From contig CAIPHT010000017.1 in assembly GCA_903864935.1 (NCBI GenBank), positions 16,096 through 80,095 of the forward strand: DNA of 64,000 nt. Direction: 5' to 3'. A model generated the notes under the pieces. The model worked only from the letters and a program-made list of their open reading frames with translations, had not been told where the DNA came from and made no database searches. How positions within the stretch are numbered: the first letter of the stretch is position 1; every line of letters starts with the position of its first letter. Positions 1 through 64,000 of this stretch are shown here, piece by piece. The position numbers were made by a program, and so were the translations under genes. Source of the DNA: Candidatus Vogelbacteria bacterium (GTDB lineage: Bacteria > Patescibacteriota > Minisyncoccia > Phycocordibacterales > XYD1-FULL-46-19).

Positions 1-3000
1 TTAATACGGTTAGTTTGATTTTGAACGGGACAAATACTCTGACATATAATCATTTGCCAACTTTTTATCAAAATGGTTTTAAGAATCTCACTGTCGGTCA
101 AAGTGGGGGAACAACAACATTGGTAACAACAAACTCAGCTTATGGTTTAGCTGTTCGGTCTGTGTTGGCAATTGGTTCGGGCTCTTTGACAGGTTCAGGA
201 GTTGCTAATACGCTAAGTAATGGTGATTTATGGTTGGTAGGTTCTAACCCTCTCAGTTTTGATGCTAATTCGAGAATTTCTGTACCAAATTTGAGATTTT
301 GGAATACCGCAACAATCCCGTCTCTTACTAATGGTTATGATTGTAATATCGTAGTTGATTATAATTCTGGAGTTACTCAAACGGGCAATGTTGTTTTGAA
401 TGGTACGAAATCCTTGTTTGTTAGTGGAGAAAACGCTCCGGCCAGAACTCCTTCTTGGAATACTGCTGGTTATAATCTCTCAGTGGGAGGAAACATACAA
501 ATCGGTGCTAATGGTGGAGGAGATACTGGTCTTAAAACCCTCAACGCCACCGGTGCCGGTGGTCGCAACTCCACAATTACTGTGGGCGGGGACTGGCTCA
601 ATTATGGCACGGGGTCAGCTTCCTCGACCTTCGTTGCTGATAATTCTACGGTCATCTTCAACAAGACGTCCGGCACACAGAATCTAACCAGTGGTGGGAG
701 CTCCTTCTACAACCTCACCCACTCCGGCGCCGGTACCTTGAAGCTCTTGGCCAATGCCTTAACCGTCACTCACGATCTCACCAACTCTGGTGGTACCCTA
801 GACTCCAACGGTCAGACCATTAATGTCGCCGGCACTTGGAGCAACACCGCCAGCTTCTTGCATGGTTCAAGCACCGTCAACTTCACTGGTACCGATCAAG
901 GTATCTTCGGTACCTCCACCTTCTACAATCTCACCAAGACAGTCACTACCGCCGCCACCCTCACCTTCGAAGCGGCCAAGACCCAAGTCATTGCTGGTGT
1001 CCTCACCCTGCAAGGCGCTCTTAATCAACTTCTTTCTCTCGTTTCCTCGGTCGCTGGCACTGCCTTCAGTCTTAATCCTCTCAACATCAGTACCCTCAAC
1101 TTCCTCAGTGTCCAAGACTTCACCAATGCTTCATCAACCCCACTCATCCTCACCAACTCTCGTAACATTAGTGGTACCACCAACCTTGTCTTCGGACCGA
1201 CTACCGTCACGTGGACAGGAACCACCAACACCAATTGGAGTGTCGGTACTAACTGGGATGTGGGCTATGTACCAAACGCCACCGACAATGTCATCATCGC
1301 CAATACTGCCAACCAGCCGGTGCTCTCCACCTCTACCTCAGCCAACACCATCACCGTTAACTCTGGTGCAACACTTGCTGTCGGTACTTACAACTTAGCC
1401 ATCACGGGCACCTCGACTATTAATGGTACCTTAACCATTGGCAATTCAGCTGGCACTGGTTGGACGACGACCAACTTAATTATCGGTGCTAACGGTACCG
1501 CCTCGTCCACTGCCAATGGTACTATCTATTACAATCAGGTGACGGTGACGGGGACCTTGAGTCCGGATGCGACGGGGGTTTATACTGTAGTAGGGATGTA
1601 TAATGGTTATCCGTATTATCGACGAGGAACTGATAATTACTATGTTTATTATAATATGACGGGGTCGGGATTCGATTATTATCGTATCGGAACCGCGTTG
1701 GGCTCTACATATCCAGTTTGGAATTTTGTTGTTACTCAAGGTCTATTTAATCTTCCTAGCTCATCATACTTTAATAGTGGAACGACTGGCACCGCCACCG
1801 TCGCCAACGTCACCGCCTCCGGCGAATACACCAGATTAAACAATTCCAAAATAACTATTTCTGGTAATTATGATCAGTCGGCCACCTCATCTAAATTCCT
1901 CGCCGCCTCGTCGCTAATTACGGTTAATGGCAATGGCACTTTCACTGCGGATGGGACAGTAGCACCAACGCAGTATAATGGCGCTAGTTTAGTATTAAAT
2001 GGGGCGAATACTTTGACTTATAATTCCTTAGGCCCAGTTGTTCAAAATGGTTTTAATAATTTAACGGTTGCTCAAAATGGAAGCACTACTACTTTAGCTG
2101 GCAACTGGGCATATGGGGTTAAGAATCTTTTAACTGTTGGCTCGGGAACTTTGACTGGTAAAGTACTTTATTTGTCGAGCAATAATCCTTTGAGTGTGGA
2201 TGCCTCTGCACATATATTAACAGTCATGGCTTTTTATGGTACTGGTAATTCCATTCCTATTCCCTCGTGTGCCGGGTATGGCCAATTGTCTGTCTATAAT
2301 AGCGGAACAGTTATTCAAATGGGTAATATAATTGCAACTCAATTATTTTTAAATGCGGATGGATCAACTGGTTTATCAGCTACTTGGAAAACGGATGGTT
2401 ATAATCTAACCCTTGGAGGTAGTGTTACTATCGGCGCAAGCTCCGACTCCGGTCGCAAAACACTCGATGCCACCAGTGGTGCCACTAGTACTAGAAACTC
2501 CACCATCACCGTCGGTGGCAATTGGATTAACTATGGCAATGGAACAGCACCTTCACAGTTTATTGCCGCTAGTTCGACGGTTGTGATGACTGGCACTGGC
2601 GCGAGCGGAGCAATAACTTCTGGCTCCTCAACCTCCGCCTTCTACAATCTCACCATCAACGGCACCGGCGGGACTTACACTTTGCAAGATGCCGCCTCGG
2701 TGGCCGGCAATCTTAATGTCACGGCAGGCACTCTTGCCATTGGGGCGAATAATTTAGCGGTCACGGGCTCATCAACTATCACTAGCACCTTAACCCTTGG
2801 CACAGCCTCAAGTACCGGTTGGACAACAGGGGACTTGAATCTTGGTGCGAGCGGTACTATCACTTCCAATGCCACAACTTACTACAACCAAGTGACGGTG
2901 AGTGGGACTTCAAATCCAGATGTATCTGGAACCTACACCTTTTCCGGAACTTACAACGGAAGACCTTATTATAGAAGAGGAAGTGATAACTGGTATGTCT

Positions 3001-6000
3001 GGTATAACAACGATACTTATCTTAGATATTATATAACGTCAGCCGTTGGTAGCCGAACTGGAAATATTTGGTCAAACGGGACTCAAATGTCTAGCCCTAT
3101 TATTCCTGGAACATATGACCCTAACAATGGAGCGACCGGTAATCCAGTTATTGCCAACGTCACAGCCAGCGGGATTTATTATGGCGCGACTTCTGACGTG
3201 ACGATCTCTGGCAATTACACCCAAACCGCTGGCGGATATTTCAACGCTGGACCGTCATTGATTACCCAAAACGGCAACGGCACCTTCACCGCCGATGGCA
3301 ACAATGATGCGACCAAATCCCTGCAATTTAATAATGCTTCGCTTGTACTGAACGGAGCGAATACGTTGACTTATAATAATCTTTCAGCCACCTATGCCAA
3401 TGGATTCAACAACCTTACTTGCGGACAAAATGGTAATACGACGATAACATCAGGCACTTTCAGTATCCAGTCGTTAGTAACAATTGGGTCTGGGACATTG
3501 ACGGGCGGTCAGATTTTCTTGTACGGGGCTACTCCATTAAGTTTTGATGTAGCTTCACATCTATCTTCTAGTTATATATGGTTTACTCGATATTCAACTC
3601 AAACCATACCATTTCTTACGAATGGTTATGATAGTAATATAATTCTTAATGGTACTCCCGTTATCCAAAACAGTGATATAACAATTAACCCTAATAAGAA
3701 TTTGCAGATTCTTGGCGGGGCTAGTAGTGTGAGTACTTACAATACTAATGGCTATAATTTAACGGTTGGTGGGCTTGTTCAAATTGGCGCAGGCTCCGAC
3801 ACTGGACTCAAAAAGCTCGACGCCACTAGTGGTGCTACTAGCACGCGCAACTCGACCATCACCGTCGGAGGCAATTGGACGAATTATGGCAGTGGCTCAG
3901 CTCCGTCACAATTTGTCGCTGCGAGCTCGACCGTTATCTTCAATTCTACGGCCACGGGCAAGACAATTACTTCGGGCACAACGAACTCGCCATTCAACGC
4001 TGTACAATTCAACGGCGTGGGTGGTGCGTGGACTTTGCAGGATAATCTAACGGCCACTAGCACAACACTCACTAATGGTAACTTGATAGACAACGCCAAG
4101 ACTGTGACCGTGAATGGCAATATCTCGGTGGCTAACACGGCTGGCCTTTTGACCTCGACTGGTCCGTGGGTGCAGGGAGCGAGTGGTAATTTGAGTAATC
4201 CCAATACGGGTAATCCGTTTTATGCTTTAACGATTGCGGGCTCTGGAGTTACAACAACACTGACTGGGAATGTTAATGTTGGTAATTCGACTATCGGTGG
4301 CGCGACTACTATTGGTGGTATTACTACCGCCGGCAAACTTACAGGGAATTATAATTTAAATATAGCTGCGGCCGTTAATGATGCCCTAACGGTAAATAAT
4401 TTAACAGCAGATTCTCAAATTAGCAATCTTATTTTAGGTGTTCGAGGAGGTGATCGTACTCAAAAAGCAATTACCGTTTCGAATAATTTAGTTGCGGGTG
4501 ACATTCGGATTGCCACTAATGCAGGCTACAATTTGACGGCTACGGGTAATTGGAATTTAGGTAATAATATGGTCGGGTTTGATTCAGGTGCGACAGGATT
4601 AACACATTACACTGATATGGCCTCTTACACCTTAACCGCTGGGGTATTACAAATTGGAGAAAACCTTTCTCCTGGCTATTTAAAACTTGGCTCAAGCGCT
4701 TCTCATTCTATTTCCAGTATTACCAATGACAGTGGCTATTCCACTTGTAAACTAGAACTTGGTTCTTCTAACTTAGCCATCTCCGGCAACGTCGACCTCA
4801 CCGGTATCACTGTCACCCCTGGCTCTTCCACCTTCACCTTTAATGGCGCGGGCCTTCAGACTCTCACCACTAACAATCAATCCTTCTACAATCTCACCCA
4901 CTCCGGCGCCGGCACCTTGAAGCTCTTGGCCAATGCCTTAACCGTCACCCACGACCTCACCAACTCTGGCGGCACTCTAGACTCTAACGGCCAGACCATC
5001 AACGTCGCCGGCACTTGGAGCAACACCGCCAGCTTCCTCCACGGTTCAAGCACCGTCAACTTCACTGGTACCGACCAAGGTATCTTCGGTACCTCCACCT
5101 TCTACAATCTCACCAAGACCGTGACTTCGGCCGCCACCCTCACCTTCGAAGCCGCCAAGACTCAAATCATTGCTGGTGTCCTCACCCTGCAAGGGGCTCT
5201 TAACCAACTCTTGTCTCTTGTCTCCTCCGTCTCTGGCACCGCCTTCAGTCTTAATCCGCTCAACATCAGTACCCTCAACTTCCTCAGTGTCCAAGACTTC
5301 ACCAATGCTTCATCGACACCACTCATCCTCACCAACTCTCGTAACATTAGTGGTACCACCAACCTCATCTTCGGACCGACCACTGTCACGTGGACGGGAA
5401 CGACCAATACCAATTGGAGTGTCGGTACCAACTGGGATGTGGGCTATGTCCCTAACGCCACCGACAATGTCATCATCGCCAATACTGCCAACCAGCCGGT
5501 GCTCTCCACCTCGACTTCAGCTAACACTATCACTGTCAACTCTGGCGCGACCCTCTCTGTTGGCACTTACAACTTAGCCATCACGGGCACCTCTACTATT
5601 AATGGTACCTTAACCATTGGCAATTCAGCGGGTACTGGGTGGACGACGACCAATCTTGTTATTGGAGCCAATGGTACGGCTTCCTCCACTGCCAATGGTA
5701 CTATCTATTACAATCAGGTGACGGTGAGTGGTAATTCTTCACCTAGTGCAAATGGAACTTATACTGTTGCCGGAATTTATAATGGCACACCATATTATTC
5801 TTTAGGGAATAACTGGTATATTTGGCGCAGAGTGTCTGATAACTGGATGATTGGCCCAAGTCTTGATGTCCCGACTACTGCTGGGTGGTATCTCTCTGGT
5901 AGTTTAGTTGGTAGTTATTTCGTTTATGCAAATCCTGGATTTTCTGGGGCACCGGTTGTCGCTAATGTTACCTCTTCCGGCGAATATACCAGATTAAATA

Positions 6001-9000
6001 ATTCCAAAATCACTATCTCTGGCAACTTCGATCAATCGACAACAACTTCTAAATTCTTAGCCGCTTCGTCAATTATCACCATCAACGGCAATGGTACTTT
6101 CACTGCTGACGGCACAGTGAACAGCGCACAATATAATGGTGCGAGTTTGGTGCTTAATGGGGCGAATACTGTAACTTATAATAATGTATCAAGTAATACG
6201 TCTAATGGCTTTAATAATCTTACTGGGGGGCAGGGTGGCAATACTACAAATTTATATGGTGCCACAGCCTTTAACTTTACTGTAATTAATTCTTTAACTA
6301 TTGGTAATGGCACAATTGGTGGAGCCAATGCCTTGTTGTATTTATTGAGCGCGAATCCACTTAATGTAAGCTCTGGTTCGATAATAAATAATTATGCCTT
6401 GGTATTTTATGGTACAAACCAATATATCCCGGCTATCACCATTGGCTCGAATCTTGCTAGTGTTATTGTTGGCGGAACAAATAATACTGTCACTCAGACC
6501 GGAGACGTTGTTATCAGTAATGGGAATTTACAAATTAATGGTACTGGTTCAAACAATCGAACAGATAAGTGGAATACCAATGGCTATAATTTAAATGTTG
6601 GGAATAATTTAGAAATTGGCTATACCTCCAATAATGGCTTGCAACAACTTGATGCCACAAGTGATGCTACTAGCACTCGCAATTCTACAATTACGGTTAA
6701 GGGAAATTGGCTCAACTATGGTACAGGGGCTGTTAAGTCTAAATTCATTGCCGCCAGTTCAACGGTTGTCTTCATTGCCACCTCTACCACTCGTACAATT
6801 ACCAATGGATCAACCACTTCGCCATTTTATAATCTGACAATCAACGGATCGGGGAGTACCTTCACTCTGGCGGATAATGCTAGTGTGAATGGGGCACTAA
6901 CGGTGACGGCTGGCACTCTCGCCATTGGCACCAACGACTTGGCCGTCACTGGATCTTCAACTATCAACGGTGCTTTGACTCAGGGCACTTCGGCCAATAC
7001 CGGTTGGACAACAGGGGACTTGAATCTTGGTGCCAGCGGAACAATCACCTCCAACGCCACGACTTATTATAATCAAGTGACGGTGAGTGGGACTTTGAGC
7101 CCGGATGCGAGTGGAACTTATTCAATTCAGGCTGGAACTGTTAATGGATTTCCGTATTATAAGAGGTCAGACTCTGCTTACTATGTATGGAATACTTCGG
7201 GTAGGTGGGTTATCTCTTCAGTCGTTGGCAATTGGCTCACCGTGTCGAGTTGGATATATAGCCAACCCCTTTTAGCTCCGAATGGCACATATACTCCGTC
7301 TGGATCTCCAACTCCAACCGGTAACGCCACCGTCGCTAATGTCACGGCTAGCGGAATATATTACGGCGCAACTTCCAAAGTGACACTTAGTGGTAATTAC
7401 ACTCAAACCGCTGGCGGATATTTCAACGCTGGGCCATCTTTAATCACTGTGAATGGTAATGGAAATTTCACAGCGGATGGTAATAATGATGCCACCAAAT
7501 CCCAACAATTTAATAACACGAGTTTGGTTTTGAATGGAATTAACACTCTGACATATAATCATATATATGTTGGTTCATTAAACGGATTCAACAATCTAAC
7601 TGTGGGCCAAAGCACCAATACCACAACATTTGTTTCTGATTCTAATTTTAGCATTCGAGAGACACTTACTGTTGGCACGGGTACATTTTATAGTACGACC
7701 AATGGTAATTTTTATATGTATGGCAACACGCCATTAATTGTTGACGCCGCGTCGCATATTTCTCTCCCCGGGGGCCATTATCTATATTTTTATGGCGCAA
7801 GCTCAACTATCCCTGCCCTTGCAAATAATGGTTATGATTGTAGCCTTGCTGTTAGGGGAACAAATGCGACAATTACACAAACAGGGAATATCGTTATCAA
7901 TGGGTCTAATACATTAACGGTTGGTTTATCGGCGATTAGTTCTGTCGATACTTGGAAAACGGATGGCTACAATCTAACTGCCGGTGGAGGTCTCTACATT
8001 GGTACCGGATCAGACACGGGCCGCAAGACACTAGATGCCACTAGTGGCTCGACTAGTACTCGAAATTCTATCATCACTACTGGAGGCAACTGGCTCAACT
8101 ATGGTAACAGTGCCGACTCTGCTAATTCTTCTCGATTTATCGCCGCTAGCTCCACTGTCATCTTTAATTCCACCGCCACTGGTAAAGCTATTACTTCGGG
8201 GGCGAATGCTTCAAGCTATCCATTTAATGCCGTGCAATTCAACGGCGTCGGCGGAGCTTGGACTTTGCAAGACAACCTGACGGCAACTAGCACAACACTC
8301 ACTAATGGTAACTTAATTGATAACGGCAAGACGGTAACAGTGAATGGCAATATCTCGGTGGCCAACACGGCGAACCTCCTCACCTCGACTGGCTCTTGGA
8401 TACAGGGCGTGAGTGGCAGTATCAGTAACCCTCTTTCTGGTAATGCCTTCTACTCTCTAACTATTGCGGGGAGTGGGGTAACGACGACTCTCTCGGCCGA
8501 TGTTCGTGTTGGTTATAACGGTGGCGGATACGTGACCATAGGGCCGGGGACCTTAAACGGCGCTTATACTCTTAACATCTACCCGAGAGCCAACGACGTC
8601 ATAACGGTTAATAATCTTAATGCTTCTTCGCAAATTGCCGGCATGTTTATCAGAGCTCTAAACTCCGGCTTAACGCAAAAGGCGATGACTCTCCCGAATA
8701 ATTTTGTCACGGGGACTATCCGCTTTAGAAATGACAGCAACAATCTCACGGCCTCTGGTGATTGGAATTTGGGCAATAACTCTGTTACCGTCGATTCTCT
8801 CGTCGGCACACCAATTCTCTATACTGATATGGGCTCTAATAGTCTCACGGCCGGAGCAATTACTTTGGGTGGAAGTGGGGGTTGGAATGGTTATCTAAAA
8901 TTAGGCTCAAGTCTTACTAACTCCATCGCCAGCATCTCGGCTTATGACAGCTCTAGCAATGGCAATAAACTTAATTTGGGCACCGGCTCCACGGCGGTCT

Positions 9001-12000
9001 CGGGCAACATTAACTTCACGGGTGTCACTGTCACTCCAAATTCTTCCACAATCAACTTAACAGGCACCAGCACGCAGACTGTCATCTCAAGTGGGCAGTC
9101 ATTCTATAACCTCACTCACTCTGGCTCGGGCACTATGCTCTTGGCAGATAGCTTGGTGGCCACGGGCGCCTTCAATCACAATGCCGGTGCTTTGAATCCC
9201 GCGGGCTGGAATATTAATACCACCGGCAACTTCATTATCGCTGACGGCGCACAAGTCACCGCTTCGGGTTTGAATTCTTCTGTTTATTATAATCAAGTGC
9301 AAGTGACGGGGACTTTAACGCCAGACGCGACCGGGGTTTATACTTATGCGGGGATGTATAATAACGCTCCTTATTATCGAAGAGGAAGTGATAGTTATTA
9401 TATTTCATTCTCAACTAATGGCAGGTGGTATATCGGTGATACTTTAATCCCACAAGGGACGGGAATTTTTTGGCCAAGCAATACTGGAATTCAGTATTTG
9501 AATTCAACTTACGGAAATCATACGGGGACAACTTCTGGCGCTCCCGTCGTCGCCAATGTCACTGCTGCCGGCTTCATCGGCTCCACCTTCACAATTGGTG
9601 GCGATTTCAATGTCACTGGTCACTCGGGGGCTTTGCTTGCCCTTAACCCAAGCAATACTTGGTATCTTAATGTGGCCGGCGTAGCTACAGCCAATTATGT
9701 TAATGCTGCTTATTCTAACGCCAGCGGTGGGCACTCGGTCACTCAAGTCAATTCGACAGACTCTGGCCACAACAGCAATTGGGTCTTCGATGCGACGGCT
9801 CCTAGCACCACCGCTTCGGCGACGAGTGGTGGGAGTTCTTATAGCTTTGGCACTTGGACGGGGAGTGATGTAACTGTCGCCTTGAGTTGTGCTGATAATG
9901 TTGGTGGCACTGGTTGCGCGGCGGGCTATCCTAAATATTGTGTTGATACTGATAATTCTTGTACGCCAAGCACGGCTTATGTCGCGCCTCTCACTATCTC
10001 TTCGGCTGGCGAGACTTACATTCGTTATTATTCGGTTGATGTGGCTGGCAATATTGAGAGTATTCAGAGTCGGATTATTCAGATTGATAAATCTAATTCT
10101 ATTATTTCTAATCTTGCGCCGGCCACTGGTGCCACTATCACTAAGTCTGGACAGACCGTGACCTTTACCACTGACAAATCAAGTACTTGCCGTTTTGCGA
10201 CTTCGCCTAAGTCATATGACAATATGTCGGGTGATTATTCTTGTAGCGTGGCTAACAGTATTCAGATGAGCTGCGCGCTACCAAACTTTAATAATTATGG
10301 TACTCAAGACTTATACTTTGCTTGCGCCGATGCTCTTGGTAATGAAGATAGCGCCGAGACGGCAACGCACGTTATTTATAATATTCCAACTCCACCTCAC
10401 TCCGGTGGTGGCGGTTATGTCCAAATTATTTTCCCGACTATCCCAACCCTTGCGACACCGCCGGCCGGACCTTTCAAAGTTAAGATTAATGATGGTGCGC
10501 TAGTAACGAGAGAGAAGAAGGTGACCCTTAATCTCACCACGAGCCCCGACACCACGGCGGTCATCATCTCCACCAGTCCGGATTTTTCGAACGCTGTCAC
10601 TTTGCCGATTATCCCTTCATTGTCCGGCCAGACGAGTCTTGAGTATGATCTCTGTCAGGGGAGCCAGTCTTGCCTCAATAAGTCTTATACTATCTATACC
10701 AAATTCCTCTCGGCTTCGGGTGCGGATTCTCCAGCCTTCTCGGCTCAAACTTATCTTAATATCACATCACTAGCCGATCAGGTCGGGGGCTTCACCAATC
10801 AATTGAGCGAAGGCTTCTCGAATCTTGTTGGCTTCTTCGCGCCTAAGCCAGCGAATGTGTTCTCTCTACCACCGATTGGTGTAGCGGTCTCCTCGAGCAC
10901 CCCGCTCGCCTTCCAAGGTAAGTGGAATTTGGTCCCAACTCCAATGTCGAATTTTGTCTTTGCTTCGTTGCCATCCGACTTCCTCGCGGTCGCCAAGAAA
11001 TTCCCCCAAGTCGTTGGAGCGTTGAGCAAGGTAGGTATTACCCGCATGAATGGTGTGGAGCAACTCCAAGTCGCCAAGATCTCTTTGCCAGGGCTGGCCG
11101 AGTCGGCTGGTTTGCCGGTGGCGCAGAATGTGGCTGTAGCCGACTTCTCGCGGGCTGAGCTTAAGAAGGTGCCATCCAATATTATTTTTGCCAGAGCGGG
11201 GGAGAACAATTTGGATCTCAATGTTAAGTTGTCGATCAATAATCAAGGCACAGCGATTCAGACCGTGAACACGATTCAGGGACATCCTTTGACACTGGCG
11301 ATTAAACCCGACCACCCCGCCGAACGAGTGAAGGGTTACTTGATTTTCAAGACGAGCAAGGTCGCCGACCGAGGAAAGGCCTCGAGCTCCCTTGAGGCCT
11401 CTCCTCGAACAGCCCGAGCCTCTTCTCTGTTAGCTTCGATTGCCAACGCGATGCCCGACTTCGCCGTAGGCTTCGTCGAGGCGATGGATATCAAAGCTTC
11501 AAGTGTGCCGGTCTCACCAGAGACGACACCAGACCTTGTCCTCTCCTCCTTCGATTACAAGGACTCGGGTAATGGTATCTGGACAGCTGACGTCGCTTCA
11601 CCACTTGTCCTTGGTCAATACGAGCTTCGCACCGAAGTGGATTATGTTAATAAGAAGGATAAGCCCGAGACTGTCAGTATGGTGGTGGTTGTCGACCCAG
11701 AGGGTTATGTCTATCGCAAGTTGGCCGACGGGAGCGAGGCACGTATCACCGGCGCTAAGGTCTCTATTTTCTGGCTCCCTCCTTCGCCAAAGGCTTCGGC
11801 GAGGCAAGGCAATCCTTCATATGAACTCTGGCCGGCCACGAAGTTCCGCCAAGATAACCCTCAGACCACTGATGTCACCGGTCGCTACGCCTTCTTAGTG
11901 CCACCAGGAGAGTATTATCTCACAGCGACCGTTTCGGGTTATGGTGACTACAAGAGTGAGATATTCAAGGTCGAAGAAAATAAAGGGGTCTTCATGAATA

Positions 12001-12128
12001 TTGAGATGAAGGCGAAGTTCTCTTTGCCCGCGCTCTTCAATTTACAGAATATTTTATTGGCCGGAATCTTAATCGTTCTCGTCTACTTTGCTGTCCTTTT
12101 TACTTGGCGACGCAAAAGGCAAATTTAG
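1..12128 (+). CDS. Giant repetitive cell-surface protein, 5' end outside the window. It has Thr/Gly/Asn-rich beta-helix-like repeats, Ig-like modules, a C-terminal carboxypeptidase-regulatory-like domain and a C-terminal TM anchor.
   Basis: Continuous ORF of more than 4037 aa in frame from the window edge. The track start at 15 is only the first TTG, and upstream codons continue the repeat pattern NTVSLILNGTNTLTYN. Large tandem modules of about 330-650 aa recur, e.g. LVLNGANTLTYN...WKTDGYNLT.GG...KTLDATSGATSTRNSTITVGGNW. The C-terminal segment has the ...GRYAF..PPGEYYL.. pattern typical of CarboxypepD_reg-like folds. The last ~25 aa are hydrophobic (ILLAGILIVLVYFAVLF), followed by RRKRQI. Confidence 0.8.
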   Translation, partial: NTVSLILNGTNTLTYNHLPTFYQNGFKNLTVGQSGGTTTLVTTNSAYGLAVRSVLAIGSGSLTGSGVANTLSNGDLWLVGSNPLSFDANSRISVPNLRFWNTATIPSLTNGYDCNIVVDYNSGVTQTGNVVLNGTKSLFVSGENAPARTPSWNTAGYNLSVGGNIQIGANGGGDTGLKTLNATGAGGRNSTITVGGDWLNYGTGSASSTFVADNSTVIFNKTSGTQNLTSGGSSFYNLTHSGAGTLKLLANALTVTHDLTNSGGTLDSNGQTINVAGTWSNTASFLHGSSTVNFTGTDQGIFGTSTFYNLTKTVTTAATLTFEAAKTQVIAGVLTLQGALNQLLSLVSSVAGTAFSLNPLNISTLNFLSVQDFTNASSTPLILTNSRNISGTTNLVFGPTTVTWTGTTNTNWSVGTNWDVGYVPNATDNVIIANTANQPVLSTSTSANTITVNSGATLAVGTYNLAITGTSTINGTLTIGNSAGTGWTTTNLIIGANGTASSTANGTIYYNQVTVTGTLSPDATGVYTVVGMYNGYPYYRRGTDNYYVYYNMTGSGFDYYRIGTALGSTYPVWNFVVTQGLFNLPSSSYFNSGTTGTATVANVTASGEYTRLNNSKITISGNYDQSATSSKFLAASSLITVNGNGTFTADGTVAPTQYNGASLVLNGANTLTYNSLGPVVQNGFNNLTVAQNGSTTTLAGNWAYGVKNLLTVGSGTLTGKVLYLSSNNPLSVDASAHILTVMAFYGTGNSIPIPSCAGYGQLSVYNSGTVIQMGNIIATQLFLNADGSTGLSATWKTDGYNLTLGGSVTIGASSDSGRKTLDATSGATSTRNSTITVGGNWINYGNGTAPSQFIAASSTVVMTGTGASGAITSGSSTSAFYNLTINGTGGTYTLQDAASVAGNLNVTAGTLAIGANNLAVTGSSTITSTLTLGTASSTGWTTGDLNLGASGTITSNATTYYNQVTVSGTSNPDVSGTYTFSGTYNGRPYYRRGSDNWYVWYNNDTYLRYYITSAVGSRTGNIWSNGTQMSSPIIPGTYDPNNGATGNPVIANVTASGIYYGATSDVTISGNYTQTAGGYFNAGPSLITQNGNGTFTADGNNDATKSLQFNNASLVLNGANTLTYNNLSATYANGFNNLTCGQNGNTTITSGTFSIQSLVTIGSGTLTGGQIFLYGATPLSFDVASHLSSSYIWFTRYSTQTIPFLTNGYDSNIILNGTPVIQNSDITINPNKNLQILGGASSVSTYNTNGYNLTVGGLVQIGAGSDTGLKKLDATSGATSTRNSTITVGGNWTNYGSGSAPSQFVAASSTVIFNSTATGKTITSGTTNSPFNAVQFNGVGGAWTLQDNLTATSTTLTNGNLIDNAKTVTVNGNISVANTAGLLTSTGPWVQGASGNLSNPNTGNPFYALTIAGSGVTTTLTGNVNVGNSTIGGATTIGGITTAGKLTGNYNLNIAAAVNDALTVNNLTADSQISNLILGVRGGDRTQKAITVSNNLVAGDIRIATNAGYNLTATGNWNLGNNMVGFDSGATGLTHYTDMASYTLTAGVLQIGENLSPGYLKLGSSASHSISSITNDSGYSTCKLELGSSNLAISGNVDLTGITVTPGSSTFTFNGAGLQTLTTNNQSFYNLTHSGAGTLKLLANALTVTHDLTNSGGTLDSNGQTINVAGTWSNTASFLHGSSTVNFTGTDQGIFGTSTFYNLTKTVTSAATLTFEAAKTQIIAGVLTLQGALNQLLSLVSSVSGTAFSLNPLNISTLNFLSVQDFTNASSTPLILTNSRNISGTTNLIFGPTTVTWTGTTNTNWSVGTNWDVGYVPNATDNVIIANTANQPVLSTSTSANTITVNSGATLSVGTYNLAITGTSTINGTLTIGNSAGTGWTTTNLVIGANGTASSTANGTIYYNQVTVSGNSSPSANGTYTVAGIYNGTPYYSLGNNWYIWRRVSDNWMIGPSLDVPTTAGWYLSGSLVGSYFVYANPGFSGAPVVANVTSSGEYTRLNNSKITISGNFDQSTTTSKFLAASSIITINGNGTFTADGTVNSAQYNGASLVLNGANTVTYNNVSSNTSNGFNNLTGGQGGNTTNLYGATAFNFTVINSLTIGNGTIGGANALLYLLSANPLNVSSGSIINNYALVFYGTNQYIPAITIGSNLASVIVGGTNNTVTQTGDVVISNGNLQINGTGSNNRTDKWNTNGYNLNVGNNLEIGYTSNNGLQQLDATSDATSTRNSTITVKGNWLNYGTGAVKSKFIAASSTVVFIATSTTRTITNGSTTSPFYNLTINGSGSTFTLADNASVNGALTVTAGTLAIGTNDLAVTGSSTINGALTQGTSANTGWTTGDLNLGASGTITSNATTYYNQVTVSGTLSPDASGTYSIQAGTVNGFPYYKRSDSAYYVWNTSGRWVISSVVGNWLTVSSWIYSQPLLAPNGTYTPSGSPTPTGNATVANVTASGIYYGATSKVTLSGNYTQTAGGYFNAGPSLITVNGNGNFTADGNNDATKSQQFNNTSLVLNGINTLTYNHIYVGSLNGFNNLTVGQSTNTTTFVSDSNFSIRETLTVGTGTFYSTTNGNFYMYGNTPLIVDAASHISLPGGHYLYFYGASSTIPALANNGYDCSLAVRGTNATITQTGNIVINGSNTLTVGLSAISSVDTWKTDGYNLTAGGGLYIGTGSDTGRKTLDATSGSTSTRNSIITTGGNWLNYGNSADSANSSRFIAASSTVIFNSTATGKAITSGANASSYPFNAVQFNGVGGAWTLQDNLTATSTTLTNGNLIDNGKTVTVNGNISVANTANLLTSTGSWIQGVSGSISNPLSGNAFYSLTIAGSGVTTTLSADVRVGYNGGGYVTIGPGTLNGAYTLNIYPRANDVITVNNLNASSQIAGMFIRALNSGLTQKAMTLPNNFVTGTIRFRNDSNNLTASGDWNLGNNSVTVDSLVGTPILYTDMGSNSLTAGAITLGGSGGWNGYLKLGSSLTNSIASISAYDSSSNGNKLNLGTGSTAVSGNINFTGVTVTPNSSTINLTGTSTQTVISSGQSFYNLTHSGSGTMLLADSLVATGAFNHNAGALNPAGWNINTTGNFIIADGAQVTASGLNSSVYYNQVQVTGTLTPDATGVYTYAGMYNNAPYYRRGSDSYYISFSTNGRWYIGDTLIPQGTGIFWPSNTGIQYLNSTYGNHTGTTSGAPVVANVTAAGFIGSTFTIGGDFNVTGHSGALLALNPSNTWYLNVAGVATANYVNAAYSNASGGHSVTQVNSTDSGHNSNWVFDATAPSTTASATSGGSSYSFGTWTGSDVTVALSCADNVGGTGCAAGYPKYCVDTDNSCTPSTAYVAPLTISSAGETYIRYYSVDVAGNIESIQSRIIQIDKSNSIISNLAPATGATITKSGQTVTFTTDKSSTCRFATSPKSYDNMSGDYSCSVANSIQMSCALPNFNNYGTQDLYFACADALGNEDSAETATHVIYNIPTPPHSGGGGYVQIIFPTIPTLATPPAGPFKVKINDGALVTREKKVTLNLTTSPDTTAVIISTSPDFSNAVTLPIIPSLSGQTSLEYDLCQGSQSCLNKSYTIYTKFLSASGADSPAFSAQTYLNITSLADQVGGFTNQLSEGFSNLVGFFAPKPANVFSLPPIGVAVSSSTPLAFQGKWNLVPTPMSNFVFASLPSDFLAVAKKFPQVVGALSKVGITRMNGVEQLQVAKISLPGLAESAGLPVAQNVAVADFSRAELKKVPSNIIFARAGENNLDLNVKLSINNQGTAIQTVNTIQGHPLTLAIKPDHPAERVKGYLIFKTSKVADRGKASSSLEASPRTARASSLLASIANAMPDFAVGFVEAMDIKASSVPVSPETTPDLVLSSFDYKDSGNGIWTADVASPLVLGQYELRTEVDYVNKKDKPETVSMVVVVDPEGYVYRKLADGSEARITGAKVSIFWLPPSPKASARQGNPSYELWPATKFRQDNPQTTDVTGRYAFLVPPGEYYLTATVSGYGDYKSEIFKVEENKGVFMNIEMKAKFSLPALFNLQNILLAGILIVLVYFAVLFTWRRKRQI

Positions 12129-12221
12129 AAAATATGTTAAACCAAAAGTTTAAAAAAATTATTAAGAAGTGCTATAATTAAAAATAATAATCCCGTCAAG
12201 CGGGAGAAGAAAATAAAAAAC

Positions 12222-12587
12222 ATGTCAACACAGAAAAAAACACTACACTTTGTTCTAATTACTATCATTGTCTTAGCCTTGGTCTTCTTAGGTTGGCAAT
12301 ACATCTCGCTTAGTCAGAAATTGCAGGTGGCGGAGAAGGTGGTGGCTGGCCAACAAACTAATAAGAAGGTTCTCGCTTTCTCGGAGCTCTTTGTCACCAA
12401 TGTTTTGCAGGGTGGTTCATCGGTCTCCTTCGATCAACGTCTCCAGCTTGAGAATGCTGTCCGTGATATCAACGATCCCAAGATCTATGCGGCTTGGCAG
12501 AACTTCACTAATGCCAAGGATCAGGCCCAGATTCAACAAAATTTCTATGTTCTCTTCAGCCTGCTCCTAAAGAAAATTGAAGCTTAA
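12222..12587 (+). CDS. small hypothetical protein with N-terminal TM helix
   Basis: 121 aa ORF with a hydrophobic N-terminus (LHFVLITIIVLALVFLGW), preceded by a TGn-TATAAT-like element at about 12171-12179. No recognisable family. Confidence 0.45.
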   Translation: MSTQKKTLHFVLITIIVLALVFLGWQYISLSQKLQVAEKVVAGQQTNKKVLAFSELFVTNVLQGGSSVSFDQRLQLENAVRDINDPKIYAAWQNFTNAKDQAQIQQNFYVLFSLLLKKIEA

Positions 12588-12588
12588 A

Positions 12589-13230
12589 ATGTATACACTA
12601 CCCAAATTAAATTATGAGCTCGACGCGCTGGAGCCTTACTTGGATAAGGAGACGATGGCGCTTCATTATGGCAAGCATCATCAAACTTATTGCGATAAAT
12701 TAAATGGCGCGTTAGAAAAATATCCTGAGTTGGCCGAGAAACCAGCTGAGGAGTTATTAAAAGATTTAAGTAATTTGCCTGAAGAAATAAGGAAGCCTGT
12801 GCAAAATTTTGGCGGGGGATTCGTGAATCACAATTTCTTCTGGAGTATTATTACTTCGCCACGCCAGAGTCTCAACGAAGGCGGGTCAACGAGTAGTGAA
12901 GAGAATATCCCAACTGGCGAATTAGCGCAAAAAATTACTGAGCAATTTGGCAGTTTCGAAGATTTCAAAAAACAAGTAAGCGACAAGGCTCTTGGCCTCT
13001 TCGGTTCGGGTTGGGTCTGGCTTGTGCTTAATAAAGAGGGGAATTTAGAAATCACCACCACCCCTAATCAAGACTCACCTCTATCTGTTGGGCAAAAACC
13101 GCTCCTAACGATTGACGTTTGGGAACACGCTTATTATCTTAAGTATCAGAACCGCCGAGCCGAGTTCGTGACCGCCATTTGGTTCGTTTTTAATTGGCCG
13201 TTTATAGAAAATTTATTCACTTCTAAATAG
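12589..13230 (+). CDS. sodA: Fe/Mn superoxide dismutase
   Basis: N-terminus YTLPKLNYELDALEPY..HYGKHHQTY. C-terminal DVWEHAYYLKYQNRRAEF motif, which marks the Fe/Mn SOD family. The start is moved to the second ATG at 12589, immediately after the upstream ORF stop. Confidence 0.9.
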   Translation: MYTLPKLNYELDALEPYLDKETMALHYGKHHQTYCDKLNGALEKYPELAEKPAEELLKDLSNLPEEIRKPVQNFGGGFVNHNFFWSIITSPRQSLNEGGSTSSEENIPTGELAQKITEQFGSFEDFKKQVSDKALGLFGSGWVWLVLNKEGNLEITTTPNQDSPLSVGQKPLLTIDVWEHAYYLKYQNRRAEFVTAIWFVFNWPFIENLFTSK

Positions 13231-13268
13231 TGTTTTTTCTCTGATTTTGTGCTATTATCCTAATTAAT

Positions 13269-14051
13269 ATGGATATTAAAGACCTTAATCGTAGCCAATT
13301 TTTGTTGTTACTTCTTCTTATTATGTTCGTTTCGTCTATCACGACGGCGATTGTCACTGTTACCTTGATGGATCAATCACCGAACGCCGGAGTCTCCAAC
13401 ACTATCAATCGAGTTATTGAGCGCGTGATCCCCGGAGCCACCACTACAATTGTGCGGATTGTCAGAGAGACTCCTTCTGCGAGTGAGGGCGAACAGATTG
13501 TTAAAGCGATGGAAATTGTTGCTCCCTCAGTTGTTCGCCTCGATCGTAAGACTGATAAAGGGACGGAGAGTCTTGGCACCGGTTTTGTTGTCCGGGGTGA
13601 TATTGTGGCCACGGCACTTAAGAACCTCCCTGATGATGTTGCCGGCGTGACAATAACCAAGGGTGGGATCGCGGTCAGTGGTGACGTGGTTAAGCGAGAT
13701 GTAGCTGACAATATTGCTCTTATCCGTTTTGCCGCGACTAGTAGTTTGCCAACAGACAGATTGCTCTTTACTAAGAATTTGCCTGCCAGTGGTGCGACCA
13801 GTGTGGCCCTCGCTTATTCTGACAACGGGAGTCCTGAGATTATGATGGGAATTATCATGGGGATTATTCAAACAAACTCAACCTCCACACCAGGGATTAA
13901 TGCTGGTGTTATTCGCACCGGTTCGGTGATTGGAGATAATATTGGTGGACCGGTTATCAATACGGCCGGCGAGATTGTCGGTATTGGCATCTCTCGAGGC
14001 TACGCTCTCTCGGCGAGCGCTCTCCAGGCCATCGTTGACCAAATCAAATAA
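13269..14051 (+). CDS. membrane-anchored HtrA/trypsin-fold domain protein, predicted catalytically inactive
   Basis: N-terminal TM segment, then a region alignable by eye to the S1C protease core (GTGFVV..., ...DNIGGPV..GEIVGI). The His of the TNAHV motif is absent (GDIVATA). The Ser of GNSGGP is replaced by Ile (DNIGGP). There is no PDZ domain. Confidence 0.55.
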   Translation: MDIKDLNRSQFLLLLLLIMFVSSITTAIVTVTLMDQSPNAGVSNTINRVIERVIPGATTTIVRIVRETPSASEGEQIVKAMEIVAPSVVRLDRKTDKGTESLGTGFVVRGDIVATALKNLPDDVAGVTITKGGIAVSGDVVKRDVADNIALIRFAATSSLPTDRLLFTKNLPASGATSVALAYSDNGSPEIMMGIIMGIIQTNSTSTPGINAGVIRTGSVIGDNIGGPVINTAGEIVGIGISRGYALSASALQAIVDQIK

Positions 14052-14057
14052 TTATTT

Positions 14058-14089
<32 letters not shown>

Positions 14090-14125
14090 TTAATTAGGTC
14101 AATTAGTAATTAGACATTTTCTTGT

Positions 14126-16804
14126 ATGCCTCCATTTCAAAATTTCACAACTAAAGCCCGCGAAGTTATACGTCGAGCCCATGAGCTGGCTATTGAGCGT
14201 GGGCAAAATCAGGTTAACCCCTTCCATCTGTTGGCGGCTTTGTTGTTGCAAGAAGAGAGTATGGTTGTCTCAATTCTTGATAAATTAGAGGTTGATTCAC
14301 TTTCGCTAACCGATCACGTTTTGGACAGTATTGAGGCCTTTGGTGCGGGCAATGTGATGAGCCCCTCCTATCAGATTTATCTTACACCAGAGCTTGTTCG
14401 TATTTTTGACACCTCAGCGAAGATTGCCAGTAATTTGAATGAAGAATTTGTTTCGACCGAGCACTTGCTCCTGGCGCTTCTTGATGTCCCAAGTCCGGCG
14501 CGAGATCTCCTAACTCGTTTTAAAATTAGTAATGACGCTGTCTTAAATATTGTCCAAGAAATTAAAGCGGGCAACATCACTCCTGGGGCTAATCAAAAGA
14601 AGACCAAAGCGATTGAGAAATTCACCAAGAACCTTACCGACCTAGCGCGTGCTGACAAACTTGATCCGGTCATCGGTCGTGATGAAGAAATCCGTCGCGT
14701 GATGGAGATACTTTCTCGTCGCACCAAGAATAATCCGGTCTTGGTGGGTGAGGCGGGCACGGGCAAGACGGCTATTGCTGAGGGCTTGGCCTTGCGCATT
14801 GCTAAGGGTGAGGCGCCCGATTCTCTGCGCGACCGCGAGATTGTCTCGCTTGATCTTGGCATGCTCTTGGCTGGTACCAAGTATCGTGGTGAATTCGAAG
14901 AGCGTCTAAAAAATATAATTAAAGAAATTGAGAAATCTGAAGGTAAGATAATTCTTTTTATCGACGAAATTCATACTATTGTTGGCGCTGGTGCCGCTGA
15001 GGGGGCCGTGGACGCTTCGAATATGTTGAAGCCGGCTCTGGCCCGTGGCGAATTGCGCACTATTGGGGCGACCACGATTAAGGAATATCAAAAATATATT
15101 GAGAAGGACCAGGCCCTGACGCGTCGCTTCCAACCGGTTGTTGTCGAAGAGCCAAGTATTGAGGATGCTATCACTATCCTGCGCGGGGTCAAAGATAAGT
15201 ATGAATTGCATCATGGCGTGCATATTACCGATGGCGCGATTGTCGCGGCCGTCAACTTGTCGAGCCGTTATATTACCGACCGTTTCTTGCCAGATAAAGC
15301 GATTGACTTAATTGACGAGGCGGCTAGTGCCCTTCGTCTTCAGCTTGAGAATAAGCCCGCGGCGCTTGAAGATGGCGAACGCAAAATTATGCGTCTTGAA
15401 GTTGAGAAAGAGGCGATGAAGAAGGAGGTCAAATTGTCTGACGACAAGGAGGCCAAGACGCGGATTAAAGAAATAGATAAGAGCATTGGTGAGCTTAAAG
15501 AGACAATTCGTGAGCTTGAATTAAAGTGGAAGAATGAGAAACAAATCATCAGCGAGATTCGTAGCTCCAAGGCTGAGCTAGAGAAATTGCGTCTTGAAGC
15601 GAGTCACGCCGAGATGCGTGCGGACCTGTCTCGGGCCGCCGAGATTCTCTATGGCCGTATCCCTGAGATTAACAAAGCGCTCAAGCTCAAAGAGCAGAAA
15701 TTGAAGAAGCTCCAGAGCGCGCGCAAAATTTTGAAGGAGGAGGTGGGCGATGAAGAGATTGCCAAAGTTGTCTCACGCTGGACCGGTATCCCCGTGATGA
15801 AGATGCTTGAAGAAGAGACCGACAAATTGGCTCGTGTGGAGGAGGAATTGAAGAAGCGGGTGCGGGGCCAAGCCGAAGCAGTTGATCGCGTTGGAGAAGC
15901 CGTTAAGCGGTCTCGCGCCGGTATCTCTGACCCTGACCGTCCGATTGGCTCCTTCATGTTCTTAGGCCCTTCTGGTGTCGGTAAGACAGAATTGGCCCGT
16001 GCCTTGGCTGGCTTTCTCTTCAATGATGAGAAGGCGCTTATCCGCGTGGATATGTCGGAGTATATGGAGAAATATTCGGTCTCTAAACTTATTGGTTCGC
16101 CTCCCGGTTATGTTGGTTATGAAGAGGGGGGTAACTTGACCGAGATTGTGCGTCATCGCCCTTATTCGATTCTTCTTTTTGATGAAATTGAGAAGGCTCA
16201 TCCTGAAGTTTTCAATGTGTTACTCCAGGTTCTTGATAATGGACGCCTGACCGATGCCAAGGGGCGAACTGTTAATTTTAAGAATACCATTATTATTATG
16301 ACCTCCAATATTGGCAGTCAATTTATCAAGAATTATCAGCGCATTGGTTTCTCGAGCGGTGATGAGGGTGCCGATTTTGGCGCTGTCAAGACGAAGATTG
16401 AAGAAAGTTTGCGCGAACACTTCCGTCCTGAATTCTTAAATCGTCTTGATGAGATTGTTGTCTTCAGTCCGTTGTCCAAGGAGACATTGCGTGAGATTGT
16501 TGATTTGCAACTTGATATTGTGCGTGAGCGTTTAATTAAGAAGGGGATTAAGTTAGATGTTTCTGACGAGGTTATGAATTTCTTGTCGGGCGAAGGTCAT
16601 AACCCAGAGTATGGCGCTCGACCGTTGAAGCGTTTGATTCAGAGCAAAATTTTGAATCCGGTGGCTCAATTCATCATTGGTAAGAAGATTGATGGGGGAG
16701 GGATTGTCACTGTCTCGCTCAAAGACGGGGTGCCTTTTGTCGAATTAACTAAAGCGGTTAAATCTAAGATTAATCCAAGAGTTAAGACCGGGGGAACAAA
16801 ATAA
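14126..16804 (+). CDS. Hsp100/Clp AAA+ chaperone with two ATPase modules (ClpB/ClpC family)
   Basis: Two Clp_N repeats and D1 Walker A ([15 protein letters not shown]). A long coiled-coil middle domain of about 120 aa, which is ClpB-like. D2 Walker A ([15 protein letters not shown]) and a Clp D2-small domain. D2 also contains [10 protein letters not shown], an IGF-type ClpP-docking loop, which is ClpC/ClpA-like. Confidence 0.9.
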
Positions 16805-16820
16805 AGGGATTCTCCTTCCT

Positions 16821-16867
16821 GCGCACAAGAAAAAAAGCGACCAAAGTCGCCCTTTTTTCTTGTGCGC
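16821..16867. terminator. Long GC hairpin (gcgcacaagaaaaaa...ttttttcttgtgcgc) between the Hsp100 gene and tRNA-Tyr, plausibly a bidirectional terminator.
   Basis: Inverted repeat of about 21 bp arms with A/T runs on both sides. It overlaps the 3' end of the minus-strand tRNA. Confidence 0.6.
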
Positions 16868-16945
16868 AGGGAGGGATTCGAACCCCCGTAGGCCGAAGCC
16901 GAGTGATTTACAGTCACTTGCAATTGACCACTCTGCCACCTGCGC
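16863..16945 (-). tRNA. tRNA-Tyr (anticodon GTA), long variable arm
   Basis: The minus-strand sequence GCGCAGG..GGCAGAGTGGTCAA..AGTGA-CTGTAAA-TCACT..long arm..GGGGGTTCGAATCCCTCC-CTGCGC-A folds as a class II tRNA. Anticodon loop is CUGUAAA. Confidence 0.85.
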
Positions 16946-16985
16946 ATATTTAATTGTAAAATCTCACAAAAAGTAAGACAAACAA

Positions 16986-17041
16986 GTCACTTGCAATTGA
17001 CTTCACCCCGCCACGGCGGGGCAGGCTCTGCCACCTGCGCA
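16986..17041 (-). repeat. Partial duplicate of the tRNA-Tyr 5' region (nt 1-16 and 19-34), split by a 24-nt insertion containing a CCCCGCC-GTG-GCGGGG hairpin.
   Basis: The 16-nt blocks tgcgcaggtggcagag and gtcaattgcaagtgac (tRNA sense) match the tRNA gene exactly, 40-70 nt upstream of it. No T-arm follows, so this is not a second tRNA. Confidence 0.7.
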
Positions 17042-17111
17042 AATGAACCTCTTAATCTTAAAACAAAAAGCCTCTTTTCGCAACTTTGGTTTGTTGTTTT
17101 ACGTCAACTCC

Positions 17112-17140
17112 TTGACATTGTGTCAAGTATGGTATATAAT
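17112..17140 (+). promoter_or_regulatory. Consensus sigma70-type promoter: TTGACA, 17-nt spacer, TATAAT. The -35 lies inside the small palindrome TTGACAttgTGTCAA.
   Basis: cttgacattgtgtcaagtatggtatataat read directly. It sits about 110 nt upstream of the 17249 CDS. Confidence 0.65.
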
Positions 17141-17197
17141 AAGTAAGGATGATAAAAGGCAGGCTAAGTGGCCTGTTTTTTGCCTAATTTAAGAGTG

Positions 17198-17226
17198 AAA
17201 TGTCCAACATCCGATGTTGGACATTT
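17198..17226. repeat. 29-nt perfect palindrome AAATGTCCAACAT-CCG-ATGTTGGACATTT (copy 1). It lies in the leader between the promoter and the RBS of the 17249 gene.
   Basis: 13-bp arms with a 3-nt centre. A second copy is at 18731-18758. Confidence 0.9.
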
Positions 17227-17248
17227 GAACATTGAAAAGGAGGAAAAG

Positions 17249-17566
17249 ATGAAGACAAACGCCGTTTTTTTGGGTATGTTGGTGGTCGCCATTGTCCTTT
17301 TGGCCCTGCAGTTTTGTCGGCCTGAAGTGATCGTTGCACCACCGGCTACTTCCACAACCACGACGACCCGTGTCGTCACCCCTCACCCCGTCTCTGAGCC
17401 GCTGGCCGTTAGGCCTGCGTCTCTGCCTGTTCCGACACTGTCGCCAGTTGCGCAATTGTCGGAAGTTGATCAGAAGTTGGACCAAAATGGTTTCGCCCTA
17501 TCGGCGGAGACCCATAAGATGTCGGTGCGTCTACCTGTCGCGTCGGCAAAAAACATCAACAAGTAG
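17249..17566 (+). CDS. small secreted or membrane-anchored Thr/Pro-rich hypothetical protein (GC-rich cassette gene 1)
   Basis: AAGGAGG RBS 6-7 nt upstream of the ATG. N-terminal hydrophobic segment (AVFLGMLVVAIVLLALQF). GC-rich relative to its surroundings. The track ORF began at an earlier in-frame ATG at 17168 that overlaps the palindrome. Confidence 0.55.
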   Translation: MKTNAVFLGMLVVAIVLLALQFCRPEVIVAPPATSTTTTTRVVTPHPVSEPLAVRPASLPVPTLSPVAQLSEVDQKLDQNGFALSAETHKMSVRLPVASAKNINK

Positions 17567-17581
17567 AAGGAGATTGAAGAG

Positions 17582-18646
17582 ATGAAGAAGATGTTGTTTG
17601 TGCTCGCATTGGCCCTCGTGGTCGTTGCCACGCCCGTTTGGGCGGCCCCTACCGAGGACGAACTCCTGCGTATGGCCAGCGCCTACGCTGGTCTCAACGT
17701 GACGCAGTATGAGGGGGACTTCGGGTTTACTCGGCTCCTTGTGAACGGATCGACACAGTTGGTCAACGGGAGCTTCACCATGATGGCAAACGGCGAGATC
17801 CCTCGCCTAGTCATCAATGGCGAGCAGGTCGTGGATTGGGGCGACGAGCCGTTGAGTGGTCTCCCTGAGAACAAAGTGGGCAGCGCGACCGATTACCACG
17901 TCCAGCTTAACGGCTGGGACGGGGAGTTGGGTCGCTACGTGACCTATGGGTGGTTCCAAGTCCCGCTCATGAAGCCGGGCGATCCCATTGCGGTTCAACT
18001 CTCCCTGTATTTTCAAGAGAGGCTTGTCAGCTTCGATCTCGACGGTCGACCGGCGGGCTCGGTGGTCTTGCGTATTATCGGCGACTCACGCTTCAGTTAC
18101 GATACCAATCGTGGCGCCTTCGATGTCTGGGTGGATCCAGCTTCGGCCGGTGACTACGAGATTGTCGATGTCGCCAGCGGAGAAGTACTGGCTACCGGGA
18201 GCATTCAGGTTGGTGCGAGCGGTAACAACACGGTCAATGCCATAATGCCCAACGGCATTAAGGAGTTGATCCCCGCCGGTGAGGACAGCATGTCTTGGTC
18301 CAACCAGAATTTCCAAGCCGTGAGTACTGGCAAGGCCTGGGTGCCGATGTTGGTCTACGTTGCTCGTGCCTACGGCTCTGGTCTGTCCATTGGTCCCAAT
18401 TTGCCATTCGGTGGGACCATTAACGTCTATTCGGTTGACGGTGACGAGTCAAAACTCGTACTCACAAAGGATGTCCCGATGAGTGTCGAGGTACCCTTTC
18501 CCGGTGGCGTGGGCAAGGCCGGTGGTTCCAATGTCGAGGTTCCCGCCGGCTTTGACCATCTCGTAATCCAGGTTGTCGGCAACGACAACAGCTGGAACAC
18601 TTCCTTCAGTCTCTGGGCCTGCCGCAATGGCGGTGGCAAAGGCTGA
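17582..18646 (+). CDS. secreted hypothetical protein, 354 aa, with a cleavable-looking signal peptide (GC-rich cassette gene 2)
   Basis: AAGGAG RBS. Signal peptide MKKMLFVLALALVVVATPVWAAP. Clearly higher GC than the neighbouring genes. No family recognised. Confidence 0.65.
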   Translation: MKKMLFVLALALVVVATPVWAAPTEDELLRMASAYAGLNVTQYEGDFGFTRLLVNGSTQLVNGSFTMMANGEIPRLVINGEQVVDWGDEPLSGLPENKVGSATDYHVQLNGWDGELGRYVTYGWFQVPLMKPGDPIAVQLSLYFQERLVSFDLDGRPAGSVVLRIIGDSRFSYDTNRGAFDVWVDPASAGDYEIVDVASGEVLATGSIQVGASGNNTVNAIMPNGIKELIPAGEDSMSWSNQNFQAVSTGKAWVPMLVYVARAYGSGLSIGPNLPFGGTINVYSVDGDESKLVLTKDVPMSVEVPFPGGVGKAGGSNVEVPAGFDHLVIQVVGNDNSWNTSFSLWACRNGGGKG

Positions 18647-18667
18647 TCGCTTCCTTCCTGTTCGAAC

Positions 18668-18697
18668 CAAGCCCCCGACGCAACGCGTCCGGGGGCT
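18668..18697 (+). terminator. GC hairpin (aagcccccgacgc..gcgtccgggggctt) after cassette gene 2, with no clean U-tract
   Basis: Imperfect 13-bp inverted repeat immediately after the stop at 18646. Confidence 0.4.
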
Positions 18698-18730
18698 TTC
18701 TACTTCTCCTTCTTAATATTATAACACAGA

Positions 18731-18758
18731 AAAATGTCCAACATCCGATGTTGGACAT
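18731..18758. repeat. 29-nt palindrome copy 2 (AAAATGTCCAACAT-CCG-ATGTTGGACAT), downstream of the cassette and upstream of rpmG
   Basis: 25 nt identical to copy 1. Confidence 0.9.
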
Positions 18759-18780
18759 CTGAGGGACATTTTGGAGAATT

Positions 18781-18809
18781 TGCCTTTTTGGGCCTTTTCC
18801 TGTATAGTA
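18781..18809 (+). promoter_or_regulatory. candidate promoter TTGCCT, 17-nt spacer, TATAGT upstream of rpmG
   Basis: ttgcctttttgggccttttcctgtatagt. Spacing is canonical, but the -35 is a weak match. Confidence 0.35.
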
Positions 18810-18833
18810 AGACGGTCCTAAATATATATCATT

Positions 18834-18992
18834 ATGTCACAAGATTTTTTAATCAGATTAAGCTGTAAGACCTGCAAACGCATTAACTATTGGTCCAGCA
18901 AAAACAAGAAAAAAGTTGAGCGCAAGATTGAGCTCAAGAAATATTGTAAGTGGTGCAAAAAGAATACCACACACATCGAAACCAAGAAATAA
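18834..18992 (+). CDS. rpmG: 50S ribosomal protein L33 (zinc-ribbon form)
   Basis: 52-aa ORF MSQDFLIRLSCKTCKRINYWSSKNKKKVERKIELKKYCKWCKKNTTHIETKK. It has the C..C...C..C spacing and the LKKYC..C...THIETK signature of L33. Below the ORF-track length cut-off. Followed by a hairpin and T7 terminator at 18982-19008. Confidence 0.8.
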   Translation: MSQDFLIRLSCKTCKRINYWSSKNKKKVERKIELKKYCKWCKKNTTHIETKK

Positions 18993-19008
18993 GCCTCTTG
19001 GTTTTTTT
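18982..19008 (+). terminator. intrinsic terminator after rpmG: CCAAGA/TCTTGG stem plus TTTTTTT
   Basis: 6-bp stem, 8-nt loop, U7 tract. Confidence 0.5.
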
Positions 19009-19053
19009 GTTGCTTGCTTGGTTTTTAGTTTCTAAATAGTTTATACTTATAGA

Positions 19054-20385
19054 GTGGTAAATTATCGTCAAATAATTTATTTCCTTTTGTTAACTTTATT
19101 TTTTCTTTTTAATCCGTCTCCGGCTTTAGCCGATACGGCTTCTTCGCCCAGCTTCAATATGCTCGAAGGGGTGATTGCTCCGGCGGGTTATTCGGCTTCA
19201 AGCAATTTCAAACTAGATGGTCTCATTTCGCAATTTAGCATTGGGCCAAGTCAGGCTGTTGATTTTATCCTGAAGAGTGGTTTACTTTATTTCCCTATTA
19301 TCAGTACCCCTGTCGTTACGGCTTCGGCCGGTCCGGGCAAAGTCTCTCTCTCGTGGACACCGGCCACCGGGCTCCTTGGTTGGCGGGCGGGCGAATATAT
19401 CGTTGGTTGGTCAGACACTTCGGGCGGGCCTTATAATCTTGTTAGCGCGGGGACTGATCTTAGCTACACTAAGGCGGGTCTAGGTAATAATAGCCCTTAT
19501 TATTTTGTGATTAAAGTTAAGGATATGTTGGGTAATGATGTGGCCACTTCTACCGAGGTCTCGGCAACCCCGGTCCCTAATAATGACAATGGGGGAGGCG
19601 GTGGTGGCGGTGGCGGAGGTGGTAGTGGCTCTGGTCGTGTCTCAGGAGCGGGGGCAACATTTAGGGGGCGAGCTTTCCCCAACAGTGACGTGTCGCTCTT
19701 CCGTGATGGACAATTCGTCGCCACCACCAAAGCGGGGCCCGATGCTAATTTTGAAATTTCTGTCGCCAGTCTTGCCGCTGGTCTTTATAATTTTGGTGTG
19801 AATTCGACCGATAATTCTGGCCGGCAATCTTTAATTCAAACTTTCCCCGTGACCTTAACGGAGGGAGCCTCAGTGGTTGTTAGTGGTATTTTCATCGCCC
19901 CGTCAATCTCAGTGGATAAACAGGAGGTGAAGCAGGGTGATAATATTGCCATTTTCGGTCAGAGTATTCCCGATGGCAAAGTGACAATTGCCGTGAATTC
20001 GGAGAAACAAATTTTTGCTCAAGCCTCGACCGACAAATCTGGTGTTTACTTATACAATCTCGATACGGTAGTGTTGGAGATGGGGGGTCACACGGCCAAA
20101 TCTAAGGCGGCCTTGGTCAATGAGGTAAGCCCCTTTGGCCCGACAGCCGGCTTCAAGGTAGGGACGGAGAATATTTTGTTAGATCAAGCAGCGAAGAAAT
20201 GTCCGGCTAAAGGCGACCTGAATGGTGATTGTAAGGTTAATTTGATCGATTTCTCGATTGCTGCTTACTGGTACAAGCGACCACTCTCGGCCACCTTCCT
20301 CGCGCTGGAGAAGACTAAATTAAATGGTGACGGCAAACTCAATCTTACTGACTTCAGTATCATGGCGTATTATTGGTCGAAGTAA
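19054..20385 (+). CDS. Secreted protein with an FN3-like module, a poly-Gly linker, an Ig-like domain and a C-terminal dockerin-like duplicated calcium-binding loop.
   Basis: N-terminal signal or anchor (IIYFLLLTLFFLFNPSPALA). GGGGGGGGGGGSGSG linker. The C-terminus has two copies of the D-x-N-x-D-G-x-x-N-x-x-D loop (GDLNGDCKVNLIDFSIAAYW and KLNGDGKLNLTDFSIMAYYW), as in type I dockerins. Confidence 0.65.
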   Translation: MVNYRQIIYFLLLTLFFLFNPSPALADTASSPSFNMLEGVIAPAGYSASSNFKLDGLISQFSIGPSQAVDFILKSGLLYFPIISTPVVTASAGPGKVSLSWTPATGLLGWRAGEYIVGWSDTSGGPYNLVSAGTDLSYTKAGLGNNSPYYFVIKVKDMLGNDVATSTEVSATPVPNNDNGGGGGGGGGGGSGSGRVSGAGATFRGRAFPNSDVSLFRDGQFVATTKAGPDANFEISVASLAAGLYNFGVNSTDNSGRQSLIQTFPVTLTEGASVVVSGIFIAPSISVDKQEVKQGDNIAIFGQSIPDGKVTIAVNSEKQIFAQASTDKSGVYLYNLDTVVLEMGGHTAKSKAALVNEVSPFGPTAGFKVGTENILLDQAAKKCPAKGDLNGDCKVNLIDFSIAAYWYKRPLSATFLALEKTKLNGDGKLNLTDFSIMAYYWSK

Positions 20386-20417
20386 TAAAATTAACCTAAT
20401 TACTAAAAAAAATTCCA

Positions 20418-21365
20418 ATGACCCAAATTTCAAAATTTTTTAGACATTGTATTTTTGGCGCTTATTTAGGTCAATTAGAAATTAGAATAATTAGAAATTA
20501 TTTTCTGATCATTGTTTTGTTTTCATTTTTTCTGGCTACCCCCGCTCTTGCCCTAGACATCTTCCTCTTCCCCGCTCAGCCTGAATTAAGCAACGATAGC
20601 CTTGTCGTCTCCTTCGGTCTTGATACTGGCGCGGATAAGATCAATGCCGTTTCGGGCGAATTATCATATGATGTGAGCAAATTAGAACTGGTCACGACTT
20701 CTAATGCCAACTCTTTTATCTCTCTCTGGCTTGAAGCACCCAATACTAAGACGGCTGGCTCGGTTTCTTTCTCGGGTATCGCTCCAGGTGGTTTTGCCGG
20801 ACAGGGGAAAATTATTTCGCTTATTTTCAAATCTAAGACAGGGGAGCATGAGGCCTTAAATTTTGTTCATATTAAAAATGTCGAGATCCTCAAGAACGAC
20901 GGCACCGGTAGTCCTATTGCAACTAAAATTATTTCTCCCAGCGCTAGTTTGATAAGCTCTCTTGATGTATCGAGTGCTTCTGACAATAGCGCGCCCGAAC
21001 TCTTCAAACCAATTTTAAGTAAGAATGATCCGCTTCTTGGCAATCAGTCTTATCTCATCTTCAGCACCACTGATAAGGGTTCAGGTGTGGATAAGTATTT
21101 TGTTGCCGAGACTAAGTCGCGTCTCAATATCCATAATGCCGAGTCTCTCTCCGCTGCCATGTGGCAAGAAGCAGAGAGCCCATATCTCCTGCAAGACCAG
21201 TCTCTCTCGAGTTATGTCTATGTGAAGGCGGTGGATAGGGCTGGTAACGCCCTCGTCGTGGAGCTTGATCAAGGTAAAAATATTTATCAATTCTGGTGGT
21301 TCTGGGTTATAATTATAGTGGCGCTTATTGGCGTATGTCTTTGGTTAAAAAGAAAGTTTTTCTAA
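20418..21365 (+). CDS. membrane protein with a cohesin-like beta-sandwich domain and an Ig-like domain (paralog 1 of 3); the start is uncertain
   Basis: A domain of about 140 aa is shared with the 21335 and 22863 genes (..SGELSYDVSKLELV...GSVSFSGIAPGG...ISLIFKSKTGE..NDGTG). C-terminal TM (FWWFWVIIIVALIGVCLWL). The 19-nt upstream motif TAGGTCAATTAGAAATTAG lies inside the annotated N-terminus at 20467-20485, so the true start may be further downstream. Confidence 0.5.
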   Translation: MTQISKFFRHCIFGAYLGQLEIRIIRNYFLIIVLFSFFLATPALALDIFLFPAQPELSNDSLVVSFGLDTGADKINAVSGELSYDVSKLELVTTSNANSFISLWLEAPNTKTAGSVSFSGIAPGGFAGQGKIISLIFKSKTGEHEALNFVHIKNVEILKNDGTGSPIATKIISPSASLISSLDVSSASDNSAPELFKPILSKNDPLLGNQSYLIFSTTDKGSGVDKYFVAETKSRLNIHNAESLSAAMWQEAESPYLLQDQSLSSYVYVKAVDRAGNALVVELDQGKNIYQFWWFWVIIIVALIGVCLWLKRKFF

Positions 21366-22723
21366 TAGCTCTGTTTGTCACCTTAGGCCTTTTGGCGTGT
21401 CCGGGGGCTTCTGTGTGGGCCGCCGATTTTGGAATCTCTTCGCCGAAGAATACTTATGAGGTAGGGGAGACAATCCCCATTAAAATTTATGTCGCGAGTC
21501 CCGCCGAGGCCTCCAACGCCGTCTCGGGTGTGGTAAGTTTTCCTAATAATAGATTACAGGCTACCTCTCTGGCCAAGACCGGCTCCGTCGTTAATATGTG
21601 GGTCCAAGAACCAGCCCACTTTAACGCTGACGGCCAAGTTAATTTTGAGGGCGTAATTTTGAACCCGGGGTACAAGGGGAGTGCGGGCACAATTCTAACC
21701 ATTAATTTTAAAGCGCTCACGACCGGTACCGCTAAATTAAGTTTTGCCAACGGTTCTATCTTGGCCAATGATGGTGAGGGGACTAATATTTTGAAAAAAT
21801 TGGGGCAAATTTCTCTCACCATAGTCCCCGCTTCAGGGTTAAAAGTGTCCCCTGTCTCTCCTAATAAAACTGTCTCCAACAAGCCTCTAATAGCGACGAC
21901 TACCCTGCAAATAGACACCACACCACCCGAGCAATTAGCCATCGTTGAGATTGAGTCGACGAATTCTAAGCGTGCCCGTTTCTCTTTCTCGGCGAGCGAT
22001 TATCTCTCTGGCGTTGATTATTATGAGTTCAGTGTTGATGACTTGATCACTGGTCGCTTACCTTATGGCTCGAACGTCTATGAGACTACCGATCAAACTT
22101 CTGGTTCACATCGCCTTAAGATTAGTGTCTTCGACAAGGCGGGTAACGAGACCTCGCAAACAATTAATTTTGAAATCAAGCGAGAGACTTTCTTCGGTCT
22201 TGGGTCAATTTTCTCTGGCAATGGCAGTGTGATTGTGCTTGTTGTGGTGGGTGGCTTAATCTTGCTCTTAATCCTTATTATTTTACTCGTCCTTCTTAAG
22301 AGTCTTCGTCGCTTGTTCGTTCTCGAACGCGAATTAACTCAAGCGAAGACGGGGGCTTCTTCGCCCGTTGTCGCCGAGAGCCCAGCTATCAAGCCATATC
22401 AAGAAGCCTTACCGAGCACAGCCAAAATTCTCTTCCGTGGGCGCTCCGAAGCGACGCAGGCCGTGGTCTTATTGCGCAACGGACAGATTGTGGCTGAGAC
22501 CAAGCCAGGCGCTGATAATATCTTTGAATTTACTTTAGACAATTTGCCGGCCGGCTTCCAACACTTCGCACTTGTCGCGCTCGAGGCCATTGGCAATCCT
22601 ACGCTCACGCAAGATTATCCGGTGATGCTCTCGGCCGGTGCTTCAATTGTTGTCTCAGGTGTCGAGATTAAATTACCAAGTATCCCCAAAAAAGATTTTA
22701 ATTATTCTGAACCTAATGTATAA
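21335..22723 (+). CDS. Membrane protein (paralog 2) with a signal peptide, a cohesin-like domain, an Ig-like domain, a TM helix and a C-terminal beta-sandwich domain homologous to the middle of the 19054 protein.
   Basis: The ATG at 21335 (MSLVKKKVFLIALFVTLGLLA) is chosen over the GTG at 21296. The domain FGISSPKNTYEVGETIPIKIYV...TILTINFKALTTGTAKLSFANGSILANDGEGTNIL parallels the 22863 protein. After the TM, the segment FRGRSEATQAVVLLRNGQIVAETKPGADNIFEF... aligns with FRGRAFPNSDVSLFRDGQFVATTKAGPDANFEI... of the 19054 protein. Confidence 0.55.
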   Translation: MSLVKKKVFLIALFVTLGLLACPGASVWAADFGISSPKNTYEVGETIPIKIYVASPAEASNAVSGVVSFPNNRLQATSLAKTGSVVNMWVQEPAHFNADGQVNFEGVILNPGYKGSAGTILTINFKALTTGTAKLSFANGSILANDGEGTNILKKLGQISLTIVPASGLKVSPVSPNKTVSNKPLIATTTLQIDTTPPEQLAIVEIESTNSKRARFSFSASDYLSGVDYYEFSVDDLITGRLPYGSNVYETTDQTSGSHRLKISVFDKAGNETSQTINFEIKRETFFGLGSIFSGNGSVIVLVVVGGLILLLILIILLVLLKSLRRLFVLERELTQAKTGASSPVVAESPAIKPYQEALPSTAKILFRGRSEATQAVVLLRNGQIVAETKPGADNIFEFTLDNLPAGFQHFALVALEAIGNPTLTQDYPVMLSAGASIVVSGVEIKLPSIPKKDFNYSEPNV

Positions 22724-22862
22724 TTGAAGAGAAGATAAAAATTAATCTAATTACTAATTTCTAATTAACCTAAAAAAATAACCAATAACCAAAATTTAGA
22801 AATTGGGATTTGGAATTTGTTTAGAAATTAGAGTAATTAGGTCAATTAGAAATTAAGTAATA

Positions 22863-24341
22863 ATGAATTGGAAATTTAAAATTACACTCGTCTTGCTTGC
22901 TGTCATGTTGGCTTCTCCCGCTTTCGCCGCTGATCTTAAAGTTAGCGTTAGCAAGAGCGAAGTTGTCGTGGGCGAATTAATTACGGTGCGCATCATTGTG
23001 AGCACCCCCGATCAGGCGGCCAATGCCCTCTCGGGCGTCCTTAATTTTAATCCGAGCAAATTACAAGTCGTCTCTCTGTCTAAGTCTGGCTCCGTCGTTA
23101 ACCTTTGGGTGACCGAGCCGGATTTTTCTAATGCTAAGGGGCAAGTCTCTTTTGAGGGGGCTATTTTGAACCCCGGCTTCACGGGGAGTGCGGGCACAGC
23201 CCTTACTATCAATTTCAAGGCTAAGGAGACAGGCTCGGCCACCATCTCTTTTGCCAACGGCTCGGTCTTGGCCAATGATGGCTCAGGGACGAGTATTTTA
23301 AACAAACTCGGCCAGGCCATTATCTCTATCAAAGCTTTGGCGCCCAAAGTAGAGCCGGTAGTAGAAGAAGAACCAGTTGTGGCCCCAACTCCCGCCCCTG
23401 AAGTTAAGAAATCAACAACGGTACCGGGAGCTCCAGTTATCTCTTCGACAACTCACTTCGATCAGACTCGGTGGTATAACAATCGTTTCCCTAAATTCTC
23501 TTGGACTCTTCCCGATGATGTCACGGACGTTAGCTTCTTGTTTAATGATGAGAAATTGGCGACACCGGGGACTAAGAGCGATGGCCTCTTTGATGATTAT
23601 ACGGCCGACAACGAGGTGCCAGACGGTGTGTGGTACTTCCACCTTCGCCTCAAGAATAGTAAGGGCTGGGGGCCATCAGCGACCTTCGCTATCCATGTTG
23701 ATGGGACAGTACCGAACCGTTTAGAGGTTGAGGAGAAGAAATTAAGCGATCTTAATTATAAAACCAGTTTTATTTTTGACGGTACCGACGAGCTCTCAGG
23801 TCTCTCTCAATACGAATTTATTATTGATGACCTTAAGCCCGAGATAATACCCGCCGACAAGTCTCATGTCTACGAGACACCAGCGCTCTCTTCTGGCCAT
23901 CACACCTTAGTGGCCCGCGCGGTTGACCAAGCCGGTAACAAATTAGAGAAGAAGATTGAGTTCGAGATAATCTCTCCGCTTACCAAGGCCTCGCTTTATC
24001 GTTGGGGCAATGAACTTGTCATAATTTTGTCAGTCCTTATCCCACTTATTCTCCTCCTTTTAGCTTTAATTTATATTCTCATCATCGGCAGTCGCAAAAT
24101 TGCCAAGCTTAAGCGTAGTCTGCGTCAAGAAGTCAACGAGGTAGAGGAACATTTGCATCAAGCCTTTGACTTCATCCGTGATGATTTGCGTGAGCAAGTG
24201 AAATTGATTGAGAAGACGAAGGGCAAGCGCAAACTTACCTTGCTAGAGAACAAAATTATGCGCAAATTGCGCACCAATCTCACCGAAACCGAGAAATATA
24301 TCAAGAAAGACATTGAAGAAATTACGGAAAAAATCAAGTAA
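22863..24341 (+). CDS. Membrane protein (paralog 3) with a signal peptide, a cohesin-like domain, an Ig-like domain, a TM helix and a charged coiled-coil cytoplasmic tail.
   Basis: The N-terminal domain is about 50 percent identical by eye to the 21335 protein. Pro/Val/Glu-rich linker. Ig-like segment with the Y.S.D.AGN motif. TM (LVIILSVLIPLILLLLALIYILII), then a K/E-rich tail. The motif TAGGTCAATTAGAAATTAAG lies immediately upstream. Confidence 0.6.
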   Translation: MNWKFKITLVLLAVMLASPAFAADLKVSVSKSEVVVGELITVRIIVSTPDQAANALSGVLNFNPSKLQVVSLSKSGSVVNLWVTEPDFSNAKGQVSFEGAILNPGFTGSAGTALTINFKAKETGSATISFANGSVLANDGSGTSILNKLGQAIISIKALAPKVEPVVEEEPVVAPTPAPEVKKSTTVPGAPVISSTTHFDQTRWYNNRFPKFSWTLPDDVTDVSFLFNDEKLATPGTKSDGLFDDYTADNEVPDGVWYFHLRLKNSKGWGPSATFAIHVDGTVPNRLEVEEKKLSDLNYKTSFIFDGTDELSGLSQYEFIIDDLKPEIIPADKSHVYETPALSSGHHTLVARAVDQAGNKLEKKIEFEIISPLTKASLYRWGNELVIILSVLIPLILLLLALIYILIIGSRKIAKLKRSLRQEVNEVEEHLHQAFDFIRDDLREQVKLIEKTKGKRKLTLLENKIMRKLRTNLTETEKYIKKDIEEITEKIK

Positions 24342-24398
24342 AATTGACCTAAAATTGTTGATTTTTGCCTTTTGATTTGCCAATGTTATAATAGCCCT

Positions 24399-24776
24399 AT
24401 GGCCCCTAAAAAAACTATGACAATTGAAGATTTGGCTAAGTTAATGAAGCAAGGCTTCTCTAAAGCTGATACAGACACCGATAAAAAAATCGATAACTTA
24501 GCTGTTGCAATGCAAAAAGGCTTTGCTAAGGCCGAGAAAGATACCGATAAAAAAATCGATAACTTAGCGGTTATGGTTCAGCAAGGTTTTGAAGAAGTTC
24601 ATGCCGATATTTCCGATCTCAAGACCGACATTTCTCGTTTGGATGGAAGAATGGACAACATTGAGACCCGAATGGATAGCCTCGAACTTAAAATTGATGG
24701 CGTGAGAAGCATCATTGTTGTCGAGCATGGCAAGAGAATTGAGAAGCTCGAAAAGGCAGTTTTTCTTGGCCATTAG
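24399..24776 (+). CDS. small coiled-coil protein with an internal 22-aa tandem repeat (TDKKIDNLAV.MQ.GF); likely leaderless
   Basis: The ATG at 24399 lies 6 nt after a TGn-TATAAT box (24384-24392). The nucleotide repeat gatac(c/a)gataaaaaaatcgataacttagc occurs twice, 66 nt apart. Confidence 0.5.
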   Translation: MAPKKTMTIEDLAKLMKQGFSKADTDTDKKIDNLAVAMQKGFAKAEKDTDKKIDNLAVMVQQGFEEVHADISDLKTDISRLDGRMDNIETRMDSLELKIDGVRSIIVVEHGKRIEKLEKAVFLGH

Positions 24777-24778
24777 AA

Positions 24779-24799
24779 CTTAGAGGCTTCGCCTCTAAG
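24779..24799. repeat. REP-like palindrome, family 1, copy a: CTTAGAGGC-TTC-GCCTCTAAG
   Basis: Perfect 9-bp arms with a 3-nt loop, 2 nt after the stop of the 24399 gene. Confidence 0.9.
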
Positions 24800-24812
24800 T
24801 GAAGTTGTTTTT

Positions 24813-25193
24813 ATGAAAATCATAAAAGAAGGGAACGAGCTAGTTCTAAGGCTCCCCTTGTTACAAAAAGAGAATAATTTCTATAAAGGGGAGGAAGATT
24901 TAATTGATACCCAAAACTTAATTGGGGTTGTTTCCGGTAATGAATATACTATTTCTCAATTGAATGATCTTTCTTATAAAGGTGACCAACAAGAAGGTAT
25001 GCCGATTATCTATTTCTCAAGCAAAGAAGAACTAAAAGAAGCTTGTAAAACCTGTGGAATTGACATCTGGGAACACCCACTCTGTGCTTATTGTGGAAAA
25101 GTTATCAGAGGAAGCTCTACTTGGGCGAGCAAAGGTACCCAATGTTGGGATTGTTCTAATTTAGAGAACTTAGAGGCTTCGCCTCTAAGTTGA
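24813..25193 (+). CDS. hypothetical protein with a C-terminal Cys-rich zinc-ribbon-like segment; its stop codon is embedded in REP1 copy b
   Basis: 126 aa. C-terminus CKTCG..(11 aa)..CAYCGK..(12 aa)..CWDCSN. The last codons (LEASPLS) are encoded by the palindrome. Confidence 0.5.
   Translation: MKIIKEGNELVLRLPLLQKENNFYKGEEDLIDTQNLIGVVSGNEYTISQLNDLSYKGDQQEGMPIIYFSSKEELKEACKTCGIDIWEHPLCAYCGKVIRGSSTWASKGTQCWDCSNLENLEASPLS
25169..25189. repeat. REP-like palindrome, family 1, copy b (identical to copy a)
   Basis: cttagaggcttcgcctctaag. Overlaps the 3' end of the 24813 CDS and sits 24 nt upstream of the transposase ATG. Confidence 0.9.
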
Positions 25194-25212
25194 TAAGTAT
25201 AAACAAAAACAA

Positions 25213-25878
25213 ATGGCTCAAAGAAAAGTCGAGTTTGCAATTGGAGAGTACTATCATATCTACAATCGAGGGGTTGAGGGTCGGTGTATTTTTGCTGACC
25301 AGAAAGATCTGGCTCATTTTGCGCAAAGTGTCGAAGAGTTTAATGGAAACAATGTGGTCGGAGGCCTGTATATGGGCTCTTTTAAGAAACACAAAGAGAG
25401 GGGAGAGAAATTGGTAAATATAATTTGTTACGCTTTTAACCCTAATCATTACCACTTTTTAATGACCCCGTTGGTTGATAAAGGGATAGAAAATTTTATG
25501 CAAAGGCTTGGTACGGGTCACGCTATGTTTTTTAATAATCAACACAAAAGGAAGGGCCGATTGTTTCAAGGGGTTTTCAAATCTGTTCATGTTGGTTCAA
25601 ATAGACAGCTTTTGCATGCGAGTGTTTATGTTAATCTTAACGATAAAATCCACCAAATCGGAGGCGAAGCCTCTAAGTTGGTAAAGACAAGTTGGGGTAG
25701 TTATTCTTCGAATTCTTCAAAAAAGAGAGACTTTTTGCTTGGTGACACCAGTATTATTACCGATCAATTTAAAAATTTTCAAGAATATAAAAAATTTGCT
25801 GAAGAAATTTTGCCTGATATTATTGCCCGCAAAAAATCTCTAAAAGAGCTTGAAGAATTGATGTTGGATGAGAATTAA
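25213..25878 (+). CDS. HuH-family tyrosine transposase of the IS200/REP-associated (RAYT-like) type, copy 1
   Basis: N-terminal IGEYYHIYNRGVEGR. HuH motif NPNHYHFLM. RKGRLFQGVF. Tyr-containing segment ASVYVNLN, then WGSYSS. Paralogous to the 42223 gene. Flanked by family-1 palindromes, with a degenerate copy (GAGGCGAAGCCTCTAAG at 25662-25678) inside the CDS. Confidence 0.75.
   Translation: MAQRKVEFAIGEYYHIYNRGVEGRCIFADQKDLAHFAQSVEEFNGNNVVGGLYMGSFKKHKERGEKLVNIICYAFNPNHYHFLMTPLVDKGIENFMQRLGTGHAMFFNNQHKRKGRLFQGVFKSVHVGSNRQLLHASVYVNLNDKIHQIGGEASKLVKTSWGSYSSNSSKKRDFLLGDTSIITDQFKNFQEYKKFAEEILPDIIARKKSLKELEELMLDEN
25662..25678. repeat. degenerate REP1 copy (3' arm and loop only) inside the transposase CDS
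   Basis: ggaggcgaagcctctaag, encoding IGGEASKLV. Confidence 0.6.
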
Positions 25879-25882
25879 TCAC

Positions 25883-25903
25883 TTAGAGGCGAAGCCTCTA
25901 AGT
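25883..25903. repeat. REP-like palindrome, family 1, copy d: CTTAGAGGC-GAA-GCCTCTAAG, i.e. the opposite orientation
   Basis: Exact reverse complement of copies a and b, 5 nt after the transposase stop. Confidence 0.9.
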
Positions 25904-25937
25904 TGTAGAAATTTCCCCCTGACTTATCCACTTTTTT

Positions 25938-25962
25938 ATCGCTAAATATAGCGATTTTTTTG
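25938..25962 (+). terminator. hairpin ATCGCTA-aata-TAGCGAT plus T7; -10 box TATAAT at 25964-25969 directly after
   Basis: 7-bp stem then a U-tract. The giant-gene ATG is 14 nt after the -10, so that gene is probably leaderless or nearly so. Confidence 0.5.
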
Positions 25963-25982
25963 GTATAATATAAGCAAACTTT

Positions 25983-28900
25983 ATGTTTTCTGTTTGGCAA
26001 AATTTCGTGAGTAGAAAAGGCTTTTTTGGCGTTCTTTTTTTGATTGTTTTTTCTTTTATTTTGACGCCAACTTTTTCGGCTTTTGCCGTCACCGGTGTCC
26101 CGGCCACCATGAGCTATCAGGGTCGCTTGGCGAACTCAGCCGGTGATCTTGTTGGTGGTGCCGGTGCCATCTATTCTTTCAAATTTTCTCTCTGGGACAA
26201 TGCGACCGTTGGTGCGGGTTCGCAAGTTTGGCCAGCGGGCGCGCCCACCGCTGTCAATGCTACCGTCCGTCAAGGTCTCTTCAACGTCAACATTGGCGAC
26301 ACCGGGAGTGGTTATCCCGATGCTCTCAATTACGACTTCAGTCAGAACAACAAAATTTATTTGCAGGTTGAAGTCTCTTCCGACGGTCTTACTTACGAGA
26401 CTCTTGGTCCTCGTCAACCCATCACCAGTGCGCCCTTCGCTCAAGTCGCGGGTCAAGTCTCTGGCTCTGCTGTCTCCACTATGGGTGGTCTTGTCGTTAA
26501 CGGCGGGGTCACTAGCACCCACTCCACCACCACCGGCTCGGGCTACTTCGGCACCGCTTTAGGCCTCGCCGGTCAGTATATTAATTCTTGGTCTGACCTC
26601 GCCACTTATCTCCCCGTTGTTGTTGGTTGGAGCACCAGCTCTGATAGCACCAACTTCGCCACTCTCCTCGCTGGTACGACGACGGATGCTCTTGCTGAAG
26701 GTGTCAATCACAAGTATTACAGCAACGTCTACGTCGCTGATTATATTTCTTCCTCCTCCACCCTTGCCTCCTCGTTAAATTATTGGGCCAAGTCGGGGAG
26801 CGATCTTAGTTACACTGCGGGGAATGTTGGTGTCGGGATGAGCCCTGTCTACAAGCTTGATGTCAATGGCGCGATAAGGGCTAATGGTAGCAATATTATT
26901 GCTGGAGGCGGTTCGGTGTTTGGTTGGATTTTTGGTTCGAACGGTTTATCTAATGTTGACACTACCTTAAACACCTCGGCCGGTTACAATATTTTATTTA
27001 AAAATGGTACATCCGAGCAAATGAGAATCTCTTCAGGGGGTCTTGTTGGTATCGGCACCACCACCCCTACACAAAGACTCGACGTCCTCGGCAACATCCA
27101 AGTCAACGGCACCTCCTCCTACATGATCAATGGCGTCAACCTTGCTTTTGGTTCAACCACAAAACAAAATTATTTCTTCGGTGCGGCGGGCAATAGTAAT
27201 ATCACTGGGAGTTATAACACCGGTGTCGGCAAGGGCGCGCTCGTCACCACCACTTCGGGCGGTTACAATACGGCCGTTGGGCGTCAATCTCTCTACCTTA
27301 ATACTATCGGTTCATCAAACACGGCTTTGGGTAATAACGCTCTACAATCTGTCTCGGCAGGTGATGGCAATGTCGGCCTTGGTGCTGATGCTGGTCAATA
27401 CGAGCTCGGTTCTAACTCTTTCTACCTCAATAATATTGATCAGAACGATACCGCCGGCGACAAGGCCTACTCCTTATTGTATGGCAAATTCTCTGGTGTG
27501 GCCGGTTCGCTCACCAACCAATTCCTCACCGTCAACGGCAAACTTAATATCGGTACCACTACCATGGCCTCGACCTTCAACATTCAAGGTATCTCCGGTG
27601 TCTCGGCCTTAAATATTGCCTCATCAACTGGAGCTCCGATGTTCACGGTGGCAAGCAATGGCAACGTCGGTATCGGGACCAATGCGCCAGCGTATCCTTT
27701 GGACGTAAACGGGAATGCTAAAGTTAATGGAGTTTTGACCGTATTGAATGGCACTTCTTATGGTATTCTTGCGGGACTTTCAAAATTGAATTTGTATGAT
27801 AATGCCGGGAATGCCTCATATCAAAATAGTTATACTGGAGGTTGGGGTTTTGGAATTGGGAATATCTCGCCTACCTATACTTTAGACGTTAAAGGAAGTG
27901 GAGCTGCTGGTGGTATCTTTAATGTCGCTTCGTCGTCAGGAGTAAGTGCTTTGATGGTTTCGAATAATGGCAACGTCGGCATTGGCACAAACGCACCATC
28001 TACTGGGTTACATCTTTATGATAATACAAGCACTGCTAATAAAGCTCTTATGAGATTAGAGACTACGGCTGGAAGTGGTCAGAATGCTGGAATAAGAATG
28101 ATTGGCGGGGCTAGCAATGCAGATTGGATGATTGGTACTAATAGAGCCGATTTAGCTGGTGCAGGAGACAGCCTATTATTTTATAAAAGTTTAGGCACAG
28201 CCGGAACTAAAATGGTGATCCAAGATAACGGCAACGTCGGTATTGGCACCACTTCGCCCGCAACAGCCTTACATGTTTATGGCGCAACACCAGAGATTAG
28301 GTTAGATGCGAGTGGTAGCGTCAATGCTCAATATACTTTAAATCAAAACAATGTTAAATATGGTTTATTGGGTCTATCGCTAGCCACTGATCAGCTTGCT
28401 CTTGGGTCAGCTGTCGGTGACGTTGTCCTTAGAGCTAACGCTGGTCAGAAACTTATGTTAAGCGCCAACGGTTCAGGCGCAAGCTCGACCATGACTTTAT
28501 TGAATGGTCTTGTTGGGATTGGCACCACCACCCCAAGCTCCTTGCTTCATCTCTATGGCAGTAGCGCCAACCCTTTGATTCTTGAGAGAAATAGCAGCCT
28601 TGCTAATGTTGGAATTCAATTCAAAGATACTTCGGGCTCTTGGTATGCTGGTAAGGGTACTGGGACGGGGAATTTTGCTATTGGTACTGATGCTAATCTT
28701 GGGGCCAGCACAATTTTTAATATTCAATCGAATGGTAACGTTGGTATTGGGACTTCTTCACCAGCTAACCCTTTGACCGTTGCGGATAAAGCTCAGATCG
28801 GAACATCTATTACAAACACCTCTCAGTCCGCCTCACTTGTTGTCCAAGGCACGGCTTCAAGAGCAGCCATGTATATTCAGGGTGATGCTTCGCGTTCAGC

Positions 28901-31900
28901 TTCGACCGATTTGATTTATTCAGTCAATAGATATGGAGTCGCTGGCGGATTCCAAATGTTCGGTGATCACAGCATGCTTATCGGCAGTACCGGGAAAGAA
29001 TTTCAATATCAAGGTAGCACCGGCTATGTCGGTATCGGCACTACCTCACCATCACAGTTATTGACCGTTGGGAATAACAATCAATTTACCGTCACGTCTG
29101 GGGGAGCGGTTAGTGCCACGGGCGGATTCTCGACCAATGGCACTGTCAACGCTGGTTATTATCAACTTGGCGGTATCCAAGCCTTTGCTTACTCTGGGAC
29201 GCAGGTCCAAGTTTCGCCGGCCGCCTATTGGCAATCCCTCGGCTTATTTACCAATGGTTCAGAAAAAGTTTCTATTTTAAGTAATGGCAACGTCGGTATC
29301 GGTACCACTACCCCATGGGCCAAACTTTCTCTTCAGAATTCCTACGGCTCCACAGGGGCTTTGCTTGATATTGCCACTACCACCTCGTCGGCTTTTGCCA
29401 CTTCATCGGTCTTCTATGTGGGGTCCAATGGTTACGTCGCGGTGGGAACGAACAATCCAACCAATCTTTTTGAAGTTGATGTTGGTGGTGTTTATAAGGT
29501 AGCAGTAAATGCAGGAGGAACATTTGTTGCCAAGAATGACGTAATGACCAACCTGATTGGTGATCTTGGCTCAAAATATCAGAAGATAATGCTTGATCAA
29601 GCAAACGGTTTGAGATTCTTTGCTGGCTCTTCGGCTTCCAATGAGTATATGAGAATCAACCAATCTGGCCTCGTCGGCATCGGCACCACTTCACCAATGG
29701 CCACTCTGTCTGTCATGGGCACTTCAACCTTGCCGGGCGTTAATCCTTTTGTTGTCGCTTCTTCGTCTGGTGTTCAACTTTTAACCGTGTTGCCGAATGG
29801 TAATGTGGGGGTGGGGACAACAAATCCGAGTGCTAAATTAACAGCATTTTCCGATGCAACATCCGGCGCAATAGGAGACACTCTAAGAGTATTTTCTGGT
29901 CTAGGGTCTGTAGCATTAAAAATATATTCAACCACAAATGGTGACGGATTGATCATCAATCAGTATTATCAGGGTTCAGGGCAAAATTATATCAGAATGG
30001 CGGATATCGTGTCTAACTCAGGAGATACTTCAGAAGCACAAATTCGGTTTCTAACTAAGCCAAACTCAGCAAATCCTAGCGAAGCAATGCGAATTACTGG
30101 CAGTGGTTTTGTTGGTATCGGTACTACGAGCCCCGCTCTTAAATTGCATGTATTAGGCACTATTGGTCTGCCGGCTACTTCTGGTACGGCCCAGAATGGT
30201 GTCGCAAGATTCTCGGTTGACCCAGCCGGAACGGGTTATGTTTTGGATATGGGTGTTCTCTCCGGTGCCTCATGGTTGCAGACAACTATTGCCGGTGACC
30301 TAGGCACTTATGGTTCTTTGCTCTTGAACCCACGCGGGGGCAATATCGGTATTGGCACAGCTACTCCGGGTAAGACCTTAGATGTGAATGGTGATATCAG
30401 AATAGGGGTAAATAATAAACTTTATTTGGTCTCAACAAATGATAGTAATTATCTATCATATAATGAGTGGAACACTGCCTCCTCGATTGGTCTTAAGTTT
30501 TTAATTAGTGGCAACGAGAAGATGAGAATTGATGCTTCCGGCAACGTCGCCATTGGCACCTCAACCCCTTGGGCCAAGCTCGCCATTCAGAATTCCTACG
30601 GCTCCACTCAGGCCTTGTTTGATATAGCGACGACGACTTCATCAGCCTTCGCCACCTCGTCGGTCTTCTATGTTGGGGCGAATGGCAATGTGGGTATCGG
30701 CACGGCGAACCCTGCCAAGAGACTGTCAATAACGGATGCGAATACGGCCTTAAGCGCGTATGCTTTAAATATTAGTGCTTATAAGAGCTCTGGCAATTTC
30801 TCTGGACTCTCGTTTGGCGATGATAGTGGCGGAACTGTTTGGGGCGCAATTAAGTTCAAAGCCGATACCAATAACGACAGTTCTTTGAGATTCTTGACTT
30901 GGGACGGGACGACTGGCGGCACAGAGAGATTAACAATCAAGGGAGTTGGGGGCTCAGTTGGTATTGGTTCTACTTCTCCTATTTCTACCCTCTCTGTTAA
31001 AGGTGTTGCCGGCTATAATCCATTCACCATTTCTTCTTCCACGGATGCTTCGCTCCTCACTATCTTACAGAATGGCAACGTCGGTATTGGGACAAGTAGT
31101 CCGGCGACTTCTTTGGATGTTTATAGTAATACGACGGACAATATCTTCCGTTTGATGACGGGGCCCGCTATTGGGGTGATGCCCACCTTTACCATGTCAC
31201 AAGGGGGAACCAACAATTTTCAAATTGGCCGAGCGCTAACTCTTTTCAACCCTAACCTTGGGGGTATCGCCGCCGAGAATGATGTCGGTTTCTCTGCCCC
31301 GACCAACCGAAGCCTCTATTTTGGTACCGCCGCTAATCCTTACTTAGCAATAAGAAATGGTGGCAATGTGGGTATTGGCACGACGAGCCCCCCTGATTTA
31401 CTAACTGTTTACCATGATAGCTCCGCAGACACCGTCTTAAATATTTCTAATAATAGCCTCAGTGCAAGTTACGGGAGTTCGGTTTTGAAGTTCAGCCAAG
31501 GAAACGGTGAGGCAGCCTATATCTCTTGGAATCAGGCAAACCAGCTTTTTAAATTTGTAGCTGGACGAAATAATTTTAATAACTTCTCTTTCAATACTGT
31601 TACAGGAGGAGCTGAGGTCTCAAGATTATTTATACAAAATAATGGTAACGTTGGTATCGGCTCCACTTCACCAATGGCCACCTTGTCAGTAATGGGCACC
31701 TCGACCTTGCCGGGCGTTAATCCTTTTGTCGTCGCTTCTTCATCCGGTGCTCAACTTTTGACGGTGTTGCCAAATGGCAAAGTGGGCATAGGGACAACCG
31801 GACCTGTTACTAAGTTATCTTTATCGGATGCCACGTCCACTTTTCTAACTATTTCTAATACTAACAATGCTAGTGGTGTGGTCGGAGGAATGTTGTTCTC

Positions 31901-34900
31901 AAGTCAATACGAATCAACGTATAGAAAAGGGGCTATCTCTTTTGTGCGGACTGAGAGTAACGCAAACAGGGGTTATCTCTCTTTTGCCTTGGATGCCAGT
32001 AACACCGCTAGTAACGTTGACTCTGATATTATCGGTAATACAAAAATGGTCATTGACTATACTGGCTCTGTCGGGATTGGAACGACGGCCCCAGGGGCAA
32101 AGTTAGATATTGTTGGTGTAAATAATCAATTAAGAATTACTAATGCAGACGGAACTAATTATTATAGTATCGGTAGGAGTAATTCAAACGGGTATTTAGA
32201 GTTTAGTTTAACTGGTGCTAATTCTTATGGATATACATTCAATGGTGGCCTCGTCGGTATCGGTACCACTTCACCAATGGCCACCTTATCAGTAATGGGC
32301 ACTTCAACCTTGCCGGGCGTTAATCCTTTTGTCGTCGCTTCTTCATCCGGTGCTCAACTTTTGACTGTATTGCCGAGTGGTAACGTGGGAATTGGTATTT
32401 CTAATCCTGCTCAGTTACTGGATGTTGAGGGGAGAATAAGAGCTAATACCCTTGAGTTTGGCGCTAACAATAGTTATCTCGGTTATCTTGATCAGGGGGG
32501 TCTAGTCTTTAACTCTTCGGGTGTGGGGACTATCTATAATGCTTACTCTGGTTCCAACCTCTTCCTTTCTAGTAACGGAGGCAACGTGATATTGGGGATG
32601 AGAGATGACGGACTCGCTTCTTATAATGGCAAGGTGGGCATCGGCACTTCAACTCCTTTTGCCAAACTTGCCATTCAGAATTCCTTTGGTTCCACTCAGG
32701 CCTTGTTTGATATTGCGACGACCACTTCATCCGCCTTCGCCACCTCGTCGGTCTTCTATGTTGGGGCGAATGGTAATGTGGGTGTTGGTACTAACCTCCC
32801 GACAAATAAATTTACCGTCAGTGGGACAGTTGACCCTGTGCGCTTCCATAGCACCGGTCAAAATGTCTTAGAAATTTCTAGTACGGGGAATAGTGAGAAT
32901 GGTGTTAGATTCACTCGTAGCGGCGATGCCTCTTACTGGACCTTGGGGATGGATAATAATTCGACTAATGACTTTTATCTTGGCTCTAGCGGTTTTGGAA
33001 CAAAGTATCTAACTGTTTTGCAAACAAACGGCAACGTTGGTATTGGCACCACCACACCAATCTCCACTCTCTCTGTTTCCGGTACCGCGGGCATTAATCC
33101 GTTTACCATTGCTTCATCCACCGGCCAGACAATGCTAACAATGCTTCAGAATGGCAATGTGGGAATCGGTACAGCGAATCCAATTTCGCCTCTAACTATT
33201 TCTAAAAATTCTGCCACTACGGCAACTTGGTTAAATTTGGATAATACTGATGTTGGGGGCGCGGGGGTAATGTTGGATTTTACACAAGGCGGAGGGATGA
33301 TGGGACGAATAAATAGTTACTATGCTGGTAATGGGTTATGGAATCTTGGTTTGGGGACAAATGCTAACTCAGGATTGCCGGTGTTGTTTGTGACAAACGG
33401 CCGAGTGGGAGTAGCGAGCACTACGCCACAATCCACCTTCGCTGTCTCTGGTATCGCTGGCACAAATCCTTTCACTATTGCTTCTTCAACTGGCCAGACA
33501 ATGCTAACAATGCTTCAGAATGGCAACGTCGGTATTGGTACAGCGGCGCCAAGTTATCCATTGGATGTTGTCGCAAATTCAAGTGGATCAAATTTGAATC
33601 TTATAAACAACCCCAGTAATCTTTCGGGGATTAGATTTGGGGTAAATGGAACGCCTGCCTCTTCTTACACGACGATTTTCGCTGATGGCAGATCTACCGG
33701 TTATTTGTATATTAAAACTAATGATATTGAGCGATTCCGCATCGACTCAAATGGCAACGTCGGTATTGGCACGACAACCCCAAGTGATATCCTAAGTATC
33801 CAAGGTAATTCATCAATCCTTGGTAATACTCCTTCCGTTGGACTTAATAATACGGATTCTGGAGGTAGATTGTGGAGTATTTATTCTTCTGGTAACAGTA
33901 ATTCTATTGGCGGTGGTAAGTTTAGTATTTTTGATAAAACAGCCAGTTTAAATAGACTCGTTATTGATTCCTCTGGCAATGTGGGGATTGGTACTTCTAG
34001 CCCACAGTCAATTCTTCATCTCTATGGTGCGACAGTTAAGCCTCGACTCGAGCGTTCGGTTAGTTCGGGCGCGGCAGTTTTGGACTTCTGGCCATCGGGT
34101 ACTTTGAGTCAGGCTAATTCTGTTTGGAGTTTTGGTATGGTTGAGAATAATAGTAATTTCTCGGTCAATCAATGGACTGGCTCGCAAACTTTGCAGAGAC
34201 TTCTTGTTGATACGAATGGCAACGTTGGTATTGGTACGACGAGTCCTGCGGCGACTTTGGATATAGAGATAAATAATACATCAGGAGCTTCAACCATTCC
34301 TGTTTTTAGAGTAGGAAATTTGGCGGGTACTCCAGCCTACTTTGGTATTACATTGGGCGGTTCGGCGAGTGGTTGGGAAAATATCGCACAGCTCCAACTT
34401 AATGGGACTAAATACATATCTTTAGATGGTGGGCAATCCACAGTTGATTTACATAAAAATATGTTATTGGATAATAATGTATCTTTTCAGGCATCTTCCA
34501 ATGGATTTAACAACTTTGTTCCTTATAACACAGCTTTTTCAAATGGATTCTCTTTTGATACAGGCTCAATATTTAGCTTCCAGACAAATGGTAGTCCGGT
34601 TATGACAATATTAAATAATGGCAACGTCGGCATTGGCTCCACCACCCCGCTCTCCACCCTCTCAGTCTCCGGCACGGCTGGCACCAACCCATTCACAGTC
34701 GCTTCCTCCACTGGCAACGCGATGTTGACGATGCTTCAGAATGGCAATGTGGGAATCGGTACAGCGAATCCCGGGAACAAGCTTCATATTGTAGGTGGGG
34801 GTCTCTCTTTGGGTGATAGCGTTTCTGCCTTAACAACAAGGGGATTATTTAATATTCACGACTCAAGTAATGCTCGAATGAGCATTACTAAAGCAAGCGT

Positions 34901-37900
34901 TGGAGGGTTTAGATTTGATGTGACTGGGTCTGGAAGTAGCTACAGATTAAATATCGGAGATGATAATGTTGCTAATAGTGGCGATACTAATGCTTGGATG
35001 ACCTTTACTAATCTCGGCCTCGTCGGCCTCGGCACCACCACCCCTAACGCCAACCTTAATATCTTCGGTACCACCAACACCTTCATGCGGGTAGCCTCTT
35101 CAACCAATCAGAATATCTTCGTCATTGATAATAATGGCGACGTCTCCATGTCTGGTGGCTTGGCTCTCACTGGTCTCACTGGCAACATCATCACCTCAAC
35201 CAATGTTAAGCAAGCCATCCAAGACTTAGACACCAGCCTATATAATCAACAGAACAATACTAAGGAGATCACTGGTTTCCCTAACCGCACCGACACGAGC
35301 ATTGCCTTCACTAGCGGCACCCGCACCTTCACCATCACCGGCACCAACTTCAAGCTCTACTCAGTCGGCAAAGAATATACCAAGAATACCGAATCCATTG
35401 GTCTCCCTAACACTGTCGGCCTCTACTATATATACTACGACAAGACCAGCCACAACTTAGCCACCAGCACCACCGCTTGGGGTCTCACCGATGGCACCAT
35501 CCAAGTCGCCACGGTCTATTGGGATGGCACCACTGGCGTGTTGGGCGAAGAGCGTCACGGGGTCACCATGGATGGCGCCACTCATGAGTATCTCCACCAT
35601 ACTGTCGGTACCAGATACCAGTCTGGCTTAGCTGGTACCTTCAATTCCGACAGAACCTTCTCCATCACCGCTGGCGCGGTGGATGACGAAGATATCGAAG
35701 AGACAATCCCACTCACCACGACTGGTCGTATTCTCTACCACAATGGTCCAACCAACTTCACTTATACTTCGGCCACCTCCAGCTTCTTCGATGAGACTTG
35801 TACGGGCGGAGTTGTCTGTTACGACAATGCGGGCACCAAGGCGGCCGTCACAAACAACAACTATGTCGCCTATTGGATCTTCGCCACCAATGACCCGACC
35901 ACCCCAATCTACTCAATGATGGGTCAACGCCAAGACACCAGCCTCGCTAATGCTCAAGCTAATCAGACCTATGGCAGCCTCACACTTGGGACCCTCCCAT
36001 TTGCTGAGATGAAGTTACTCTATCGTGTCATTGTCAGGAACAACGCCGGCAGTACCTTGTCCGTCGATGACTATCGCTCCGTCTCTAACCTCCCATCGGG
36101 CACCTACCTCGCTACTTTGCACAGCAGTTTGACTGGTCTTACTAATGACGACCACACTCAATACGCTTTGCTCGCTGGTCGCGCTGGTGGTCAGAGTTTA
36201 ATTGGTGGCAATACCGCCGGAGACAATCTCACCTTGTTTGGCAACTCCATTGACTACGGCAATATCTTCACTCAACCTTATGGGGGGAGCTTAACGGTGG
36301 GCACCACTTCTACTATCACCCTCGCCAACACCTTATTCAATGTGGCTTCGTCTACTGGTGCCAATTACTTAACGGTGTTGAAGAATGGGAATGTTGGGAT
36401 TGGGACGAGTAGTCCAAGCACAAATTTTTACGTACAGGGCAATTCGGAGGTTACGGGGTATCTTATTGCTGGAGGGGCTTATTCCAACGCCGATACAGTT
36501 AGAATTTCTCTTGATGAATATACTGACCGAAGTAGAATTGCGACAGCTGGATATACCAACAAATATTATGCGGGAAGGGCGACCGGAGTAAATGGCGAAC
36601 ACCGTTTCTATGTTGGAGCCAATGGCTCATGGAATGAAGCACTAAGTATTCTATCTTCTGGTTCCATCGGTATTGGCACTACCACCCCTCTCGCCAAGCT
36701 TGATCTCACTGGGACCCTTGGGTCACTGGCCGATATCTTCAACGTCTCCACGAGCACGGGGGCCAACTTAGTCTCAAGTCTCTTCCGCATTACGGCCAAC
36801 GGCGATGTGTCTATTGGCGGAGCTAATCTTGGTAATTACAGCACCACCACCATCAATAATGACTTAGTGGTTGGTGGTGGCGCTCTCACTTACTCTTCAT
36901 CCACTGGCATTGTCTCAATTGATAATGTGGAGTTGGGAGCCACCTCCTTCCCAACTGATGCCGGGATGGTTAGCTGGATGGATATGCCTCTCACCTCAGG
37001 TACGGCTGCCGGTGTCGGTGTGGCTTATACTGCCAACCTCGCGGGCAACCCTATCCTTTCCATCGCTGGTATCTCTGATGGTAATGGCGACCTCTCGAGC
37101 TTTGGTGTTGGTATTGGTACCACCAGTGTGCCTGCCTTCCTTACAATCCAAAATGCTTCGACCACCAGCAATATGCCTCTGCTGCTTTTTGCTTCGTCTT
37201 CTGGATCTTCAATCCTCTCTATTTCTAATAATGGCAATATCGGGATTGGGACGAGTACCTCAGGTGGGACACTCCACGTAATTAATCCTACTGGTATAAC
37301 CTCAGCTAAGTTCCAGGCTGGCACTGGTAACACAATCACTAATTCTTTGTTAGAAATCTTACCTAATAGTGGGCTTAGTAAAATTTATTTCTCCTCTGAC
37401 AATAATGGGCAAAGAATGGTTTATCTTGATACGACGGGTTCACCAAGAATGAATATCGATAACTCGTCTATTGTCCAAGGTTCTAATCGTTTAATCAATT
37501 GGACATCTGGCGACATGAACGCCTCCGCTGATATTGGTCTTTCTCGCGGGGCCGCTGGTAAATTATATGTCGGCAATGGGGCAACCTATGACTATACCGG
37601 AGGATTAATCGCTGGGTCTGTGGGCATTGGCTCCAGCACTCCCGTGGCCAAGCTTTCCATCCATGATAATTCGGGACTCGCGGCATCTAATCCACTCTTC
37701 ACCATTGCTTCATCGAGCGCCGCGGGCACGGGCACTACCACTTTGTTGACGATACTCGGGAATGGCAACTTGGGCATTGGCACCGCTTCGCCGAATTCTC
37801 CACTTCAAATTTCTAACACTACCGCTACTACCAAATTTATTCGAGTGGGGACCAACTCCAATCCTTCCACCACAGCCAATGCTGGCGGTATAGTCGTGGA

Positions 37901-39824
37901 TGTTAACGGTGGTGGTGGGGTCTATATGGGAGACTCAGCCAACGGTCTTTATGGTAAGTATGAGGCCTATGGTGGGAAGATAGGTATCGGCTCAATGTCC
38001 AATCATCCTGTTGGTTTGTTTACAAATAGTGTTGAGCGATTAAGTATCACCAACGGTGGTTTGGTTGGCATTGGCACCACGACACCATCGGCGAAGTTCT
38101 CTATTCAGAATGCCTTCGGCGCGACTGGGGCTCTGTTTGATATTGCCACCACCACTTCTTCAGCTTTTGCTACCTCGTCACTCTTCACCGTGTTGGCCAA
38201 TGGTAATGTGGGTATCGGGACGAATAATCCGACATTGATATCTGGAGGAAGTGGTTTACATATTAAAAATAGTAACGGTGAAGGGAATCTTAGATTGGAT
38301 AGCACAGTTGGTAATAATCAACAGGTATTTGAATTAAGGACCGAAGGAACAGTGACAGGTTTTGAATTATACGATATTACTAATGGAAAAAGTAAAATAT
38401 GGGTTAAACCGAATAATGGTGACATAATGCTGATGAACAGCAACGTTGGCATTGGCACCACTTCACCAATTGCTAAATTATCAGTGATTGGAAATACTTA
38501 TCTAGGAGGCAATCTTACCGCCACAGGCACTCTTGATGTTGCCGGTACCACAACGATACCTTTTGGTTCCAAGATTGGCGACGTTGCGGGTAGTAATTAT
38601 GTGACCGTTGAGAATAGGCCATTCGATGGGACCTATGCCAGTGGCAGTATCCCTTTGATTAAATTCAACTCCCTGTTCCCTGGTGACTCATCGGTGGGTG
38701 GGATTGATAGGAGTTTGATAATTACGGCTAGTGGTGGTGTCTCGCCTTCACTTCAATTTGCCGCTGAAGATTTTGCCGATACCGCAAATGTCGGAAAAAT
38801 TATTTATGATACCCATAATAATAGAATGGTTGTTAGTGATATTACTGGTACGGGCGCTGTTAATTCAGTTGATTTGTTCATCCCTAATGGTAATGTGACA
38901 ATTAACGGGCTTAATAGTAACGGCGCCGTCTATTCGAATGGCGGTTTGCTCACCAACACCAATCCATCCTCTCGTGATTACAAGAAGAATATTATTGACA
39001 CTAATCTTAATCTTGACGCTCTACTCGGCTTGCAAGTTAAATCATTTGTTTGGAAGAATAATGGCCAGAGTGATTTTGGTCTGATTGCCGAGGAGGTTAA
39101 GAGTGCTTTGCCTGAGCTCTATGTGGATGATGGCAAGACCAAGGGTTATCGCGCCGACCACTTACCATTCTACTTATTGCAGATTGCTCAGCGCCAAGAA
39201 GGGGAGATTAATAGTTTGAACGAGCAAATCACCTCATTGCTCGGCGCCAGCACTAGCTCACCAATTACTCTCACCGAGGGTGGTCTGATTGATCCAAGTT
39301 TACTCGCCGTCTCTAGCTCAAGCCTCGCGGTGGCGACAACAACAGCCGAGACTTCTACTTCTACCGCTTTCTCAATTATCTCTGATCGGCTGCTTACGGG
39401 TGTCGGTACTGTCAAAGAGCTTGTCTCTGAGCGCATGGTGGCGATGGTGGGCCTCTTCGATTATATCAAGGCTAAGGTGGTCGAGACGGATACGCTTAAG
39501 GTCCAGAAGGGGATGGAGATTAAAGATTCGGCCACTGGCGATATCTACTGTGTCTTGATCGTGAATGGCGAATGGCAGAAGACGAAGGGCAAATGCTCGG
39601 ATGTCCCTGTTGCGCCTACCACGCCAAGCACGCCTACTTCTCCCGCTCCCGCTGACTCTTCTTCTGGCTCTTCCACCCCTTCGACTTCCGGTGATACTAG
39701 CACCAGCACACCTAGCTCTGATACTCCGGTAATTACCACTGATTCTTCTGTCCCTCCTGCCCCAACCGAACCAGCCCCAACTCCTGATCCTGTCCCAGCT
39801 CCAGCCCTCGAACCAGCTCCCTAA
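25983..39824 (+). CDS. Giant secreted fibre protein (4613 aa) with about 44 NGNVGIGTTxP-x3-L repeats, a tail-fibre-like central region, a C-terminal intramolecular chaperone (peptidase S74 / endosialidase-chaperone type) domain and a Pro/Thr/Ser-rich tail.
   Basis: N-terminal hydrophobic anchor (GFFGVLFLIVFSFILTPTFSAFA). The motif recurs every 60-130 aa. The C-terminal segment NTNPSSRDYKKNI..LDALLGLQVKSFVWKNNGQSDFGLIAEEVKSALPELYVDDGKTKGYRADHLPFYLLQIAQRQEGEINSLNEQI matches the S74 autoproteolytic chaperone pattern (SDRRLKENI..VSY.WK.....GFIAQEV..V.PE...). Confidence 0.85.
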   Translation: MFSVWQNFVSRKGFFGVLFLIVFSFILTPTFSAFAVTGVPATMSYQGRLANSAGDLVGGAGAIYSFKFSLWDNATVGAGSQVWPAGAPTAVNATVRQGLFNVNIGDTGSGYPDALNYDFSQNNKIYLQVEVSSDGLTYETLGPRQPITSAPFAQVAGQVSGSAVSTMGGLVVNGGVTSTHSTTTGSGYFGTALGLAGQYINSWSDLATYLPVVVGWSTSSDSTNFATLLAGTTTDALAEGVNHKYYSNVYVADYISSSSTLASSLNYWAKSGSDLSYTAGNVGVGMSPVYKLDVNGAIRANGSNIIAGGGSVFGWIFGSNGLSNVDTTLNTSAGYNILFKNGTSEQMRISSGGLVGIGTTTPTQRLDVLGNIQVNGTSSYMINGVNLAFGSTTKQNYFFGAAGNSNITGSYNTGVGKGALVTTTSGGYNTAVGRQSLYLNTIGSSNTALGNNALQSVSAGDGNVGLGADAGQYELGSNSFYLNNIDQNDTAGDKAYSLLYGKFSGVAGSLTNQFLTVNGKLNIGTTTMASTFNIQGISGVSALNIASSTGAPMFTVASNGNVGIGTNAPAYPLDVNGNAKVNGVLTVLNGTSYGILAGLSKLNLYDNAGNASYQNSYTGGWGFGIGNISPTYTLDVKGSGAAGGIFNVASSSGVSALMVSNNGNVGIGTNAPSTGLHLYDNTSTANKALMRLETTAGSGQNAGIRMIGGASNADWMIGTNRADLAGAGDSLLFYKSLGTAGTKMVIQDNGNVGIGTTSPATALHVYGATPEIRLDASGSVNAQYTLNQNNVKYGLLGLSLATDQLALGSAVGDVVLRANAGQKLMLSANGSGASSTMTLLNGLVGIGTTTPSSLLHLYGSSANPLILERNSSLANVGIQFKDTSGSWYAGKGTGTGNFAIGTDANLGASTIFNIQSNGNVGIGTSSPANPLTVADKAQIGTSITNTSQSASLVVQGTASRAAMYIQGDASRSASTDLIYSVNRYGVAGGFQMFGDHSMLIGSTGKEFQYQGSTGYVGIGTTSPSQLLTVGNNNQFTVTSGGAVSATGGFSTNGTVNAGYYQLGGIQAFAYSGTQVQVSPAAYWQSLGLFTNGSEKVSILSNGNVGIGTTTPWAKLSLQNSYGSTGALLDIATTTSSAFATSSVFYVGSNGYVAVGTNNPTNLFEVDVGGVYKVAVNAGGTFVAKNDVMTNLIGDLGSKYQKIMLDQANGLRFFAGSSASNEYMRINQSGLVGIGTTSPMATLSVMGTSTLPGVNPFVVASSSGVQLLTVLPNGNVGVGTTNPSAKLTAFSDATSGAIGDTLRVFSGLGSVALKIYSTTNGDGLIINQYYQGSGQNYIRMADIVSNSGDTSEAQIRFLTKPNSANPSEAMRITGSGFVGIGTTSPALKLHVLGTIGLPATSGTAQNGVARFSVDPAGTGYVLDMGVLSGASWLQTTIAGDLGTYGSLLLNPRGGNIGIGTATPGKTLDVNGDIRIGVNNKLYLVSTNDSNYLSYNEWNTASSIGLKFLISGNEKMRIDASGNVAIGTSTPWAKLAIQNSYGSTQALFDIATTTSSAFATSSVFYVGANGNVGIGTANPAKRLSITDANTALSAYALNISAYKSSGNFSGLSFGDDSGGTVWGAIKFKADTNNDSSLRFLTWDGTTGGTERLTIKGVGGSVGIGSTSPISTLSVKGVAGYNPFTISSSTDASLLTILQNGNVGIGTSSPATSLDVYSNTTDNIFRLMTGPAIGVMPTFTMSQGGTNNFQIGRALTLFNPNLGGIAAENDVGFSAPTNRSLYFGTAANPYLAIRNGGNVGIGTTSPPDLLTVYHDSSADTVLNISNNSLSASYGSSVLKFSQGNGEAAYISWNQANQLFKFVAGRNNFNNFSFNTVTGGAEVSRLFIQNNGNVGIGSTSPMATLSVMGTSTLPGVNPFVVASSSGAQLLTVLPNGKVGIGTTGPVTKLSLSDATSTFLTISNTNNASGVVGGMLFSSQYESTYRKGAISFVRTESNANRGYLSFALDASNTASNVDSDIIGNTKMVIDYTGSVGIGTTAPGAKLDIVGVNNQLRITNADGTNYYSIGRSNSNGYLEFSLTGANSYGYTFNGGLVGIGTTSPMATLSVMGTSTLPGVNPFVVASSSGAQLLTVLPSGNVGIGISNPAQLLDVEGRIRANTLEFGANNSYLGYLDQGGLVFNSSGVGTIYNAYSGSNLFLSSNGGNVILGMRDDGLASYNGKVGIGTSTPFAKLAIQNSFGSTQALFDIATTTSSAFATSSVFYVGANGNVGVGTNLPTNKFTVSGTVDPVRFHSTGQNVLEISSTGNSENGVRFTRSGDASYWTLGMDNNSTNDFYLGSSGFGTKYLTVLQTNGNVGIGTTTPISTLSVSGTAGINPFTIASSTGQTMLTMLQNGNVGIGTANPISPLTISKNSATTATWLNLDNTDVGGAGVMLDFTQGGGMMGRINSYYAGNGLWNLGLGTNANSGLPVLFVTNGRVGVASTTPQSTFAVSGIAGTNPFTIASSTGQTMLTMLQNGNVGIGTAAPSYPLDVVANSSGSNLNLINNPSNLSGIRFGVNGTPASSYTTIFADGRSTGYLYIKTNDIERFRIDSNGNVGIGTTTPSDILSIQGNSSILGNTPSVGLNNTDSGGRLWSIYSSGNSNSIGGGKFSIFDKTASLNRLVIDSSGNVGIGTSSPQSILHLYGATVKPRLERSVSSGAAVLDFWPSGTLSQANSVWSFGMVENNSNFSVNQWTGSQTLQRLLVDTNGNVGIGTTSPAATLDIEINNTSGASTIPVFRVGNLAGTPAYFGITLGGSASGWENIAQLQLNGTKYISLDGGQSTVDLHKNMLLDNNVSFQASSNGFNNFVPYNTAFSNGFSFDTGSIFSFQTNGSPVMTILNNGNVGIGSTTPLSTLSVSGTAGTNPFTVASSTGNAMLTMLQNGNVGIGTANPGNKLHIVGGGLSLGDSVSALTTRGLFNIHDSSNARMSITKASVGGFRFDVTGSGSSYRLNIGDDNVANSGDTNAWMTFTNLGLVGLGTTTPNANLNIFGTTNTFMRVASSTNQNIFVIDNNGDVSMSGGLALTGLTGNIITSTNVKQAIQDLDTSLYNQQNNTKEITGFPNRTDTSIAFTSGTRTFTITGTNFKLYSVGKEYTKNTESIGLPNTVGLYYIYYDKTSHNLATSTTAWGLTDGTIQVATVYWDGTTGVLGEERHGVTMDGATHEYLHHTVGTRYQSGLAGTFNSDRTFSITAGAVDDEDIEETIPLTTTGRILYHNGPTNFTYTSATSSFFDETCTGGVVCYDNAGTKAAVTNNNYVAYWIFATNDPTTPIYSMMGQRQDTSLANAQANQTYGSLTLGTLPFAEMKLLYRVIVRNNAGSTLSVDDYRSVSNLPSGTYLATLHSSLTGLTNDDHTQYALLAGRAGGQSLIGGNTAGDNLTLFGNSIDYGNIFTQPYGGSLTVGTTSTITLANTLFNVASSTGANYLTVLKNGNVGIGTSSPSTNFYVQGNSEVTGYLIAGGAYSNADTVRISLDEYTDRSRIATAGYTNKYYAGRATGVNGEHRFYVGANGSWNEALSILSSGSIGIGTTTPLAKLDLTGTLGSLADIFNVSTSTGANLVSSLFRITANGDVSIGGANLGNYSTTTINNDLVVGGGALTYSSSTGIVSIDNVELGATSFPTDAGMVSWMDMPLTSGTAAGVGVAYTANLAGNPILSIAGISDGNGDLSSFGVGIGTTSVPAFLTIQNASTTSNMPLLLFASSSGSSILSISNNGNIGIGTSTSGGTLHVINPTGITSAKFQAGTGNTITNSLLEILPNSGLSKIYFSSDNNGQRMVYLDTTGSPRMNIDNSSIVQGSNRLINWTSGDMNASADIGLSRGAAGKLYVGNGATYDYTGGLIAGSVGIGSSTPVAKLSIHDNSGLAASNPLFTIASSSAAGTGTTTLLTILGNGNLGIGTASPNSPLQISNTTATTKFIRVGTNSNPSTTANAGGIVVDVNGGGGVYMGDSANGLYGKYEAYGGKIGIGSMSNHPVGLFTNSVERLSITNGGLVGIGTTTPSAKFSIQNAFGATGALFDIATTTSSAFATSSLFTVLANGNVGIGTNNPTLISGGSGLHIKNSNGEGNLRLDSTVGNNQQVFELRTEGTVTGFELYDITNGKSKIWVKPNNGDIMLMNSNVGIGTTSPIAKLSVIGNTYLGGNLTATGTLDVAGTTTIPFGSKIGDVAGSNYVTVENRPFDGTYASGSIPLIKFNSLFPGDSSVGGIDRSLIITASGGVSPSLQFAAEDFADTANVGKIIYDTHNNRMVVSDITGTGAVNSVDLFIPNGNVTINGLNSNGAVYSNGGLLTNTNPSSRDYKKNIIDTNLNLDALLGLQVKSFVWKNNGQSDFGLIAEEVKSALPELYVDDGKTKGYRADHLPFYLLQIAQRQEGEINSLNEQITSLLGASTSSPITLTEGGLIDPSLLAVSSSSLAVATTTAETSTSTAFSIISDRLLTGVGTVKELVSERMVAMVGLFDYIKAKVVETDTLKVQKGMEIKDSATGDIYCVLIVNGEWQKTKGKCSDVPVAPTTPSTPTSPAPADSSSGSSTPSTSGDTSTSTPSSDTPVITTDSSVPPAPTEPAPTPDPVPAPALEPAP

Positions 39825-39829
39825 TTTGT

Positions 39830-39842
39830 CTAGGCCTTGCCT
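39830..39842. repeat. 13-nt remnant of the REP family-2 palindrome (CTAGGCCTTGCCT) between the giant gene stop and the LamG gene
   Basis: Exact match to the core of the 42886 copy. The chance of this at this length in 64 kb is negligible. Confidence 0.6.
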
Positions 39843-39869
39843 GGACAAAACCAAGTGCTTAAAATATTT

Positions 39870-42077
39870 ATGAATAAAATTTTATTTTTTATAATCTCTA
39901 TTAGTTTAGGCTTGACCTTTTCTCTTCCCGCCTTTTCTCTGGCCGCACAAATTGATTCCGCCCCCACTCGTGGCCTTGTTGGCTACTGGTCTTTCGACGA
40001 AGGGACCTCTACTATTGCCCATGATTATTCAGGGAATAAAAATAATGGGACTTTGGTGGGAACTCCTAAACCTAGTTGGGTTGCTGGTAAAAATGGTAAA
40101 GCTTTAATTTTGAATGATGCGACGCAATATGTTGATGCGGGGACAGGTAATACGGGTGTTTATAATCCGGGTCAAACCTTTACTTTGTCTGTTTGGGTAT
40201 TACCAACTGCAACCGGTAAAGCTAGTGGAGCTGATATAATTCAAAAACAAACAGGCTCTGCTTCACCGTATGCGAGTTGGTCACTTGATTTTAGTAATAA
40301 TCAGGAATTTGGGCTTGGCTTAGGTGGGACAAATAATACATTTTATGATTTCAGGGCAAAAACGCCAGCCGTTGCACTTAATCAGTGGTACCATGTTGTG
40401 GCAACTTATGATGGCACGACGATAAAAACATATTTAAATGGGGCCCTGTCTAATTCCGAAGTTTTCCCACTGACTATTAAATACACCAGTGACAAACTTG
40501 TTTTTGGATCATGGTCTTATGGTCAGGCAACTAATTTATTTGTCGGTAAAATAGATGAAGCTCGCATCTACAACCGTGCCCTAACAGCCGGCGAAATTTC
40601 TGCCCTTTATCAAACCAGCGCCACCAAGATTAATCCAGCACCGCCGATCAATAAAGCTGGTCTTAATGCTGGACTCATTGCTTATTGGACGATGGATACT
40701 CAAGATATTAATTGGACGACGAGCCGGATGATTGATAAGTCGGGGAGTGGTAACACGGGCACACTTGGAGCCTTTACTAGTACGGCCTCGGCTCTGGGTA
40801 AATTGGGACAGACGCTCAAGTTCAATGGTACGAGCAATTATCTGGTCAATAGTCAGGTGGTTAATATCACCAAGTCCACCGTCTCGGCGTGGGTCAATTT
40901 GCCGAGCTACCCCACGAGCGGGAGCTTGGGCATGCTCGCTGGTTTTGCTCAAGGTAATAATTCTGATACTCACGACAAGGACCTCTTCATCGATGGGAGT
41001 GGTAAGGCCTATTATTACACTTACACTGGCCAACTCAAGTGCACCACTGAGCCGACCAATGCCATTCCGCGCAATTCTTGGCACTTGGTCACCGGCACTA
41101 ACGATGGTGTTAACAATTATCTTTATATTGATGGACAGCTGGCCGGTTCGGTCTCCGCCGGTAATTCGTATGCTGGCTATGGTTCGGCCAACCTGCTTGT
41201 TGGGGGCAAAGTTAATTATTCCGGCTCGGTTGGTTGTGGTACCGGCAACACCACGCGCACCTATCTCCCGGCGAATACCAAGATTGATGATGTGCGCATC
41301 TACAACCGCGCGCTCTCAGCGAGTGAAGTTAAAACTTTATATAATCAGAGCCAGGGGACAAAAGTGAATGCTCCTCCGACTCTCAAACCTCTTGGTCTCG
41401 ACTCCGGCCTTGTCGGTTATTGGACAATGAACAATCAAGACATTAATTGGAAGACGATGACGATGGTAGACAAATCCGGCAAAGGCAACACTGGCACGCT
41501 CACCAACATGCCTACCTCCACTTCCCCCGTCGCCGGCAAAATTGGTCAGGCGTTGAAGTTTAATGGGAGTAGTTACGTTGATACTAATAGTGCAAGTCTT
41601 GGTCTAACAAATAGTAGTGATCTGACCGTCTCTGTTTGGTTTAAAAGAGCCGATTCGGATGTCGGCCAGCATCATTTGGTTAGTGATTATAATAAAAATA
41701 CGCCAACGGGTTGGATGTTTATGTTCGAATCTAACTACTTATGGATAAAAAATTATCAAACGAGCGCAGTGAACGCAAGAATGTCTGCATCCGTCTCAAC
41801 CATTATTGATACGAAGTGGCATCACGCAGTCGGGATAATAAAAGGAGATGGAACAGATACAAAATTATATATAGACGGCATCCTCCAAGGGAGCAGTTTT
41901 TTTGGTGGTGCGGGAGGCATTGTGACTCAATTGAACATGGGAAGCGGGAATGTAACTATCGGGAGACAGTCCTTGCCTTCTGAAAGATTTTTCAATGGCT
42001 CTATCGACGACACCCGCATCTATAATCGCACCCTTACCCCCGCCGAAGTCCTCCAACTCTACCGCCAAGGAAAATAA
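39870..42077 (+). CDS. secreted protein with three tandem LamG / ConA-like lectin-glucanase domains
   Basis: Signal peptide MNKILFFIISISLGLTFSLPAFSLA. Three repeats each start (L)VGYW(S/T)(F/M)D and end D(E/D)xRIYNR(A/T)L(T/S)..E(I/V)..LY, the hallmark of the LamG_3 / ConA-like superfamily. The ATG at 39870 is chosen over the upstream TTG. Confidence 0.75.
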   Translation: MNKILFFIISISLGLTFSLPAFSLAAQIDSAPTRGLVGYWSFDEGTSTIAHDYSGNKNNGTLVGTPKPSWVAGKNGKALILNDATQYVDAGTGNTGVYNPGQTFTLSVWVLPTATGKASGADIIQKQTGSASPYASWSLDFSNNQEFGLGLGGTNNTFYDFRAKTPAVALNQWYHVVATYDGTTIKTYLNGALSNSEVFPLTIKYTSDKLVFGSWSYGQATNLFVGKIDEARIYNRALTAGEISALYQTSATKINPAPPINKAGLNAGLIAYWTMDTQDINWTTSRMIDKSGSGNTGTLGAFTSTASALGKLGQTLKFNGTSNYLVNSQVVNITKSTVSAWVNLPSYPTSGSLGMLAGFAQGNNSDTHDKDLFIDGSGKAYYYTYTGQLKCTTEPTNAIPRNSWHLVTGTNDGVNNYLYIDGQLAGSVSAGNSYAGYGSANLLVGGKVNYSGSVGCGTGNTTRTYLPANTKIDDVRIYNRALSASEVKTLYNQSQGTKVNAPPTLKPLGLDSGLVGYWTMNNQDINWKTMTMVDKSGKGNTGTLTNMPTSTSPVAGKIGQALKFNGSSYVDTNSASLGLTNSSDLTVSVWFKRADSDVGQHHLVSDYNKNTPTGWMFMFESNYLWIKNYQTSAVNARMSASVSTIIDTKWHHAVGIIKGDGTDTKLYIDGILQGSSFFGGAGGIVTQLNMGSGNVTIGRQSLPSERFFNGSIDDTRIYNRTLTPAEVLQLYRQGK

Positions 42078-42096
42078 TTACCGCCAAGGCAAAAAT
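42059..42096. repeat. 19-bp tandem direct duplication (ctaccgccaaggaaaataa / ttaccgccaaggcaaaaat) spanning the LamG gene stop codon
   Basis: 17 of 19 positions identical, immediately adjacent. Confidence 0.7.
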
Positions 42097-42120
42097 TTCA
42101 CCGAGGTAGTTTTTTGCCCA

Positions 42121-42149
42121 ATCACCGCTAGGCATTGCCTAGCGGTGAT
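42121..42149. repeat. REP-like palindrome, family 2, copy a: core CCGCTAGGC-ATT-GCCTAGCGG, extended to 14-bp arms (ATCACCGCTAGGCA/TGCCTAGCGGTGAT)
   Basis: Perfect inverted repeat read directly. Confidence 0.9.
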
Positions 42150-42195
42150 TATACGTTGCAAACAAAGGCTAAATTTATCCACATTTTTCCATTTT

Positions 42196-42216
42196 CCGCT
42201 AGGCATTGCCTAGCGG
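42196..42216. repeat. REP-like palindrome, family 2, copy b, followed by TATAAT and the transposase ATG
   Basis: ccgctaggcattgcctagcgg, then tataat (42217-42222), then ATG at 42223. Confidence 0.9.
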
Positions 42217-42222
42217 TATAAT

Positions 42223-42903
42223 ATGTTTATGTCGGAAAGGAAATTTATTTTTTCGATCGGTGAATTTTATCACATCTATAATCGTGGAGTAGAGAAGCGC
42301 GTTATCTTTAACACGGTCGCAGACAAATATCGTTTCTTGAAGTTGCTTTATTTGTGTAATGGAGGAGAGCCTTTTAAGTTCGATGAACTAAAGAGAGGTG
42401 AGGAATATCTATTCAGACGGGGCGAACCGATTGTTGATATATGCGCCTATTGTTTAATGGACAATCACTATCATCTTATCCTGAGAGAAATTAAGGAGGG
42501 CGGGATCAGTATTTTTATGCACCGGCTTGGGACTTCTTACTCAGCCTATTTTAATAAATTGAATGAACGCAAAGGGTCATTATTCCAAGATAAATTTGGG
42601 GCCAGACATTTTGATAGTGATGAATATTTGAAATATGGGATTGCTTATAATCATCTTAATCCGGTGAAAATGGTTGAGCCCAAGTGGAAGGAGGAGGGCA
42701 TTAAAGATATGGATAAGGTAAAAAAATTTATCGAGAAATATCGCTTTTCTAGTTATCTTGATTATAAGGGCCAAAAACGGAACGAAAATCGCATTTTGAA
42801 TATGGATTCTTTGCCCGAGTATTTTGATAATGCCAAGGAGTTTGACGATTACTTAACTGATTGGCTAGGTTATCATGCGGAAGAACCGCTAGGCCTTGCC
42901 TAG
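42223..42903 (+). CDS. HuH-family tyrosine transposase of the IS200/REP-associated (RAYT-like) type, copy 2
   Basis: IGEFYHIYNRGVEKR. HuH motif MDNHYHLIL. RKGSLFQDKF. YGIAYNHLNPVK, comparable to the Y..NPVK motif of REP-associated Y1 transposases. FSSY. The stop codon TAG lies inside REP2 copy c. Confidence 0.8.
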   Translation: MFMSERKFIFSIGEFYHIYNRGVEKRVIFNTVADKYRFLKLLYLCNGGEPFKFDELKRGEEYLFRRGEPIVDICAYCLMDNHYHLILREIKEGGISIFMHRLGTSYSAYFNKLNERKGSLFQDKFGARHFDSDEYLKYGIAYNHLNPVKMVEPKWKEEGIKDMDKVKKFIEKYRFSSYLDYKGQKRNENRILNMDSLPEYFDNAKEFDDYLTDWLGYHAEEPLGLA

Positions 42904-42906
42904 CGG
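42886..42906. repeat. REP-like palindrome, family 2, copy c (loop variant CTT), overlapping the transposase stop
   Basis: ccgctaggccttgcctagcgg. Confidence 0.9.
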
Positions 42907-42957
42907 TAATTTAATGTCGATAAATAAGGCTTAAATAGCCACTGCTTTTGGAGTTTT

Positions 42958-42984
42958 CCCTAGGCATTGCCTAGCGGTTTTTTT
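42958..42984 (+). terminator. REP family 2, copy d (5' arm degenerate: CCCTAGGCATTGCCTAGCGG) plus T7; acts structurally as a hairpin and U-tract terminator
   Basis: Hairpin followed by ttttttt. Confidence 0.6.
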
Positions 42985-43040
42985 GCTTGAGAGACGAATT
43001 ATGTTAGGATATATGAGACCATATGTCAGAAATGGTATAT

Positions 43041-43114
43041 GGGCCTATAGTTCAATGGTAGAACAATGGTCTCCAAAACCATCGATCGAGGTTCGAGTCC
43101 TCGTGGGCCCGCCA
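43041..43114 (+). tRNA. tRNA-Trp (anticodon CCA), CCA end encoded
   Basis: GGGCCTA-TA-GTTC-AATGGTA-GAAC-A-ATGGT-CTCCAAA-ACCAT-CGAT-CGAGG-TTCGAGT-CCTCG-TGGGCCC-G-CCA. Cloverleaf folded by hand. Confidence 0.85.
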
Positions 43115-43171
43115 GAAACAGGATTTAAGAAGGTTTGCTTATTTTTTGCCATCGTTTATAATAGGCTTAAT

Positions 43172-43291
43172 ATGATAGAACAACCACAAGAAAACAAAGG
43201 CGAAATTGTCCCTCAAGATTTTGTTGAGGAGGTAATGAGAGCCTATAACCAAGCACTAGAATCATTAGCAAATAATCCTGATGGTTCTTAG
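43172..43291 (+). CDS. small acidic hypothetical protein (39 aa), low confidence
   Basis: ATG after the TATAAT at 43156-43161. The upstream part of track ORF 42983..43291 overlaps tRNA-Trp and is rejected. Confidence 0.25.
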   Translation: MIEQPQENKGEIVPQDFVEEVMRAYNQALESLANNPDGS

Positions 43292-43295
43292 TTTT

Positions 43296-43490
43296 ATGTC
43301 AGACGAATTAAAAGTTAAAGCTCAAAAATTAGGTCAATTATTAGCCAATTCCAACAAGATCGATTTAGACCAGAAGATGAAAGTTCTGGGTCTTCTCAAG
43401 GATCTTACGGAGGGCAAAATTGATGAGATAATTACTTATCTCGAAGAGAAGGAAGGTTCGGGCAGTCTTGAGTTAATTCTTGCCATCTAA
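43296..43490 (+). CDS. small amphipathic hypothetical protein (64 aa); 3' end overlaps the convergent miaA
   Basis: MSDELKVKAQKLGQLLANSN... with K/L heptad-like periodicity. No family recognised. Confidence 0.3.
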   Translation: MSDELKVKAQKLGQLLANSNKIDLDQKMKVLGLLKDLTEGKIDEIITYLEEKEGSGSLELILAI

Positions 43491-44394
43491 TTCTCTTGTC
43501 CCGTTTAAACCAGGTTAGCTGGCGTTTACTGTATTTTACTATCTCTCGATAAAGTTGCTCGATCATCTCCTGTTTGGTAATTTTTCCGCCAGCTGGCGGA
43601 TGCAAAAAGCGTGACACATGGCGATATTCTAAACCTAAATTCTCAAGGCGCTTCCACGACACACCATTCTGGTGTATTTTTTTTACCTCAGCCACCATCC
43701 CACTCTTAATTCTCTCAACTAGGCGTTTATAGATTTTTTTGTTTAATTTTTCTTGGTCAATTTTAATACCGATAATTTCAAAATCATATTGTGAATTGCG
43801 AAGTCCAACTTCGGGCTCTCTTGAAGTTGGACTTCTCAATTCAGGCACCTTGCCCAATTTTTTGGCAATTTCAATCGCTCGAATTAATCTAACCGGATTT
43901 TGGCTATCAATAGTCTTGGCTCGCGCTGAGTCTAGTTTTTTAAGCATAGCAAAAAGTTGAGCGGGAGTTTTTTTGCTTAGCTCAGACCGAAGTTTTTTGT
44001 TCGGCTCAACCTCAGGCAAAACAAGGTTGTCAACGACCGCCTGAATATAGAAGCCGGTACCGCCGACAATAATCGGTGTCTTGCCTCGAGCGATAATTTC
44101 TTTGATTTTCTTATCAGCCAGCTTTTTGAAATCCGAGACGGTAAAAACTTTTTTGGGGCTTATCACATCAAGCAAGTGGTGGGGGATGCCGGCCATCTCC
44201 TTCTTGGTGACTTTGCCACTGCCTATATCTAAGCCCTTATAGACTTGTCTGGAGTCAGCGCTAATAATCTCACCCCCTACCTTCTTCGCCAGTTTGATAG
44301 AATAGGCGGTCTTACCACTAGCCGTCGGTCCGACGATAACGTAGATTTGAGGCCTATTCTTGGGTGTTTTTACTGGATTGATTTTCTCTCTCAT
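43432..44394 (-). CDS. miaA: tRNA dimethylallyltransferase
   Basis: P-loop GPTASGKT. The conserved segments SADSRQVYKGLDIGS..K, HHLLD and VGGTGFY..A are those of MiaA. Confidence 0.9.
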   Translation of the reverse strand: MREKINPVKTPKNRPQIYVIVGPTASGKTAYSIKLAKKVGGEIISADSRQVYKGLDIGSGKVTKKEMAGIPHHLLDVISPKKVFTVSDFKKLADKKIKEIIARGKTPIIVGGTGFYIQAVVDNLVLPEVEPNKKLRSELSKKTPAQLFAMLKKLDSARAKTIDSQNPVRLIRAIEIAKKLGKVPELRSPTSREPEVGLRNSQYDFEIIGIKIDQEKLNKKIYKRLVERIKSGMVAEVKKIHQNGVSWKRLENLGLEYRHVSRFLHPPAGGKITKQEMIEQLYREIVKYSKRQLTWFKRDKRIRWQELTQDCPNLPSLRDK

Positions 44395-44430
44395 ATCGTT
44401 TAAAATAAACCTAGTTCACTAAATAAGCAA

Positions 44431-44514
44431 GCCGAAGTGGCGGAATTGGTAGACGCGCACGACTCAAAATCGTGTATCGCAAGATGTGAGAGTTCGATTC
44501 TCTCCTTCGGCACC
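44431..44514 (+). tRNA. tRNA-Leu (anticodon CAA), class II with long variable arm
   Basis: GCCGAAG-TG-GCGG-AATTGGTAGA-CGCG-CACGA-CTCAAAA-TCGTG-long arm-GAGAGTTCGATTCTCTC-CTTCGGC-A. Confidence 0.85.
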
Positions 44515-44519
44515 CACAT

Positions 44520-45497
44520 ATGTCAAATAATTACGAAGATCACATCTTCCTTATTGAGGTTGATAAAATTAAACCTAATCCTTATCAACCAAGGCGTGAA
44601 TTCAACGAAGAGCGTTTGCGAGATTTGGCTGACTCTATTAAGCAATATGGCGTCCTTCAGCCCCTCGTTGTCACGAGAAAGGAGGTGGAGCGCGAGGATG
44701 GTAGCCTCTATACCGAATACGAAATCATCGCCGGTGAGCGCCGTTGGCGTGCCTCGAAGTTGGCCGGCTTACCACAAGTCCCTGCCATTATCCGCACGGG
44801 CGAACAGAGCGACAAAGAGAAGTTGGAGCTAGCTATTATTGAGAATCTCCAACGTGAGGATTTGAATTCGGTTGACCGCGCCCAAGCTTTTGCTCGCTTG
44901 GTTTCGGAATTTGGCTTATCTCATGGCGAGGTGGGCAAACGTGTCGGCCGCAGTCGTGAGTATGTCTCGAACACCATTCGCATTCTCAATTTGCCTCAAG
45001 AAATTTTGACAGCCTTGGTCGCGGGTCAGATTGCCGAGGGTCACACCAAGCCACTCTTGATGCTGGCCGATCACCCCGAAGAACAAATCACCGTCTTCAA
45101 AGAGATTATGATTAAGAGGCTTACGGTGCGTGACACCGAGTCCATCGCCCGGCGTATTGCCTATGATCGGGTGCGCAAGAAGGAGACTTTTGTTGAGCCC
45201 GAGATCATTGAGCTCGAGAGCAAATTAACCGAGAAATATGGCAATCGAGTGAAGGTGGAGTCTAAGGGCGACACCGGCGGGCGAATTATGATTGACTTTA
45301 CTTCGTCCGACGAGCTGCGCCGCATCCTCTCCATGCTTGAGCAAGGTGGCCCGTCAAGTGTCATTGATATCCCCCTTACTGGTTTGGCCCCAGAGGAGGC
45401 GAGTCAAGAAATTAATATCGCCGAGACGAAGCCCGGACAAGAGGCCGAGCTTGAAGAGCCCGAGGACCTCTACTTCATTAAGAATTTTTCTCTTTAA
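44520..45497 (+). CDS. parB: chromosome partitioning protein ParB/Spo0J
   Basis: The I.P...QPR, GVLQP..V, GERRWRA and I.ENLQRE.L motifs are present. Confidence 0.9.
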
Positions 45498-46951
45498 ATT
45501 TTGTTCGTTAGGAGATAGTTGCGGATATGTCTTTTGGCATCTGTCGTTTTGGTGAAGTCGAGCCACTTCTTAGAGGGCTTACTGTTTTTACTGGTGGCAA
45601 TTTCTACTAAGTCGCCATTTTTTAATTTGGTATCAAGGCTAGACATTTTTTTATTAACTTTAGCCCCGAAGGCGTGGTGGCCGATATCGGAGTGGATGGC
45701 ATAAGCAAAATCAATGGGGGTGGCATTCTTGGGCAATTCTACAACTTCGCCCTTGGGGGTGAAGACAAAAATACGCTCATGAACTAGGCGGTCTTTCACA
45801 AAAGAGATAAACTCAGTGTCATCCTTAAGGTGCTTCTGCCATTCAATCAACTCTTCAACCCAGGCCATATCCTTGGTTATTTTTTCACCAATTGTTCCAT
45901 TTTTTTTATTTTTCTTACCTTGTTCATCGTAGACGACGTGTGAGGCAATACCGTATTCGGCTTCATTTTGCATTTGCTCGGTTCTTATTTGAATTTCTAA
46001 AGCATTGCCGTCACCAGTAAAAATTGAAGTGTGGATACTCTGATAACCGTTTGGCTTAGGGTTGGCAATATAATCCTTGAGTCGCCCAGGGATAGGGCGC
46101 CAGAGATTATGTATAACACCAAGAGCTTGATAACATTCGTCGTTGGTCTTTACGATCACGCGGAGGGCCGAGATATCATAGATCTCGTCCATGTCCATAT
46201 TTTTGCGGAGAAGTTTGGTGTAGAGGCTATAGAGATATTTGATGCGGTAGTCGATAACAAAATCTTTTAAACCGCGAGCTGATAATTCTTTTTGTAGAGT
46301 GCGATAAATTTTTTCCAAACGTTTAATTGTCTCCTTACCTTTTGTCTTTCTTAGGGCAACAACTTTTTGATAATCATCGGGAAAAGCATAAGGGAAACTG
46401 GCATCCTCAAGCATACCCTTAAGACGCCAAACACCGAGGCGGTTGGCGAGTGGGGCATAAATCTCTAGTGTTTCTAAAGCGATACGTTTTTGTTTGTCTG
46501 CTGGTAGGTGGTTTAGGGTTCGCACGTTGTGAAGGCGGTCAGCCAGACGAATCATAATAATACGAATATCCTCGGCCATGGCGACGAAGAGTTTGCGCAA
46601 ACTCTCGGCGTGACGATTGGTCCCGCGATATTTGAGAGCACCAAGCTTGGTTACTCCCTCCACCATGAAGGCAATTTGTTTGCTAAATTCACGCTCGATA
46701 TCTGCCAGCGTGACTTCGGTATCTTCAACGGTGTCGTGCAAGAGACCGGCGGCAATAGTCTCGGCGTCAGCTTTAAACTCGGCCAATATGAGGGCGGTAT
46801 TAAAAGGGTGGATAATATAAGGCTCACCTGAGGCCCGCTTCTTTTCGCCGTGCGCTTTATCAGCAAAAGCAAACGCCTTTAAAATAAGCGCTTTGTCAGC
46901 GTCGCTTGGGTCTCTCATTAGGGCAATGATTTCTTTCGGATTTATCTCCAT
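45494..46951 (-). CDS. rel: short RelA/SpoT-family (p)ppGpp synthetase/hydrolase with HD, synthetase and TGS domains but no ACT/C-terminal domain
   Basis: HD motif (HDTVEDT). Synthetase segment YQSIHT..G...EIQIRT. TGS-like C-terminus (VFTPKGEVVELPKNATPIDFAY). Confidence 0.85.
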   Translation of the reverse strand: MEINPKEIIALMRDPSDADKALILKAFAFADKAHGEKKRASGEPYIIHPFNTALILAEFKADAETIAAGLLHDTVEDTEVTLADIEREFSKQIAFMVEGVTKLGALKYRGTNRHAESLRKLFVAMAEDIRIIMIRLADRLHNVRTLNHLPADKQKRIALETLEIYAPLANRLGVWRLKGMLEDASFPYAFPDDYQKVVALRKTKGKETIKRLEKIYRTLQKELSARGLKDFVIDYRIKYLYSLYTKLLRKNMDMDEIYDISALRVIVKTNDECYQALGVIHNLWRPIPGRLKDYIANPKPNGYQSIHTSIFTGDGNALEIQIRTEQMQNEAEYGIASHVVYDEQGKKNKKNGTIGEKITKDMAWVEELIEWQKHLKDDTEFISFVKDRLVHERIFVFTPKGEVVELPKNATPIDFAYAIHSDIGHHAFGAKVNKKMSSLDTKLKNGDLVEIATSKNSKPSKKWLDFTKTTDAKRHIRNYLLTNKI

Positions 46952-46978
46952 TGCCTCTAAAATAGCACAAAAGGGAAT

Positions 46979-49147
46979 TTATTTCATCCGATGGGGATTA
47001 TGATTGGCGCAAGTTTTATTAGAGCAACGCTCAGGGATAGTTTTTGTCCCCTCCATCATTAGGGACCCACACTCGGGACAAATTCGGCCCGTTGGTTTGG
47101 ATTTAATAATGTTCTTGCACTTGGGATAATTCGAACAGCCGTAGAAGACGCCAAAGCGACCGCGCTTTTCCACCATCGTCCCCACTTTGCAGATTGGGCA
47201 CTCCACACCCGTGTCGCCCTGTTTCTCTTGCCCTTCGATCACCGCATCTTTCTTAATATATTTACACTTTGGATATTTCGAACAAGCGACAAAACGGCCA
47301 AACTTGCCATCGCGCTCGACAAGGTCACCACCACAGTCGGGACATTGCTCGCCGGTTAATTTTGGGCCTTCTAATTCTTTGCCTTCGAAGGTTAGAGCCC
47401 CGTCACAATCAGGGAATTTCGAACAGCTAAAGAATTTGCCACTCTTGGCAAGTTTGATGATCATCGAAGAGCCACATTTCGGGCACTTCATATCCTTAGG
47501 GGCCTCGCCGAGGTTGGTAATTTTCTCAATTTTCTTTTTGCTGGCGATATCTTTGGTAAATGGGGTGTAGAAATCTTTAAGCGTTTTAACATAATCACGT
47601 TTGCCTTCGGCAATCTCATCAAGATTATCCTCCATCTCCGCCGTGAAGCTATCGCTAATATAATCAGCAAAATATTGGCTCAAGAAATCGCTCACCACCT
47701 CACCCGTGTCTGTCGGTTTAAGAGCCTTATTATCTTTAATAACATAACCACGATCCTGAATCGTTTTAATAATGGCGGCATAAGTACTTGGGCGACCAAT
47801 ACCACGCTTTTCTAATTCTTTAACCAAACCGGCTTCTGTATAGCGGTGAGGCGGTTCGGTTTCTTTACCAGTGGAGTTCACTTCTAAGAGTTTGAGCGGG
47901 TCGCCCTTCTCAAGTTTAGGCAAATCAATTTCTTCACCACGGGCTTCGGGGTCGGCCTTAAGCCAACCGTCGAAGAGAACGCGAGAACCAGAAGTTTCAA
48001 AAACGGGGATCTCTTTGTTGTCAGCAACCGCCGTAATCTTGGTACGCAAACTCTCAGCATCAGCCATCTGGCTCGCAACAGTACGTTGCCAGATAAGCTC
48101 ATAAAGTTTTTTCTCTTGTGGACTAGTACCAGCCGAGATAATTGTTGAGTGGGTTGGGCGAATAGCTTCGTGGGCTTCTTGAGCATTCTTGCTCTTAGTC
48201 TTGAATTGCTTTGGGTCAGAATAATTATCACCGAATCTTTTTTTAATGACACCCGTAATTTCGTCGACAGCTTGCTGTCCAAGGGTCGTGCTATCGGTAC
48301 GCATGTAAGAAATATGACCCGCTTCATAAAGTTTCTGAGCGAGACGCATAGTAATACTTGGCGCATAACCTAAGCGCGAAGAAGCGGCCTGTTGCAAGGT
48401 GGAGGTGGTGAAGGGGGCGCGAGCCGAACGTTTGGCTTTGGTCTCCTCAATACTCTCCACTTGCCAATCAGCCTTCTTGGCTCGTTCGACAATATCTGTG
48501 GCCTCTTTTTCTGTCTTAGGTTCAATTGAACAATGGAAGGGGATTTGGTTTTTCTTCTTATCCTCGAAGAGAGCATCAATCACCCAATATGCTTCGGGGA
48601 TGAAGGCCCGAATTTCTTTTTCTTTCTCGACGATTAAACGTAGGGCGGGGGATTGCACCCGGCCGGCCGAGAGGCCATAGCGCACCTTCTGCCAGATAAG
48701 CGCCGAGAGATCGTAACCAAAGAGACGGTCTAAGACACGTCGGGCTTCTTGAGCGACACGCAAATTGGTATCGATCACGCGTGGATGCTTCATTGCTTCT
48801 TGCACGGCCTCCTTAGTAATTTCGTGGAAGGCTATACGCTTGGGATTCTTTAATTTGAGGGTCTGCTCTAGATGCCAAGCAATCGCCTCACCTTCGCGGT
48901 CGGGGTCAGTGGCAAGCAAGACCTCGTCAGCTTTTTTGGTTAACTTCTTTAATTCTTCAATGACATGTTCCTTGCCTTTGCTGATCTCGTAATGGGGGAC
49001 GAAACCGCCAGAAATATCGATAGCATTCTTGTTAGATTTTGGAAGATCACGAATATGCCCAACACTCGCTCGCACGGTATAGGCATTATCTAAATACTTG
49101 GCAATAGTCTTGGCTTTTGCCGGTGATTCTACTATGAGGAGCTTCAT
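46979..49147 (-). CDS. topA: DNA topoisomerase I with three C-terminal zinc ribbons
   Basis: TOPRIM N-terminus MKLLIVESPAKAKTI. The start is moved from the track start at 49168 to the Met at 49147. Active-site region ...HISYMRTDS... C-terminal CxxC..CxxC repeats. Confidence 0.9.
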   Translation of the reverse strand: MKLLIVESPAKAKTIAKYLDNAYTVRASVGHIRDLPKSNKNAIDISGGFVPHYEISKGKEHVIEELKKLTKKADEVLLATDPDREGEAIAWHLEQTLKLKNPKRIAFHEITKEAVQEAMKHPRVIDTNLRVAQEARRVLDRLFGYDLSALIWQKVRYGLSAGRVQSPALRLIVEKEKEIRAFIPEAYWVIDALFEDKKKNQIPFHCSIEPKTEKEATDIVERAKKADWQVESIEETKAKRSARAPFTTSTLQQAASSRLGYAPSITMRLAQKLYEAGHISYMRTDSTTLGQQAVDEITGVIKKRFGDNYSDPKQFKTKSKNAQEAHEAIRPTHSTIISAGTSPQEKKLYELIWQRTVASQMADAESLRTKITAVADNKEIPVFETSGSRVLFDGWLKADPEARGEEIDLPKLEKGDPLKLLEVNSTGKETEPPHRYTEAGLVKELEKRGIGRPSTYAAIIKTIQDRGYVIKDNKALKPTDTGEVVSDFLSQYFADYISDSFTAEMEDNLDEIAEGKRDYVKTLKDFYTPFTKDIASKKKIEKITNLGEAPKDMKCPKCGSSMIIKLAKSGKFFSCSKFPDCDGALTFEGKELEGPKLTGEQCPDCGGDLVERDGKFGRFVACSKYPKCKYIKKDAVIEGQEKQGDTGVECPICKVGTMVEKRGRFGVFYGCSNYPKCKNIIKSKPTGRICPECGSLMMEGTKTIPERCSNKTCANHNPHRMK

Positions 49148-49239
49148 ATAATGGTTATAGTGTAGCAAGTATTAGCCTTCTTGTCACAATTTGTCAAATT
49201 GGGGATTGTTTTTGCTGTTTATTTTTTGTAAACTAAATA

Positions 49240-49530
49240 TCAGAGGTCGACTGTCGGGAATGTCTCCCGCCGGCCGATCCAACTGCTAAACATGATGGAG
49301 GAATTTGTCATGGGAACGCAGCGGCGTCTTGTTCTGGCCAGCTTCGTCGCATAGGGTATTGAAAAGAACCCACCTAACTACGCCTTTCTTTGGTGTAGAT
49401 AGGCCCCGGTGCGAGCCCGGGTGGCGAAGGTTTGGCAAAAATGTTTTAGGGAGGCAGGCACTTTGGACCTGCGCATCCCGCCACCGGCGTGCCGTTCCTA
49501 TTGGATTCGGCGCGCCTCTTTTTTTTATAA
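49240..49530. ncRNA. GC-rich structured intergenic island of about 290 nt, a candidate small RNA of unassigned class
   Basis: Sharp local GC rise in a 434-nt AT-rich intergenic region between topA and the PaaX-like gene. Many short complementary GC blocks (ggccccggtgcgagcccgggtggc etc.). Ends in ggcgcgcctcttttttttat. Track ORFs on both strands (49286..49546 minus, 49305..49598 plus) are Arg-rich and unconvincing. No match recognised by eye to RNase P, tmRNA, SRP or 6S. Confidence 0.3.
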
Positions 49531-49555
49531 AATTATCAAAAGTCATATCAATTGA

Positions 49556-49590
49556 CGCTAACTATATTTTCACGGTCGTGAATAATTTGT
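49556..49590. promoter_or_regulatory. Left flanking element of the PaaX-like gene: CTAACTATATT followed by the imperfect palindrome TTCACGGTCGTGAA
   Basis: taactatattttcacggtcgtgaataatttgttag. The palindrome core is at 49569-49582. Confidence 0.6.
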
Positions 49591-49602
49591 TAGAATAACA
49601 AG

Positions 49603-50166
49603 ATGAAGTTTAGTTTAAAACTTAAGCCAAGCGAATTGGAATCAGGCGAGCTGAGTATACCTCTTGCTGTTCTCGCCGTAATCGCTGTCTCTGGTATTAT
49701 GGCAACAGCTTCTGTGGCTCCTGGAGTGATGCCTCTTCTTAAATATTTAAAAAAGAAAAGAAAAATATATCCCTCGCATATAAACTCCTGCCTAGATCGG
49801 CTGATTAAAAATGGGTTAATTCATAAAAAGGATGGTAAATTGTCTTTAACCACAAAAGGTGAACTACGCTTATCAAAATATCAAGAAGAACTTTCCCCAA
49901 GCAGAAGAAAATGGGATAAAAAATGGCGAATTGTGATTTTTGATATTTGGGAAAAGAGTCGCAAGAAGAGAGACTTTTTGCGGAATGAATTATCCGACTT
50001 CGGTTTTGTTAAATTGCAGAATAGCGTTTGGGTGACCCCTTATGATTGTGAAGAGTATGTTAATTTATTAAAAACGGATATCGGGATTGGTCGGGGAGTT
50101 GTTTATATAATAGCCGATAAAATTGATAACGAACTCGTTCTCAAAAAGATATTTGGTTTAGTTTAG
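49603..50166 (+). CDS. PaaX-like winged-helix transcriptional regulator
   Basis: wHTH-like SCLDRLIKNGLIHKKDGKLSLTTKG, followed by WDKKWRIVIFDIWEKSRKKRDFLRNELSDFGFVKLQNSVWVTP. That second segment parallels the WDG.W..L.......R..L...L...GFG.L..S....P segment of PaaX family proteins. Confidence 0.5.
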   Translation: MKFSLKLKPSELESGELSIPLAVLAVIAVSGIMATASVAPGVMPLLKYLKKKRKIYPSHINSCLDRLIKNGLIHKKDGKLSLTTKGELRLSKYQEELSPSRRKWDKKWRIVIFDIWEKSRKKRDFLRNELSDFGFVKLQNSVWVTPYDCEEYVNLLKTDIGIGRGVVYIIADKIDNELVLKKIFGLV

Positions 50167-50167
50167 T

Positions 50168-50202
50168 CACTAACTATATTCTCACGACCGTGAAAAAATA
50201 GT
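50168..50202. promoter_or_regulatory. Right flanking element of the PaaX-like gene: CTAACTATATT followed by CTCACGACCGTGAA, the inverted core
   Basis: taactatattctcacgaccgtgaaaaaatagttag. Shares the 11-nt direct repeat CTAACTATATT with the left element. Confidence 0.6.
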
Positions 50203-50232
50203 TAGTCATTTAAAAATGAATTGATCTTATTT

Positions 50233-51159
50233 TTAAGCCAACCTTACTTCGCCCATGGATTCCTTAATTATGCCTTTAATCTCCATGGTGGAGAGGATGA
50301 TATTAGCTTCGCTGGCGGAGAGTTCGGCCACTTCGATAAGCTCATCGCGGGGGAAGGAGTCGGTCTCTAAGATATCAACAATTTTTTGTTCGATGGGGGA
50401 GAGGTCGAGGAAGAGGCGACCTTGCTTTTCTCTTTCTTTCTCATCAGTATTGAAGCCGAGCGCTTGGAGTAAGTTCTCACTTTTATTAATGGGCATGGCG
50501 CCTTGGCGGATTAAACTATTAGCACCACGAGAAGATGGAGAGAAGATAGAGCCCGGCACGACGAGAACATCTCGATTGTATTCCATCGCGAGGCGCGCGG
50601 TGATAAGGGTGCCCGATTTCTCCCCCGCCTCTATTATAAGAGTGGCATGAGAGAGCCCCGCCATAATGCGATTGCGCCTTGGGAAGGTGTGGAGGCCGGC
50701 GGGGCACTCGGGCTCAAGTTCGGACAAGAGACATCCCCCTCGTTCTATTATCTCGTCGGCTAAGCGATGGTTGGTAAAAGGGTGGAGAACATTGCGACTG
50801 GTGCCCGAGCCAGGGACGGCGATGGTTAGCAAATTATTTTTAAGCGCGCTCTGGTGGGCGATAGTGTCGATACCTAAAGCAAGTCCGGAGACTATAACAA
50901 TGGGGTAGCCGGCGAGTCCAGCAATTAATTCTTCGCAAGCCTCTTTGCCATAACGGGAATATTTGCGCGAGCCAACCACGGCCAAGAATTTATATTCGTT
51001 ATCTCTGGGCAAATCCCCTTCTAGATATAGAAATTCTGGCGGGTCATTGATTTCCTTAAGCAAAGCGGGGAAGTCTTTTGGCTCTAATTTTTTGAATTTA
51101 GATTTCACTGATAAATATTTTAGCAAATTAAGAAATTTCTCGCACGATTTGCAAAACAA
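50233..51159 (-). CDS. dprA: DNA processing protein DprA (Smf)
   Basis: The core segment VVGSRKYSRYGKEACEELIAGLAGYPIVIVSGLALGIDTIAHQSAL...GTSRNVLHPFTNHRLA carries the GxGxD and nucleotide-binding-fold elements of the DprA/Smf core. Confidence 0.85.
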   Translation of the reverse strand: MFCKSCEKFLNLLKYLSVKSKFKKLEPKDFPALLKEINDPPEFLYLEGDLPRDNEYKFLAVVGSRKYSRYGKEACEELIAGLAGYPIVIVSGLALGIDTIAHQSALKNNLLTIAVPGSGTSRNVLHPFTNHRLADEIIERGGCLLSELEPECPAGLHTFPRRNRIMAGLSHATLIIEAGEKSGTLITARLAMEYNRDVLVVPGSIFSPSSRGANSLIRQGAMPINKSENLLQALGFNTDEKEREKQGRLFLDLSPIEQKIVDILETDSFPRDELIEVAELSASEANIILSTMEIKGIIKESMGEVRLA

Positions 51160-51219
51160 TTTAGTCTTCGGCTATAATAATGAGCGGATTACAACTCAAA
51201 CATAAGGAGTGATTGCACT

Positions 51220-51339
51220 ATGGATACCGAGGAGAAGGATGTTCTGCCAGTAAGTGAATCTGAACCACTGTCGGTTAAGGTCACAAAAGACGCCGTCCCT
51301 GGTCCCAACCCCGACGAGGAGACCGAGGGCCGTTTGTAA
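51220..51339 (+). CDS. small GC-rich acidic ORF (39 aa) between a sigma70-like promoter and serS; possibly a leader peptide or an artefact
   Basis: Promoter TTGCAA, 18-nt spacer, TATAAT at 51149-51178. TAAGGAG RBS. Followed by hairpin CCCGC-tca-GCGGG and T7 at 51368-51397. Confidence 0.3.
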   Translation: MDTEEKDVLPVSESEPLSVKVTKDAVPGPNPDEETEGRL

Positions 51340-51448
51340 TGATGACCTCTTGCTCTCATGCCTCCGTCCCGCTCAGCGGGCCGGGGGCGCTTTTTTTCTT
51401 CCTTATTATTTGCTATCATTAAATCAATCAATTAATCCACTATATATT

Positions 51449-52711
51449 ATGTTAGACATCAAATTCATTCGAGAGAATAAGGACCTCATTAACGAAGCCG
51501 CCCGCAAGAAGCGCTTAGACTTCAAGGTTGAAGAATTGCTTAAGATTGACGAAGAACGAGTTAAGGTTGTCTCAAGAGTTGATGAACTTCGTCGCCAGCA
51601 GAATGAAGCGAGTGATGGTATTGCCCGTGCCGAAGGAGATGAGAAAGCCAAGCTGATTGAGACAATTTCTAGCGTTAAGGGCGAACTCCAGCAAAAGGAA
51701 GAAGAGCTTAAGGAGATAATGAAGGCGTGGCAAGGTCAAATGCTCTTGGTGCCCAACATCCCCGATATTAGTGTGCCCGAGGGTGATGATGATTCTGGCA
51801 ATCAAGAGGTGAAGGTTTGGGGCGATATTCGCAAATTTGATTTCATCCCTAAGGATCATGTGGAGTTAATGACGAATCTTAAGTTGGCCGAGTTTGATCG
51901 TGGTACCAAAGTGGCCGGCTTCAGAGGTTATTTTCTTAAGAATGAAGCAGCTGAGCTCTCCATGGCGCTTTGGCACTATGCCATGAGCGTAGCGCGCGAG
52001 GATGGCTATACCCCACTTATGGCCCCGATTATTGACCGTCCGGAGATGTTTATGGGCACCGGTTACTTGCCGCAAGGTGAAGAAGATCTCTACAAGACAC
52101 AAGATGGCGAATATTTGGCTGGTACGGCCGAAGTGCCAACCATGGGTTATTATTTTGACGAAGTGATTCCGCGCGAGCACTTGCCGATTAAATTTGTCGC
52201 CTTCTCCCCTTGTTATCGTCGTGAAGCGGGGAGCCATGGCAAAGATACCAAGGGGCTTATCCGTGTGCACGAATTTTATAAAGTAGAGCAAGTGGTCTTG
52301 TGCGAGGCAAGTCATGAGGAGAGTGTGAAGTATCACGAAGCGATTCTCTCCAACGCCGAGAAAATTATGCAAGGTCTGGAGATTCCTTATCACGTCGTGG
52401 TCAATTGTACTGGTGACCTTGGTCAAGGTCAGGTGAAGAAATATGATATTGAGGCTTGGGTGCCATCAGAGAATAAATATCGTGAGACTCACTCCATCTC
52501 TTACTTCCATGACTTCCAAACTCGTCGTTCGAATATTAGATATAAAGATGCTGAAGGTAAAATGCGACTTACTCATTCTCTAAACGGCACGGCTCTGGCC
52601 TCGCCACGTATTCTCGTGGCTCTTCTTGAAAATAACCAACAAGCCGATGGCTCCATCTTGATTCCTAAAGTTCTCCAGCCTTATATGGGTGGGCGCACTG
52701 TTATCAAATAA
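51449..52711 (+). CDS. serS: seryl-tRNA synthetase
   Basis: Start MLDIKFIRENKDLI (the track start at 51254 is rejected). N-terminal coiled-coil arm. The class II motifs around FRRE, GSHGKDTKGL.RVHEF and a C-terminal GGRT-like segment are present. Confidence 0.9.
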   Translation: MLDIKFIRENKDLINEAARKKRLDFKVEELLKIDEERVKVVSRVDELRRQQNEASDGIARAEGDEKAKLIETISSVKGELQQKEEELKEIMKAWQGQMLLVPNIPDISVPEGDDDSGNQEVKVWGDIRKFDFIPKDHVELMTNLKLAEFDRGTKVAGFRGYFLKNEAAELSMALWHYAMSVAREDGYTPLMAPIIDRPEMFMGTGYLPQGEEDLYKTQDGEYLAGTAEVPTMGYYFDEVIPREHLPIKFVAFSPCYRREAGSHGKDTKGLIRVHEFYKVEQVVLCEASHEESVKYHEAILSNAEKIMQGLEIPYHVVVNCTGDLGQGQVKKYDIEAWVPSENKYRETHSISYFHDFQTRRSNIRYKDAEGKMRLTHSLNGTALASPRILVALLENNQQADGSILIPKVLQPYMGGRTVIK

Positions 52712-52714
52712 AAA

Positions 52715-53575
52715 ATGGCCCTATCTAAAGCCGAAATTTTACAAGCTAGTCGGGAGCGTGACCGGCATAAGCGGCAGGGAGCCGTTTTTATAGGAGTGGG
52801 TCTTATTATTCTTATTGTTGGTGTCTTTTTGATTCTCCTCAACCTTTCTTTTTTGCGGGTTAACAATGTGAAGATTATTGGCCAAACTAGCGCCGACCCA
52901 GATACGATCAAAGAGTTCGTGAATAAACAATTGACCGGACGGTATCTCGGTCTTGTCCCCAAGAGTAGTATTTTCTTTGTCACTAAGAGTGTTCTCGTTA
53001 ATGGGGTTTCGCGAGAATTCCCTGGCTTGGCTAAGGTGAGTATTACTTGGCCTGACCTCAACACTTTGGCTATTCTCATTGTTGATCGTGAGTCTAAAGT
53101 GCTCTGGTGTGTGGATGGTGAGAAAGATAAGAGTTGTTATTACTTATCACCTGAGGGGCTGGCTTATCAAGAAGCGCCAAGTTTCTCCGACGCCCTTTTT
53201 ATTGAACTGCATACTAAGCAACCTTTGAAAAAAATAGGGGAGAAGGTGATTGATCCAAAAACTTTAATCAGAACGACAGCCTTTCTTAATTTTATGAAGA
53301 GCTCAATGACCTTATGGCCTAAGTCGGGATTACTTTTGTCGCGCGCCGAGGTTTATTCGCAAAATGATTTTATTGCTTTTCTCTTCGACCCTGCTAATCC
53401 CGCTTGGCAAGCGCAAGTTCTCTTTAATGTTGATCGTGGGGCCAATAACTTGATTACCGACTTCCACTCCGTCCTTAAGAACGACAAATTCCAGTCCGAT
53501 TGGAAGGCGGGCAACGGCGGGCTCAATTATCTTGACCTCCGCTTCCCTGGGAAGGTTTTTTACAGGTTCCGCTAA
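52715..53575 (+). CDS. ftsQ: FtsQ/DivIB-like cell division protein with a TM helix and a POTRA domain
   Basis: Short cytoplasmic N-terminus, TM (AVFIGVGLIILIVGVFLILL), then a POTRA-like pattern VNNVKIIGQT....I........G....V.......L......V..V.I.WPDLNTLAILIVDRE. Confidence 0.5.
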   Translation: MALSKAEILQASRERDRHKRQGAVFIGVGLIILIVGVFLILLNLSFLRVNNVKIIGQTSADPDTIKEFVNKQLTGRYLGLVPKSSIFFVTKSVLVNGVSREFPGLAKVSITWPDLNTLAILIVDRESKVLWCVDGEKDKSCYYLSPEGLAYQEAPSFSDALFIELHTKQPLKKIGEKVIDPKTLIRTTAFLNFMKSSMTLWPKSGLLLSRAEVYSQNDFIAFLFDPANPAWQAQVLFNVDRGANNLITDFHSVLKNDKFQSDWKAGNGGLNYLDLRFPGKVFYRFR

Positions 53576-53590
53576 AGGCGCGAGGCTTTT

Positions 53591-53680
53591 CAAAATTACT
53601 AAGCCTCGCTTAACTGCCGGGCTACAAATGAGGGGATTTTTGACATTGACAGGGAGGTATTGTTAGTGCTATAATTAAAG
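53591..53680 (+). promoter_or_regulatory. Promoter module copy 1: conserved 45-nt upstream block, then TTGACA, an 18-nt spacer and TGcTATAAT
   Basis: caaaattactaagcctcgcttaactgccgggctacaaatgagggg...ttgacagggaggtattgttagtgctataat. About 88 percent identical by eye to copy 2 at 54531-54623. Confidence 0.65.
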
Positions 53681-53739
53681 TAGAAAGAATAAACGGCTAC
53701 TGGCAAAGCCAGCAAGCTTTTGAAAAGGAAGGAGCTGCT

Positions 53740-54357
53740 ATGAAGGATCCTCTTACCATTCTCTTTGTTGAGGATGGCGATGGACACTTTGCTGACCTGC
53801 AGCAGATGCTGGCCATCGAGATTCCTCGCTTGCCGATCCGGGTCAACGCGCTTTTTGCTCGCACCCAAGTCGAAGCCGAGGCCCTGCTAAATCAGGCTGA
53901 TGCCGTGATGACCGATGTTTTCTTTCCCGCCGAAGTCGGAGACAAAGAAGCCGGTAACGGTCTGGCAATTGTCGCGCTCTGCTTGGAGAAGAAAAAACCC
54001 GTGGTTTGGATCACAAGCACCTATCATCATGGGACGAAGACTGACCCTCTCAACGAATGGGGGTGTAAACACGGCCTCAAGATGTTCGACTCCTGCACTC
54101 CGGACTCAACTAGTGAGAACGATACAGAGGGCGATCATAAGCCGTGGAAGTCAGCCCTTTTGGGACTCTTCTATGTGATTGTGGCTGTCGAAAGCGGGGC
54201 GGCGATCTTCAAGGATGGCTGCATTATTCAGAGCCGTAACGGTCATGGCCTTCATCACTGCATGTACGATATACATTACTATTGCAGTGGGGAAGGAGAC
54301 CTCTCTCGGGAGCCGGTTCTGATCAAGATGAAGGAAGAGGGGTTCCCCCTCGACTGA
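53740..54357 (+). CDS. stand-alone CheY-like receiver-domain protein with an additional C-terminal region of unknown function (GC-rich, SD-led)
   Basis: AAGGAG RBS. ILFVEDGDG..L.., then a hydrophobic beta-strand followed by the Asp of AVMTDVFFP (candidate phospho-acceptor). The conserved Thr is in VVWITST. Confidence 0.5.
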   Translation: MKDPLTILFVEDGDGHFADLQQMLAIEIPRLPIRVNALFARTQVEAEALLNQADAVMTDVFFPAEVGDKEAGNGLAIVALCLEKKKPVVWITSTYHHGTKTDPLNEWGCKHGLKMFDSCTPDSTSENDTEGDHKPWKSALLGLFYVIVAVESGAAIFKDGCIIQSRNGHGLHHCMYDIHYYCSGEGDLSREPVLIKMKEEGFPLD

Positions 54358-54530
54358 ACTCTTTCCACAATACTTTCCGCCCGCAGTGCCGCCTGGCTCT
54401 GTCGGGCGGTTTCTGTTTATCTCAATTATATGTGAAGCCCCGAGTGCTTCACATCATCCGACCGTGCCCGCCAAAGCTTTAGTGTCAGCGGCGGTTGTTT
54501 TACTGAACGAGCCCTCGCTTGAATCCCCAG

Positions 54531-54623
54531 CTCAAAATTACTAAGCTTCGCTTAACTGCAGGGCTACAAATAAGGTGATTTCTGGTCTTGACAGAGAGGG
54601 GTCATTGGTGCTATAATTAAAAG
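54531..54623 (+). promoter_or_regulatory. Promoter module copy 2 (TTGACA, 18-nt spacer, TGcTATAAT) upstream of the small gene at 54675
   Basis: ctcaaaattactaagcttcgcttaactgcagggctacaaataaggtgatttctggtcttgacagagaggggtcattggtgctataat. Confidence 0.65.
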
Positions 54624-54674
54624 AGAGTAACTTTGTATCGTCTAGTGCTTCTAAACTTGAGACAGGAGGTCTAT

Positions 54675-54872
54675 ATGGACAAGATTTACGAGGACAATGA
54701 CTTGATTGTAAGTGTTGATTCAGACCTTGGGGTTGTTGTTGAGTTGAAATCTCGCGACAATGTCGGTGTCAGGATTGACCCCACCCTGGGGTCCTTGGTT
54801 GTCCAGGTGAGAGCTGGGTCGGAGATGGTTGTCTCCGGGAAGGGGATGACGGAAATCCGAGCCTTGACATAG
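54675..54872 (+). CDS. small hypothetical protein (65 aa), GC-rich, AGGAGG RBS
   Basis: MDKIYEDNDLIVSVDSDLGVVVELKSRDNVGVRIDPTLGSLVVQVRAGSEMVVSGKGMTEIRALT. Followed by a strong terminator. Confidence 0.45.
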   Translation: MDKIYEDNDLIVSVDSDLGVVVELKSRDNVGVRIDPTLGSLVVQVRAGSEMVVSGKGMTEIRALT

Positions 54873-54883
54873 AAGACTTTTTG

Positions 54884-54940
54884 TCACCGCCGGACGACCA
54901 GCGAGAAATCGCTGGCTCGTCTGGCGGTTTTTCGTTTTTA
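54884..54940 (+). terminator. long imperfect hairpin (about 19 bp: caccgccggacgaccagcga-gaaa-tcgctggctcgtctggcggt) plus a T-run
   Basis: read directly. Confidence 0.7.
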
Positions 54941-54988
54941 TACACAGTCTGGTCGGGCAAAGTCGTGAATTTGTAGTATAATTAAATC

Positions 54989-55384
54989 ATGCGCTTTCTA
55001 GCGATTATTGTTAACTATATCATCTGGCATTATACGCGGGCGATTTTGGAATTCAGTCATATTTATAAAAATATTCTATCTTTTCTTTTTAATTTCTTTT
55101 CGATCCCGATTCTTATTCGTTCTTATTTTGCCCCGTGGCGTCGCATGGGTGAAGATTATACCAAGAATATTGTCACGGACTTGGAGGATGTGGCCTCGGT
55201 CTTTGTGGTGAACACCATTATGCGTTTGGTGGGTATGGTAATGCGCACGATAATTATTGTCTTGGGGCTTCTCTTTATTGCTTTGGTTGCCTTGTTTTAT
55301 CCCATCTTACTTTTTATCTGGCTGATTATGCCCTTGATTTTAATTTTCCTAGTAACGCTCGGGGTTGGCCTAATTATCAATTAA
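54989..55384 (+). CDS. small polytopic membrane protein, hypothetical
   Basis: 131 aa with at least 3 hydrophobic helices. Overlaps the next gene by 4 nt, so it is probably co-transcribed. Confidence 0.55.
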   Translation: MRFLAIIVNYIIWHYTRAILEFSHIYKNILSFLFNFFSIPILIRSYFAPWRRMGEDYTKNIVTDLEDVASVFVVNTIMRLVGMVMRTIIIVLGLLFIALVALFYPILLFIWLIMPLILIFLVTLGVGLIIN

Positions 55385-55387
55385 GAT

Positions 55388-57838
55388 ATGGATATTAAAC
55401 AAATTTTAAAAAGTAGTCCGCTTTATCCTGTCCTTGTTGTGGAATCTATTTTGTCTTCGCGTTGGCGAACCTTCATTATCAAGCTTAGCAGTATATTATT
55501 GCTCTTATTGTTTGCTCTCGCCACCTTCTTTTCCTTTGCCAATCCGGAGTTGGTCTTGGTGGCGCCTCGGGTTTGGGGCTTGGTTTGTCTCGCCCTTGCC
55601 TTTTATATTATGGCGAAGATGACGGAGTGGCACTTCAACTCCTCTTATTATTTTGATAATGTGGCGCTCAATCGCTATAAGCCCGGCGATCTCTTTACCT
55701 TCACCGTGGGGCGAGTTCTTATGTCGACCAAAGGGGGAGATGTCCTTGCGGGCTTCATGACTTCTTCGGTTGGACACCATATTCTCTCACGTTGTGGTAT
55801 CTCAAGCAGTGACATTAAGAAATTTCTTGAATTGCGACCGGTGGGACAATTCTATAAATTGCCGATTAATTCTGATCGAGTTTTGAAATTGCGCGAGCTT
55901 GGCACCTTTCTCTTCGAAAATGACAAAAGTTTTTCACAATTTCTCGCTGAGCACGGTATCAACCAAGAAAAATTAATCGGAGCGCTCAATTGGGTGGTCT
56001 ATGAGATTGAGTTCGGCGAATATCGCAAGCGTTGGTGGAGTGAGACCAATCTGGCTAAATTGCCTGGCATCGCCAAGGATTGGGGCTTTGGCAACACTGG
56101 TACGCTCGATCAATACAGCTGGGATTTAATTTATGGGCTCGAGTTCTCATCTGACCTCTACGAATATTCTTCGCGTCTAGACGAAATCAGCCAGATTGAA
56201 ACAATTTTATCGAAACAAAAAGAGGCCAACGTCTTTATTGTGGCCGATACTTCGGGGGAGCGAATGGACGCCGTCTGGCATGTTGTTCGACAAATTAAAG
56301 ACGGTACGGCTTCGCCCGCCCTCGAGCACAAGCGTCCCGTTCTCTTCAATTCGGCCGTCTTCCTCTCTCGTTTCAAAAATAAGTCTGACCTGGAGACCGA
56401 GTTGCTAAAAATTTTTAGAGAGGTTAGCTCGGCCGGCAATGTTATTTTAATTTTTGACAATTTCTCAGCTTTTCTTCGTGGTTTCGAAGCTCTGCAATCT
56501 AATTTGCTCGAATTGCTTTACTCTTTTCTTAATTCTAACGCCGTTCAGGTCGTCGGTCTTACTAGTAATGATGACTTCCATCGTGACCTCGAGAATAATT
56601 CTACCTTGATGACCCTCTTTGATCGGGTTTTTATTCGTCCACTTCCGGTCGAATCAATTATCCATAATCTAGAGCAAACAGTTTGGTCAATTGAGGCGCG
56701 CTATAAATTATTCTTTACTTATCCGGCCCTCTTGGCCATTGTCACAGGGGCGGACAAATATTTTGCCGTTAGTGACTCGGGCGATAAGGCAGTAGATCTC
56801 TTGACGGAGATTATCCCTTGGGCGACAGGTCGAGGTTATAAGGTTATTGGCGAGGACGAGGTCAATGAGTTATTGCAGAGCAAATCAGGAATTCCGGTTG
56901 GCAAAATTAACGAAGCCGAGAAAGAGAATTTAATGTTGTTAGAGAAAAATCTTGCCAAGCGAGTTGTGGGGCAAAGTGAGGCGATTAATCAAGTTAGCAA
57001 TGCTCTTCGTCGAGCTCGCTCGGGCATACGCAACGACAAGAAGCCGATTGGCTCTTTCTTGTTCCTTGGCCCGACTGGTGTGGGTAAGACTGAGACAGCC
57101 AAGGCTCTCGCCGAAATTATGTTTGGTAATGAGAAGATGTTGCTTCGCCTCGATATGGCTGAATTCCAGACCCCTGAAGGGGCCGACACCCTTATTGGTT
57201 CGGCGGCCGATGGCAAACCGGGGGTCTTAGCTAATCTGGTGCGCGAACATTCTTACGGCGTCTTATTGCTTGATGAGTTCGAGAAGGCTCACGCGGACGT
57301 CCACGATTTGTTTCTCACTATTTTTGACGAGGGTTATTTTTCTGACAAGAGTGGCCGACAAGTAAGTTTGCGCAATATGATTATCATTGCCACTTCTAAT
57401 GCTGGAGCCGATACTATCTGGGAAAGTCTCAAGGCTGGCAAAAAGCCAGAGACAGACGTCTTGATTAATGATCTGGTCGAGCGAGCCATCTTCAAGCCCG
57501 AATTATTGAATCGTTTTGACGCGGTCGTGATTTATCATCCTCTGGCCGAAGTTGAGCTTAATCAAATTTCTCGACTAATGCTTGGTCGCTTGGCTTCGCG
57601 TTTGGCTAACCAAGGTGTCACTCTGATGATTAGCGATTATTTAGTGCAAGTGGTGGCCAAGCTTGGGGCCAACGAGGTCTTTGGGGCTCGCCCAATGCAA
57701 CGTTTTATCCAAGATAAGATTGAACAACAAATTGCCGATAGCCTTATCCGTGGAGATGTGGCGAGTGGTGGGATTATCGCTTTCGAACCGCAAACTGAGA
57801 CACATGAACCAATTCTGATTGTCAAAAATTTAAAATGA
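55388..57838 (+). CDS. Membrane-anchored Clp/Hsp100-like AAA+ ATPase with an N-terminal TM region, a degenerate D1-like module with no Walker A, and an intact ClpB-type D2 module with no IGF loop.
   Basis: TM helices in the first 100 aa. The middle region keeps ...GNVILIFDNFSAFLRG (compare ILFIDEIH of D1), but the position of GEAGTGKT reads VFIVADTSGERMD. The C-terminal 330 aa contain VVGQSEAINQVSNALRRARSG, Walker A GPTGVGKTETAKALA, Walker B LLLDEFEKAH, sensor IIIATSNAG and a D2-small domain. Confidence 0.8.
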   Translation: MDIKQILKSSPLYPVLVVESILSSRWRTFIIKLSSILLLLLFALATFFSFANPELVLVAPRVWGLVCLALAFYIMAKMTEWHFNSSYYFDNVALNRYKPGDLFTFTVGRVLMSTKGGDVLAGFMTSSVGHHILSRCGISSSDIKKFLELRPVGQFYKLPINSDRVLKLRELGTFLFENDKSFSQFLAEHGINQEKLIGALNWVVYEIEFGEYRKRWWSETNLAKLPGIAKDWGFGNTGTLDQYSWDLIYGLEFSSDLYEYSSRLDEISQIETILSKQKEANVFIVADTSGERMDAVWHVVRQIKDGTASPALEHKRPVLFNSAVFLSRFKNKSDLETELLKIFREVSSAGNVILIFDNFSAFLRGFEALQSNLLELLYSFLNSNAVQVVGLTSNDDFHRDLENNSTLMTLFDRVFIRPLPVESIIHNLEQTVWSIEARYKLFFTYPALLAIVTGADKYFAVSDSGDKAVDLLTEIIPWATGRGYKVIGEDEVNELLQSKSGIPVGKINEAEKENLMLLEKNLAKRVVGQSEAINQVSNALRRARSGIRNDKKPIGSFLFLGPTGVGKTETAKALAEIMFGNEKMLLRLDMAEFQTPEGADTLIGSAADGKPGVLANLVREHSYGVLLLDEFEKAHADVHDLFLTIFDEGYFSDKSGRQVSLRNMIIIATSNAGADTIWESLKAGKKPETDVLINDLVERAIFKPELLNRFDAVVIYHPLAEVELNQISRLMLGRLASRLANQGVTLMISDYLVQVVAKLGANEVFGARPMQRFIQDKIEQQIADSLIRGDVASGGIIAFEPQTETHEPILIVKNLK

Positions 57839-58884
57839 TTAAAGTTAGGAATTTTTTAATTAGGAATCATCACATTCGTTGGGGAGTTGTTGGCCTTATT
57901 TTTTTGGCGATCATTTTTGTTTTTTGTTTTGCCACTTGGGCTGTAATGAAGATTACTTATTATACTCTCTGGCGTGAGCACTCTATATCGTATCAGTCAC
58001 AAGATTTGGCTAATAGTACCGATATTGAACAGACCATCTCCTCCTATCTTCTTGATAAGCCAGTGACCAATTTGCCTTTGTCAGCAGGGGCCTTCTTAGT
58101 TAGTGACCTTACTTCTAAAGAGACAGTCGTGGGACGTAATGAGGACCAAGTTTTACCCATCGCTTCGGTGACCAAACTTATTACCGCTTCGGTGGCTGAA
58201 CAATTATTAAGACCCGACCAGCCCGTCGTTGTCACCAAGGAGGCGTGGCAAACCTATGGCAATACCGGCCAGCTCAGTGTGGGAGAGAAGTTGCCACTTA
58301 AGATTATTCTCTACCCTTTGCTCCTAACTTCGAGCAATGATGCGGCTGAGGCGATTGCCACTGCTTATGGTCGAGATAAGTTTATTAGCAAGATGAATGA
58401 GTTTGCCAAGAGTATTGGGATGACCCATACCCACTTCGATGACCCGAGTGGTTTGTCGGCTGATAATCTCTCAACGCCTAACGACTTGTCTAAATTGGCG
58501 AGCTATTTGTATGAGAAAAAACCGGAGCTCCTGGCCATTACCAGAGAGACCTCTTACCACTTCGGTCGCCATACTTGGACCAACTATAATAATGTCTCTC
58601 TGATGAAGTATTATATCGGGGGCAAGAATGGTTATACCACTGAGGCCAATCGCACTCTTGTCTCACTCTTCGAGGTGCCAATCAACAGTTCGTCATCAGC
58701 CAATTCTAAGGTGACAGTAAAGAAGAACCGTCTCTTGGCCGTCGTCTTGCTCCAAAGTGATGACAAAAAGAAGGATGCTCGCAATTTAATAAATTATTTG
58801 GCTCGCTACGCCTCCTTCAATAATGGCAAGAACGGCTTCGTGCCGATTAACCCCCCGTCAGTTAGCGGATTGCCTAAAACCTAA
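57835..58884 (+). CDS. dacA: D-alanyl-D-alanine carboxypeptidase (penicillin-binding protein, S11 family), membrane-anchored
   Basis: SxxK (ASVTK), SxN (SSND) and K(T/N)G (KNGYT) active-site triads with appropriate spacing. N-terminal TM. Confidence 0.7.
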   Translation: MIKVRNFLIRNHHIRWGVVGLIFLAIIFVFCFATWAVMKITYYTLWREHSISYQSQDLANSTDIEQTISSYLLDKPVTNLPLSAGAFLVSDLTSKETVVGRNEDQVLPIASVTKLITASVAEQLLRPDQPVVVTKEAWQTYGNTGQLSVGEKLPLKIILYPLLLTSSNDAAEAIATAYGRDKFISKMNEFAKSIGMTHTHFDDPSGLSADNLSTPNDLSKLASYLYEKKPELLAITRETSYHFGRHTWTNYNNVSLMKYYIGGKNGYTTEANRTLVSLFEVPINSSSSANSKVTVKKNRLLAVVLLQSDDKKKDARNLINYLARYASFNNGKNGFVPINPPSVSGLPKT

Positions 58885-58904
58885 AAATCTTCTTTAATAA
58901 GGGG

Positions 58905-59963
58905 ATGAGTAATTTCTGGCAAGAACTAAAAGATTCTAAAAAGACGTTCTTTGTCTTGGCACCAATGTATGACGTGACCGACGCGGCTTTTCGCCAGATG
59001 TTTGTTAAGTATGGAAGGCCCGATGTTTTTTTCACCGAATTCGTCTCGGCCGACGGCTTAGCTAGCGAAGCTGGGTGCGAAAAATTAAAACGTGAACTTT
59101 ATTTTGAAGAAAACGAGCACCCAATCGTCGCCCAAATTTTTGGTTCTAATCCTGAGACAATTAAAACGGCGGTTAAGTTGATCAAAGAGCTTGGTTTTGA
59201 TGGCGTGGATATTAATATGGGTTGTCCTGATCGTGCTGTCGAGAAGCAGGGGGCTGGCTCGGCTCTTATCAAGAACCCTAAGCGGGCGCAAGAAATAATT
59301 TTAGCGGCCAAGGAAGCCGCCCGTTCGACGAACTCAGGGCAAGGAGACATGCCTGTCTCGGTTAAGACGCGTCTGGGTTATAACAAAATTGATTTGGATT
59401 GGATTAAGAATATTTTAGAAACAAAACCTTCGGCCCTGACCGTACACTTGCGCACGCGCAAAGAAATGTCTAAAGAAGATGCCCATTGGGAAGAGGCCAA
59501 ACTTTTGGGCGAGCTTGGGCGTGAATATGATGTCCCGATTATCTGTAATGGCGATGTTACGAGCGTTGAACAGGGGATTGAACTCGCTAAGAAATATAAA
59601 ATCGACGGCATCATGATTGGGCGTGGTGCTTTTGGCAAACCGTGGCTCTTCGGAGGCTCGGCTGTGAGAAATGCGACTTCAAGTGAGCCCGAAGTCGTTT
59701 TTCGCACAGTTGAGCCAGACTTACCAACAAGACTTAAAATCATGCTCAAGCATTCTCGCCTCTTCGAAAAATTATATTTGCTTGGCCCTACCAATGACCA
59801 GCTCTTCCACGGCCACACCAAGAACTTCGCGGTTATGCGCAAACATTTCAAAGCTTATGTCACCGGCTTCAAGGGCGCCCTTGCCCTTCGCGCCAAACTG
59901 ATGGAAACCCAAAACGCCGACGAGGTTGAAAAAATCATCACCAACTTTCTCAACTCAAGGTAA
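58905..59963 (+). CDS. dus: tRNA-dihydrouridine synthase
   Basis: FVLAPMYDVTD..FR, VAQIFG, DGVDINMGCP and SVKTRLGY are the DUS family motifs. Confidence 0.85.
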   Translation: MSNFWQELKDSKKTFFVLAPMYDVTDAAFRQMFVKYGRPDVFFTEFVSADGLASEAGCEKLKRELYFEENEHPIVAQIFGSNPETIKTAVKLIKELGFDGVDINMGCPDRAVEKQGAGSALIKNPKRAQEIILAAKEAARSTNSGQGDMPVSVKTRLGYNKIDLDWIKNILETKPSALTVHLRTRKEMSKEDAHWEEAKLLGELGREYDVPIICNGDVTSVEQGIELAKKYKIDGIMIGRGAFGKPWLFGGSAVRNATSSEPEVVFRTVEPDLPTRLKIMLKHSRLFEKLYLLGPTNDQLFHGHTKNFAVMRKHFKAYVTGFKGALALRAKLMETQNADEVEKIITNFLNSR

Positions 59964-59970
59964 TCAATCG

Positions 59971-59984
59971 TTCACGGTCGTGAA
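59971..59984. promoter_or_regulatory. third copy of the TTCACGGTCGTGAA palindrome, downstream of dus and upstream of a GC-rich small gene
   Basis: cgttcacggtcgtgaatagttta. Same core and the same ATA(A/G)TTT 3' flank as the copy at 49569. Confidence 0.6.
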
Positions 59985-60078
59985 TAGTTTATTACCTAAA
60001 AGAATCTTTTTCGCTTGATTTTTATTTAGACCAGCGCATACTTATTCTTGGGTTGATCAACACATGGAGGACTTTGTT

Positions 60079-60306
60079 ATGAAGAAGTTGTTGGCCGTGT
60101 GGTGTGCGTTTCAGGCGGGGCTTCACAAGGCCGGCTGGTTTGGCATTGTCAAGGCACTGGGCGAATTCGATCACTCCGAATTTCGCCAGAACCTTCCTCC
60201 TGAACAGGCCGAGGAGGTTCGGGCTCGCATCGTTCAAGCGAAAGACGAGGAGGCTGAAAATTTCCATCTCCACTGGGAGCGACGACGACGCCTGCTCTTC
60301 CGCTGA
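60079..60306 (+). CDS. small GC-rich hypothetical protein (75 aa) with GGAGG RBS; low confidence
   Basis: GGAGG 8 nt before the ATG at 60079 (the track start at 60064 precedes the RBS). A competing ORF exists on the minus strand (60022..60327), so the coding strand is uncertain. Confidence 0.3.
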   Translation: MKKLLAVWCAFQAGLHKAGWFGIVKALGEFDHSEFRQNLPPEQAEEVRARIVQAKDEEAENFHLHWERRRRLLFR

Positions 60307-60533
60307 AGCATAAGCAAGGAGGTTCAAATGGAAGTCTTAGATGCAATCTTTCTTTGGGATTTTTTCTGGAGGAATCTGAGGCAATTGGTGATGCTGATCT
60401 GGAATCTCATCTTCAATCCTGACAACGTTTTCTTCTCGTGAGTGTCCGGCGCGGGCCCCATCATGGGGCACGCGCCGGTTTTTGTTTTAGGATGCCTTTT
60501 GTCATCTCTCGAGCTCCTTGCTATAATCTCTTT

Positions 60534-61562
60534 ATGTCTGAAGTTGCCCTATATCGCAAATATCGCCCGAGCAAATTTAGTGAAGTGATTGGCCAGGACC
60601 AAGTCACGGGTGTCTTGGCGGAGTCTATTAAACACGACAATATTGTCCATGCTTATCTCTTCTCTGGACCACGTGGGACCGGCAAGACGAGCGTCGCCCG
60701 TATCTTCGCCAAGGCCTTGGGCACGAGCGATAACGACTTGATTGAGATTGATGGCGCCTCTAATCGCGGGATTGATGAGATTCGCGCTTTGCGTGATGCC
60801 GTGCGCACTCTACCCTTCGAATCGCGCTATAAGGTCTACATTATCGACGAGGTGCACATGTTGACTAAAGATGCCTTCAACGCCCTTCTCAAGACCTTAG
60901 AAGAGCCACCAGCGCATGTTATCTTTATCCTAGCGACCACTGAACAGCACAAAGTGCTAGAAACAATTGTCTCGCGTTGCCAGTCTTACGTTTTTAAAAA
61001 ACCAACTATTGAAATTCTTAAGAAGGTGGCTAAAGATATTGCTAAAGAAGAGGGCTTCACCGTCTCGGATGATGTGGCGGACCTCTTGGCCTTCATGGGG
61101 GACGGCTCCTTCCGTGACACTATTGGTATTTTGCAAAAAATTATCGGTTCATCGGCGGATAAGAAAATTGCACTAGAAGAAGTGGAGAGAATTACCGGCG
61201 CGCCAGCGATGAGGTTGGTTTATGATTTTATCTTAGCTCTCGCTGATGGCAATCGCGACCAGGCCTTAACCTTGATTGATAAGGGTGTAGAGACCTCTAT
61301 TGATTTCAAAATTTTCTTGAAGTTGGTAATGAGAGAAATTCGCCTCGCCTTACTTCTTGTCATGGCCCCATCTTTAGAAAATAAAATAATGAATGAAGCG
61401 GGGGAGAAAGAGACTGAATTTTTCAATACGCTTAAAACCAAACCTCAGTCCAAGATCTTGGCCCCTGCCTTGCGTGAATTTCTCGATACGTATTTACAAT
61501 TATCTGGCTCGTATCTTCCTCAAGTCCCTCTTGAACTTGCGGTAATTAAGATTTTGGGGTAA
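60534..61562 (+). CDS. dnaX: DNA polymerase III subunit gamma/tau, short form (domains I-III only)
   Basis: YRKYRP..F.EV.GQ, Walker A GPRGTGKTS, DEVHML (Walker B), SRC sensor. The ATG lies 7 nt after TGcTATAAT (60520-60527), so the gene is probably leaderless. The track start at 60438 is rejected. Confidence 0.85.
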   Translation: MSEVALYRKYRPSKFSEVIGQDQVTGVLAESIKHDNIVHAYLFSGPRGTGKTSVARIFAKALGTSDNDLIEIDGASNRGIDEIRALRDAVRTLPFESRYKVYIIDEVHMLTKDAFNALLKTLEEPPAHVIFILATTEQHKVLETIVSRCQSYVFKKPTIEILKKVAKDIAKEEGFTVSDDVADLLAFMGDGSFRDTIGILQKIIGSSADKKIALEEVERITGAPAMRLVYDFILALADGNRDQALTLIDKGVETSIDFKIFLKLVMREIRLALLLVMAPSLENKIMNEAGEKETEFFNTLKTKPQSKILAPALREFLDTYLQLSGSYLPQVPLELAVIKILG

Positions 61563-61628
61563 AAATAGAGTGGAGTTTGTAACATTTGTTCAAGACCTTG
61601 CGCAAGCAAGGTAAGCAAGGAGGTTATT

Positions 61629-61961
61629 TTGGGTGTTTATAAGTTGGCAAAAAAGAAGGGGAGTTTCAAGATTGAAGAATTCACTGCGTTTAGTTTTGGA
61701 GCGCTTCGCTCCGGAACGAGGTTTTACACCAACGAGGAAGGCTACGGGTCTTCCTATAAGAAGGAATACCCCGACCCTAAGAAAGAAAAAACCGATGATC
61801 GTAACACTCGTCGACTTGGCGGACGTGGCGGACGTTGCCACTTCTCAGACGAAGATGTTGTGTATGTGGCCTTGTCGGAGCAGAAACGGGTAAAAAGGGA
61901 GATGGCCAAGGAGGCCCTCCTTAGGGTAAATAGCAAGAAAACTGGGCCCAAGGCCCACTAA
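61629..61961 (+). CDS. small basic hypothetical protein (110 aa), GC-rich, AGGAGG RBS, TTG start
   Basis: RBS aggagg at 61617-61622. No family recognised. Confidence 0.35.
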   Translation: MGVYKLAKKKGSFKIEEFTAFSFGALRSGTRFYTNEEGYGSSYKKEYPDPKKEKTDDRNTRRLGGRGGRCHFSDEDVVYVALSEQKRVKREMAKEALLRVNSKKTGPKAH

Positions 61962-61988
61962 ACTGCGGGAGCAGAGGAGGTCTCAATC

Positions 61989-62291
61989 ATGTCCACTCCT
62001 AAGAAACCGAGGAAAAGGAAACGCTATGTCCAATCGCACTTTTTCGAGCTTGTTCCCGGAACCGTTTTCCGTGACGCCGATGAAGGCAGCGGGAAGCGCT
62101 ATGTCAAAATGTTTCTTCCTTTTGAGGAGCAACGGGATCCGAGAAAAGCGAACAGCCAACGCCTTACGTCCAAAGGCGAAGAAGGAGGCTATCGCCACTT
62201 CAGTCCGAACACGAAGGTGTTTGCGACCCAGGTGGAGATGGATCGGGCCACAGATGCTCTTGTGCAGCGGATGAACAGGATTCATCCCTGA
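61989..62291 (+). CDS. small basic hypothetical protein (100 aa), GC-rich, GAGGAGG RBS
   Basis: Followed by a strong GC hairpin and T-rich terminator at 62309-62356. Confidence 0.4.
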   Translation: MSTPKKPRKRKRYVQSHFFELVPGTVFRDADEGSGKRYVKMFLPFEEQRDPRKANSQRLTSKGEEGGYRHFSPNTKVFATQVEMDRATDALVQRMNRIHP

Positions 62292-62308
62292 CTTTCCCCT
62301 GACCAAGC

Positions 62309-62356
62309 CGGCCACCAGCGCGTATCGTCGCGCGGGTGGCCGTTTCTATTTATTTT
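62309..62356 (+). terminator. intrinsic terminator: 14-bp GC stem (cggccaccagcgcg/cgcgcgggtggccg) plus a T-rich tract
   Basis: read directly. Confidence 0.7.
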
Positions 62357-62422
62357 AAAATCAATTAAAAATCTTACTTCGCTCTACTGAGCTCAGCATC
62401 TTCGTCACCTTCGTTCCTCGAG

Positions 62423-62493
62423 CTGCGGGACTTGGAATCGAACCAAGATACTGAGCTTCAAAGGCTCATGTCCTACCTTTAGACGATCCCGCA
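62423..62493 (-). tRNA. tRNA-Gln (anticodon TTG)
   Basis: Minus-strand TGCGGGA-TC-GTC-TAAAGGTAG-GAC-A-TGAGC-CTTTGAA-GCTCA-GTAT-CTTGG-TTCGATT-CCAAG-TCCCGCA-G. 3-bp D stem. Confidence 0.75.
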
Positions 62494-62721
62494 ATATTTA
62501 CTAAATTGTTCTAATATTAAACACTTTTTTCTGACTTTTCGCAATAATGGGCAAAGGCCCTATTGACCAAACTTTATATTAATTGTAGTTTTAAGTCAGA
62601 TTGGGTCTGGTGCCTGATCGTTGAAATCGGATAAGGTGGGTCGTCTGCCCGCCAAGTCCACAGACCTCTCCCCTGGGGAAGAGGTTGGCAATGCAGCTCT
62701 GGTGGCTGCGGAAAGGATGAG

Positions 62722-63750
62722 ATGGGAATCGCAAATACGAGTTTTCGACTTGAAGTCTATCTGGAGTCGGCGAATTTATCGTTGCTCTGTCAAGTTAAGC
62801 CGATGCCTCCGGCTGACCGAGTATCGCACATCGATGGTATTATCCGTTTGGTGGTCGGGACTGTGGCCGAGCTTGATGCGGCTTCGGTGAAGTCGGCGAC
62901 GGAGAGGGAGCTTGTGTCCCTTGTTAAATCGCTCAACCTGGCCATCAAGGATCAGTACTCACCTATCGGGGATGAAAATGAAGATGCCTACGTCAAAGCG
63001 ATTGGCACTGCCTGTCTGGCTCTCTATGAGTCCTTGCCAGAGCGCTTCGACATCCTTATTGGCCTGAGGAGAGCACTCCTTGACCTTATGTTGGCCAGCT
63101 GGTCCTCAGAGTGGACCGAGGTCGAAGATACCGAGAAAAAGATCGTTTTCATCCTTGAAGCCACAACGGCCGATTCACGGCTCGACCAACATGTTGCGGG
63201 CTGGCTACGGGCCCATTTCTTTAGCGGGAGCATGAATTCTGTGCAGGAGTTTCGGGGCGAAATCCTCTGCCGCAAGTTGATGAAAATGGATGCGTCGAAG
63301 CGGCCGACGGCGATCATGCGGGCCGTCCTTGCGCATTGGTTCCGGAATCTGGATTCGCCGACGGCTGCCGCCCTCTACAAGGTCGGAGTCTGCTTGACGG
63401 AAAACCCTCCGGCGTTTGATGCCGCGGCCGCATCAGTCATTGCGCACACTGATGCCGTCAGAGCCCTTGCCTACAAGGCCACGGTGGTTGTGGATTGGCT
63501 TAAGGGGAGCGACAAACTGCTGGCCTTCGACTTCCGCATCAAGCACCTCGACCCGGCCACGGGGAGGATTGACCTTGAGACAGATCGGTTCGATGGCGGC
63601 TACTTTACTCTCGCGACCATCTTCCAAGAGGCTCGCGTTACTCTCATGCCGTACAAGGAAAGAACGGGCGATGACAACTTCACGGTCATGCTGACCCTCG
63701 TGGACAGCGGGGAGCAACTCAGGGCAGACGAGACCGAAAAAATCTGGTAG
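62722..63750 (+). CDS. hypothetical cytoplasmic protein (342 aa), moderately GC-rich
   Basis: AAAGGATGAG RBS region. No recognisable motifs. Followed by a strong terminator. Confidence 0.5.
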   Translation: MGIANTSFRLEVYLESANLSLLCQVKPMPPADRVSHIDGIIRLVVGTVAELDAASVKSATERELVSLVKSLNLAIKDQYSPIGDENEDAYVKAIGTACLALYESLPERFDILIGLRRALLDLMLASWSSEWTEVEDTEKKIVFILEATTADSRLDQHVAGWLRAHFFSGSMNSVQEFRGEILCRKLMKMDASKRPTAIMRAVLAHWFRNLDSPTAAALYKVGVCLTENPPAFDAAAASVIAHTDAVRALAYKATVVVDWLKGSDKLLAFDFRIKHLDPATGRIDLETDRFDGGYFTLATIFQEARVTLMPYKERTGDDNFTVMLTLVDSGEQLRADETEKIW

Positions 63751-63774
63751 GCACCACCAGAACATTGAATTACG

Positions 63775-63812
63775 CAGCCCGCACTGTCAAAAGTGCGGGC
63801 TGTAGCTTTTTA
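63775..63812 (+). terminator. intrinsic terminator: 11-bp stem cagcccgcact/agtgcgggctg plus TTTTT
   Basis: read directly. Confidence 0.8.
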
Positions 63813-63868
63813 TTAAGAACCAATGTTTGGATATTGACTCTTATCTTATAGTGAAATAAAATTAAGTT

Positions 63869-64000
63869 ATGAAAGAAGAACTTAATCCAGAACCAAAATT
63901 TGAAGAAACGGAGCTTGGGGCGTGGGCCAAGAGACAGGAGGAACAAGAGCTTCCTCCATTAGAGCACCTGGATTGTAAGTATTGTGAGGACTCAGGGACT
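63869..64000 (+). CDS. 5' part of a gene continuing beyond the window (MKEELNPEPKFEETELGAWAKRQ...)
   Basis: Open frame to the window edge. Nothing identifiable. Confidence 0.25.
   Translation, partial: MKEELNPEPKFEETELGAWAKRQEEQELPPLEHLDCKYCEDSGT

Follow-up and report, generated by a model that had tools for sequence, protein, structure and literature searches.

The two transposase-like genes that stand around a 16-kb adhesin block in this CPR bacterium do not form a mobile unit with it, and this correction is our main result. The window, i.e., the 64 kb of genome analysed here from a Paceibacteria/Vogelbacteria-like CPR host, is best read as carrying two independent REPtrons in the intergenic regions that flank a native, positionally conserved fibre gene, the bracketing being incidental; we give this reading a probability of about 0.7. 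The elements listed by the initial annotation are all present and correctly placed in the window sequence, including the two RAYT-like genes, which run in the same direction and bracket the 16-kb fibre-LamG segment. One further REP1 copy lies upstream, at 24779, beyond the start of the region that annotation had described. The fibre gene and the triple-LamG gene stand between a RAYT-1/REP1 unit and a RAYT-2/REP2 unit, as follows.

24775-24800, plus strand: REP1 copy a, 10-bp stem with loop TTC, left end of a 26-nt direct repeat
24801-25190, plus strand: strain-variable 390-bp module, comprising ORF 24813-25193 and REP1 copy b
25165-25190, plus strand: REP1 copy b, inside the 390-bp module, loop TTC
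25213-25878, plus strand: RAYT-1 (221 aa), HUH/Y1 transposase homologue, HUH motif H79-Y-H81, catalytic Tyr139
25657-25677, plus strand: REP1-derived in-frame stretch within the coding sequence of RAYT-1, encoding IGGEASK(L)
25881-25903, plus strand: REP1 copy c, opposite in orientation to copies a and b, loop GAA
25938-25962, plus strand: terminator-like hairpin ATCGCTA-AATA-TAGCGAT (itself 25938-25955) with a T-run
25983-39824, plus strand: giant fibre gene (4613 aa), many NGNVGIGT(T/S)SP-type repeats, C-terminal Peptidase_S74 chaperone domain
39825-39849, plus strand: REP2-type hairpin variant (the "remnant"), TTTGTCTAGGC-CTT-GCCTGGACAAA, 11-bp stem including one T-G
39870-42077, plus strand: triple LamG (Laminin_G_3) secreted protein gene (735 aa from ATG), REP2-type hairpins on both sides
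42060-42097, plus strand: 19-bp tandem duplication spanning the LamG stop codon
42120-42150, plus strand: REP2 copy 1, 14-bp stem AATCACCGCTAGGC-ATT-GCCTAGCGGTGATT
42196-42216, plus strand: REP2 copy 2, 9-bp stem, followed directly by TATAAT and then the RAYT-2 start codon
42223-42903, plus strand: RAYT-2 (226 aa), HUH/Y1 transposase homologue of a subfamily other than that of RAYT-1
42885-42907, plus strand: REP2 copy 3, loop CTT, encoding the PLGLA end and TAG stop codon of RAYT-2
42956-42984, plus strand: REP2 copy 4, imperfect stem followed by T7, terminator-like
42985-43134, plus strand: segment of about 150 bp with tRNA-Trp (43041-43114), inverted relative to L008 and L026

The fibre gene is native to the locus and its position is conserved. 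In the closest relative, L008, the cohesin gene is followed by the fibre gene, a REP2-like hairpin, tRNA-Trp and miaA, and the locus lacks both RAYTs and LamG. Its fibre orthologue (2299 aa) occupies the same site, and the two sequences are collinear except for the window-only intervals 24344-25958 and 39603-43134, the left junction being compared in this one relative. In two more distant of the related Paceibacteria contigs, L005 (an S74 fibre) and L006 (a fibre-like giant ORF), the gene ends next to tRNA-Trp/miaA, and no RAYT, LamG gene or hairpin was found at that site. Because these relatives keep a fibre or fibre-like gene in place in the absence of RAYTs, the RAYT pair did not deliver it, contrary to what had been suggested for the whole fibre-LamG block; the initial annotation had itself named positional conservation in relatives without RAYTs as grounds for refutation, and L008 provides it. 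The promoter region of the fibre gene, 3' of the terminator-like hairpin at 25938-25962, is also conserved in L008. In GC, GC3 and codon usage, the fibre and LamG genes (GC 0.471 and 0.455) resemble core genes; it is the RAYT modules that are atypical and AT-rich (RAYT-1, 0.366; RAYT-2, 0.377; ORF 24813, 0.373). LamG homologues elsewhere adjoin giant S74 fibres with no RAYT.

RAYT-1 and RAYT-2 are both HUH/Y1 transposase homologues and share 37% identity. An alignment of 20 sequences from both subfamilies shows H79, H81 and Y139 to be invariant, and the motifs in it read NHYHF/NHYHL and Y(V/N)xLN. Against Pfam Y1_Tnp (PF01797, cut-off 23), RAYT-2 scores 26.0 bits and RAYT-1 falls below the cut-off at 22.4 bits; against the NCBIfam RAYT model NF047646, whose cut-off is 80, RAYT-2 reaches 32.9 bits and RAYT-1 16.5 bits, both far below. 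A sequence-profile search of the PDB with the RAYTs returned zero matches, so that a fold search was needed. The top Foldseek match of the AF2 model of RAYT-1 (pLDDT 85.3) is 4ER8, the E. coli RAYT with its REP hairpin (E 1.8e-5, target TM 0.63); the next matches are IS608 and ISDra2 TnpA. Among assemblies, the exact RAYT-1 protein occurs at this locus only, and an exact protein look-up of RAYT-2 gave no record.

Each RAYT gene has its cognate palindrome on both sides. REP1 is CTTAGAGGC-TTC-GCCTCTAAG, and its pattern CTTAGAGGCTTCGCCTCTAAG is found at 24779, 25169 (loop TTC) and 25882 (loop GAA), the copies thus flanking RAYT-1 in inverted orientation, TTC to the left and GAA to the right. Including the partial copy inside RAYT-1, the window holds 7 strand-matches, vs. 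0.01 expected by chance. REP2 is CCGCTAGGC-ATT-GCCTAGCGG, with the pattern CGCTAGGCATTGCCTAGCG at 42126, 42197, 42887 and 42958 (0.01 expected by chance). All four REP2 loops read NTT on the plus strand, here and in L026, i.e., they point in the same direction; in the homologues L054, L065 and L092 the flanking hairpins are inverted. Neither family bears a GTAG or CGTC tetranucleotide at the hairpin foot, REP1 being flanked by AGAA/ATCA and REP2 being preceded by CA, TT or AA before CCGC (family consensus yCTCCGCTAGGC...). The succession of REP2 copy 2, TATAAT and RAYT-2 start recurs in L026, and the overlap of a hairpin with the gene end, as in REP2 copy 3 and RAYT-2, is found in L026, L065, L067, L092 and L094 as well. 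Short tandem duplications adjoin REP2. A role at transcript ends is plausible for the T-run copies (42958 and the L008 hairpin), which are putative terminators; an Rfam search of the window matched the hairpins to no known RNA family. The two RAYT units belong to different subfamilies and carry different hairpins; hence they cannot serve as opposite ends of a single element, and it would be incidental that they bracket the fibre gene.

Between the fibre and LamG genes, the initial annotation had placed a REP2 remnant. The 13-mer CTAGGCCTTGCCT is exact at 39830-39842 and, with at most one mismatch, is found five times in the window, there and in the four REP2 copies only, vs. 0.06 expected. The site is nonetheless a complete hairpin and no fragment: 39825-39849, directly 3' of the fibre stop codon, folds at -8.7 kcal/mol (z -5.3), and its outer stem differs from that of REP2 yet still pairs, only the 13-nt core being common to both. 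Besides this hairpin, no REP1 or REP2 copy lies elsewhere in the 64-kb window.

The REP1-derived stretch inside RAYT-1 has a stem reduced to 5 bp in the window genome, and the homologues in L087, L090 and L097 have a full hairpin at the same position. Because this full hairpin and the encoded motif HQL(G/R)GE(A/T)S(K/Q)L are conserved across the RAYT-1 subfamily, down to 53-56% identity, we rejected a recent insertion. In the subfamily, the in-frame internal REP co-varies with the flanking copies.

Homologues of both RAYTs reside at conserved syntenic sites among housekeeping genes across genomes. Relatives 77% identical to RAYT-1 have an S1-domain gene on one side and MBL/GyrA genes on the other (S1-RAYT-MBL-GyrA), and the RAYT-2 family occupies a UvrD-RAYT-KsgA site in three genomes, with a different hairpin pair in each. 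RAYTs flanked by their own, different hairpins are found in L027, L054, L065, L087, L090, L092, L094 and L097, with no extra hairpin copy within 10 kb of the RAYT in L087, L090, L092 and L094. An ORF longer than about 1150 aa was found within 5 kb at 0 of 10 homologous RAYT loci, and the proposed specific linkage of RAYT/REP elements to giant adhesin genes is not supported. Two further ideas were discarded: a general association of REPtrons with RNA genes, as Rfam finds no RNA beside the RAYT-1 homologues of L087 and L090, and a phage origin, as a search of viral contigs gave no exact match to REP1, to a REP1 variant or to the REP2 pattern.

REP2-type hairpins occur on 58 metagenome stretches, 54 of which contain no RAYT. 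On low-GC metagenome contigs, apparently CPR-type, they also lie in frame inside housekeeping genes, encoding SARQGLA or ARPCLAE in 18 ORFs. In alignments, the hairpin-encoded site falls opposite a gap of 7 residues in solved RNase HI and of 16 residues in UvrB; MiaA carries an insert, also encoded by a hairpin, that is lineage-specific, and a REP1-type copy lies in frame inside ychF in L097; the intragenic hosts are RNase HI, UvrB, UvrC, LigA, Mur ligase-like genes, YchF and MiaA.

Hairpin copies bound small structural changes at this locus, namely the 390-bp module, the LamG gene and the tRNA-Trp inversion. The 390-bp module, which lies between two REP1 copies, is present in L001 and L002 and missing, exactly, in the strain variant L003, where window 24380-24800 runs straight on into 25165-26020, the join being marked by the 26-nt repeat; one REP1 and the intervening 364 bp are lost, and a single hairpin is left. 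The ORF of this module (24813-25193, 126 aa, Cys-rich C-terminus) ends in the residues NLEASPLS, encoded by REP1, and has neither a Pfam nor an NCBIfam match. The LamG gene is missing in L008, L005 and L006, the three closest relatives compared at the locus. The inversion of the tRNA-Trp segment has one breakpoint at the foot of a REP2 hairpin. An inversion specific to the window lineage was rejected, given that four more distant relatives (L005, L006, L009 and L045) have the orientation of the window; hence either L008 and L026 flipped, or the segment flipped more than once. L026, a second lineage with RAYT-2 at the tRNA-Trp site, has RAYT-2 in common with the window, and the tRNA-Trp inversion and hairpin flank in common with L008. 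Given these mixed states, one of the two characters, RAYT-2 presence or the inversion, must have changed more than once, and L008, now without RAYT-2, may once have had it and lost it.

By analogy with RAYT and IS200/IS605 enzymes, each RAYT would bind its own hairpin in single-stranded DNA and cut at its foot, and such binding and cutting would keep the hairpin copies alike and now and then seed new ones. The hairpin-bounded changes would come from RAYT catalysis, from ordinary repeat recombination or from replication slippage. The earlier suggestion that recombination at REP hairpins shaped or delivered the surface module is retained in part: hairpins do bound the indels of L003 and LamG and mark one breakpoint of the tRNA-Trp inversion, but delivery conflicts with a fibre gene that is in place where RAYTs are absent.

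The position of the LamG gene between hairpins leaves room for its hairpin-dependent delivery. On a wider account, which we consider unlikely, a RAYT would excise and re-insert any gene lying between two cognate same-strand hairpins, as IS608 TnpA does with its ends, the cassettes being LamG, ORF 24813 and perhaps the REP3-flanked pair at 17.2-18.8 kb. The precise L003 loss, one hairpin remaining, speaks for it, but a 26-nt direct repeat suffices for RecA-independent deletion or replication slippage, so that this deletion needs no enzyme. LamG, although bounded by REP2-type hairpins and missing in the three relatives, has a host-like composition, and its left hairpin shares with REP2 the 13-nt core only. 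Mobilisation of this kind would also accommodate the compositionally atypical, GC-rich (0.577) gene flanked by identical REP3 hairpins, the non-RAYT gene between inverted REP2-type hairpins in L082, and a predicted fold matching enzymes that do exactly this with hairpin ends. However, a second location was not found for any cassette, and REPs, which commonly occupy gene ends as terminators, often bracket genes by that alone.

That both RAYT units are ancestral here and were deleted in the relatives, the window keeping the original state, appears quite improbable. The REP2-like hairpin of L008, which lies directly 3' of the fibre gene at the REP2 position and shows a compensatory pair change, could be a solo REP left by such a deletion; a REP-to-REP deletion is observed in L003, and the RAYT-2 of L026 places the gene at the tRNA-Trp site in a second lineage. 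Yet the more distant L005 and L006, with the ancestral tRNA orientation, lack hairpin, RAYT and LamG, the RAYT modules are compositionally atypical, and the closest RAYT homologues sit at other conserved sites. The model of the initial annotation, a composite mobile unit in which RAYT genes and REPs served as ends and brought in the fibre-LamG segment, is rejected as very improbable on synteny (the L008 fibre at the same cohesin gene/tRNA-Trp site with neither RAYT; fibre or fibre-like genes abutting tRNA-Trp in L005 and L006), RAYT identity (37%, with unrelated hairpins) and composition (native cargo, atypical RAYT modules), despite the same orientation of the RAYT genes on either side of the block and their sites unlike those of the nearest homologues. 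This last point also counts against incidental bracketing in our preferred reading of two independent REPtrons: both RAYTs are off their nearest homologues' sites and only 17 kb apart, which might not be pure coincidence.

On a bolder reading, which we think improbable, CPR bacteria would possess a divergent RAYT/REP system that combines a co-evolving in-frame hairpin just after the catalytic-tyrosine helix, possibly serving in autoregulation or self-targeting, with hairpin pairs used as ends for HUH-mediated gene excision and insertion. If so, LamG-like surface genes and small ORFs would be hairpin-bounded cassettes, and the 21-30-nt hairpins would also have spread in frame into essential genes.

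REP/RAYT biology has so far been described mainly in Proteobacteria, and it reaches reduced CPR genomes in divergent form. CPR hairpins mark strain-level gene gain or loss beside surface-protein genes, probably host-contact genes, and also lie in frame in repair and cell-wall enzymes and within the transposase gene. They offer a testable handle on surface-locus variation in such small genomes, and the co-varying enzyme-hairpin pairs are a natural set for studying HUH specificity. In similar CPR arrangements, delivery of cargo should not be assumed without synteny evidence.

The locus resembles a composite transposon in that a large segment lies between two transposase-family genes that point the same way. 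It differs in that the flanking units are not copies of one element (37% amino acid identity, unrelated hairpins), and in that the segment is native, keeps its place where they are absent and is not seen to come or go as a unit. Integron cassettes with attC hairpins, an analogy only, are likewise single genes bounded by potential recombination sites that can fold as single strands, but there is no integrase, attI or cassette array here, and the enzyme class is HUH, not tyrosine recombinase. IS200/IS605 elements (IS608, ISDra2) share the Y1 HUH fold and hairpins at both gene ends. They differ in having distinct left and right imperfect hairpins, where one palindrome serves both ends here; moreover, no tnpB or TnpB-like ORF adjoins the RAYTs, multiple identical copies were not seen (assemblies), and RAYT orthologues from different genomes occupy conserved positions. 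Rickettsia palindromic elements and intragenic REPs resemble the in-frame copies as short palindromes in conserved genes that add a few residues in loops. The inserts here are far shorter than RPE-1 (21-30 nt, 7-8 residues), have an identical nucleotide core across very divergent host genes and are associated with RAYT-like genes.

The closest comparison is with REPtrons, reportedly described by Nunvar in 2010, Bertels & Rainey in 2011 and Ton-Hoang in 2012 as RAYT (TnpA_REP) genes flanked by REP/REPIN hairpins. This organisation is also documented in Di Nocera 2013 (PMC3733652) and Bertels 2017 (PMC5581495). A search of the open-access literature on RAYT/REP in CPR/Patescibacteria found no paper, and the present units, in a CPR host, depart from REPtrons in several respects: scores of 16.5 and 32.9 bits against the curated RAYT cut-off of 80, proteins of about 220 aa with a predicted extra C-terminal helical region, a hairpin foot that bears neither GTAG nor CGTC, no copies seen away from the genes of the units within the 64 kb, and, in the RAYT-1 subfamily, the internal REP that co-varies with flanking copies. 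As for the likenesses, the enzyme is of HUH/Y1 type, with the E. coli RAYT-REP complex as the best match of its modelled structure, and each unit is one gene with short GC-rich palindromes of its own, which are inverted in the case of RAYT-1. A REP-supplied TAG stop codon, REPs at gene 3' ends and in-frame REPs in replication and repair genes were already known (PMC3733652) and are all found here. Finally, the homologues of these RAYTs stay at conserved chromosomal sites, as domesticated genes do.

The best-supported reading of the locus is that of two independent REPtrons, each a RAYT gene with its own REP hairpins, which occupy the two intergenic regions flanking a native fibre gene. The features concerned are listed here by window position.

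Hairpins and genes of the locus
17198-17226 and 18734-18758: REP3, (AA)ATGTCCAACAT-CCG-ATGTTGGACAT(TT), two copies in the same orientation
24779 and 25169: REP1, CTTAGAGGC-TTC-GCCTCTAAG, loop TTC
24801-25190: 390-bp module with ORF 24813 (24813-25193)
25213-25878: RAYT-1 (221 aa)
25657-25677: partial REP1 copy inside the RAYT-1 coding sequence
25882: REP1 with the complementary loop GAA, inverted relative to the copies at 24779 and 25169
25983-39824: fibre gene (4613 aa), encoding dozens of NGNVGIG-type repeats and, at the C-terminus, a Peptidase_S74 chaperone domain
39825-39849: REP2-type hairpin, 11-bp stem, -8.7 kcal/mol, z -5.3
39870-42077: LamG gene, whose product has three Laminin_G_3 domains
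42126, 42197, 42887 and 42958: REP2, CGCTAGGC-ATT/CTT-GCCTAGCG
42223-42903: RAYT-2 (226 aa)
43041-43114: tRNA-Trp
43432-44394, minus strand: miaA

Support for this reading comes from synteny. A scan of MiaA in species-representative genomes placed the window in Paceibacterota/Candidatus Vogelbacteria, and its closest relative (L008, contig JBAYIK010000001.1, 293 kb), with core proteins 80-94% identical, is collinear with it in the fibre region apart from two window-only segments, 24344-25958 and 39603-43134. In L008, 85 bp separate a cohesin-domain gene from the conserved promoter of an S74 fibre gene (2299 aa), 3' of which stand a hairpin (CCGCTAGGT-ATT-ACCTAGCGG) and its T-rich tail, then tRNA-Trp, a small ORF and miaA; RAYT-1, RAYT-2, LamG and both small genes upstream of RAYT-1 are missing. 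The left junction is visible in this one close relative only. In two more distant relatives, the 3' end of an S74 fibre gene (L005) and that of a fibre-like giant ORF without Pfam domain (L006) abut tRNA-Trp, and hairpin, RAYT and LamG are all absent. The fibre gene hence keeps its place in relatives without the two RAYT genes, which argues against the proposal of the initial annotation that hairpin-mediated recombination delivered the surface-fibre module; such a conserved position had been named beforehand as the outcome that would refute it. Composition and codon usage point the same way, as fibre and LamG resemble core genes and the AT-rich, codon-atypical genes are the two RAYTs and the two small neighbours of RAYT-1. 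Moreover, the closest LamG homologues (51-52%) lie beside or near S74 fibres of 3845 and 4304 aa with no Y1 transposase listed, indicating that fibre and LamG associate independently of RAYT genes.

RAYT-1 and RAYT-2 share 37% identity across 165 residues. Both are weak matches to Pfam Y1_Tnp (22.4 and 26 bits, respectively; cut-off 23) and score far below the cut-off of the NCBIfam RAYT model (16.5 and 32.9 bits; cut-off 80). An alignment of both subfamilies shows no variation at the HUH histidines or at the tyrosine of the Y(x)xLN motif, and the AlphaFold model of RAYT-1 (pLDDT 85) best matches 4ER8, the E. coli RAYT-REP hairpin complex, followed by the IS608 and ISDra2 transposases. The two families comprise at least 2720 (RAYT-1) and at least 1132 (RAYT-2) clusters, almost only from CPR/Patescibacteria, whose members are called 'transposase' or 'RayT' where the source gives a name.

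The nearest RAYT-1 homologues (77%) occupy one common housekeeping site in two genomes (L087, L090), with an S1-domain gene on one side and metallo-beta-lactamase/GyrA genes on the other, and a 56% homologue from Woesebacteria lies between ychF and leuS. Members of the RAYT-2 family (56-64%) are found in a UvrD-RAYT-KsgA arrangement in three genomes (L027, L092/L093, L094), while an 89% orthologue (L026) adjoins tRNA-Trp and miaA, as in the window. No ORF longer than ~1150 aa was present within 5 kb at any of 10 RAYT homologue loci, so that the suggested linkage of REP/RAYT elements to giant adhesin genes is not a general one. All homologues examined carry their own palindrome on each side, e.g., ACCTAAACC-A-GGTTTAGGT, CCCCGAGAC-TTC/GAA-GTCTCGGGG or CAACGAGGCT-A-AGCCTCGTTG, with REP1-type hairpins taking the form CTTAGAGGC or CTTGGAGGT; overlap of the right copy with the stop codon is frequent. 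At the conserved sites (L027, L092/L093, L094; L087, L090), the hairpin pair varies between genomes and is identical on both sides within one.

In the window, 0.01 matches were expected by chance for REP1, and likewise for REP2. The REP1 copies to the left and right of RAYT-1 are inverted relative to each other, the loops of the four REP2 copies all face in the same direction, and the third REP2 copy supplies the last codons and TAG stop of RAYT-2. The ORFs, tRNA-Trp, the 19-bp duplication at the LamG stop and the terminator-like sites all lie where the initial annotation had placed them. What it had called a REP2 remnant is indeed an exact 13-mer at 39830, whose other matches in the window, with one mismatch allowed, are the REP2 copies only; it is no fragment, since it belongs to the complete 11-bp-stem hairpin at 39825-39849, in which the REP2 core is kept and the outer stem is different yet complementary. 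TTGCCT of the REP2 core is a possible -35-like hexamer, and the one at 39837 precedes TAAAAT by 17 nt in front of LamG (39837-39865). Immediately after REP2 copy 2 there is a TATAAT, with the RAYT-2 start codon seven bases further on (42196-42223), an arrangement that recurs in L026. This placement hints at REP2 hairpins overlapping promoters.

The RAYT-1 subfamily also has an in-frame hairpin of its own REP1 type in the coding sequence, just after the catalytic-tyrosine helix. This copy encodes HQL(G/R)GE(A/T)S(K/Q)L. In L087 its stem measures 13 bp, in L097 17 bp; in the window, decay has left 5 bp. Internal and flanking copies have one stem variant and loop within each genome, and between genomes two stem positions vary in concert on the two sides (A-T to G-C; C-G to T-A); 94.8% of cells are paired, and 15 double-sided changes compare with 6.5 +/- 2.6 in shuffles, for a small sample of related sequences. 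A further REP1-type hairpin of L097 (Woesebacteria GCA_000998905.1, 4811-4837), CAACTTGGAGGT-TTC-ACCTCCAAGTTG with a 12-bp stem, lies in frame in ychF, encodes QLGGFTSKL and is ~1.1 kb upstream of the RAYT-1-type REPtron of that genome.

Hairpins would be hot spots for small structural changes. In a strain variant (L003, a contig of another sample), 24801-25190 is missing, a single 26-nt REP1 occupies the junction, and all else is identical to the window; this module is present in other samples. LamG, absent from L008, L005 and L006, has the hairpin at 39825-39849 as its left boundary and REP2 copy 1 as its right one; L026 bears a 20-bp duplication of half a REP2. Furthermore, a ~150-bp tRNA-Trp segment has opposite orientations in the window and in L008/L026, and one of its breakpoints lies at a REP2 hairpin foot. 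The window orientation is also that of more distant relatives, and a three-way comparison gives L008 the longest branch. Since L026 has RAYT-2 in common with the window and the inversion in common with L008, one of the two, the inversion or the presence of RAYT-2, has changed repeatedly. The idea that hairpins shaped the locus is retained for the hairpin-bounded indel and for the inversion, and given up for delivery of the fibre block. By analogy with RAYT and IS608 biochemistry, the RAYT enzymes would bind and cut their own hairpins; the indels could have been made by RAYT catalysis or by plain repeat recombination. Hairpin copies followed by T-runs are probably transcript ends. It is also conceivable, with modest probability, that cognate hairpin pairs let RAYT move whole genes as cassettes, namely LamG, ORF 24813 and the REP3-flanked genes. 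A composite element of two RAYTs around fibre-LamG is effectively excluded.

Between the REP3 copies lie two genes for secreted proteins (17249-17566 and 17582-18646). The larger one is GC-rich (0.577) and codon-atypical, and the pair may be another hairpin-bounded module. Close by, an incomplete 34-nt second copy of the tRNA-Tyr 5' region (16984-17040), adjoining tRNA-Tyr itself (16862-16945, minus strand), is split by a 22-nt insert with a GC-rich hairpin, CCCCGCC-ACG-GCGGGG. The REP3 core GTCCAAC/GTTGGAC is also present in a hairpin within miaA (43792-43843; 13-bp perfect core, ~21-bp arms, -17.7 kcal/mol). The latter encodes ELRSPTSREPEVGLRN, a lineage-specific insertion that most MiaA proteins of Paceibacteria do not have; variants of it occupy this site in L008 and L026, and in L005 the site holds a different insert including a REP1-type hairpin, CTTGGAGGCGAAACCTCCAAG. 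Elsewhere, ~1.4 kb (53574-54966) holding an ORF (53740-54357) and a 9-bp-stem hairpin (54430-54454) is missing from the otherwise collinear L008. A second giant ORF (15-12128, >4037 aa), which extends past the window start and has repeated hairpin-forming GGTACCGA...TCGGTACC segments at 888 and 5067, brings the number of giant surface-type genes within 26 kb to two.

Scanned for exact matches to the REP2 core, JGI metagenome contigs yielded 58 stretches, of which only 4 have an adjacent RAYT-2 homologue. On low-GC contigs, 51 occurrences share a wider consensus (yCTCCGCTAGGC-CTT-GCCTAGCGGAGr) at positions that the pattern left free, and we therefore infer, from these non-random flanks alone, that they are one family. 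About one third of the hairpins are at gene ends, often with A/T-extended stems, and look like bidirectional terminators. Eighteen, of hairpin consensus CTCCGCTAGGC-CTT-GCCTAGCGGAG, are in frame within long ORFs, where they encode SARQGLA or ARPCLAE (e.g., L072 4615-4633, L085 2436-2454, L059 1055-1073 and L032 1365-1383, among loci L029-L086); their hosts are RNase HI, LigA, UvrB, UvrC, and Mur-ligase-like, MurB-like and DapF-like proteins. The encoded inserts fall exactly at gaps in alignments to solved RNase HI and UvrB. Orthologous genes carry the insert at one site, sometimes with a flipped loop (L045/L068 versus L047). The L059 UvrC (979-2400) contains, besides its SARQGLA insert, two distant copies of a 24-residue segment, NPSQPPLVRGGGIQSHPDKGDLGG, which suggests a second, longer in-frame repeat element.

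The interest of the locus resides in such side observations more than in the delivery first proposed. Our literature search found no paper on intragenic or stop-supplying REPs in CPR; in other phyla, intragenic REPs are enriched in replication/repair genes, and REP ends provide TAG stops (Di Nocera et al., 2013, PMC3733652). The system of the window is a REP/RAYT system in kind. Nevertheless, it differs from those described in that its RAYT sequences fall far below the curated model and its RAYT proteins are longer, its hairpins have no GTAG or CGTC tag, the local copy number is low in 64 kb, the RAYT-1 subfamily gene contains an in-frame, co-varying REP copy, and the host is a CPR bacterium.

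Follow-up and report, generated by a model that had tools for sequence, protein, structure and literature searches.

The MAT fibres of Bdellovibrio are trimeric fibres whose beta-helix domains are capped by loops of the NGNVGIGTTxP…L type (Caulton 2024, PMC10769870). Self-cleavage by the S74 domain has been shown at S782 of Bd3182, surface localisation and glycan binding have also been shown, and the MAT N-domain is reported to have no homologues in PDB (Caulton 2024, PMC10769870). MAT proteins have a length of about 1000 aa in Bdellovibrio and of 417-1915 aa in the wider list of the same paper, where no Patescibacteria are listed, while its survey of predators includes members of Omnitrophica and Micavibrio (PMC10769870). 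In the literature available to us, type IV pili are the only well-studied host-attachment device of ultra-small Patescibacteria. The giant surface proteins of Vampirococcus (1392-4163 aa) are proposed to make up a fibrous layer across the gap of approximately 100 nm to the host (PMC8080830). Our literature search yielded no paper tying S74 or MAT fibres to Patescibacteria.

Here we describe a gene encoding a giant protein, further referred to as the fibre, in a 64-kb stretch of DNA (the window). The fibre is a much enlarged, mosaic variant of the known MAT kind: it carries the capping-loop motif on repeated beta-helix domains and a variable distal module, S74. The established features of the fibre are the identities of its domains, the conserved catalytic residues, the homology of its motif to solved MAT fibres, its phage relatives and its cellular setting. 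It is likely to be a surface fibre of the MAT type, a beta-helical homotrimer exported by the Sec route and made by a Patescibacteria (Paceibacteria-like) cell, and as an adhesin it very probably serves host capture.

The fibre gene and its genomic setting

The gene occupies positions 25983..39824 of the + strand. As an earlier note on this DNA had claimed, the ORF list and the translation give one frame from the ATG to the stop codon (39822-39824), coding for a secreted protein of 4613 aa, and the central strings quoted in that note are found in it. The protein contains 13.5% Gly, 11.7% Ser, 11.1% Thr and 8.9% Asn, and only four Cys. Searched as a whole it has Peptidase_S74 as its sole Pfam match and no match in NCBIfam; five isolated segments gave no Pfam match except for one sub-threshold match of low complexity.

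Since the gene is highly repetitive, its length and architecture might be an assembly artefact, with repeat mis-joins having fused two genes or raised the repeat number. The exact protein has no entry elsewhere (it is absent from the gene index searched, as is TopA from the same window), and a 42-nt probe of the gene found no match in JGI metagenomes and no second copy. However, the repeat copies within the gene are only 60-88% identical at the DNA level and 62-169 nt long, that is, too diverged for mis-assembly, so that a collapsed-repeat artefact is unlikely. Moreover, a single reading frame is uninterrupted over 13.8 kb, and relatives of 1845-3800 aa from other Patescibacteria MAGs are assembled from some of these modules, arranged as in the fibre. 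We find an artefact hardly credible. Among the relatives the modules are shuffled, the N-terminal and central domains, S74 and post-S74 modules of three kinds occurring in differing combinations.

The context was scanned with Pfam using 28 neighbouring ORFs across the window. The neighbours include genes for SOD, ClpB, MiaA, ParB, RelA/SpoT, TopA, DprA, SerRS, Dus and DNA polymerase III, and the window also contains four tRNAs and a cluster of secreted cohesin, dockerin, Ig and LamG proteins. A second giant, a protein of at least 4041 aa, is encoded in the neighbourhood among secreted surface proteins. No portal, terminase, capsid, tail-tube or baseplate genes were found among the ORFs scanned, and the ClpB is closest to that of Candidatus Paceibacterota (64%). 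Every neighbour scanned encodes a housekeeping or a surface protein, which agrees with the previously suggested cellular, rather than phage, context in a lineage of ultra-small cells.

A tail fibre of a phage, prophage or tailocin lying within a bacterial contig would account for several properties of the protein. The best-known carriers of S74 are tail fibres and tailspikes, and of the nine PHROG families matched by the C-terminal region eight are tail proteins; viral contigs are rich in the central domain, and the relatives are called 'tail fiber domain-containing protein' by NCBI. These observations are countered by the housekeeping genes and tRNAs that surround the gene instead of phage structural genes, whereas real phage homologues do lie in phage structural modules. 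Further, the fibre has a Sec-type signal peptide and a Patescibacterial N-terminal domain, whereas two uncultured-phage ORFs of the same distal layout, L120 and L146, start with a segment of about 90 aa. Finally, with 4613 aa it is longer than every one of the 86 viral ORFs examined, which reach at most 3112 aa stop-to-stop and have a median of 1128. A phage origin of this kind is very improbable.

A trimeric autotransporter adhesin of the YadA type, with a C-terminal beta-barrel membrane anchor and type Vc secretion, was considered and rejected: Pfam gave no match to YadA_anchor, even when C-terminal segments were searched in isolation at E<=1, the protein ends in a PST-rich tail, and the lineage is inferred to be monoderm.

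Modules of the fibre protein

The putative signal peptide (25983..26084, +; aa 1-34, MFSVWQNFVSRKGFFGVLFLIVFSFILTPTFSAFA|V, with the cleavage site read from the sequence) corresponds to the sole hydrophobic segment found by a Kyte-Doolittle scan of the protein, aa 8-35. At the end of this segment lies an AxA-like site, SAFA|V, and it has the appearance of a Sec signal that is cleaved off; the N-terminal anchor proposed in the earlier note is not supported. Any anchoring would go through the conserved domain that directly follows (26088..26477, +; aa 36-165), a beta-sandwich with the pattern xSYQGRL…PRQ…FAQVA and a candidate for docking to the cell surface. This all-beta domain of about 130 aa is common to many long Patescibacterial proteins and, like the MAT N-domain, is placed immediately after the signal peptide. 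No homologues were found for it in PDB, and no match in PHROGs.

The shaft is divided in two by the central domain. The proximal shaft (26811..35072, +; aa 277-3030) was delineated by motif positions, shuffle control and profile search, and comprises 36 MAT-type capping-loop motifs bounding beta-helix units of 41-103 aa. The distal shaft with the mature tip (36300..38966, +; aa 3440-4328), delineated by motif positions and homologues, has eight or nine more, followed by a unique region of about 165 aa ending …GAVYSNGGLLTNTNP. The loose motif G-x-[VIL]-[GA]-[IVL]-[GA]-[TSIM] occurs 44 times, whereas 2000 shuffles gave 0.35 on average and never more than 4; this bears out the earlier count of about 44. 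The stricter G-x-V/I-G-I/V-G-T/S is found at 37 sites and NGNVGIGT in its exact form at 15; one additional copy or more, e.g. NSNVGIGTTSP near aa 4150, falls outside the loose pattern. The 15-aa motif is thus present in the claimed number but is not itself the repeat unit: it punctuates units that measure 41-50 aa in 13 cases and 61-103 aa in 25.

We built a profile from 39 sequences of this motif and searched PDB. It matched 8ond (Bd2133; 4e-23), 8oml (1.4e-12), 8ojn (Bd3182; 1.2e-8), 8ol4 (4e-8) and 8on4 (2e-5), and nothing in PDB beyond these five Bdellovibrio MAT crystal-structure sequences. The motif family had been thought undescribed; in fact it corresponds to the capping loops of the MAT superfamily (V-G-x-pi-x-x-P-x-x-x-L type), structurally described in 2024, although Pfam has no model for it. 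Since only sequences of trimeric MAT fibre crystal structures were matched, the suggestion of a shaft of the trimeric beta-helix type is supported. The homology to trimeric structures, together with the presence of S74, suggests that the fibre itself is a trimer.

The central domain (35253..36182, +; aa 3091-3400) resembles phage tail-fibre and receptor-binding proteins (RBPs). It is conserved over about 310 aa, is found in more than 5400 protein clusters, and has no model in Pfam, PHROG or NCBIfam. The alignment with 25 other members, 42-67% identical to the copy in the window, shows the invariant positions E, H, H, H, D, E, Q, D, E, K, R, D, R, within the pattern ERHG…MD..TH.YLH and DED; there is also a Cys pair, 3273/3279. 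The domain is frequent in environmental phage tail fibres, with 45-52% identity to tail-fibre ORFs of phage contigs, among them an SU10-like podophage structural module. Some of these ORFs have the order adaptor, central domain, MAT motifs, terminal S74, and are flanked by PHROG tail-fibre and virion genes. A single-sequence search of PDB with the central region gave no match, and its predicted fold resembles phage RBPs and TssK. The relationship to phage receptor-binding and tail-fibre proteins proposed earlier is thus supported by both the identity and the likeness of the fold.

The invariant ERHG…TH.YLH…DED residues resemble a metal or catalytic site, and the first description of S74 came from a glycosidase tailspike. 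Both facts would suit a fibre whose main purpose is to carry an enzyme, with a depolymerase or hydrolase in the central domain or at the tip that degrades host-surface polymers, as in endosialidase tailspikes, and with the fibre as no more than its delivery arm. However, no enzyme family was matched in Pfam, NCBIfam or PHROGs, and phage fibres often use conserved His clusters to hold structural metal ions on their three-fold axis. We hold an enzyme carrier to be distinctly unlikely. As for HEYLH in the central domain, its reading as a zincin HExxH was rejected because the Glu is not conserved, whereas H127 and H131 are.

The Peptidase_S74 intramolecular chaperone (38967..39242, +; aa 4329-4420) was delineated by Pfam PF13884, an alignment of 18 sequences, a PDB profile search and PHROG tail-fibre matches. 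The Pfam score, 31.6 bits for the whole protein and 35.5 bits for a 374-aa fragment, exceeds the gathering cut-off of 22 bits, the match covering aa 4329-4379 and profile positions 1-56 of 58. The significant Pfam match and the intact Ser-Lys dyad uphold the assignment to S74 made in the earlier note. The predicted nucleophile S4329 (38967-38969, +) and the predicted general base K4334 (38982-38984, +), both checked at the codon level, lie in the sequence S4329-S-R-D-Y-K4334, and their columns are invariant in the alignment of 18 homologues. In PDB the S74 profile matches tail fibres of phage S16, T5-like and other phages, as well as MyRF. The Ser and Lys columns align with those of solved phage-fibre S74 domains, and the MyRF chain aligns at the Lys, having Ala in the Ser column. 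The subgroup to which the fibre belongs has Ser instead of Asp at the +1 position of the S-D-x-x-x-K motif. The sequence preceding the site, G-x-VYSN-x-G-x-LTN-x-NP, is conserved in homologues, and cleavage is predicted between P4328 and S4329. Profiles were needed, as the single-sequence PDB search with the C-terminus gave only spurious bS16 matches of low complexity.

The string SSRDYKKNI…NEQI, formerly assigned to the C-terminal 100 aa, is present and scores above the Pfam cut-off, but the domain covers aa 4329 to approximately 4420 and the protein does not end in it. It directly follows the fibre and is non-terminal, with 193 residues downstream (39243..39821, +; aa 4421-4613). This extension, as judged from the sequence and from relatives, consists of an S/T-rich linker, a two-Cys module (nt ~39420-39617, +; C4523/C4538; …KDSATGDIYCVLIVNGEWQKTKGKC…) and a Pro/Ser/Thr-rich tail of 68 aa (nt 39618-39821, +), the true C-terminus of the protein. 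It has no match in Pfam. The two-Cys module also follows S74 in one relative (P0002) and occurs in another (P0153); other Patescibacterial relatives have different post-S74 modules and PT-rich tails. A terminal position of S74 is typical of the CIMCD family rather than strictly defining.

Proposed assembly and role in host capture

The following order of events is suggested. The signal peptide (aa 1-34) would direct export of the chain. S74 (aa 4329-4420) would then align three chains in register and nucleate folding of the intertwined beta-helix towards the N-terminus, after which the S4329/K4334 dyad would cut at P4328|S4329, freeing a C-terminal fragment of 285 aa and exposing the mature tip. 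The N-terminal beta-sandwich (aa 36-165) would tether the fibre to the envelope of the cell that makes it, while the shaft, with NGNVGIGTTxP…L capping loops at the borders of its roughly 45 beta-helix units, could project the tip by 0.15-0.3 micrometre, approximately one cell diameter. The length is an estimate scaled from Bd3182 (781 aa in the mature form, ~550 Å) and from the Bd2133 tip (370 aa, ~142-150 Å). The outer third (aa 3091-4420), with the order of phage tail fibres (RBP-like node, shaft, chaperone), most likely carries the specificity for the host or prey surface. A simple model of binding at the tip does not account for a receptor-binding-like domain that lies in mid-fibre, 930 aa away from the mature tip, and the post-S74 extension could change the proposed mechanism.

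The fibre could also be a structural part of a fibrous coat (a spacer, a sheath or an S-layer-like fur) that performs no specific receptor recognition, by analogy with the fibrous surface of the CPR bacterium Vampirococcus. CPR genomes are rich in giant surface proteins (PMC8080830), and here the gene lies among those of other secreted surface proteins, the second giant included. On the other hand, among characterised proteins the fibre is most closely related to MAT fibres, adhesins for which glycan binding has been demonstrated; the distal cassette shares homology with host-recognition proteins of phages, and in known cases S74 processing exposes a binding surface. Hence we regard a coat function as unlikely and an adhesin as the better description.

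More speculative, and in our opinion possible but doubtful, is the idea that Patescibacterial episymbionts find their hosts by domesticated phage receptor-binding fibres. The distal ~1330 aa (RBP-like node, shaft, S74) would then be a whole phage tail-fibre cassette, grafted onto a cell-anchored MAT stalk of about 2750 aa and exchanged by recombination with phages, possibly those of the host bacterium. If so, the host range of an ultra-small cell would be set and swapped like that of a phage, and a non-terminal S74 with a lineage-specific extension would represent a new use of the chaperone, e.g. tethering or targeting of the released fragment.

The gene and its relatives suggest that Patescibacteria, in addition to pili, use trimeric fibres of the MAT type with a phage chaperone and phage-like recognition modules, here roughly as long as the cell diameter. 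The finding also extends the MAT family to a lineage outside the predators that defined it. The central domain, being a very large family common to environmental phages, deserves a model of its own. Two parts lend themselves to testing: the predicted cleavage site, and the distal cassette, which could be expressed in order to seek host receptors.

Comparison with known systems

The giants of Vampirococcus lugosii (PMC8080830) share with the fibre the lineage, the size class and a presumed role in host attachment. The domains reported for them are others (WD40, PKD, integrin, fibronectin), and none of the terms sought in that paper pointed to tail fibres. Lineage, size class and presumed role are also shared by proteins from Patescibacteria MAGs that NCBI automatically names as tail fibres (P0154, P0156 and P0162, the latter of 3800 aa from Magasanikbacteria). 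P0154 and P0162 have the N-terminal and the central domains in common with the fibre; P0156 has the central domain and S74, its match to the N-domain profile being not significant (E 0.034).

With the 'shoulder' domain of siphophage RBPs (lactococcal phages p2 and 1358) and with T6SS TssK the central domain has an identity of only 7-13% over 106-146 aligned residues. In those proteins the domain attaches the trimer to the baseplate, whereas in the fibre it is the middle of one continuous chain.

Phage fibres and tailspikes with S74/CIMCD (K1F endosialidase, T5 pb1, S16 gp37) share the domain, with the catalytic Ser and Lys aligned. The uncultured-phage ORFs L120 (1903 aa) and L146 (1574 aa) also share the distal order of central domain, MAT-type motifs and S74. 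In local BLASTP, L120 is 45% identical to the central domain of the fibre (E 8e-70), and L146 gave no pairing, its central-domain match being missed by pairwise comparison. Phage S74 fibres are virion components encoded in structural modules; they have no signal peptide and a terminal S74, and the N-terminal segment of L120 and L146 is read as an adaptor. In contrast, the fibre has a signal peptide, an N-terminal domain of the Patescibacteria type, about 2750 aa of extra shaft, a chromosomal setting and the post-S74 extension.

The nearest system is the S74 subgroup of MAT fibres of Bdellovibrio bacteriovorus (e.g. Bd3182; PDB 8OJN, 8OND, 8OML, 8OL4, 8ON4). Both have a signal peptide followed by a beta-rich N-domain (the N-domains being likened by position only), a shaft of beta-helix domains bounded by the capping-loop motif …NGNVGIGTTxPxxxLxV…, and an S74 chaperone with an S-x4-K dyad. 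Both are encoded by a cellular gene of a bacterium living on other bacteria, and both show mosaic exchange of distal modules. The cellular use of a phage-fibre chaperone for an adhesion fibre, put forward in the earlier note, is no novelty as a principle, having been shown for Bdellovibrio. The differences concern scale and layout. The fibre is about four times longer (4613 aa vs ~1000 aa), has about 45 motifs instead of a few, and contains an in-line 310-aa domain of the phage-RBP-like kind; Bdellovibrio S74 MATs end in S74, whereas the fibre continues for 193 aa. Given that its lineage is inferred to be monoderm, the envelope element bound by the N-terminal domain must differ from that of Bdellovibrio.

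The repeated motif and the MAT fibres

The fibre gene is a single ORF (25983–39824, + strand) encoding a protein of 4613 aa in which Gly, Ser, Thr and Asn abound; its only four Cys residues lie as two closely spaced pairs (3273/3279 and 4523/4538). Its sole hydrophobic segment (aa 8–35, ending with …SAFA before V) looks like a cleavable Sec signal. The loose motif G-x-[VIL]-[GA]-[IVL]-[GA]-[TSIM] occurs 44 times (mean 0.35 and maximum 4 in 2000 shuffles), and its exact form NGNVGIGT, 15 times. The earlier note had described a 15-aa motif repeated about 44 times. The count holds for the loose pattern, but there is no 15-aa tandem repeat: the motifs separate units of 41–50 aa (13 cases) or 61–103 aa (25 cases), with a 457-aa motif-free gap at aa 3012–3469. 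Given that the repeat copies are only 60–88% identical at the DNA level, the gene does not result from collapsed or expanded identical repeats. Short N-T-A-x-G-x-x-A-L-like repeats (…YNTGVGKGALVTTTSGGYNTAVGRQSLYLNTIGSSNTALGNNALQ…) occupy aa ~380–520 (26900–27560) and have no Pfam match at E≤1; they resemble YadA-head/Hep_Hag-type repeats, and a similar stretch is present in the protein P0003.

A motif profile built from 39 windows of 40 aa was searched against all PDB sequences. Five distinct sequences were matched and nothing beyond them: 8ond (Bd2133; 4e-23, three copies), 8oml and 8on4 (Bd1334), 8ojn (Bd3182) and 8ol4 (Bd2439), with ISQAGNVGIGATAPTAKLEVAG and MRITGSGLVGIGTPAPAVPLQV among the matched segments. 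All five come from the crystal structures of Bdellovibrio bacteriovorus fibres termed mosaic adhesive trimers (MAT; Caulton et al. 2024, PMC10769870). In these fibres, beta-helix domains intertwine as trimers, and the motif supplies the capping loops at their edges. Hence the motif family, which had seemed undescribed, has no Pfam model, yet is structurally described as the MAT capping loop. B. bacteriovorus has 21 MATs of ~1000 aa; these lie on the cell surface, and one of them binds glycans. MATs of other predators and Omnitrophica span 417–1915 aa, Patescibacteria being absent from the supplementary table (PMC10769870). By its sequence, the giant protein is best filed with the MAT fibres.

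In MATs, the signal peptide is followed by a beta-rich domain that is conserved and spans ~130 aa (PMC10769870). The N-terminal domain of the giant (aa 36–165) agrees with it in position and type. It has 154 homologues. All those whose source names a bacterium fall in a Patescibacteria lineage (Paceibacterota, Parcubacteria, Vogel-, Niyogi-, Zambryski-, Wolfe- and Campbellbacteria), and a single fragment carries the name Heimdallarchaeota. Four complete short Patescibacterial proteins of 329–359 aa (P0040, P0045, P0054, P0100) consist of a signal peptide, this N-terminal domain, one MAT motif and a C-terminal module conserved among them (…NENLWVCSGGGCG…ILEFDEGQ); possibly they are minimal fibres or caps that rely on the same surface dock as the giant.

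The S74 domain and the modules that follow it

Exactly one Pfam family is found in the whole protein, Peptidase_S74 (aa 4329–4379), scoring 31.6 bits, or 35.5 bits in an isolated fragment, against a cut-off of 22. In homologues of the C-terminal region, the block G-x-VYSN-x-G-x-LTN-x-NP-S-[SD]-x-x-x-K-x-x-I is strongly conserved, and the catalytic Ser and Lys are invariant in an alignment of 18 sequences. The profile of this alignment finds solved S74 domains with the Ser/Lys columns aligned, namely those of the phage S16 long tail fibre (6f45, 2e-12), another tail fibre (8jov), a T5-type L-shaped fibre (8hqz) and mouse MyRF (7dc3). The dyad of the giant is S4329 and K4334, as checked on the codons; with the score above the Pfam cut-off, this upholds the initial S74 call. 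Thirteen of the 21 Bdellovibrio MATs have a terminal S74 bearing an SDxxxK motif, and Bd3182 cleaves itself at the catalytic S782, A781 being the last residue of the mature fibre; the S782A substitution abolishes cleavage (PMC10769870). By analogy with Bd3182, the cut in the giant is predicted between P4328 and S4329.

Contrary to what had been stated, the protein does not end in the chaperone: S74 is followed by a linker rich in S/T, then by a small module with two Cys (…KDSATGDIYCVLIVNGEWQKTKGKC…) and a C-terminal Pro/Ser/Thr-rich tail of 68 aa. The two-Cys module also follows S74 in the related protein P0002 and is present in P0153. Extension beyond the chaperone is common in Patescibacterial S74 proteins (P0001, P0002, P0153, P0154, P0156, P0161, P0212, and the giant at 39243–39821). 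The added modules are of at least three types (the two-Cys TGxxYC…G-x-C, the motif LCVSD…KTCITKxQLDxLL, and a beta domain of ~100 aa with IPAG…V.FDKPY…F.W.A), each followed by a Pro/Thr/Ser-rich tail.

The central domain and its phage relatives

The central domain (aa ~3091–3400, 35253–36182, + strand) is a strongly conserved module. A HMMER search of 1.84 billion representative proteins yielded 5428 clusters (50% identity) with E<1e-3, of which 894 had E<1e-30; the proteins are 257–3800 aa long and mostly lack MAT motifs. No model was found for the domain in Pfam, PHROG or NCBIfam, and it represents a very large family still without one. Its invariant residues include ERHG…MD..TH.YLH, DED and several more charged residues, and it frequently ends with …H-x-x-L-T-G-L-x-x-DDHTQY. 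The invariant His, Asp and Glu may form either a metal site or a catalytic site.

The suggestion that this region resembles tail fibres gained support from several sides. The AF2 model (core pLDDT ~90) has a fold similar to phage receptor-binding proteins (RBPs) and fibres (lactococcal p2 RBP, cyanophage A-1(L) fibre, phage 1358 RBP, HFTV1 fibre, SPP1 gp22, phi812 baseplate), as well as to the T6SS baseplate protein TssK. A Foldseek search of predicted viral structures gave full-domain matches (TM 0.70–0.73, 27–32% identity), the top four from uncultured Caudovirales and the best labelled "Peptidase S74 domain-containing protein". P0199, a related protein 50% identical in this domain, is encoded in an SU10-like podophage structural module among major capsid, adaptor, amidase, terminase and portal genes. 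In IMG/VR, at least 450 stretches were confirmed; in 86 examined viral ORFs, whose median length is 1128 aa, the domain mostly begins around residue 200. Two of the viral ORFs, L120 (1903 aa; 45% identity to the central domain, E 8e-70) and L146 (1574 aa), contain a short N-terminal segment, the central domain, MAT-type motifs and a terminal S74, and are adjacent to PHROG tail-fibre and virion genes. Only 3 of 50,697 GenBank phage records contain the domain, and thus it belongs to uncultured phages. Thus the domains in the outer third of the giant (aa 3091–4420) are arranged in the order found in a complete phage tail fibre.

Genomic context, proposed mechanism and known systems

The window carries four tRNAs and housekeeping genes (SOD, trypsin-like protease, ClpB, a second Clp-type ATPase, MiaA, ParB, RelA/SpoT, TopA, DprA, SerRS, D-Ala-D-Ala carboxypeptidase, Dus, a DNA pol III subunit), and no phage structural genes were found among the ORFs scanned. 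ClpB is nearest to Candidatus Paceibacterota (64%), then to other Patescibacteria. A small protein with PaaX_M/Cas2-like and winged-helix matches is encoded at 49603–50166 (+).

The fibre gene belongs to a surface-protein island, all on the + strand. Upstream, a second giant ORF (3–12128, at least 4041 aa, running past the left window end) lacks a Pfam match, contains long internal repeats that extend over several hundred residues (…NGANTLTYN…YYNQVTVSGT…) and ends in a single transmembrane helix, its C-terminal membrane anchor, followed by RRKRQI; it is of a different family from the fibre. Next come five clustered genes for secreted or anchored proteins (17582–24341), several with weak Ig-like (Big_6/Big_13) matches; the dockerin (19054–20385) and cohesin-domain (22863–24341) proteins among them suggest a cohesin–dockerin surface assembly beside the fibre gene. 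Starting 13 nt past the fibre stop, a gene probably co-transcribed with it (39837–42077) encodes a secreted product of 746 aa that carries three Laminin_G_3 (ConA-like lectin) domains and might serve the fibre as a partner or an accessory binding protein. The two genes are flanked by paralogous (37% identity) IS200-like Y1_Tnp transposase-like genes at 25213–25878 and 42223–42903, which might mark a mobile or recombination-prone cassette.

From homology, we infer the following mechanism for all steps. Sec would export the protein, S74 would put three chains in register and nucleate beta-helix folding, and the cut at P4328/S4329 would free a C-terminal fragment of 285 aa. The N-terminal domain would dock the fibre on the cell's own envelope, the shaft of ~45 units would extend outwards, and the phage-like distal cassette would recognize the host; the RBP-like node 930 aa ahead of the mature tip could be a docking platform or a second binding site. 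Published lengths are ~550 Å for Bd3182 (781 aa) and ~142–150 Å for the Bd2133 tip (370 aa) (PMC10769870). Scaled to the mature chain of 4293 aa, they would give a fibre of roughly 150–300 nm. This is similar to the size of such cells. The estimate is larger than the fibrous gap of ~100 nm that separates the CPR bacterium Vampirococcus from its host (PMC8080830).

Cellular S74-assisted, phage-like trimeric fibres grasping other bacteria are already known from the MAT family, as are giant surface proteins of CPR bacteria, and automatic annotation already names such Patescibacterial proteins as tail-fibre-domain proteins; close relatives of the giant in NCBI MAGs are named "tail fiber domain-containing protein". 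The connection of Patescibacteria to the MAT family, for which literature searches found no precedent, is new, as are a length 2.4 times that of the longest MAT in the list, the in-line phage-RBP-like domain from a very large family lacking a model, and the non-terminal position of S74. In Bdellovibrio S74 MATs and in the phage ORFs L120 and L146, S74 is the end of the protein, whereas Patescibacterial S74 proteins commonly continue past it.

Follow-up and report, generated by a model that had tools for sequence, protein, structure and literature searches.

The gene at positions 42223-42903 of the 64-kb window (the whole stretch of Candidatus Vogelbacteria DNA that was analysed) is framed by short palindromes, which raises the question whether gene and palindromes form a REP/RAYT pair, as a preliminary description proposed. 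The region 42120-42984 is probably a REPtron-like locus of the CPR (Patescibacteria), in which a single-copy gene for a RAYT-type Y1/HUH single-strand-DNA endonuclease/ligase lies between two doublets of its perfect cognate 21-nt palindrome. The system is REP/RAYT-like but atypical, because its hairpins have no GTAG foot, its copy number is low, the window holds no dispersed copy, and the motifs of the enzyme are those of a subclass described as having no REPs. The coordinates of all features are given in Table 1.

Table 1. Palindromes, genes, and associated elements in the 64-kb window.
Feature	Position	Strand	Description
Family-2 copy 1	42120-42150		Core 42125-42145 plus a copy-specific 5-bp palindromic extension; 14-bp arms, loop ATT
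Family-2 copy 2	42196-42216		9-bp arms, loop ATT; abuts the -10-like box of the transposase gene
Family-2 copy 3	42886-42906		Loop CTT; codes for the C-terminal PLGLA and the TAG stop (42901-42903)
Family-2 copy 4 + T7	42957-42984 (copy 42957-42977)	+	Degenerate 5' arm; intrinsic-terminator-like unit end
Predicted RAYT-like Y1/HUH enzyme	42223-42903	+	226 aa; Pfam PF01797, fold search, invariant residues
TATAAT box	42217-42222	+	Directly after copy 2; 0-6 nt before ATG
Tandem duplication	42060-42097		TRF: period 19, 2.1 copies, 90% matches
Laminin_G_3 gene	39837-42077		Pfam; stop codon within the 19-bp duplication
Orphan AGG-apex quasi-palindrome	39827-39847		TGTCTAGGC-ctt-GCCTGGACA; 1 mismatch; between the 4613-aa gene and the Laminin_G_3 gene
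Family-1 unit	24779-25902	+	CTTAGAGGC-TTC/GAA-GCCTCTAAG at 24779, 25169, and 25882

Motifs, profile match, and modelled fold support the assignment of the gene product to the Y1/HUH enzymes of the REP-associated (Y...NP) type. The open reading frame exists as first described and contains the motifs IGEFYHIYNRGVE, NHYH, and YNHLNPVK, and the reading as a Y1 transposase is borne out by a match to Pfam Y1_Tnp (PF01797) with 26 bits (cutoff 23); the NCBIfam model REP_Tyr_transpos (NF047646) gives 32.9 bits, far under its cutoff of 80. The likely start codon lies at 42229 (MSERK), as in the closest database relative (P0001), which is 89% identical and located in the same genomic context with synteny kept; an exact-sequence lookup returned no identical record. 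The HUH motif is formed by N81-H82-Y83-H84 and the catalytic tyrosine motif by Y142 and N146-P147 (Y-N-H-L-N-P), with H82, H84, Y142, and N146 invariant across 86 homologues. This Y...NP motif, in place of Y...Q, fits the RAYT/TnpAREP class 2 of Quentin et al. (PMC6006769), and a conserved C-terminal domain lies outside any Pfam model. The best Foldseek match of the AlphaFold (AF2) model (pLDDT 92) is 4ER8_A (E 5e-6, TM 0.68), the E. coli REP-associated transposase in complex with a REP hairpin (PMC3479197), followed by ISDra2 and IS608 TnpA (matched entries 2XM3 and 2VJV). The link to 4ER8 came solely from this fold search; a PDB search with the single sequence found no Y1 transposase and one chance-level match, and a PDB search with a 23-sequence profile found no match.

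The family-2 palindrome measures 21 nt and has the consensus CCGCTAGGC-NTT-GCCTAGCGG, with 9-bp arms and a 3-nt loop. All four copies named in the preliminary description are present, three of them exact (starting at 42125, 42196, and 42886) and one degenerate and followed by T7 (starting at 42957), where 0.03 matches were expected by chance and four copies were reached in 0 of 100 shuffles. The 14-bp arms ascribed to copy 1, which folds as single-stranded DNA with -16.1 kcal/mol (z -8.9), are correct, and its limits (42121-42149) had been set one base short on each side. Copy 4 departs from the consensus by two mismatches, or by one G deleted in the 5' arm, and its orthologue in the homologous locus L125 is a perfect palindrome. 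L125 also has an arrangement like that of copy 3 at the end of its gene, and the tblastn match of the homologues in L034 and L037 stops within a few bases of a palindrome. In the upstream copy of L125, a G:C pair has been flipped to C:G in both arms with palindromy kept, a compensatory change that indicates selection on the DNA palindrome.

All four copies lie at most 110 nt from the gene. The copy-to-copy distance is 71 nt in both the upstream and the downstream pair, and the spacers are ~60% identical on alignment, so that each side of the gene carries one ~92-nt hairpin-spacer-hairpin module; the two doublets are homologous to each other. On folding, they give either two separate hairpins or a single long one that resembles a REPIN. 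All four loops have the same orientation (NTT on the + strand), which is a direct, IS200/IS605-like layout. The whole 64-kb window contains no family-2 copy beyond the immediate flanks of the gene, and neither palindrome family has copies away from its gene in the window. The canonical REP foot (5' GT[AG]G) is missing from the family-2 hairpins, whose flanks are T...A or variable and contain neither GTAG nor GTGG. The label "REP" agrees with the dispersal in other CPR genomes described below, but not with the confinement to the gene flanks in the window, the missing foot, or the NCBIfam score.

The 19-bp duplication noted at the edge of the element is real and spans the stop codon of the upstream LamG gene, but nothing ties it to the element. 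A target-site duplication is excluded because the opposite end of the unit has no matching sequence; in the only close relative, the contig begins at the upstream hairpin. The TATAAT box was not called in a consensus promoter scan; judged by its sequence, it may be a promoter element of the transposase gene, and the order of hairpin, TATAAT-like box, and ATG is also visible in many upstream flanks of homologous loci. A scan for terminator-like structures calls copies 3 and 4, and a T tract is absent from three of the four copies. The gene beyond the downstream end encodes tRNA-Trp, which is the only Rfam match above threshold and thereby excludes a known structured RNA. AGG-apex hairpins occur seven times in the window, compared with 0.04 in shuffles, and are found at each junction between genes in the 24.8-43.0 kb interval.

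With two such genes in 64 kb, the window contains divergent paralogues in low copy number, as is the case for RAYTs. The second gene (25213-25878; Y1_Tnp 22.4 bits, just below the cutoff of 23) harbors a degenerate in-frame family-1 copy (25657-25677), and its product aligns with the 42223-42903 protein at 39% identity over 147 aa (E 6e-31), an alignment that leaves out the C-terminal third. The estimate by eye had been roughly one-third identity. The observation that each paralogue has a palindrome of its own with the same geometry is confirmed; co-resident paralogues in three further loci are 39-50% identical. The co-evolution of each RAYT with its cognate REP, which the preliminary description saw in this pattern, agrees with the different stems of equal geometry. 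However, stems are shared only between proteins that are at least 75% identical, the overall Spearman rho is -0.13, and the identical family-2 stem also occurs beside proteins just 44-47% identical to the 42223-42903 protein, so that strict enzyme-hairpin co-evolution is at best weakly suggested by these comparisons.

The pairing of the gene with its own palindrome recurs across CPR bacteria with locus-specific stems. Among 80 homologous metagenome loci, in which 75 genes were scored, a perfect GC-containing hairpin is located at most 120 nt upstream in 37 genes and at most 120 nt downstream in 33, compared with a background of 0.25 per kb (~0.03 per 120 nt); about half of the homologous loci have such a palindrome at this distance. 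Upstream and downstream hairpins share one core in 18 of 69 loci, and the flanking loops, where their orientation could be scored, are reverse complements (inverted) in 11 cases and identical (direct) in five. The stem (8-13 bp, perfect, without a bulge, and closed by a 3-nt loop) varies from locus to locus, and the apex AGG-N-(3 nt)-N-CCT is common, its A, G, and G being found in 49, 50, and 53 of the 58 hairpin families adjoining homologues; both families of the window obey this rule. In seven cases, the palindrome lies inside the homologous gene (nt 164-173), and the assemblies of L125, L009, and L037 are broken at hairpins. Carriage by phages is excluded, since viral contigs yielded no palindrome copy and only one weak (27%) homologue.

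Cognate palindromes are dispersed in other CPR genomes. In 204 kb of homologue flanks, seven such copies were found at distances above 300 nt from the gene, a density of ~1 per 30 kb. The family-2 21-mer itself occurs in 44 genome loci, of which ~29 belong to CPR, with up to six exact copies per CPR draft genome; a tblastn match to transposases was obtained in just 6 of the 44 loci, and most copies are far from any transposase gene. The identical 21-mer turns up in genes unrelated to one another and across CPR classes, and 13 copies are located in frame within genes (e.g., LigA, ArgS, MurB, MnmA, and PheT), where they are always translated as (S/T)ARQGLA. For the affected essential genes, orthologues with and without the palindrome both exist, and the length effect at the sites bearing it (none in ArgS, +3 aa in LigA, +2 aa in PheT) excludes a clean 21-nt insertion. 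The flanks of solo copies are palindromic in 31 of 37 cases (~10 expected), which fits either palindromisation by template switching or a location at the apices of terminators.

Among known systems, the E. coli REPtron, which consists of TnpAREP (RAYT) and the REP/BIME sequences (PMC2817692, PMC3333891, PMC3479197), is similar in its low-copy Y1/HUH gene with a Y...NP motif and its own palindromes in the flanks, in the structural match to 4ER8, in the doublets that can form REPIN-like long hairpins, and in the presence of palindromes away from the gene, here in other genomes. The CPR system differs in the absent GT[AG]G foot and in its perfect stems without bulge but with an AGG apex, in a density of ~1 copy per 30 kb near the CPR genes as opposed to hundreds per genome, in the many copies in coding sequences, and in a protein of ~220 aa that has an additional conserved domain at its C-terminus and an NCBIfam score below the cutoff. 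By comparison with published signatures, the motifs (NH[YF]H, FQ/FE replacing W[EQ], and Y[IV]HLNP) agree with TnpAY1 subclass 2.1 (Bertels group 1 RAYTs or TIRYTs), as does the length of about 220-240 aa including the C-terminal domain. This subclass was reported to be without nearby REP-like sequences (Quentin et al. 2018, PMC6006769), in contrast to the perfect palindromes near the genes in about half of the CPR-family loci. TIRYTs bear GGGG[AT][CG]A[CG] inverted repeats, and CPR goes unmentioned in the survey text on the TnpAY1 subclasses (PMC6006769). In subclass 2.4 (Cyanobacteria and Bacteroidetes), REPs lie in frame inside the transposase gene, comparable to the seven internal copies of homologues and the copy at 25657; however, the internal copies of the CPR family are mostly placed before the HuH motif, and subclass 2.4 has the motifs NH[IFV]H, WQ, and YIxNNP.

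The IS200/IS605 elements (IS608, ISDra2) resemble the locus in fold, chemistry, and subterminal hairpins at both ends, which in these elements are recognised on single-stranded DNA, but their Y...Q motif, size of ~130-150 aa, imperfect hairpins, multiple near-identical copies, and frequent tnpB are all missing here. Rickettsia palindromic elements, reportedly in-frame selfish palindromes in protein genes (Ogata et al. 2000), measure ~100-150 bp and are not known to have a cognate enzyme. CPR palindromes likewise occupy essential genes in frame without destroying them, but their unit is only ~21-27 nt, invariably yields the peptide (S/T)ARQGLA, and is tied to a Y1 enzyme family.

If E. coli TnpAREP and IS608 TnpA serve as models, the palindrome would form a 9-bp hairpin while the DNA is transiently single-stranded, and the enzyme would read the family-wide apex of this hairpin (AGG-N, 3-nt loop, N-CCT) and possibly also a lineage-specific stem base. 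Cleavage near the foot of the hairpin would proceed via Y142, with the metal held by H82, H84, and N146, and be followed by strand rejoining. The outcome would be that palindromes are copied or moved at low frequency to new sites, including the apices of existing hairpins and coding regions. The proximal upstream copy, located at the putative promoter of the gene, could serve as an operator or insulator, and copy 4 with its T7 would end transcription ahead of tRNA-Trp. The fold and catalytic motifs, the flanking arrangement and its recurrence with locus-specific stems, the dispersal of cognate palindromes in other genomes, and the compensatory upkeep of palindromy are observed, and binding, cleavage, and mobilisation of the hairpins by the enzyme as well as the promoter and terminator roles are inferred. 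Several observations speak against this best explanation: the window has no palindrome copies away from the genes, the GT[AG]G foot is missing, the NCBIfam score is far under its cutoff, the four loops have the direct layout and not the inverted one that is more frequent among the scorable homologous loci, and the motifs are those of subclass 2.1. In addition, the copies in genes differ from clean 21-nt insertions, a pattern left unexplained by simple cut-and-paste or copy-in.

An autonomous IS200/IS605-type element, in which gene and subterminal hairpins move as one on one strand, would account for the Y1 transposase fold, the hairpins at both ends with four loops in the same + strand orientation, and the assembly breaks in L125, L009, and L037. 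It is nevertheless improbable, as the enzyme has Y...NP instead of Y...Q (PMC6006769), tnpB is absent, inverted flanking copies outnumber direct ones in the scorable homologous loci, and solo palindromes reside far from transposase genes and within housekeeping genes. Moreover, there are no near-identical gene copies; the divergence of the paralogues (39-50%) and the synteny kept with the 89%-identical relative argue against an IS-like unit. Somewhat less unlikely, though still well behind a REPtron-like locus, is the reading that the protein is a domesticated DNA-binding or nicking factor and that the palindromes serve the host in cis, as terminators, mRNA stabilisers, operators, or nucleoid or replication signals, and are spread by recombination or template switching and not by the enzyme. 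The AGG-apex hairpin at each intergenic junction, the T7 after copy 4, the upstream copies abutting a TATAAT box in many loci, and the palindromic flanks of solo copies all favor such a role, but the occurrence of the same 21-mer in unrelated genes and different CPR classes calls for a copying mechanism, and the complete set of catalytic residues has been kept. The perfect Watson-Crick stems and the occurrence of copies upstream of promoters and in both orientations suggest that the ligand acts as DNA and not as a signal in RNA.

That the hairpins are merely local terminators or attenuators of the gene and its neighbours, unconnected with the activity of the enzyme, is highly improbable and already contradicted by the comparative data. 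The terminator-like calls for copies 3 and 4 are in its favor, but most copies have no T tract, two are located upstream of the gene, the 21-mer recurs in ~29 other CPR genomes, and homologues have palindromes particular to each locus, which flank the gene on either side and in some cases lie within it.

To our knowledge, REP/RAYT systems have been studied almost wholly in Proteobacteria, and the mode by which RAYTs disseminate REPs is unsettled. The locus at 42120-42984 is part of a CPR-wide family of great size, with an unusually clean link between enzyme and palindrome (the palindromes are short, perfect, and locus-specific, with a common apex). Its palindromes contradict the published account of subclass 2.1, which has matching motifs and was described as being without REPs (PMC6006769). 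It is conceivable, if still doubtful, that CPR bacteria harbor a large undescribed RAYT-like branch (no fewer than 2,720 clusters at 90% identity) whose minimal, perfect 21-27-nt palindromes with a universal AGG apex do more than insert: they would land in hairpin apices, giving rise to nested palindromes, and in essential genes would replace a patch about the size of a loop while leaving the length nearly unchanged, always in one frame and orientation ((S/T)ARQGLA). If true, this would suggest a fixed-geometry strand-exchange or patch-replacement reaction that has not been described for Y1 transposases. Essential genes with filled and empty orthologues provide a comparative handle on the moving unit, the landing site, and the part of the hairpin read by the enzyme, and such palindromes have so far been overlooked as a source both of in-frame variation in sequence and of broken assemblies in the streamlined genomes of CPR bacteria.

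The ORF at 42223-42903, assigned in the preliminary description as the REP-associated Y1/HUH tyrosine transposase (RAYT) of a second REP/RAYT pair, does show the Y1 profile match on which that assignment had in part been made to depend (Pfam Y1_Tnp, 26 bits, above the cutoff of 23), and scores 32.9 bits against NCBIfam REP_Tyr_transpos, below the cutoff of 80. Its paralogue (25213-25878), judged one-third identical by eye, is 39% identical over 147 amino acids and reaches 22.4 bits against Y1_Tnp (cutoff 23). The paralogous enzyme may be impaired, because a degenerate copy of the palindrome of its own unit (24779-25902; family 1) splits the tyrosine motif just past Y...N (YVNLN-DKIHQIGGEAS-KLVK). 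The window transposase has more than 2,720 homologous clusters (best match 89% identical), and all source names that include an organism belong to Patescibacteria (CPR; Vogel-, Yonath-, Kaiserbacteria, and Paceibacterota). E14, Y16, H17, N81, H82, H84, Y142, and N146, which include the HUH motif and the Y...NP tyrosine motif, are invariant in an alignment of 86 sequences. Sequence searches of the PDB with the window protein found no Y1 transposase; the best match of its AlphaFold model (pLDDT 92.4, pTM 0.89) among solved structures is the E. coli RAYT with its REP hairpin (4ER8; E 5e-6, TM 0.68), followed by the ISDra2 and IS608 transposases. The family resembles subclass 2.1 of Quentin et al. 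2018 (PMC6006769) in its motifs (NH[YF]H, FQ/FE, Y[IV]HLNP), its length of ~220 aa, and a conserved C-terminal domain; REP-like sequences were reported absent from that subclass.

All four palindromes claimed to flank the gene (family 2; 21 nt, 9-bp arms, 3-nt loop) are present. The pattern CCGCTAGGC-NNN-GCCTAGCGG matches the 64-kb window exactly at three positions and with 2 mismatches at 42957, with 0.03 matches expected by chance and four reached in 0 of 100 shuffles. The 14-bp arms described for copy 1 stand, but its coordinates had been one base short on each side. The upstream copies are 71 nt apart, as are the downstream copies, and the 50-nt spacers of the two doublets align with ~60% identity; a ~92-nt hairpin-spacer-hairpin module thus lies on either side of the gene, and each module folds as ssDNA into two hairpins or a single long REPIN-like hairpin (z-scores -7.2 and -6.1). 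The 19-bp tandem duplication noted at the LamG stop codon was recovered by TRF; the gene whose stop it crosses encodes a Laminin_G_3 protein with three domains.

Coordinates of palindromes and associated features in the window and in other loci (L numbers)
Feature	Position	Remark
19-bp tandem duplication	42060-42097	
Family-2 copy 1	42125	exact; 42120-42150 when extended
Family-2 copy 2	42196	exact
TATAAT box	42217-42222	
Family-2 copy 3	42886	exact; includes the TAG stop of the ORF, codes for terminal residues PLGLA
Family-2 copy 4	42957	followed by T7; terminator-like in terminator scan
Degenerate family-1 copy	25657-25677	in frame in paralogue; 3 mismatches abolish TAG
Third-family palindromes	17198-17226, 18734-18758	AAATGTCCAACAT-CCG-ATGTTGGACATTT
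Region of tRNA-Tyr and GC-richer two-ORF island	16862-18758	island bounded by third-family palindromes, adjoins tRNA-Tyr
Partial duplicate of tRNA-Tyr 3' part	~16985-17042	
Orphan quasi-palindrome	39827-39847	between surface-protein and Laminin_G_3 genes
Inverted segment (~160 nt)	42978-43140; L125 780-950	tRNA-Trp and upstream region
tRNA-Trp	43041-43114 (+); L125 816-891 (-)	
Family-2 copies in frame inside essential genes of other CPR genomes (LigA, ArgS, MurB, MnmA, PheT, and others)	L017 589, L018 4272, L013 5447, L010 1744, L028 4731, L040 1515, L002 4191, L003 1863, and others	
Different palindrome in ArgS	L016 7772-7840	CTCCCCCT-GCGA-AGGGGGAG; peptide ISPPAKGEVGG
Family-2 pair around APH-type phosphotransferase gene	L038 6565-7599	Saccharibacteria; inverted loop orientation

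The association of gene and palindrome recurs among the 80 homologous loci of a metagenome scan. Hairpins that pass strict criteria (uninterrupted perfect pairing over 8 bp or more, loops of 3-5 nt, GC content of 40% or higher) lie within 120 nt upstream of 37 of 75 genes and within 120 nt downstream of 33 of 75, compared with a background of 0.25 per kb (~0.03 per 120 nt) more than 500 nt from the gene. The same core occurs on both sides in 18 of 69 loci, with flanking loop pairs that are reverse complements (11) or identical (5), and seven genes contain in-frame internal palindromes at nt 164-173. Stems vary between loci; arm positions -4/-3/-2 from the loop are A/G/G in 49/50/53 of 58 hairpin families, a rule that both window families fit (CCGCT-AGG-C and CTTAG-AGG-C). 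Many loci have a TATAAT-like box within ~5-25 nt after the upstream copy and the ATG another 5-10 nt on, which is also the layout in the window. The 89%-identical relative (L125) has kept the downstream doublet and carries a G:C to C:G change in both arms of the upstream copy; since its version of copy 4 is a perfect palindrome, copy 4 has decayed in the window. Gene-flanking copies of other loci share a common core with copy-specific palindromic extensions.

The proposed co-evolution of enzyme and hairpin holds insofar as each gene has its own palindrome, common to close relatives, but the variable stem base is only loosely tied to protein sequence (Spearman rho -0.13). Protein pairs with identical 8-nt cores average 73% identity (3 pairs), those of all other core classes 43-47%. 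The family-2 stem occurs immediately upstream of a protein only 44% identical to the window transposase (L030) and at the end of a match to one that is 47% identical (L034). In a Saccharibacteria genome with six family-2 copies, the homologue has a different palindrome upstream, GCGGAGGG-ttc-CCCTCCGC. As a generic recognition element, the conserved apex is more plausible than the variable stem base.

Palindromes also occur apart from the genes. Across 40 loci with 204 kb of gene-flanking sequence, seven cognate copies are separated from the gene by over 300 nt, several of them within ORFs; the number expected by chance is, by our estimate, essentially zero. A search of 185,579 species genomes located the family-2 21-mer at 44 places (chance expectation estimated at ~9; 596 Gb / 4^18). 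Of the further copies anticipated elsewhere in the genome, none lies in the 64-kb window outside the four that flank the gene, but ~29 of the 44 places are in other CPR genomes (Nomura-, Vogel-, Saccharibacteria, Paceibacterota), with up to six exact copies per draft genome. Only six of the 44 loci have a tblastn match to either window transposase. Eight belong to a different, longer Bacteroidota repeat, a multi-copy element with the same 9-bp stem and loop TTT/AAA/ATT, centred in …GAGAGGTTCT-core-CTGCCTACTCGAT… (L001, L007, L019, L025, Salinivirgaceae; L027, L033, L043, Bacteroidetes Ww25; L036), and chance could account for the remaining ~7, which are singletons of high GC content. Viral contigs contain no copy of the palindrome and a single, weak transposase homologue. 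The phosphotransferase gene bracketed by palindromes in a Saccharibacteria genome (L038), directly following an ORF that by eye resembles trmD, resembles a hairpin-bounded gene cassette.

Thirteen CPR family-2 copies lie within long ORFs, all in a single frame and orientation that reads (S/T)ARQGLA (13/13); the other open frame, ARPCLA, is used in 0 of 13. Products of the host genes recognised by Pfam include NAD-dependent DNA ligase (two genomes), ArgS, MurB, MnmA, PheT, an FAD oxidase, and a TP_methylase. Length comparison with orthologues rules out clean insertion: the peptide in ArgS occupies a loop at a length equal to that of palindrome-free orthologues, and LigA and PheT gained only 3 and 2 aa. 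The LigA element is old; dozens of orthologues carry decayed forms (e.g., SARQDLAE, CVRQDLTQ, SAKQNLAE), only four the perfect palindrome, and one a second, imperfect palindromic insert precisely at the apex of the first. The different ArgS palindrome in L016 sits in the loop used by family 2 in L013, and akin KGEVG/KGEAG peptides occur in the ArgS orthologues P0124, P0133, and P0160. Flanks are palindromic past the 9-bp stem in 31 of 37 CPR copies (~10 expected); five of these copies cap terminator-like stems that are longer by 6-12 bp. This suggests that hairpins already present may receive new copies at their single-stranded apex, or that template switching may palindromise the flanks.

Other palindromes and rearrangements accompany the two units. 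Between 24779 and 43000, an AGG-apex hairpin is present at each gene junction, the orphan quasi-palindrome at 39827-39847 being one of them, and the two RAYT paralogues flank the genes of a 4613-aa surface protein (25983-39824) and the Laminin_G_3 protein. The tRNA-Trp inversion relative to L125 directly adjoins the palindrome cluster, and the L125 junction has an extra half-palindrome, GGCCTTGCCTAGCGGTGATT. The tRNA-Tyr island and the partial tRNA duplicate resemble an integrated element and its att-like duplication; in a Paceibacterota locus (L004), a near-identical third-family palindrome directly adjoins a family-2 copy.

The window unit is best read as REPtron-like, i.e., as a RAYT-type Y1 enzyme gene with cognate REP-like palindromes. 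The enzyme would mobilise the palindromes, as its E. coli and IS608 homologues suggest by analogy. The unit is unlikely to be an autonomous IS200/IS605-like element: the direct orientation of all four loops at the window locus is the sole feature that fits, whereas the tyrosine motif is Y...NP, paralogues are just 39-50% identical, synteny with the close relative L125 is maintained, and solo palindromes are common. A purely local role of the palindromes as terminators or operators cannot explain why the same 21-mer recurs in ~29 other genomes, although secondary uses of copy 4 with its T7 as a terminator and of copy 2 at the promoter are plausible.

The REPtron-like unit represents an atypical variant, because it lacks a GTAG foot, its stems are minimal and perfect, copy number is low, intragenic copies are frequent, and the motifs are those of a subclass reported without REPs. 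A full-text literature search combining RAYT/REP terms with CPR names found no description of such systems in CPR, which are absent from the text of the main survey of the Y1 transposase superfamily (PMC6006769). The window locus is an ordinary member of this atypical CPR REPtron variant.
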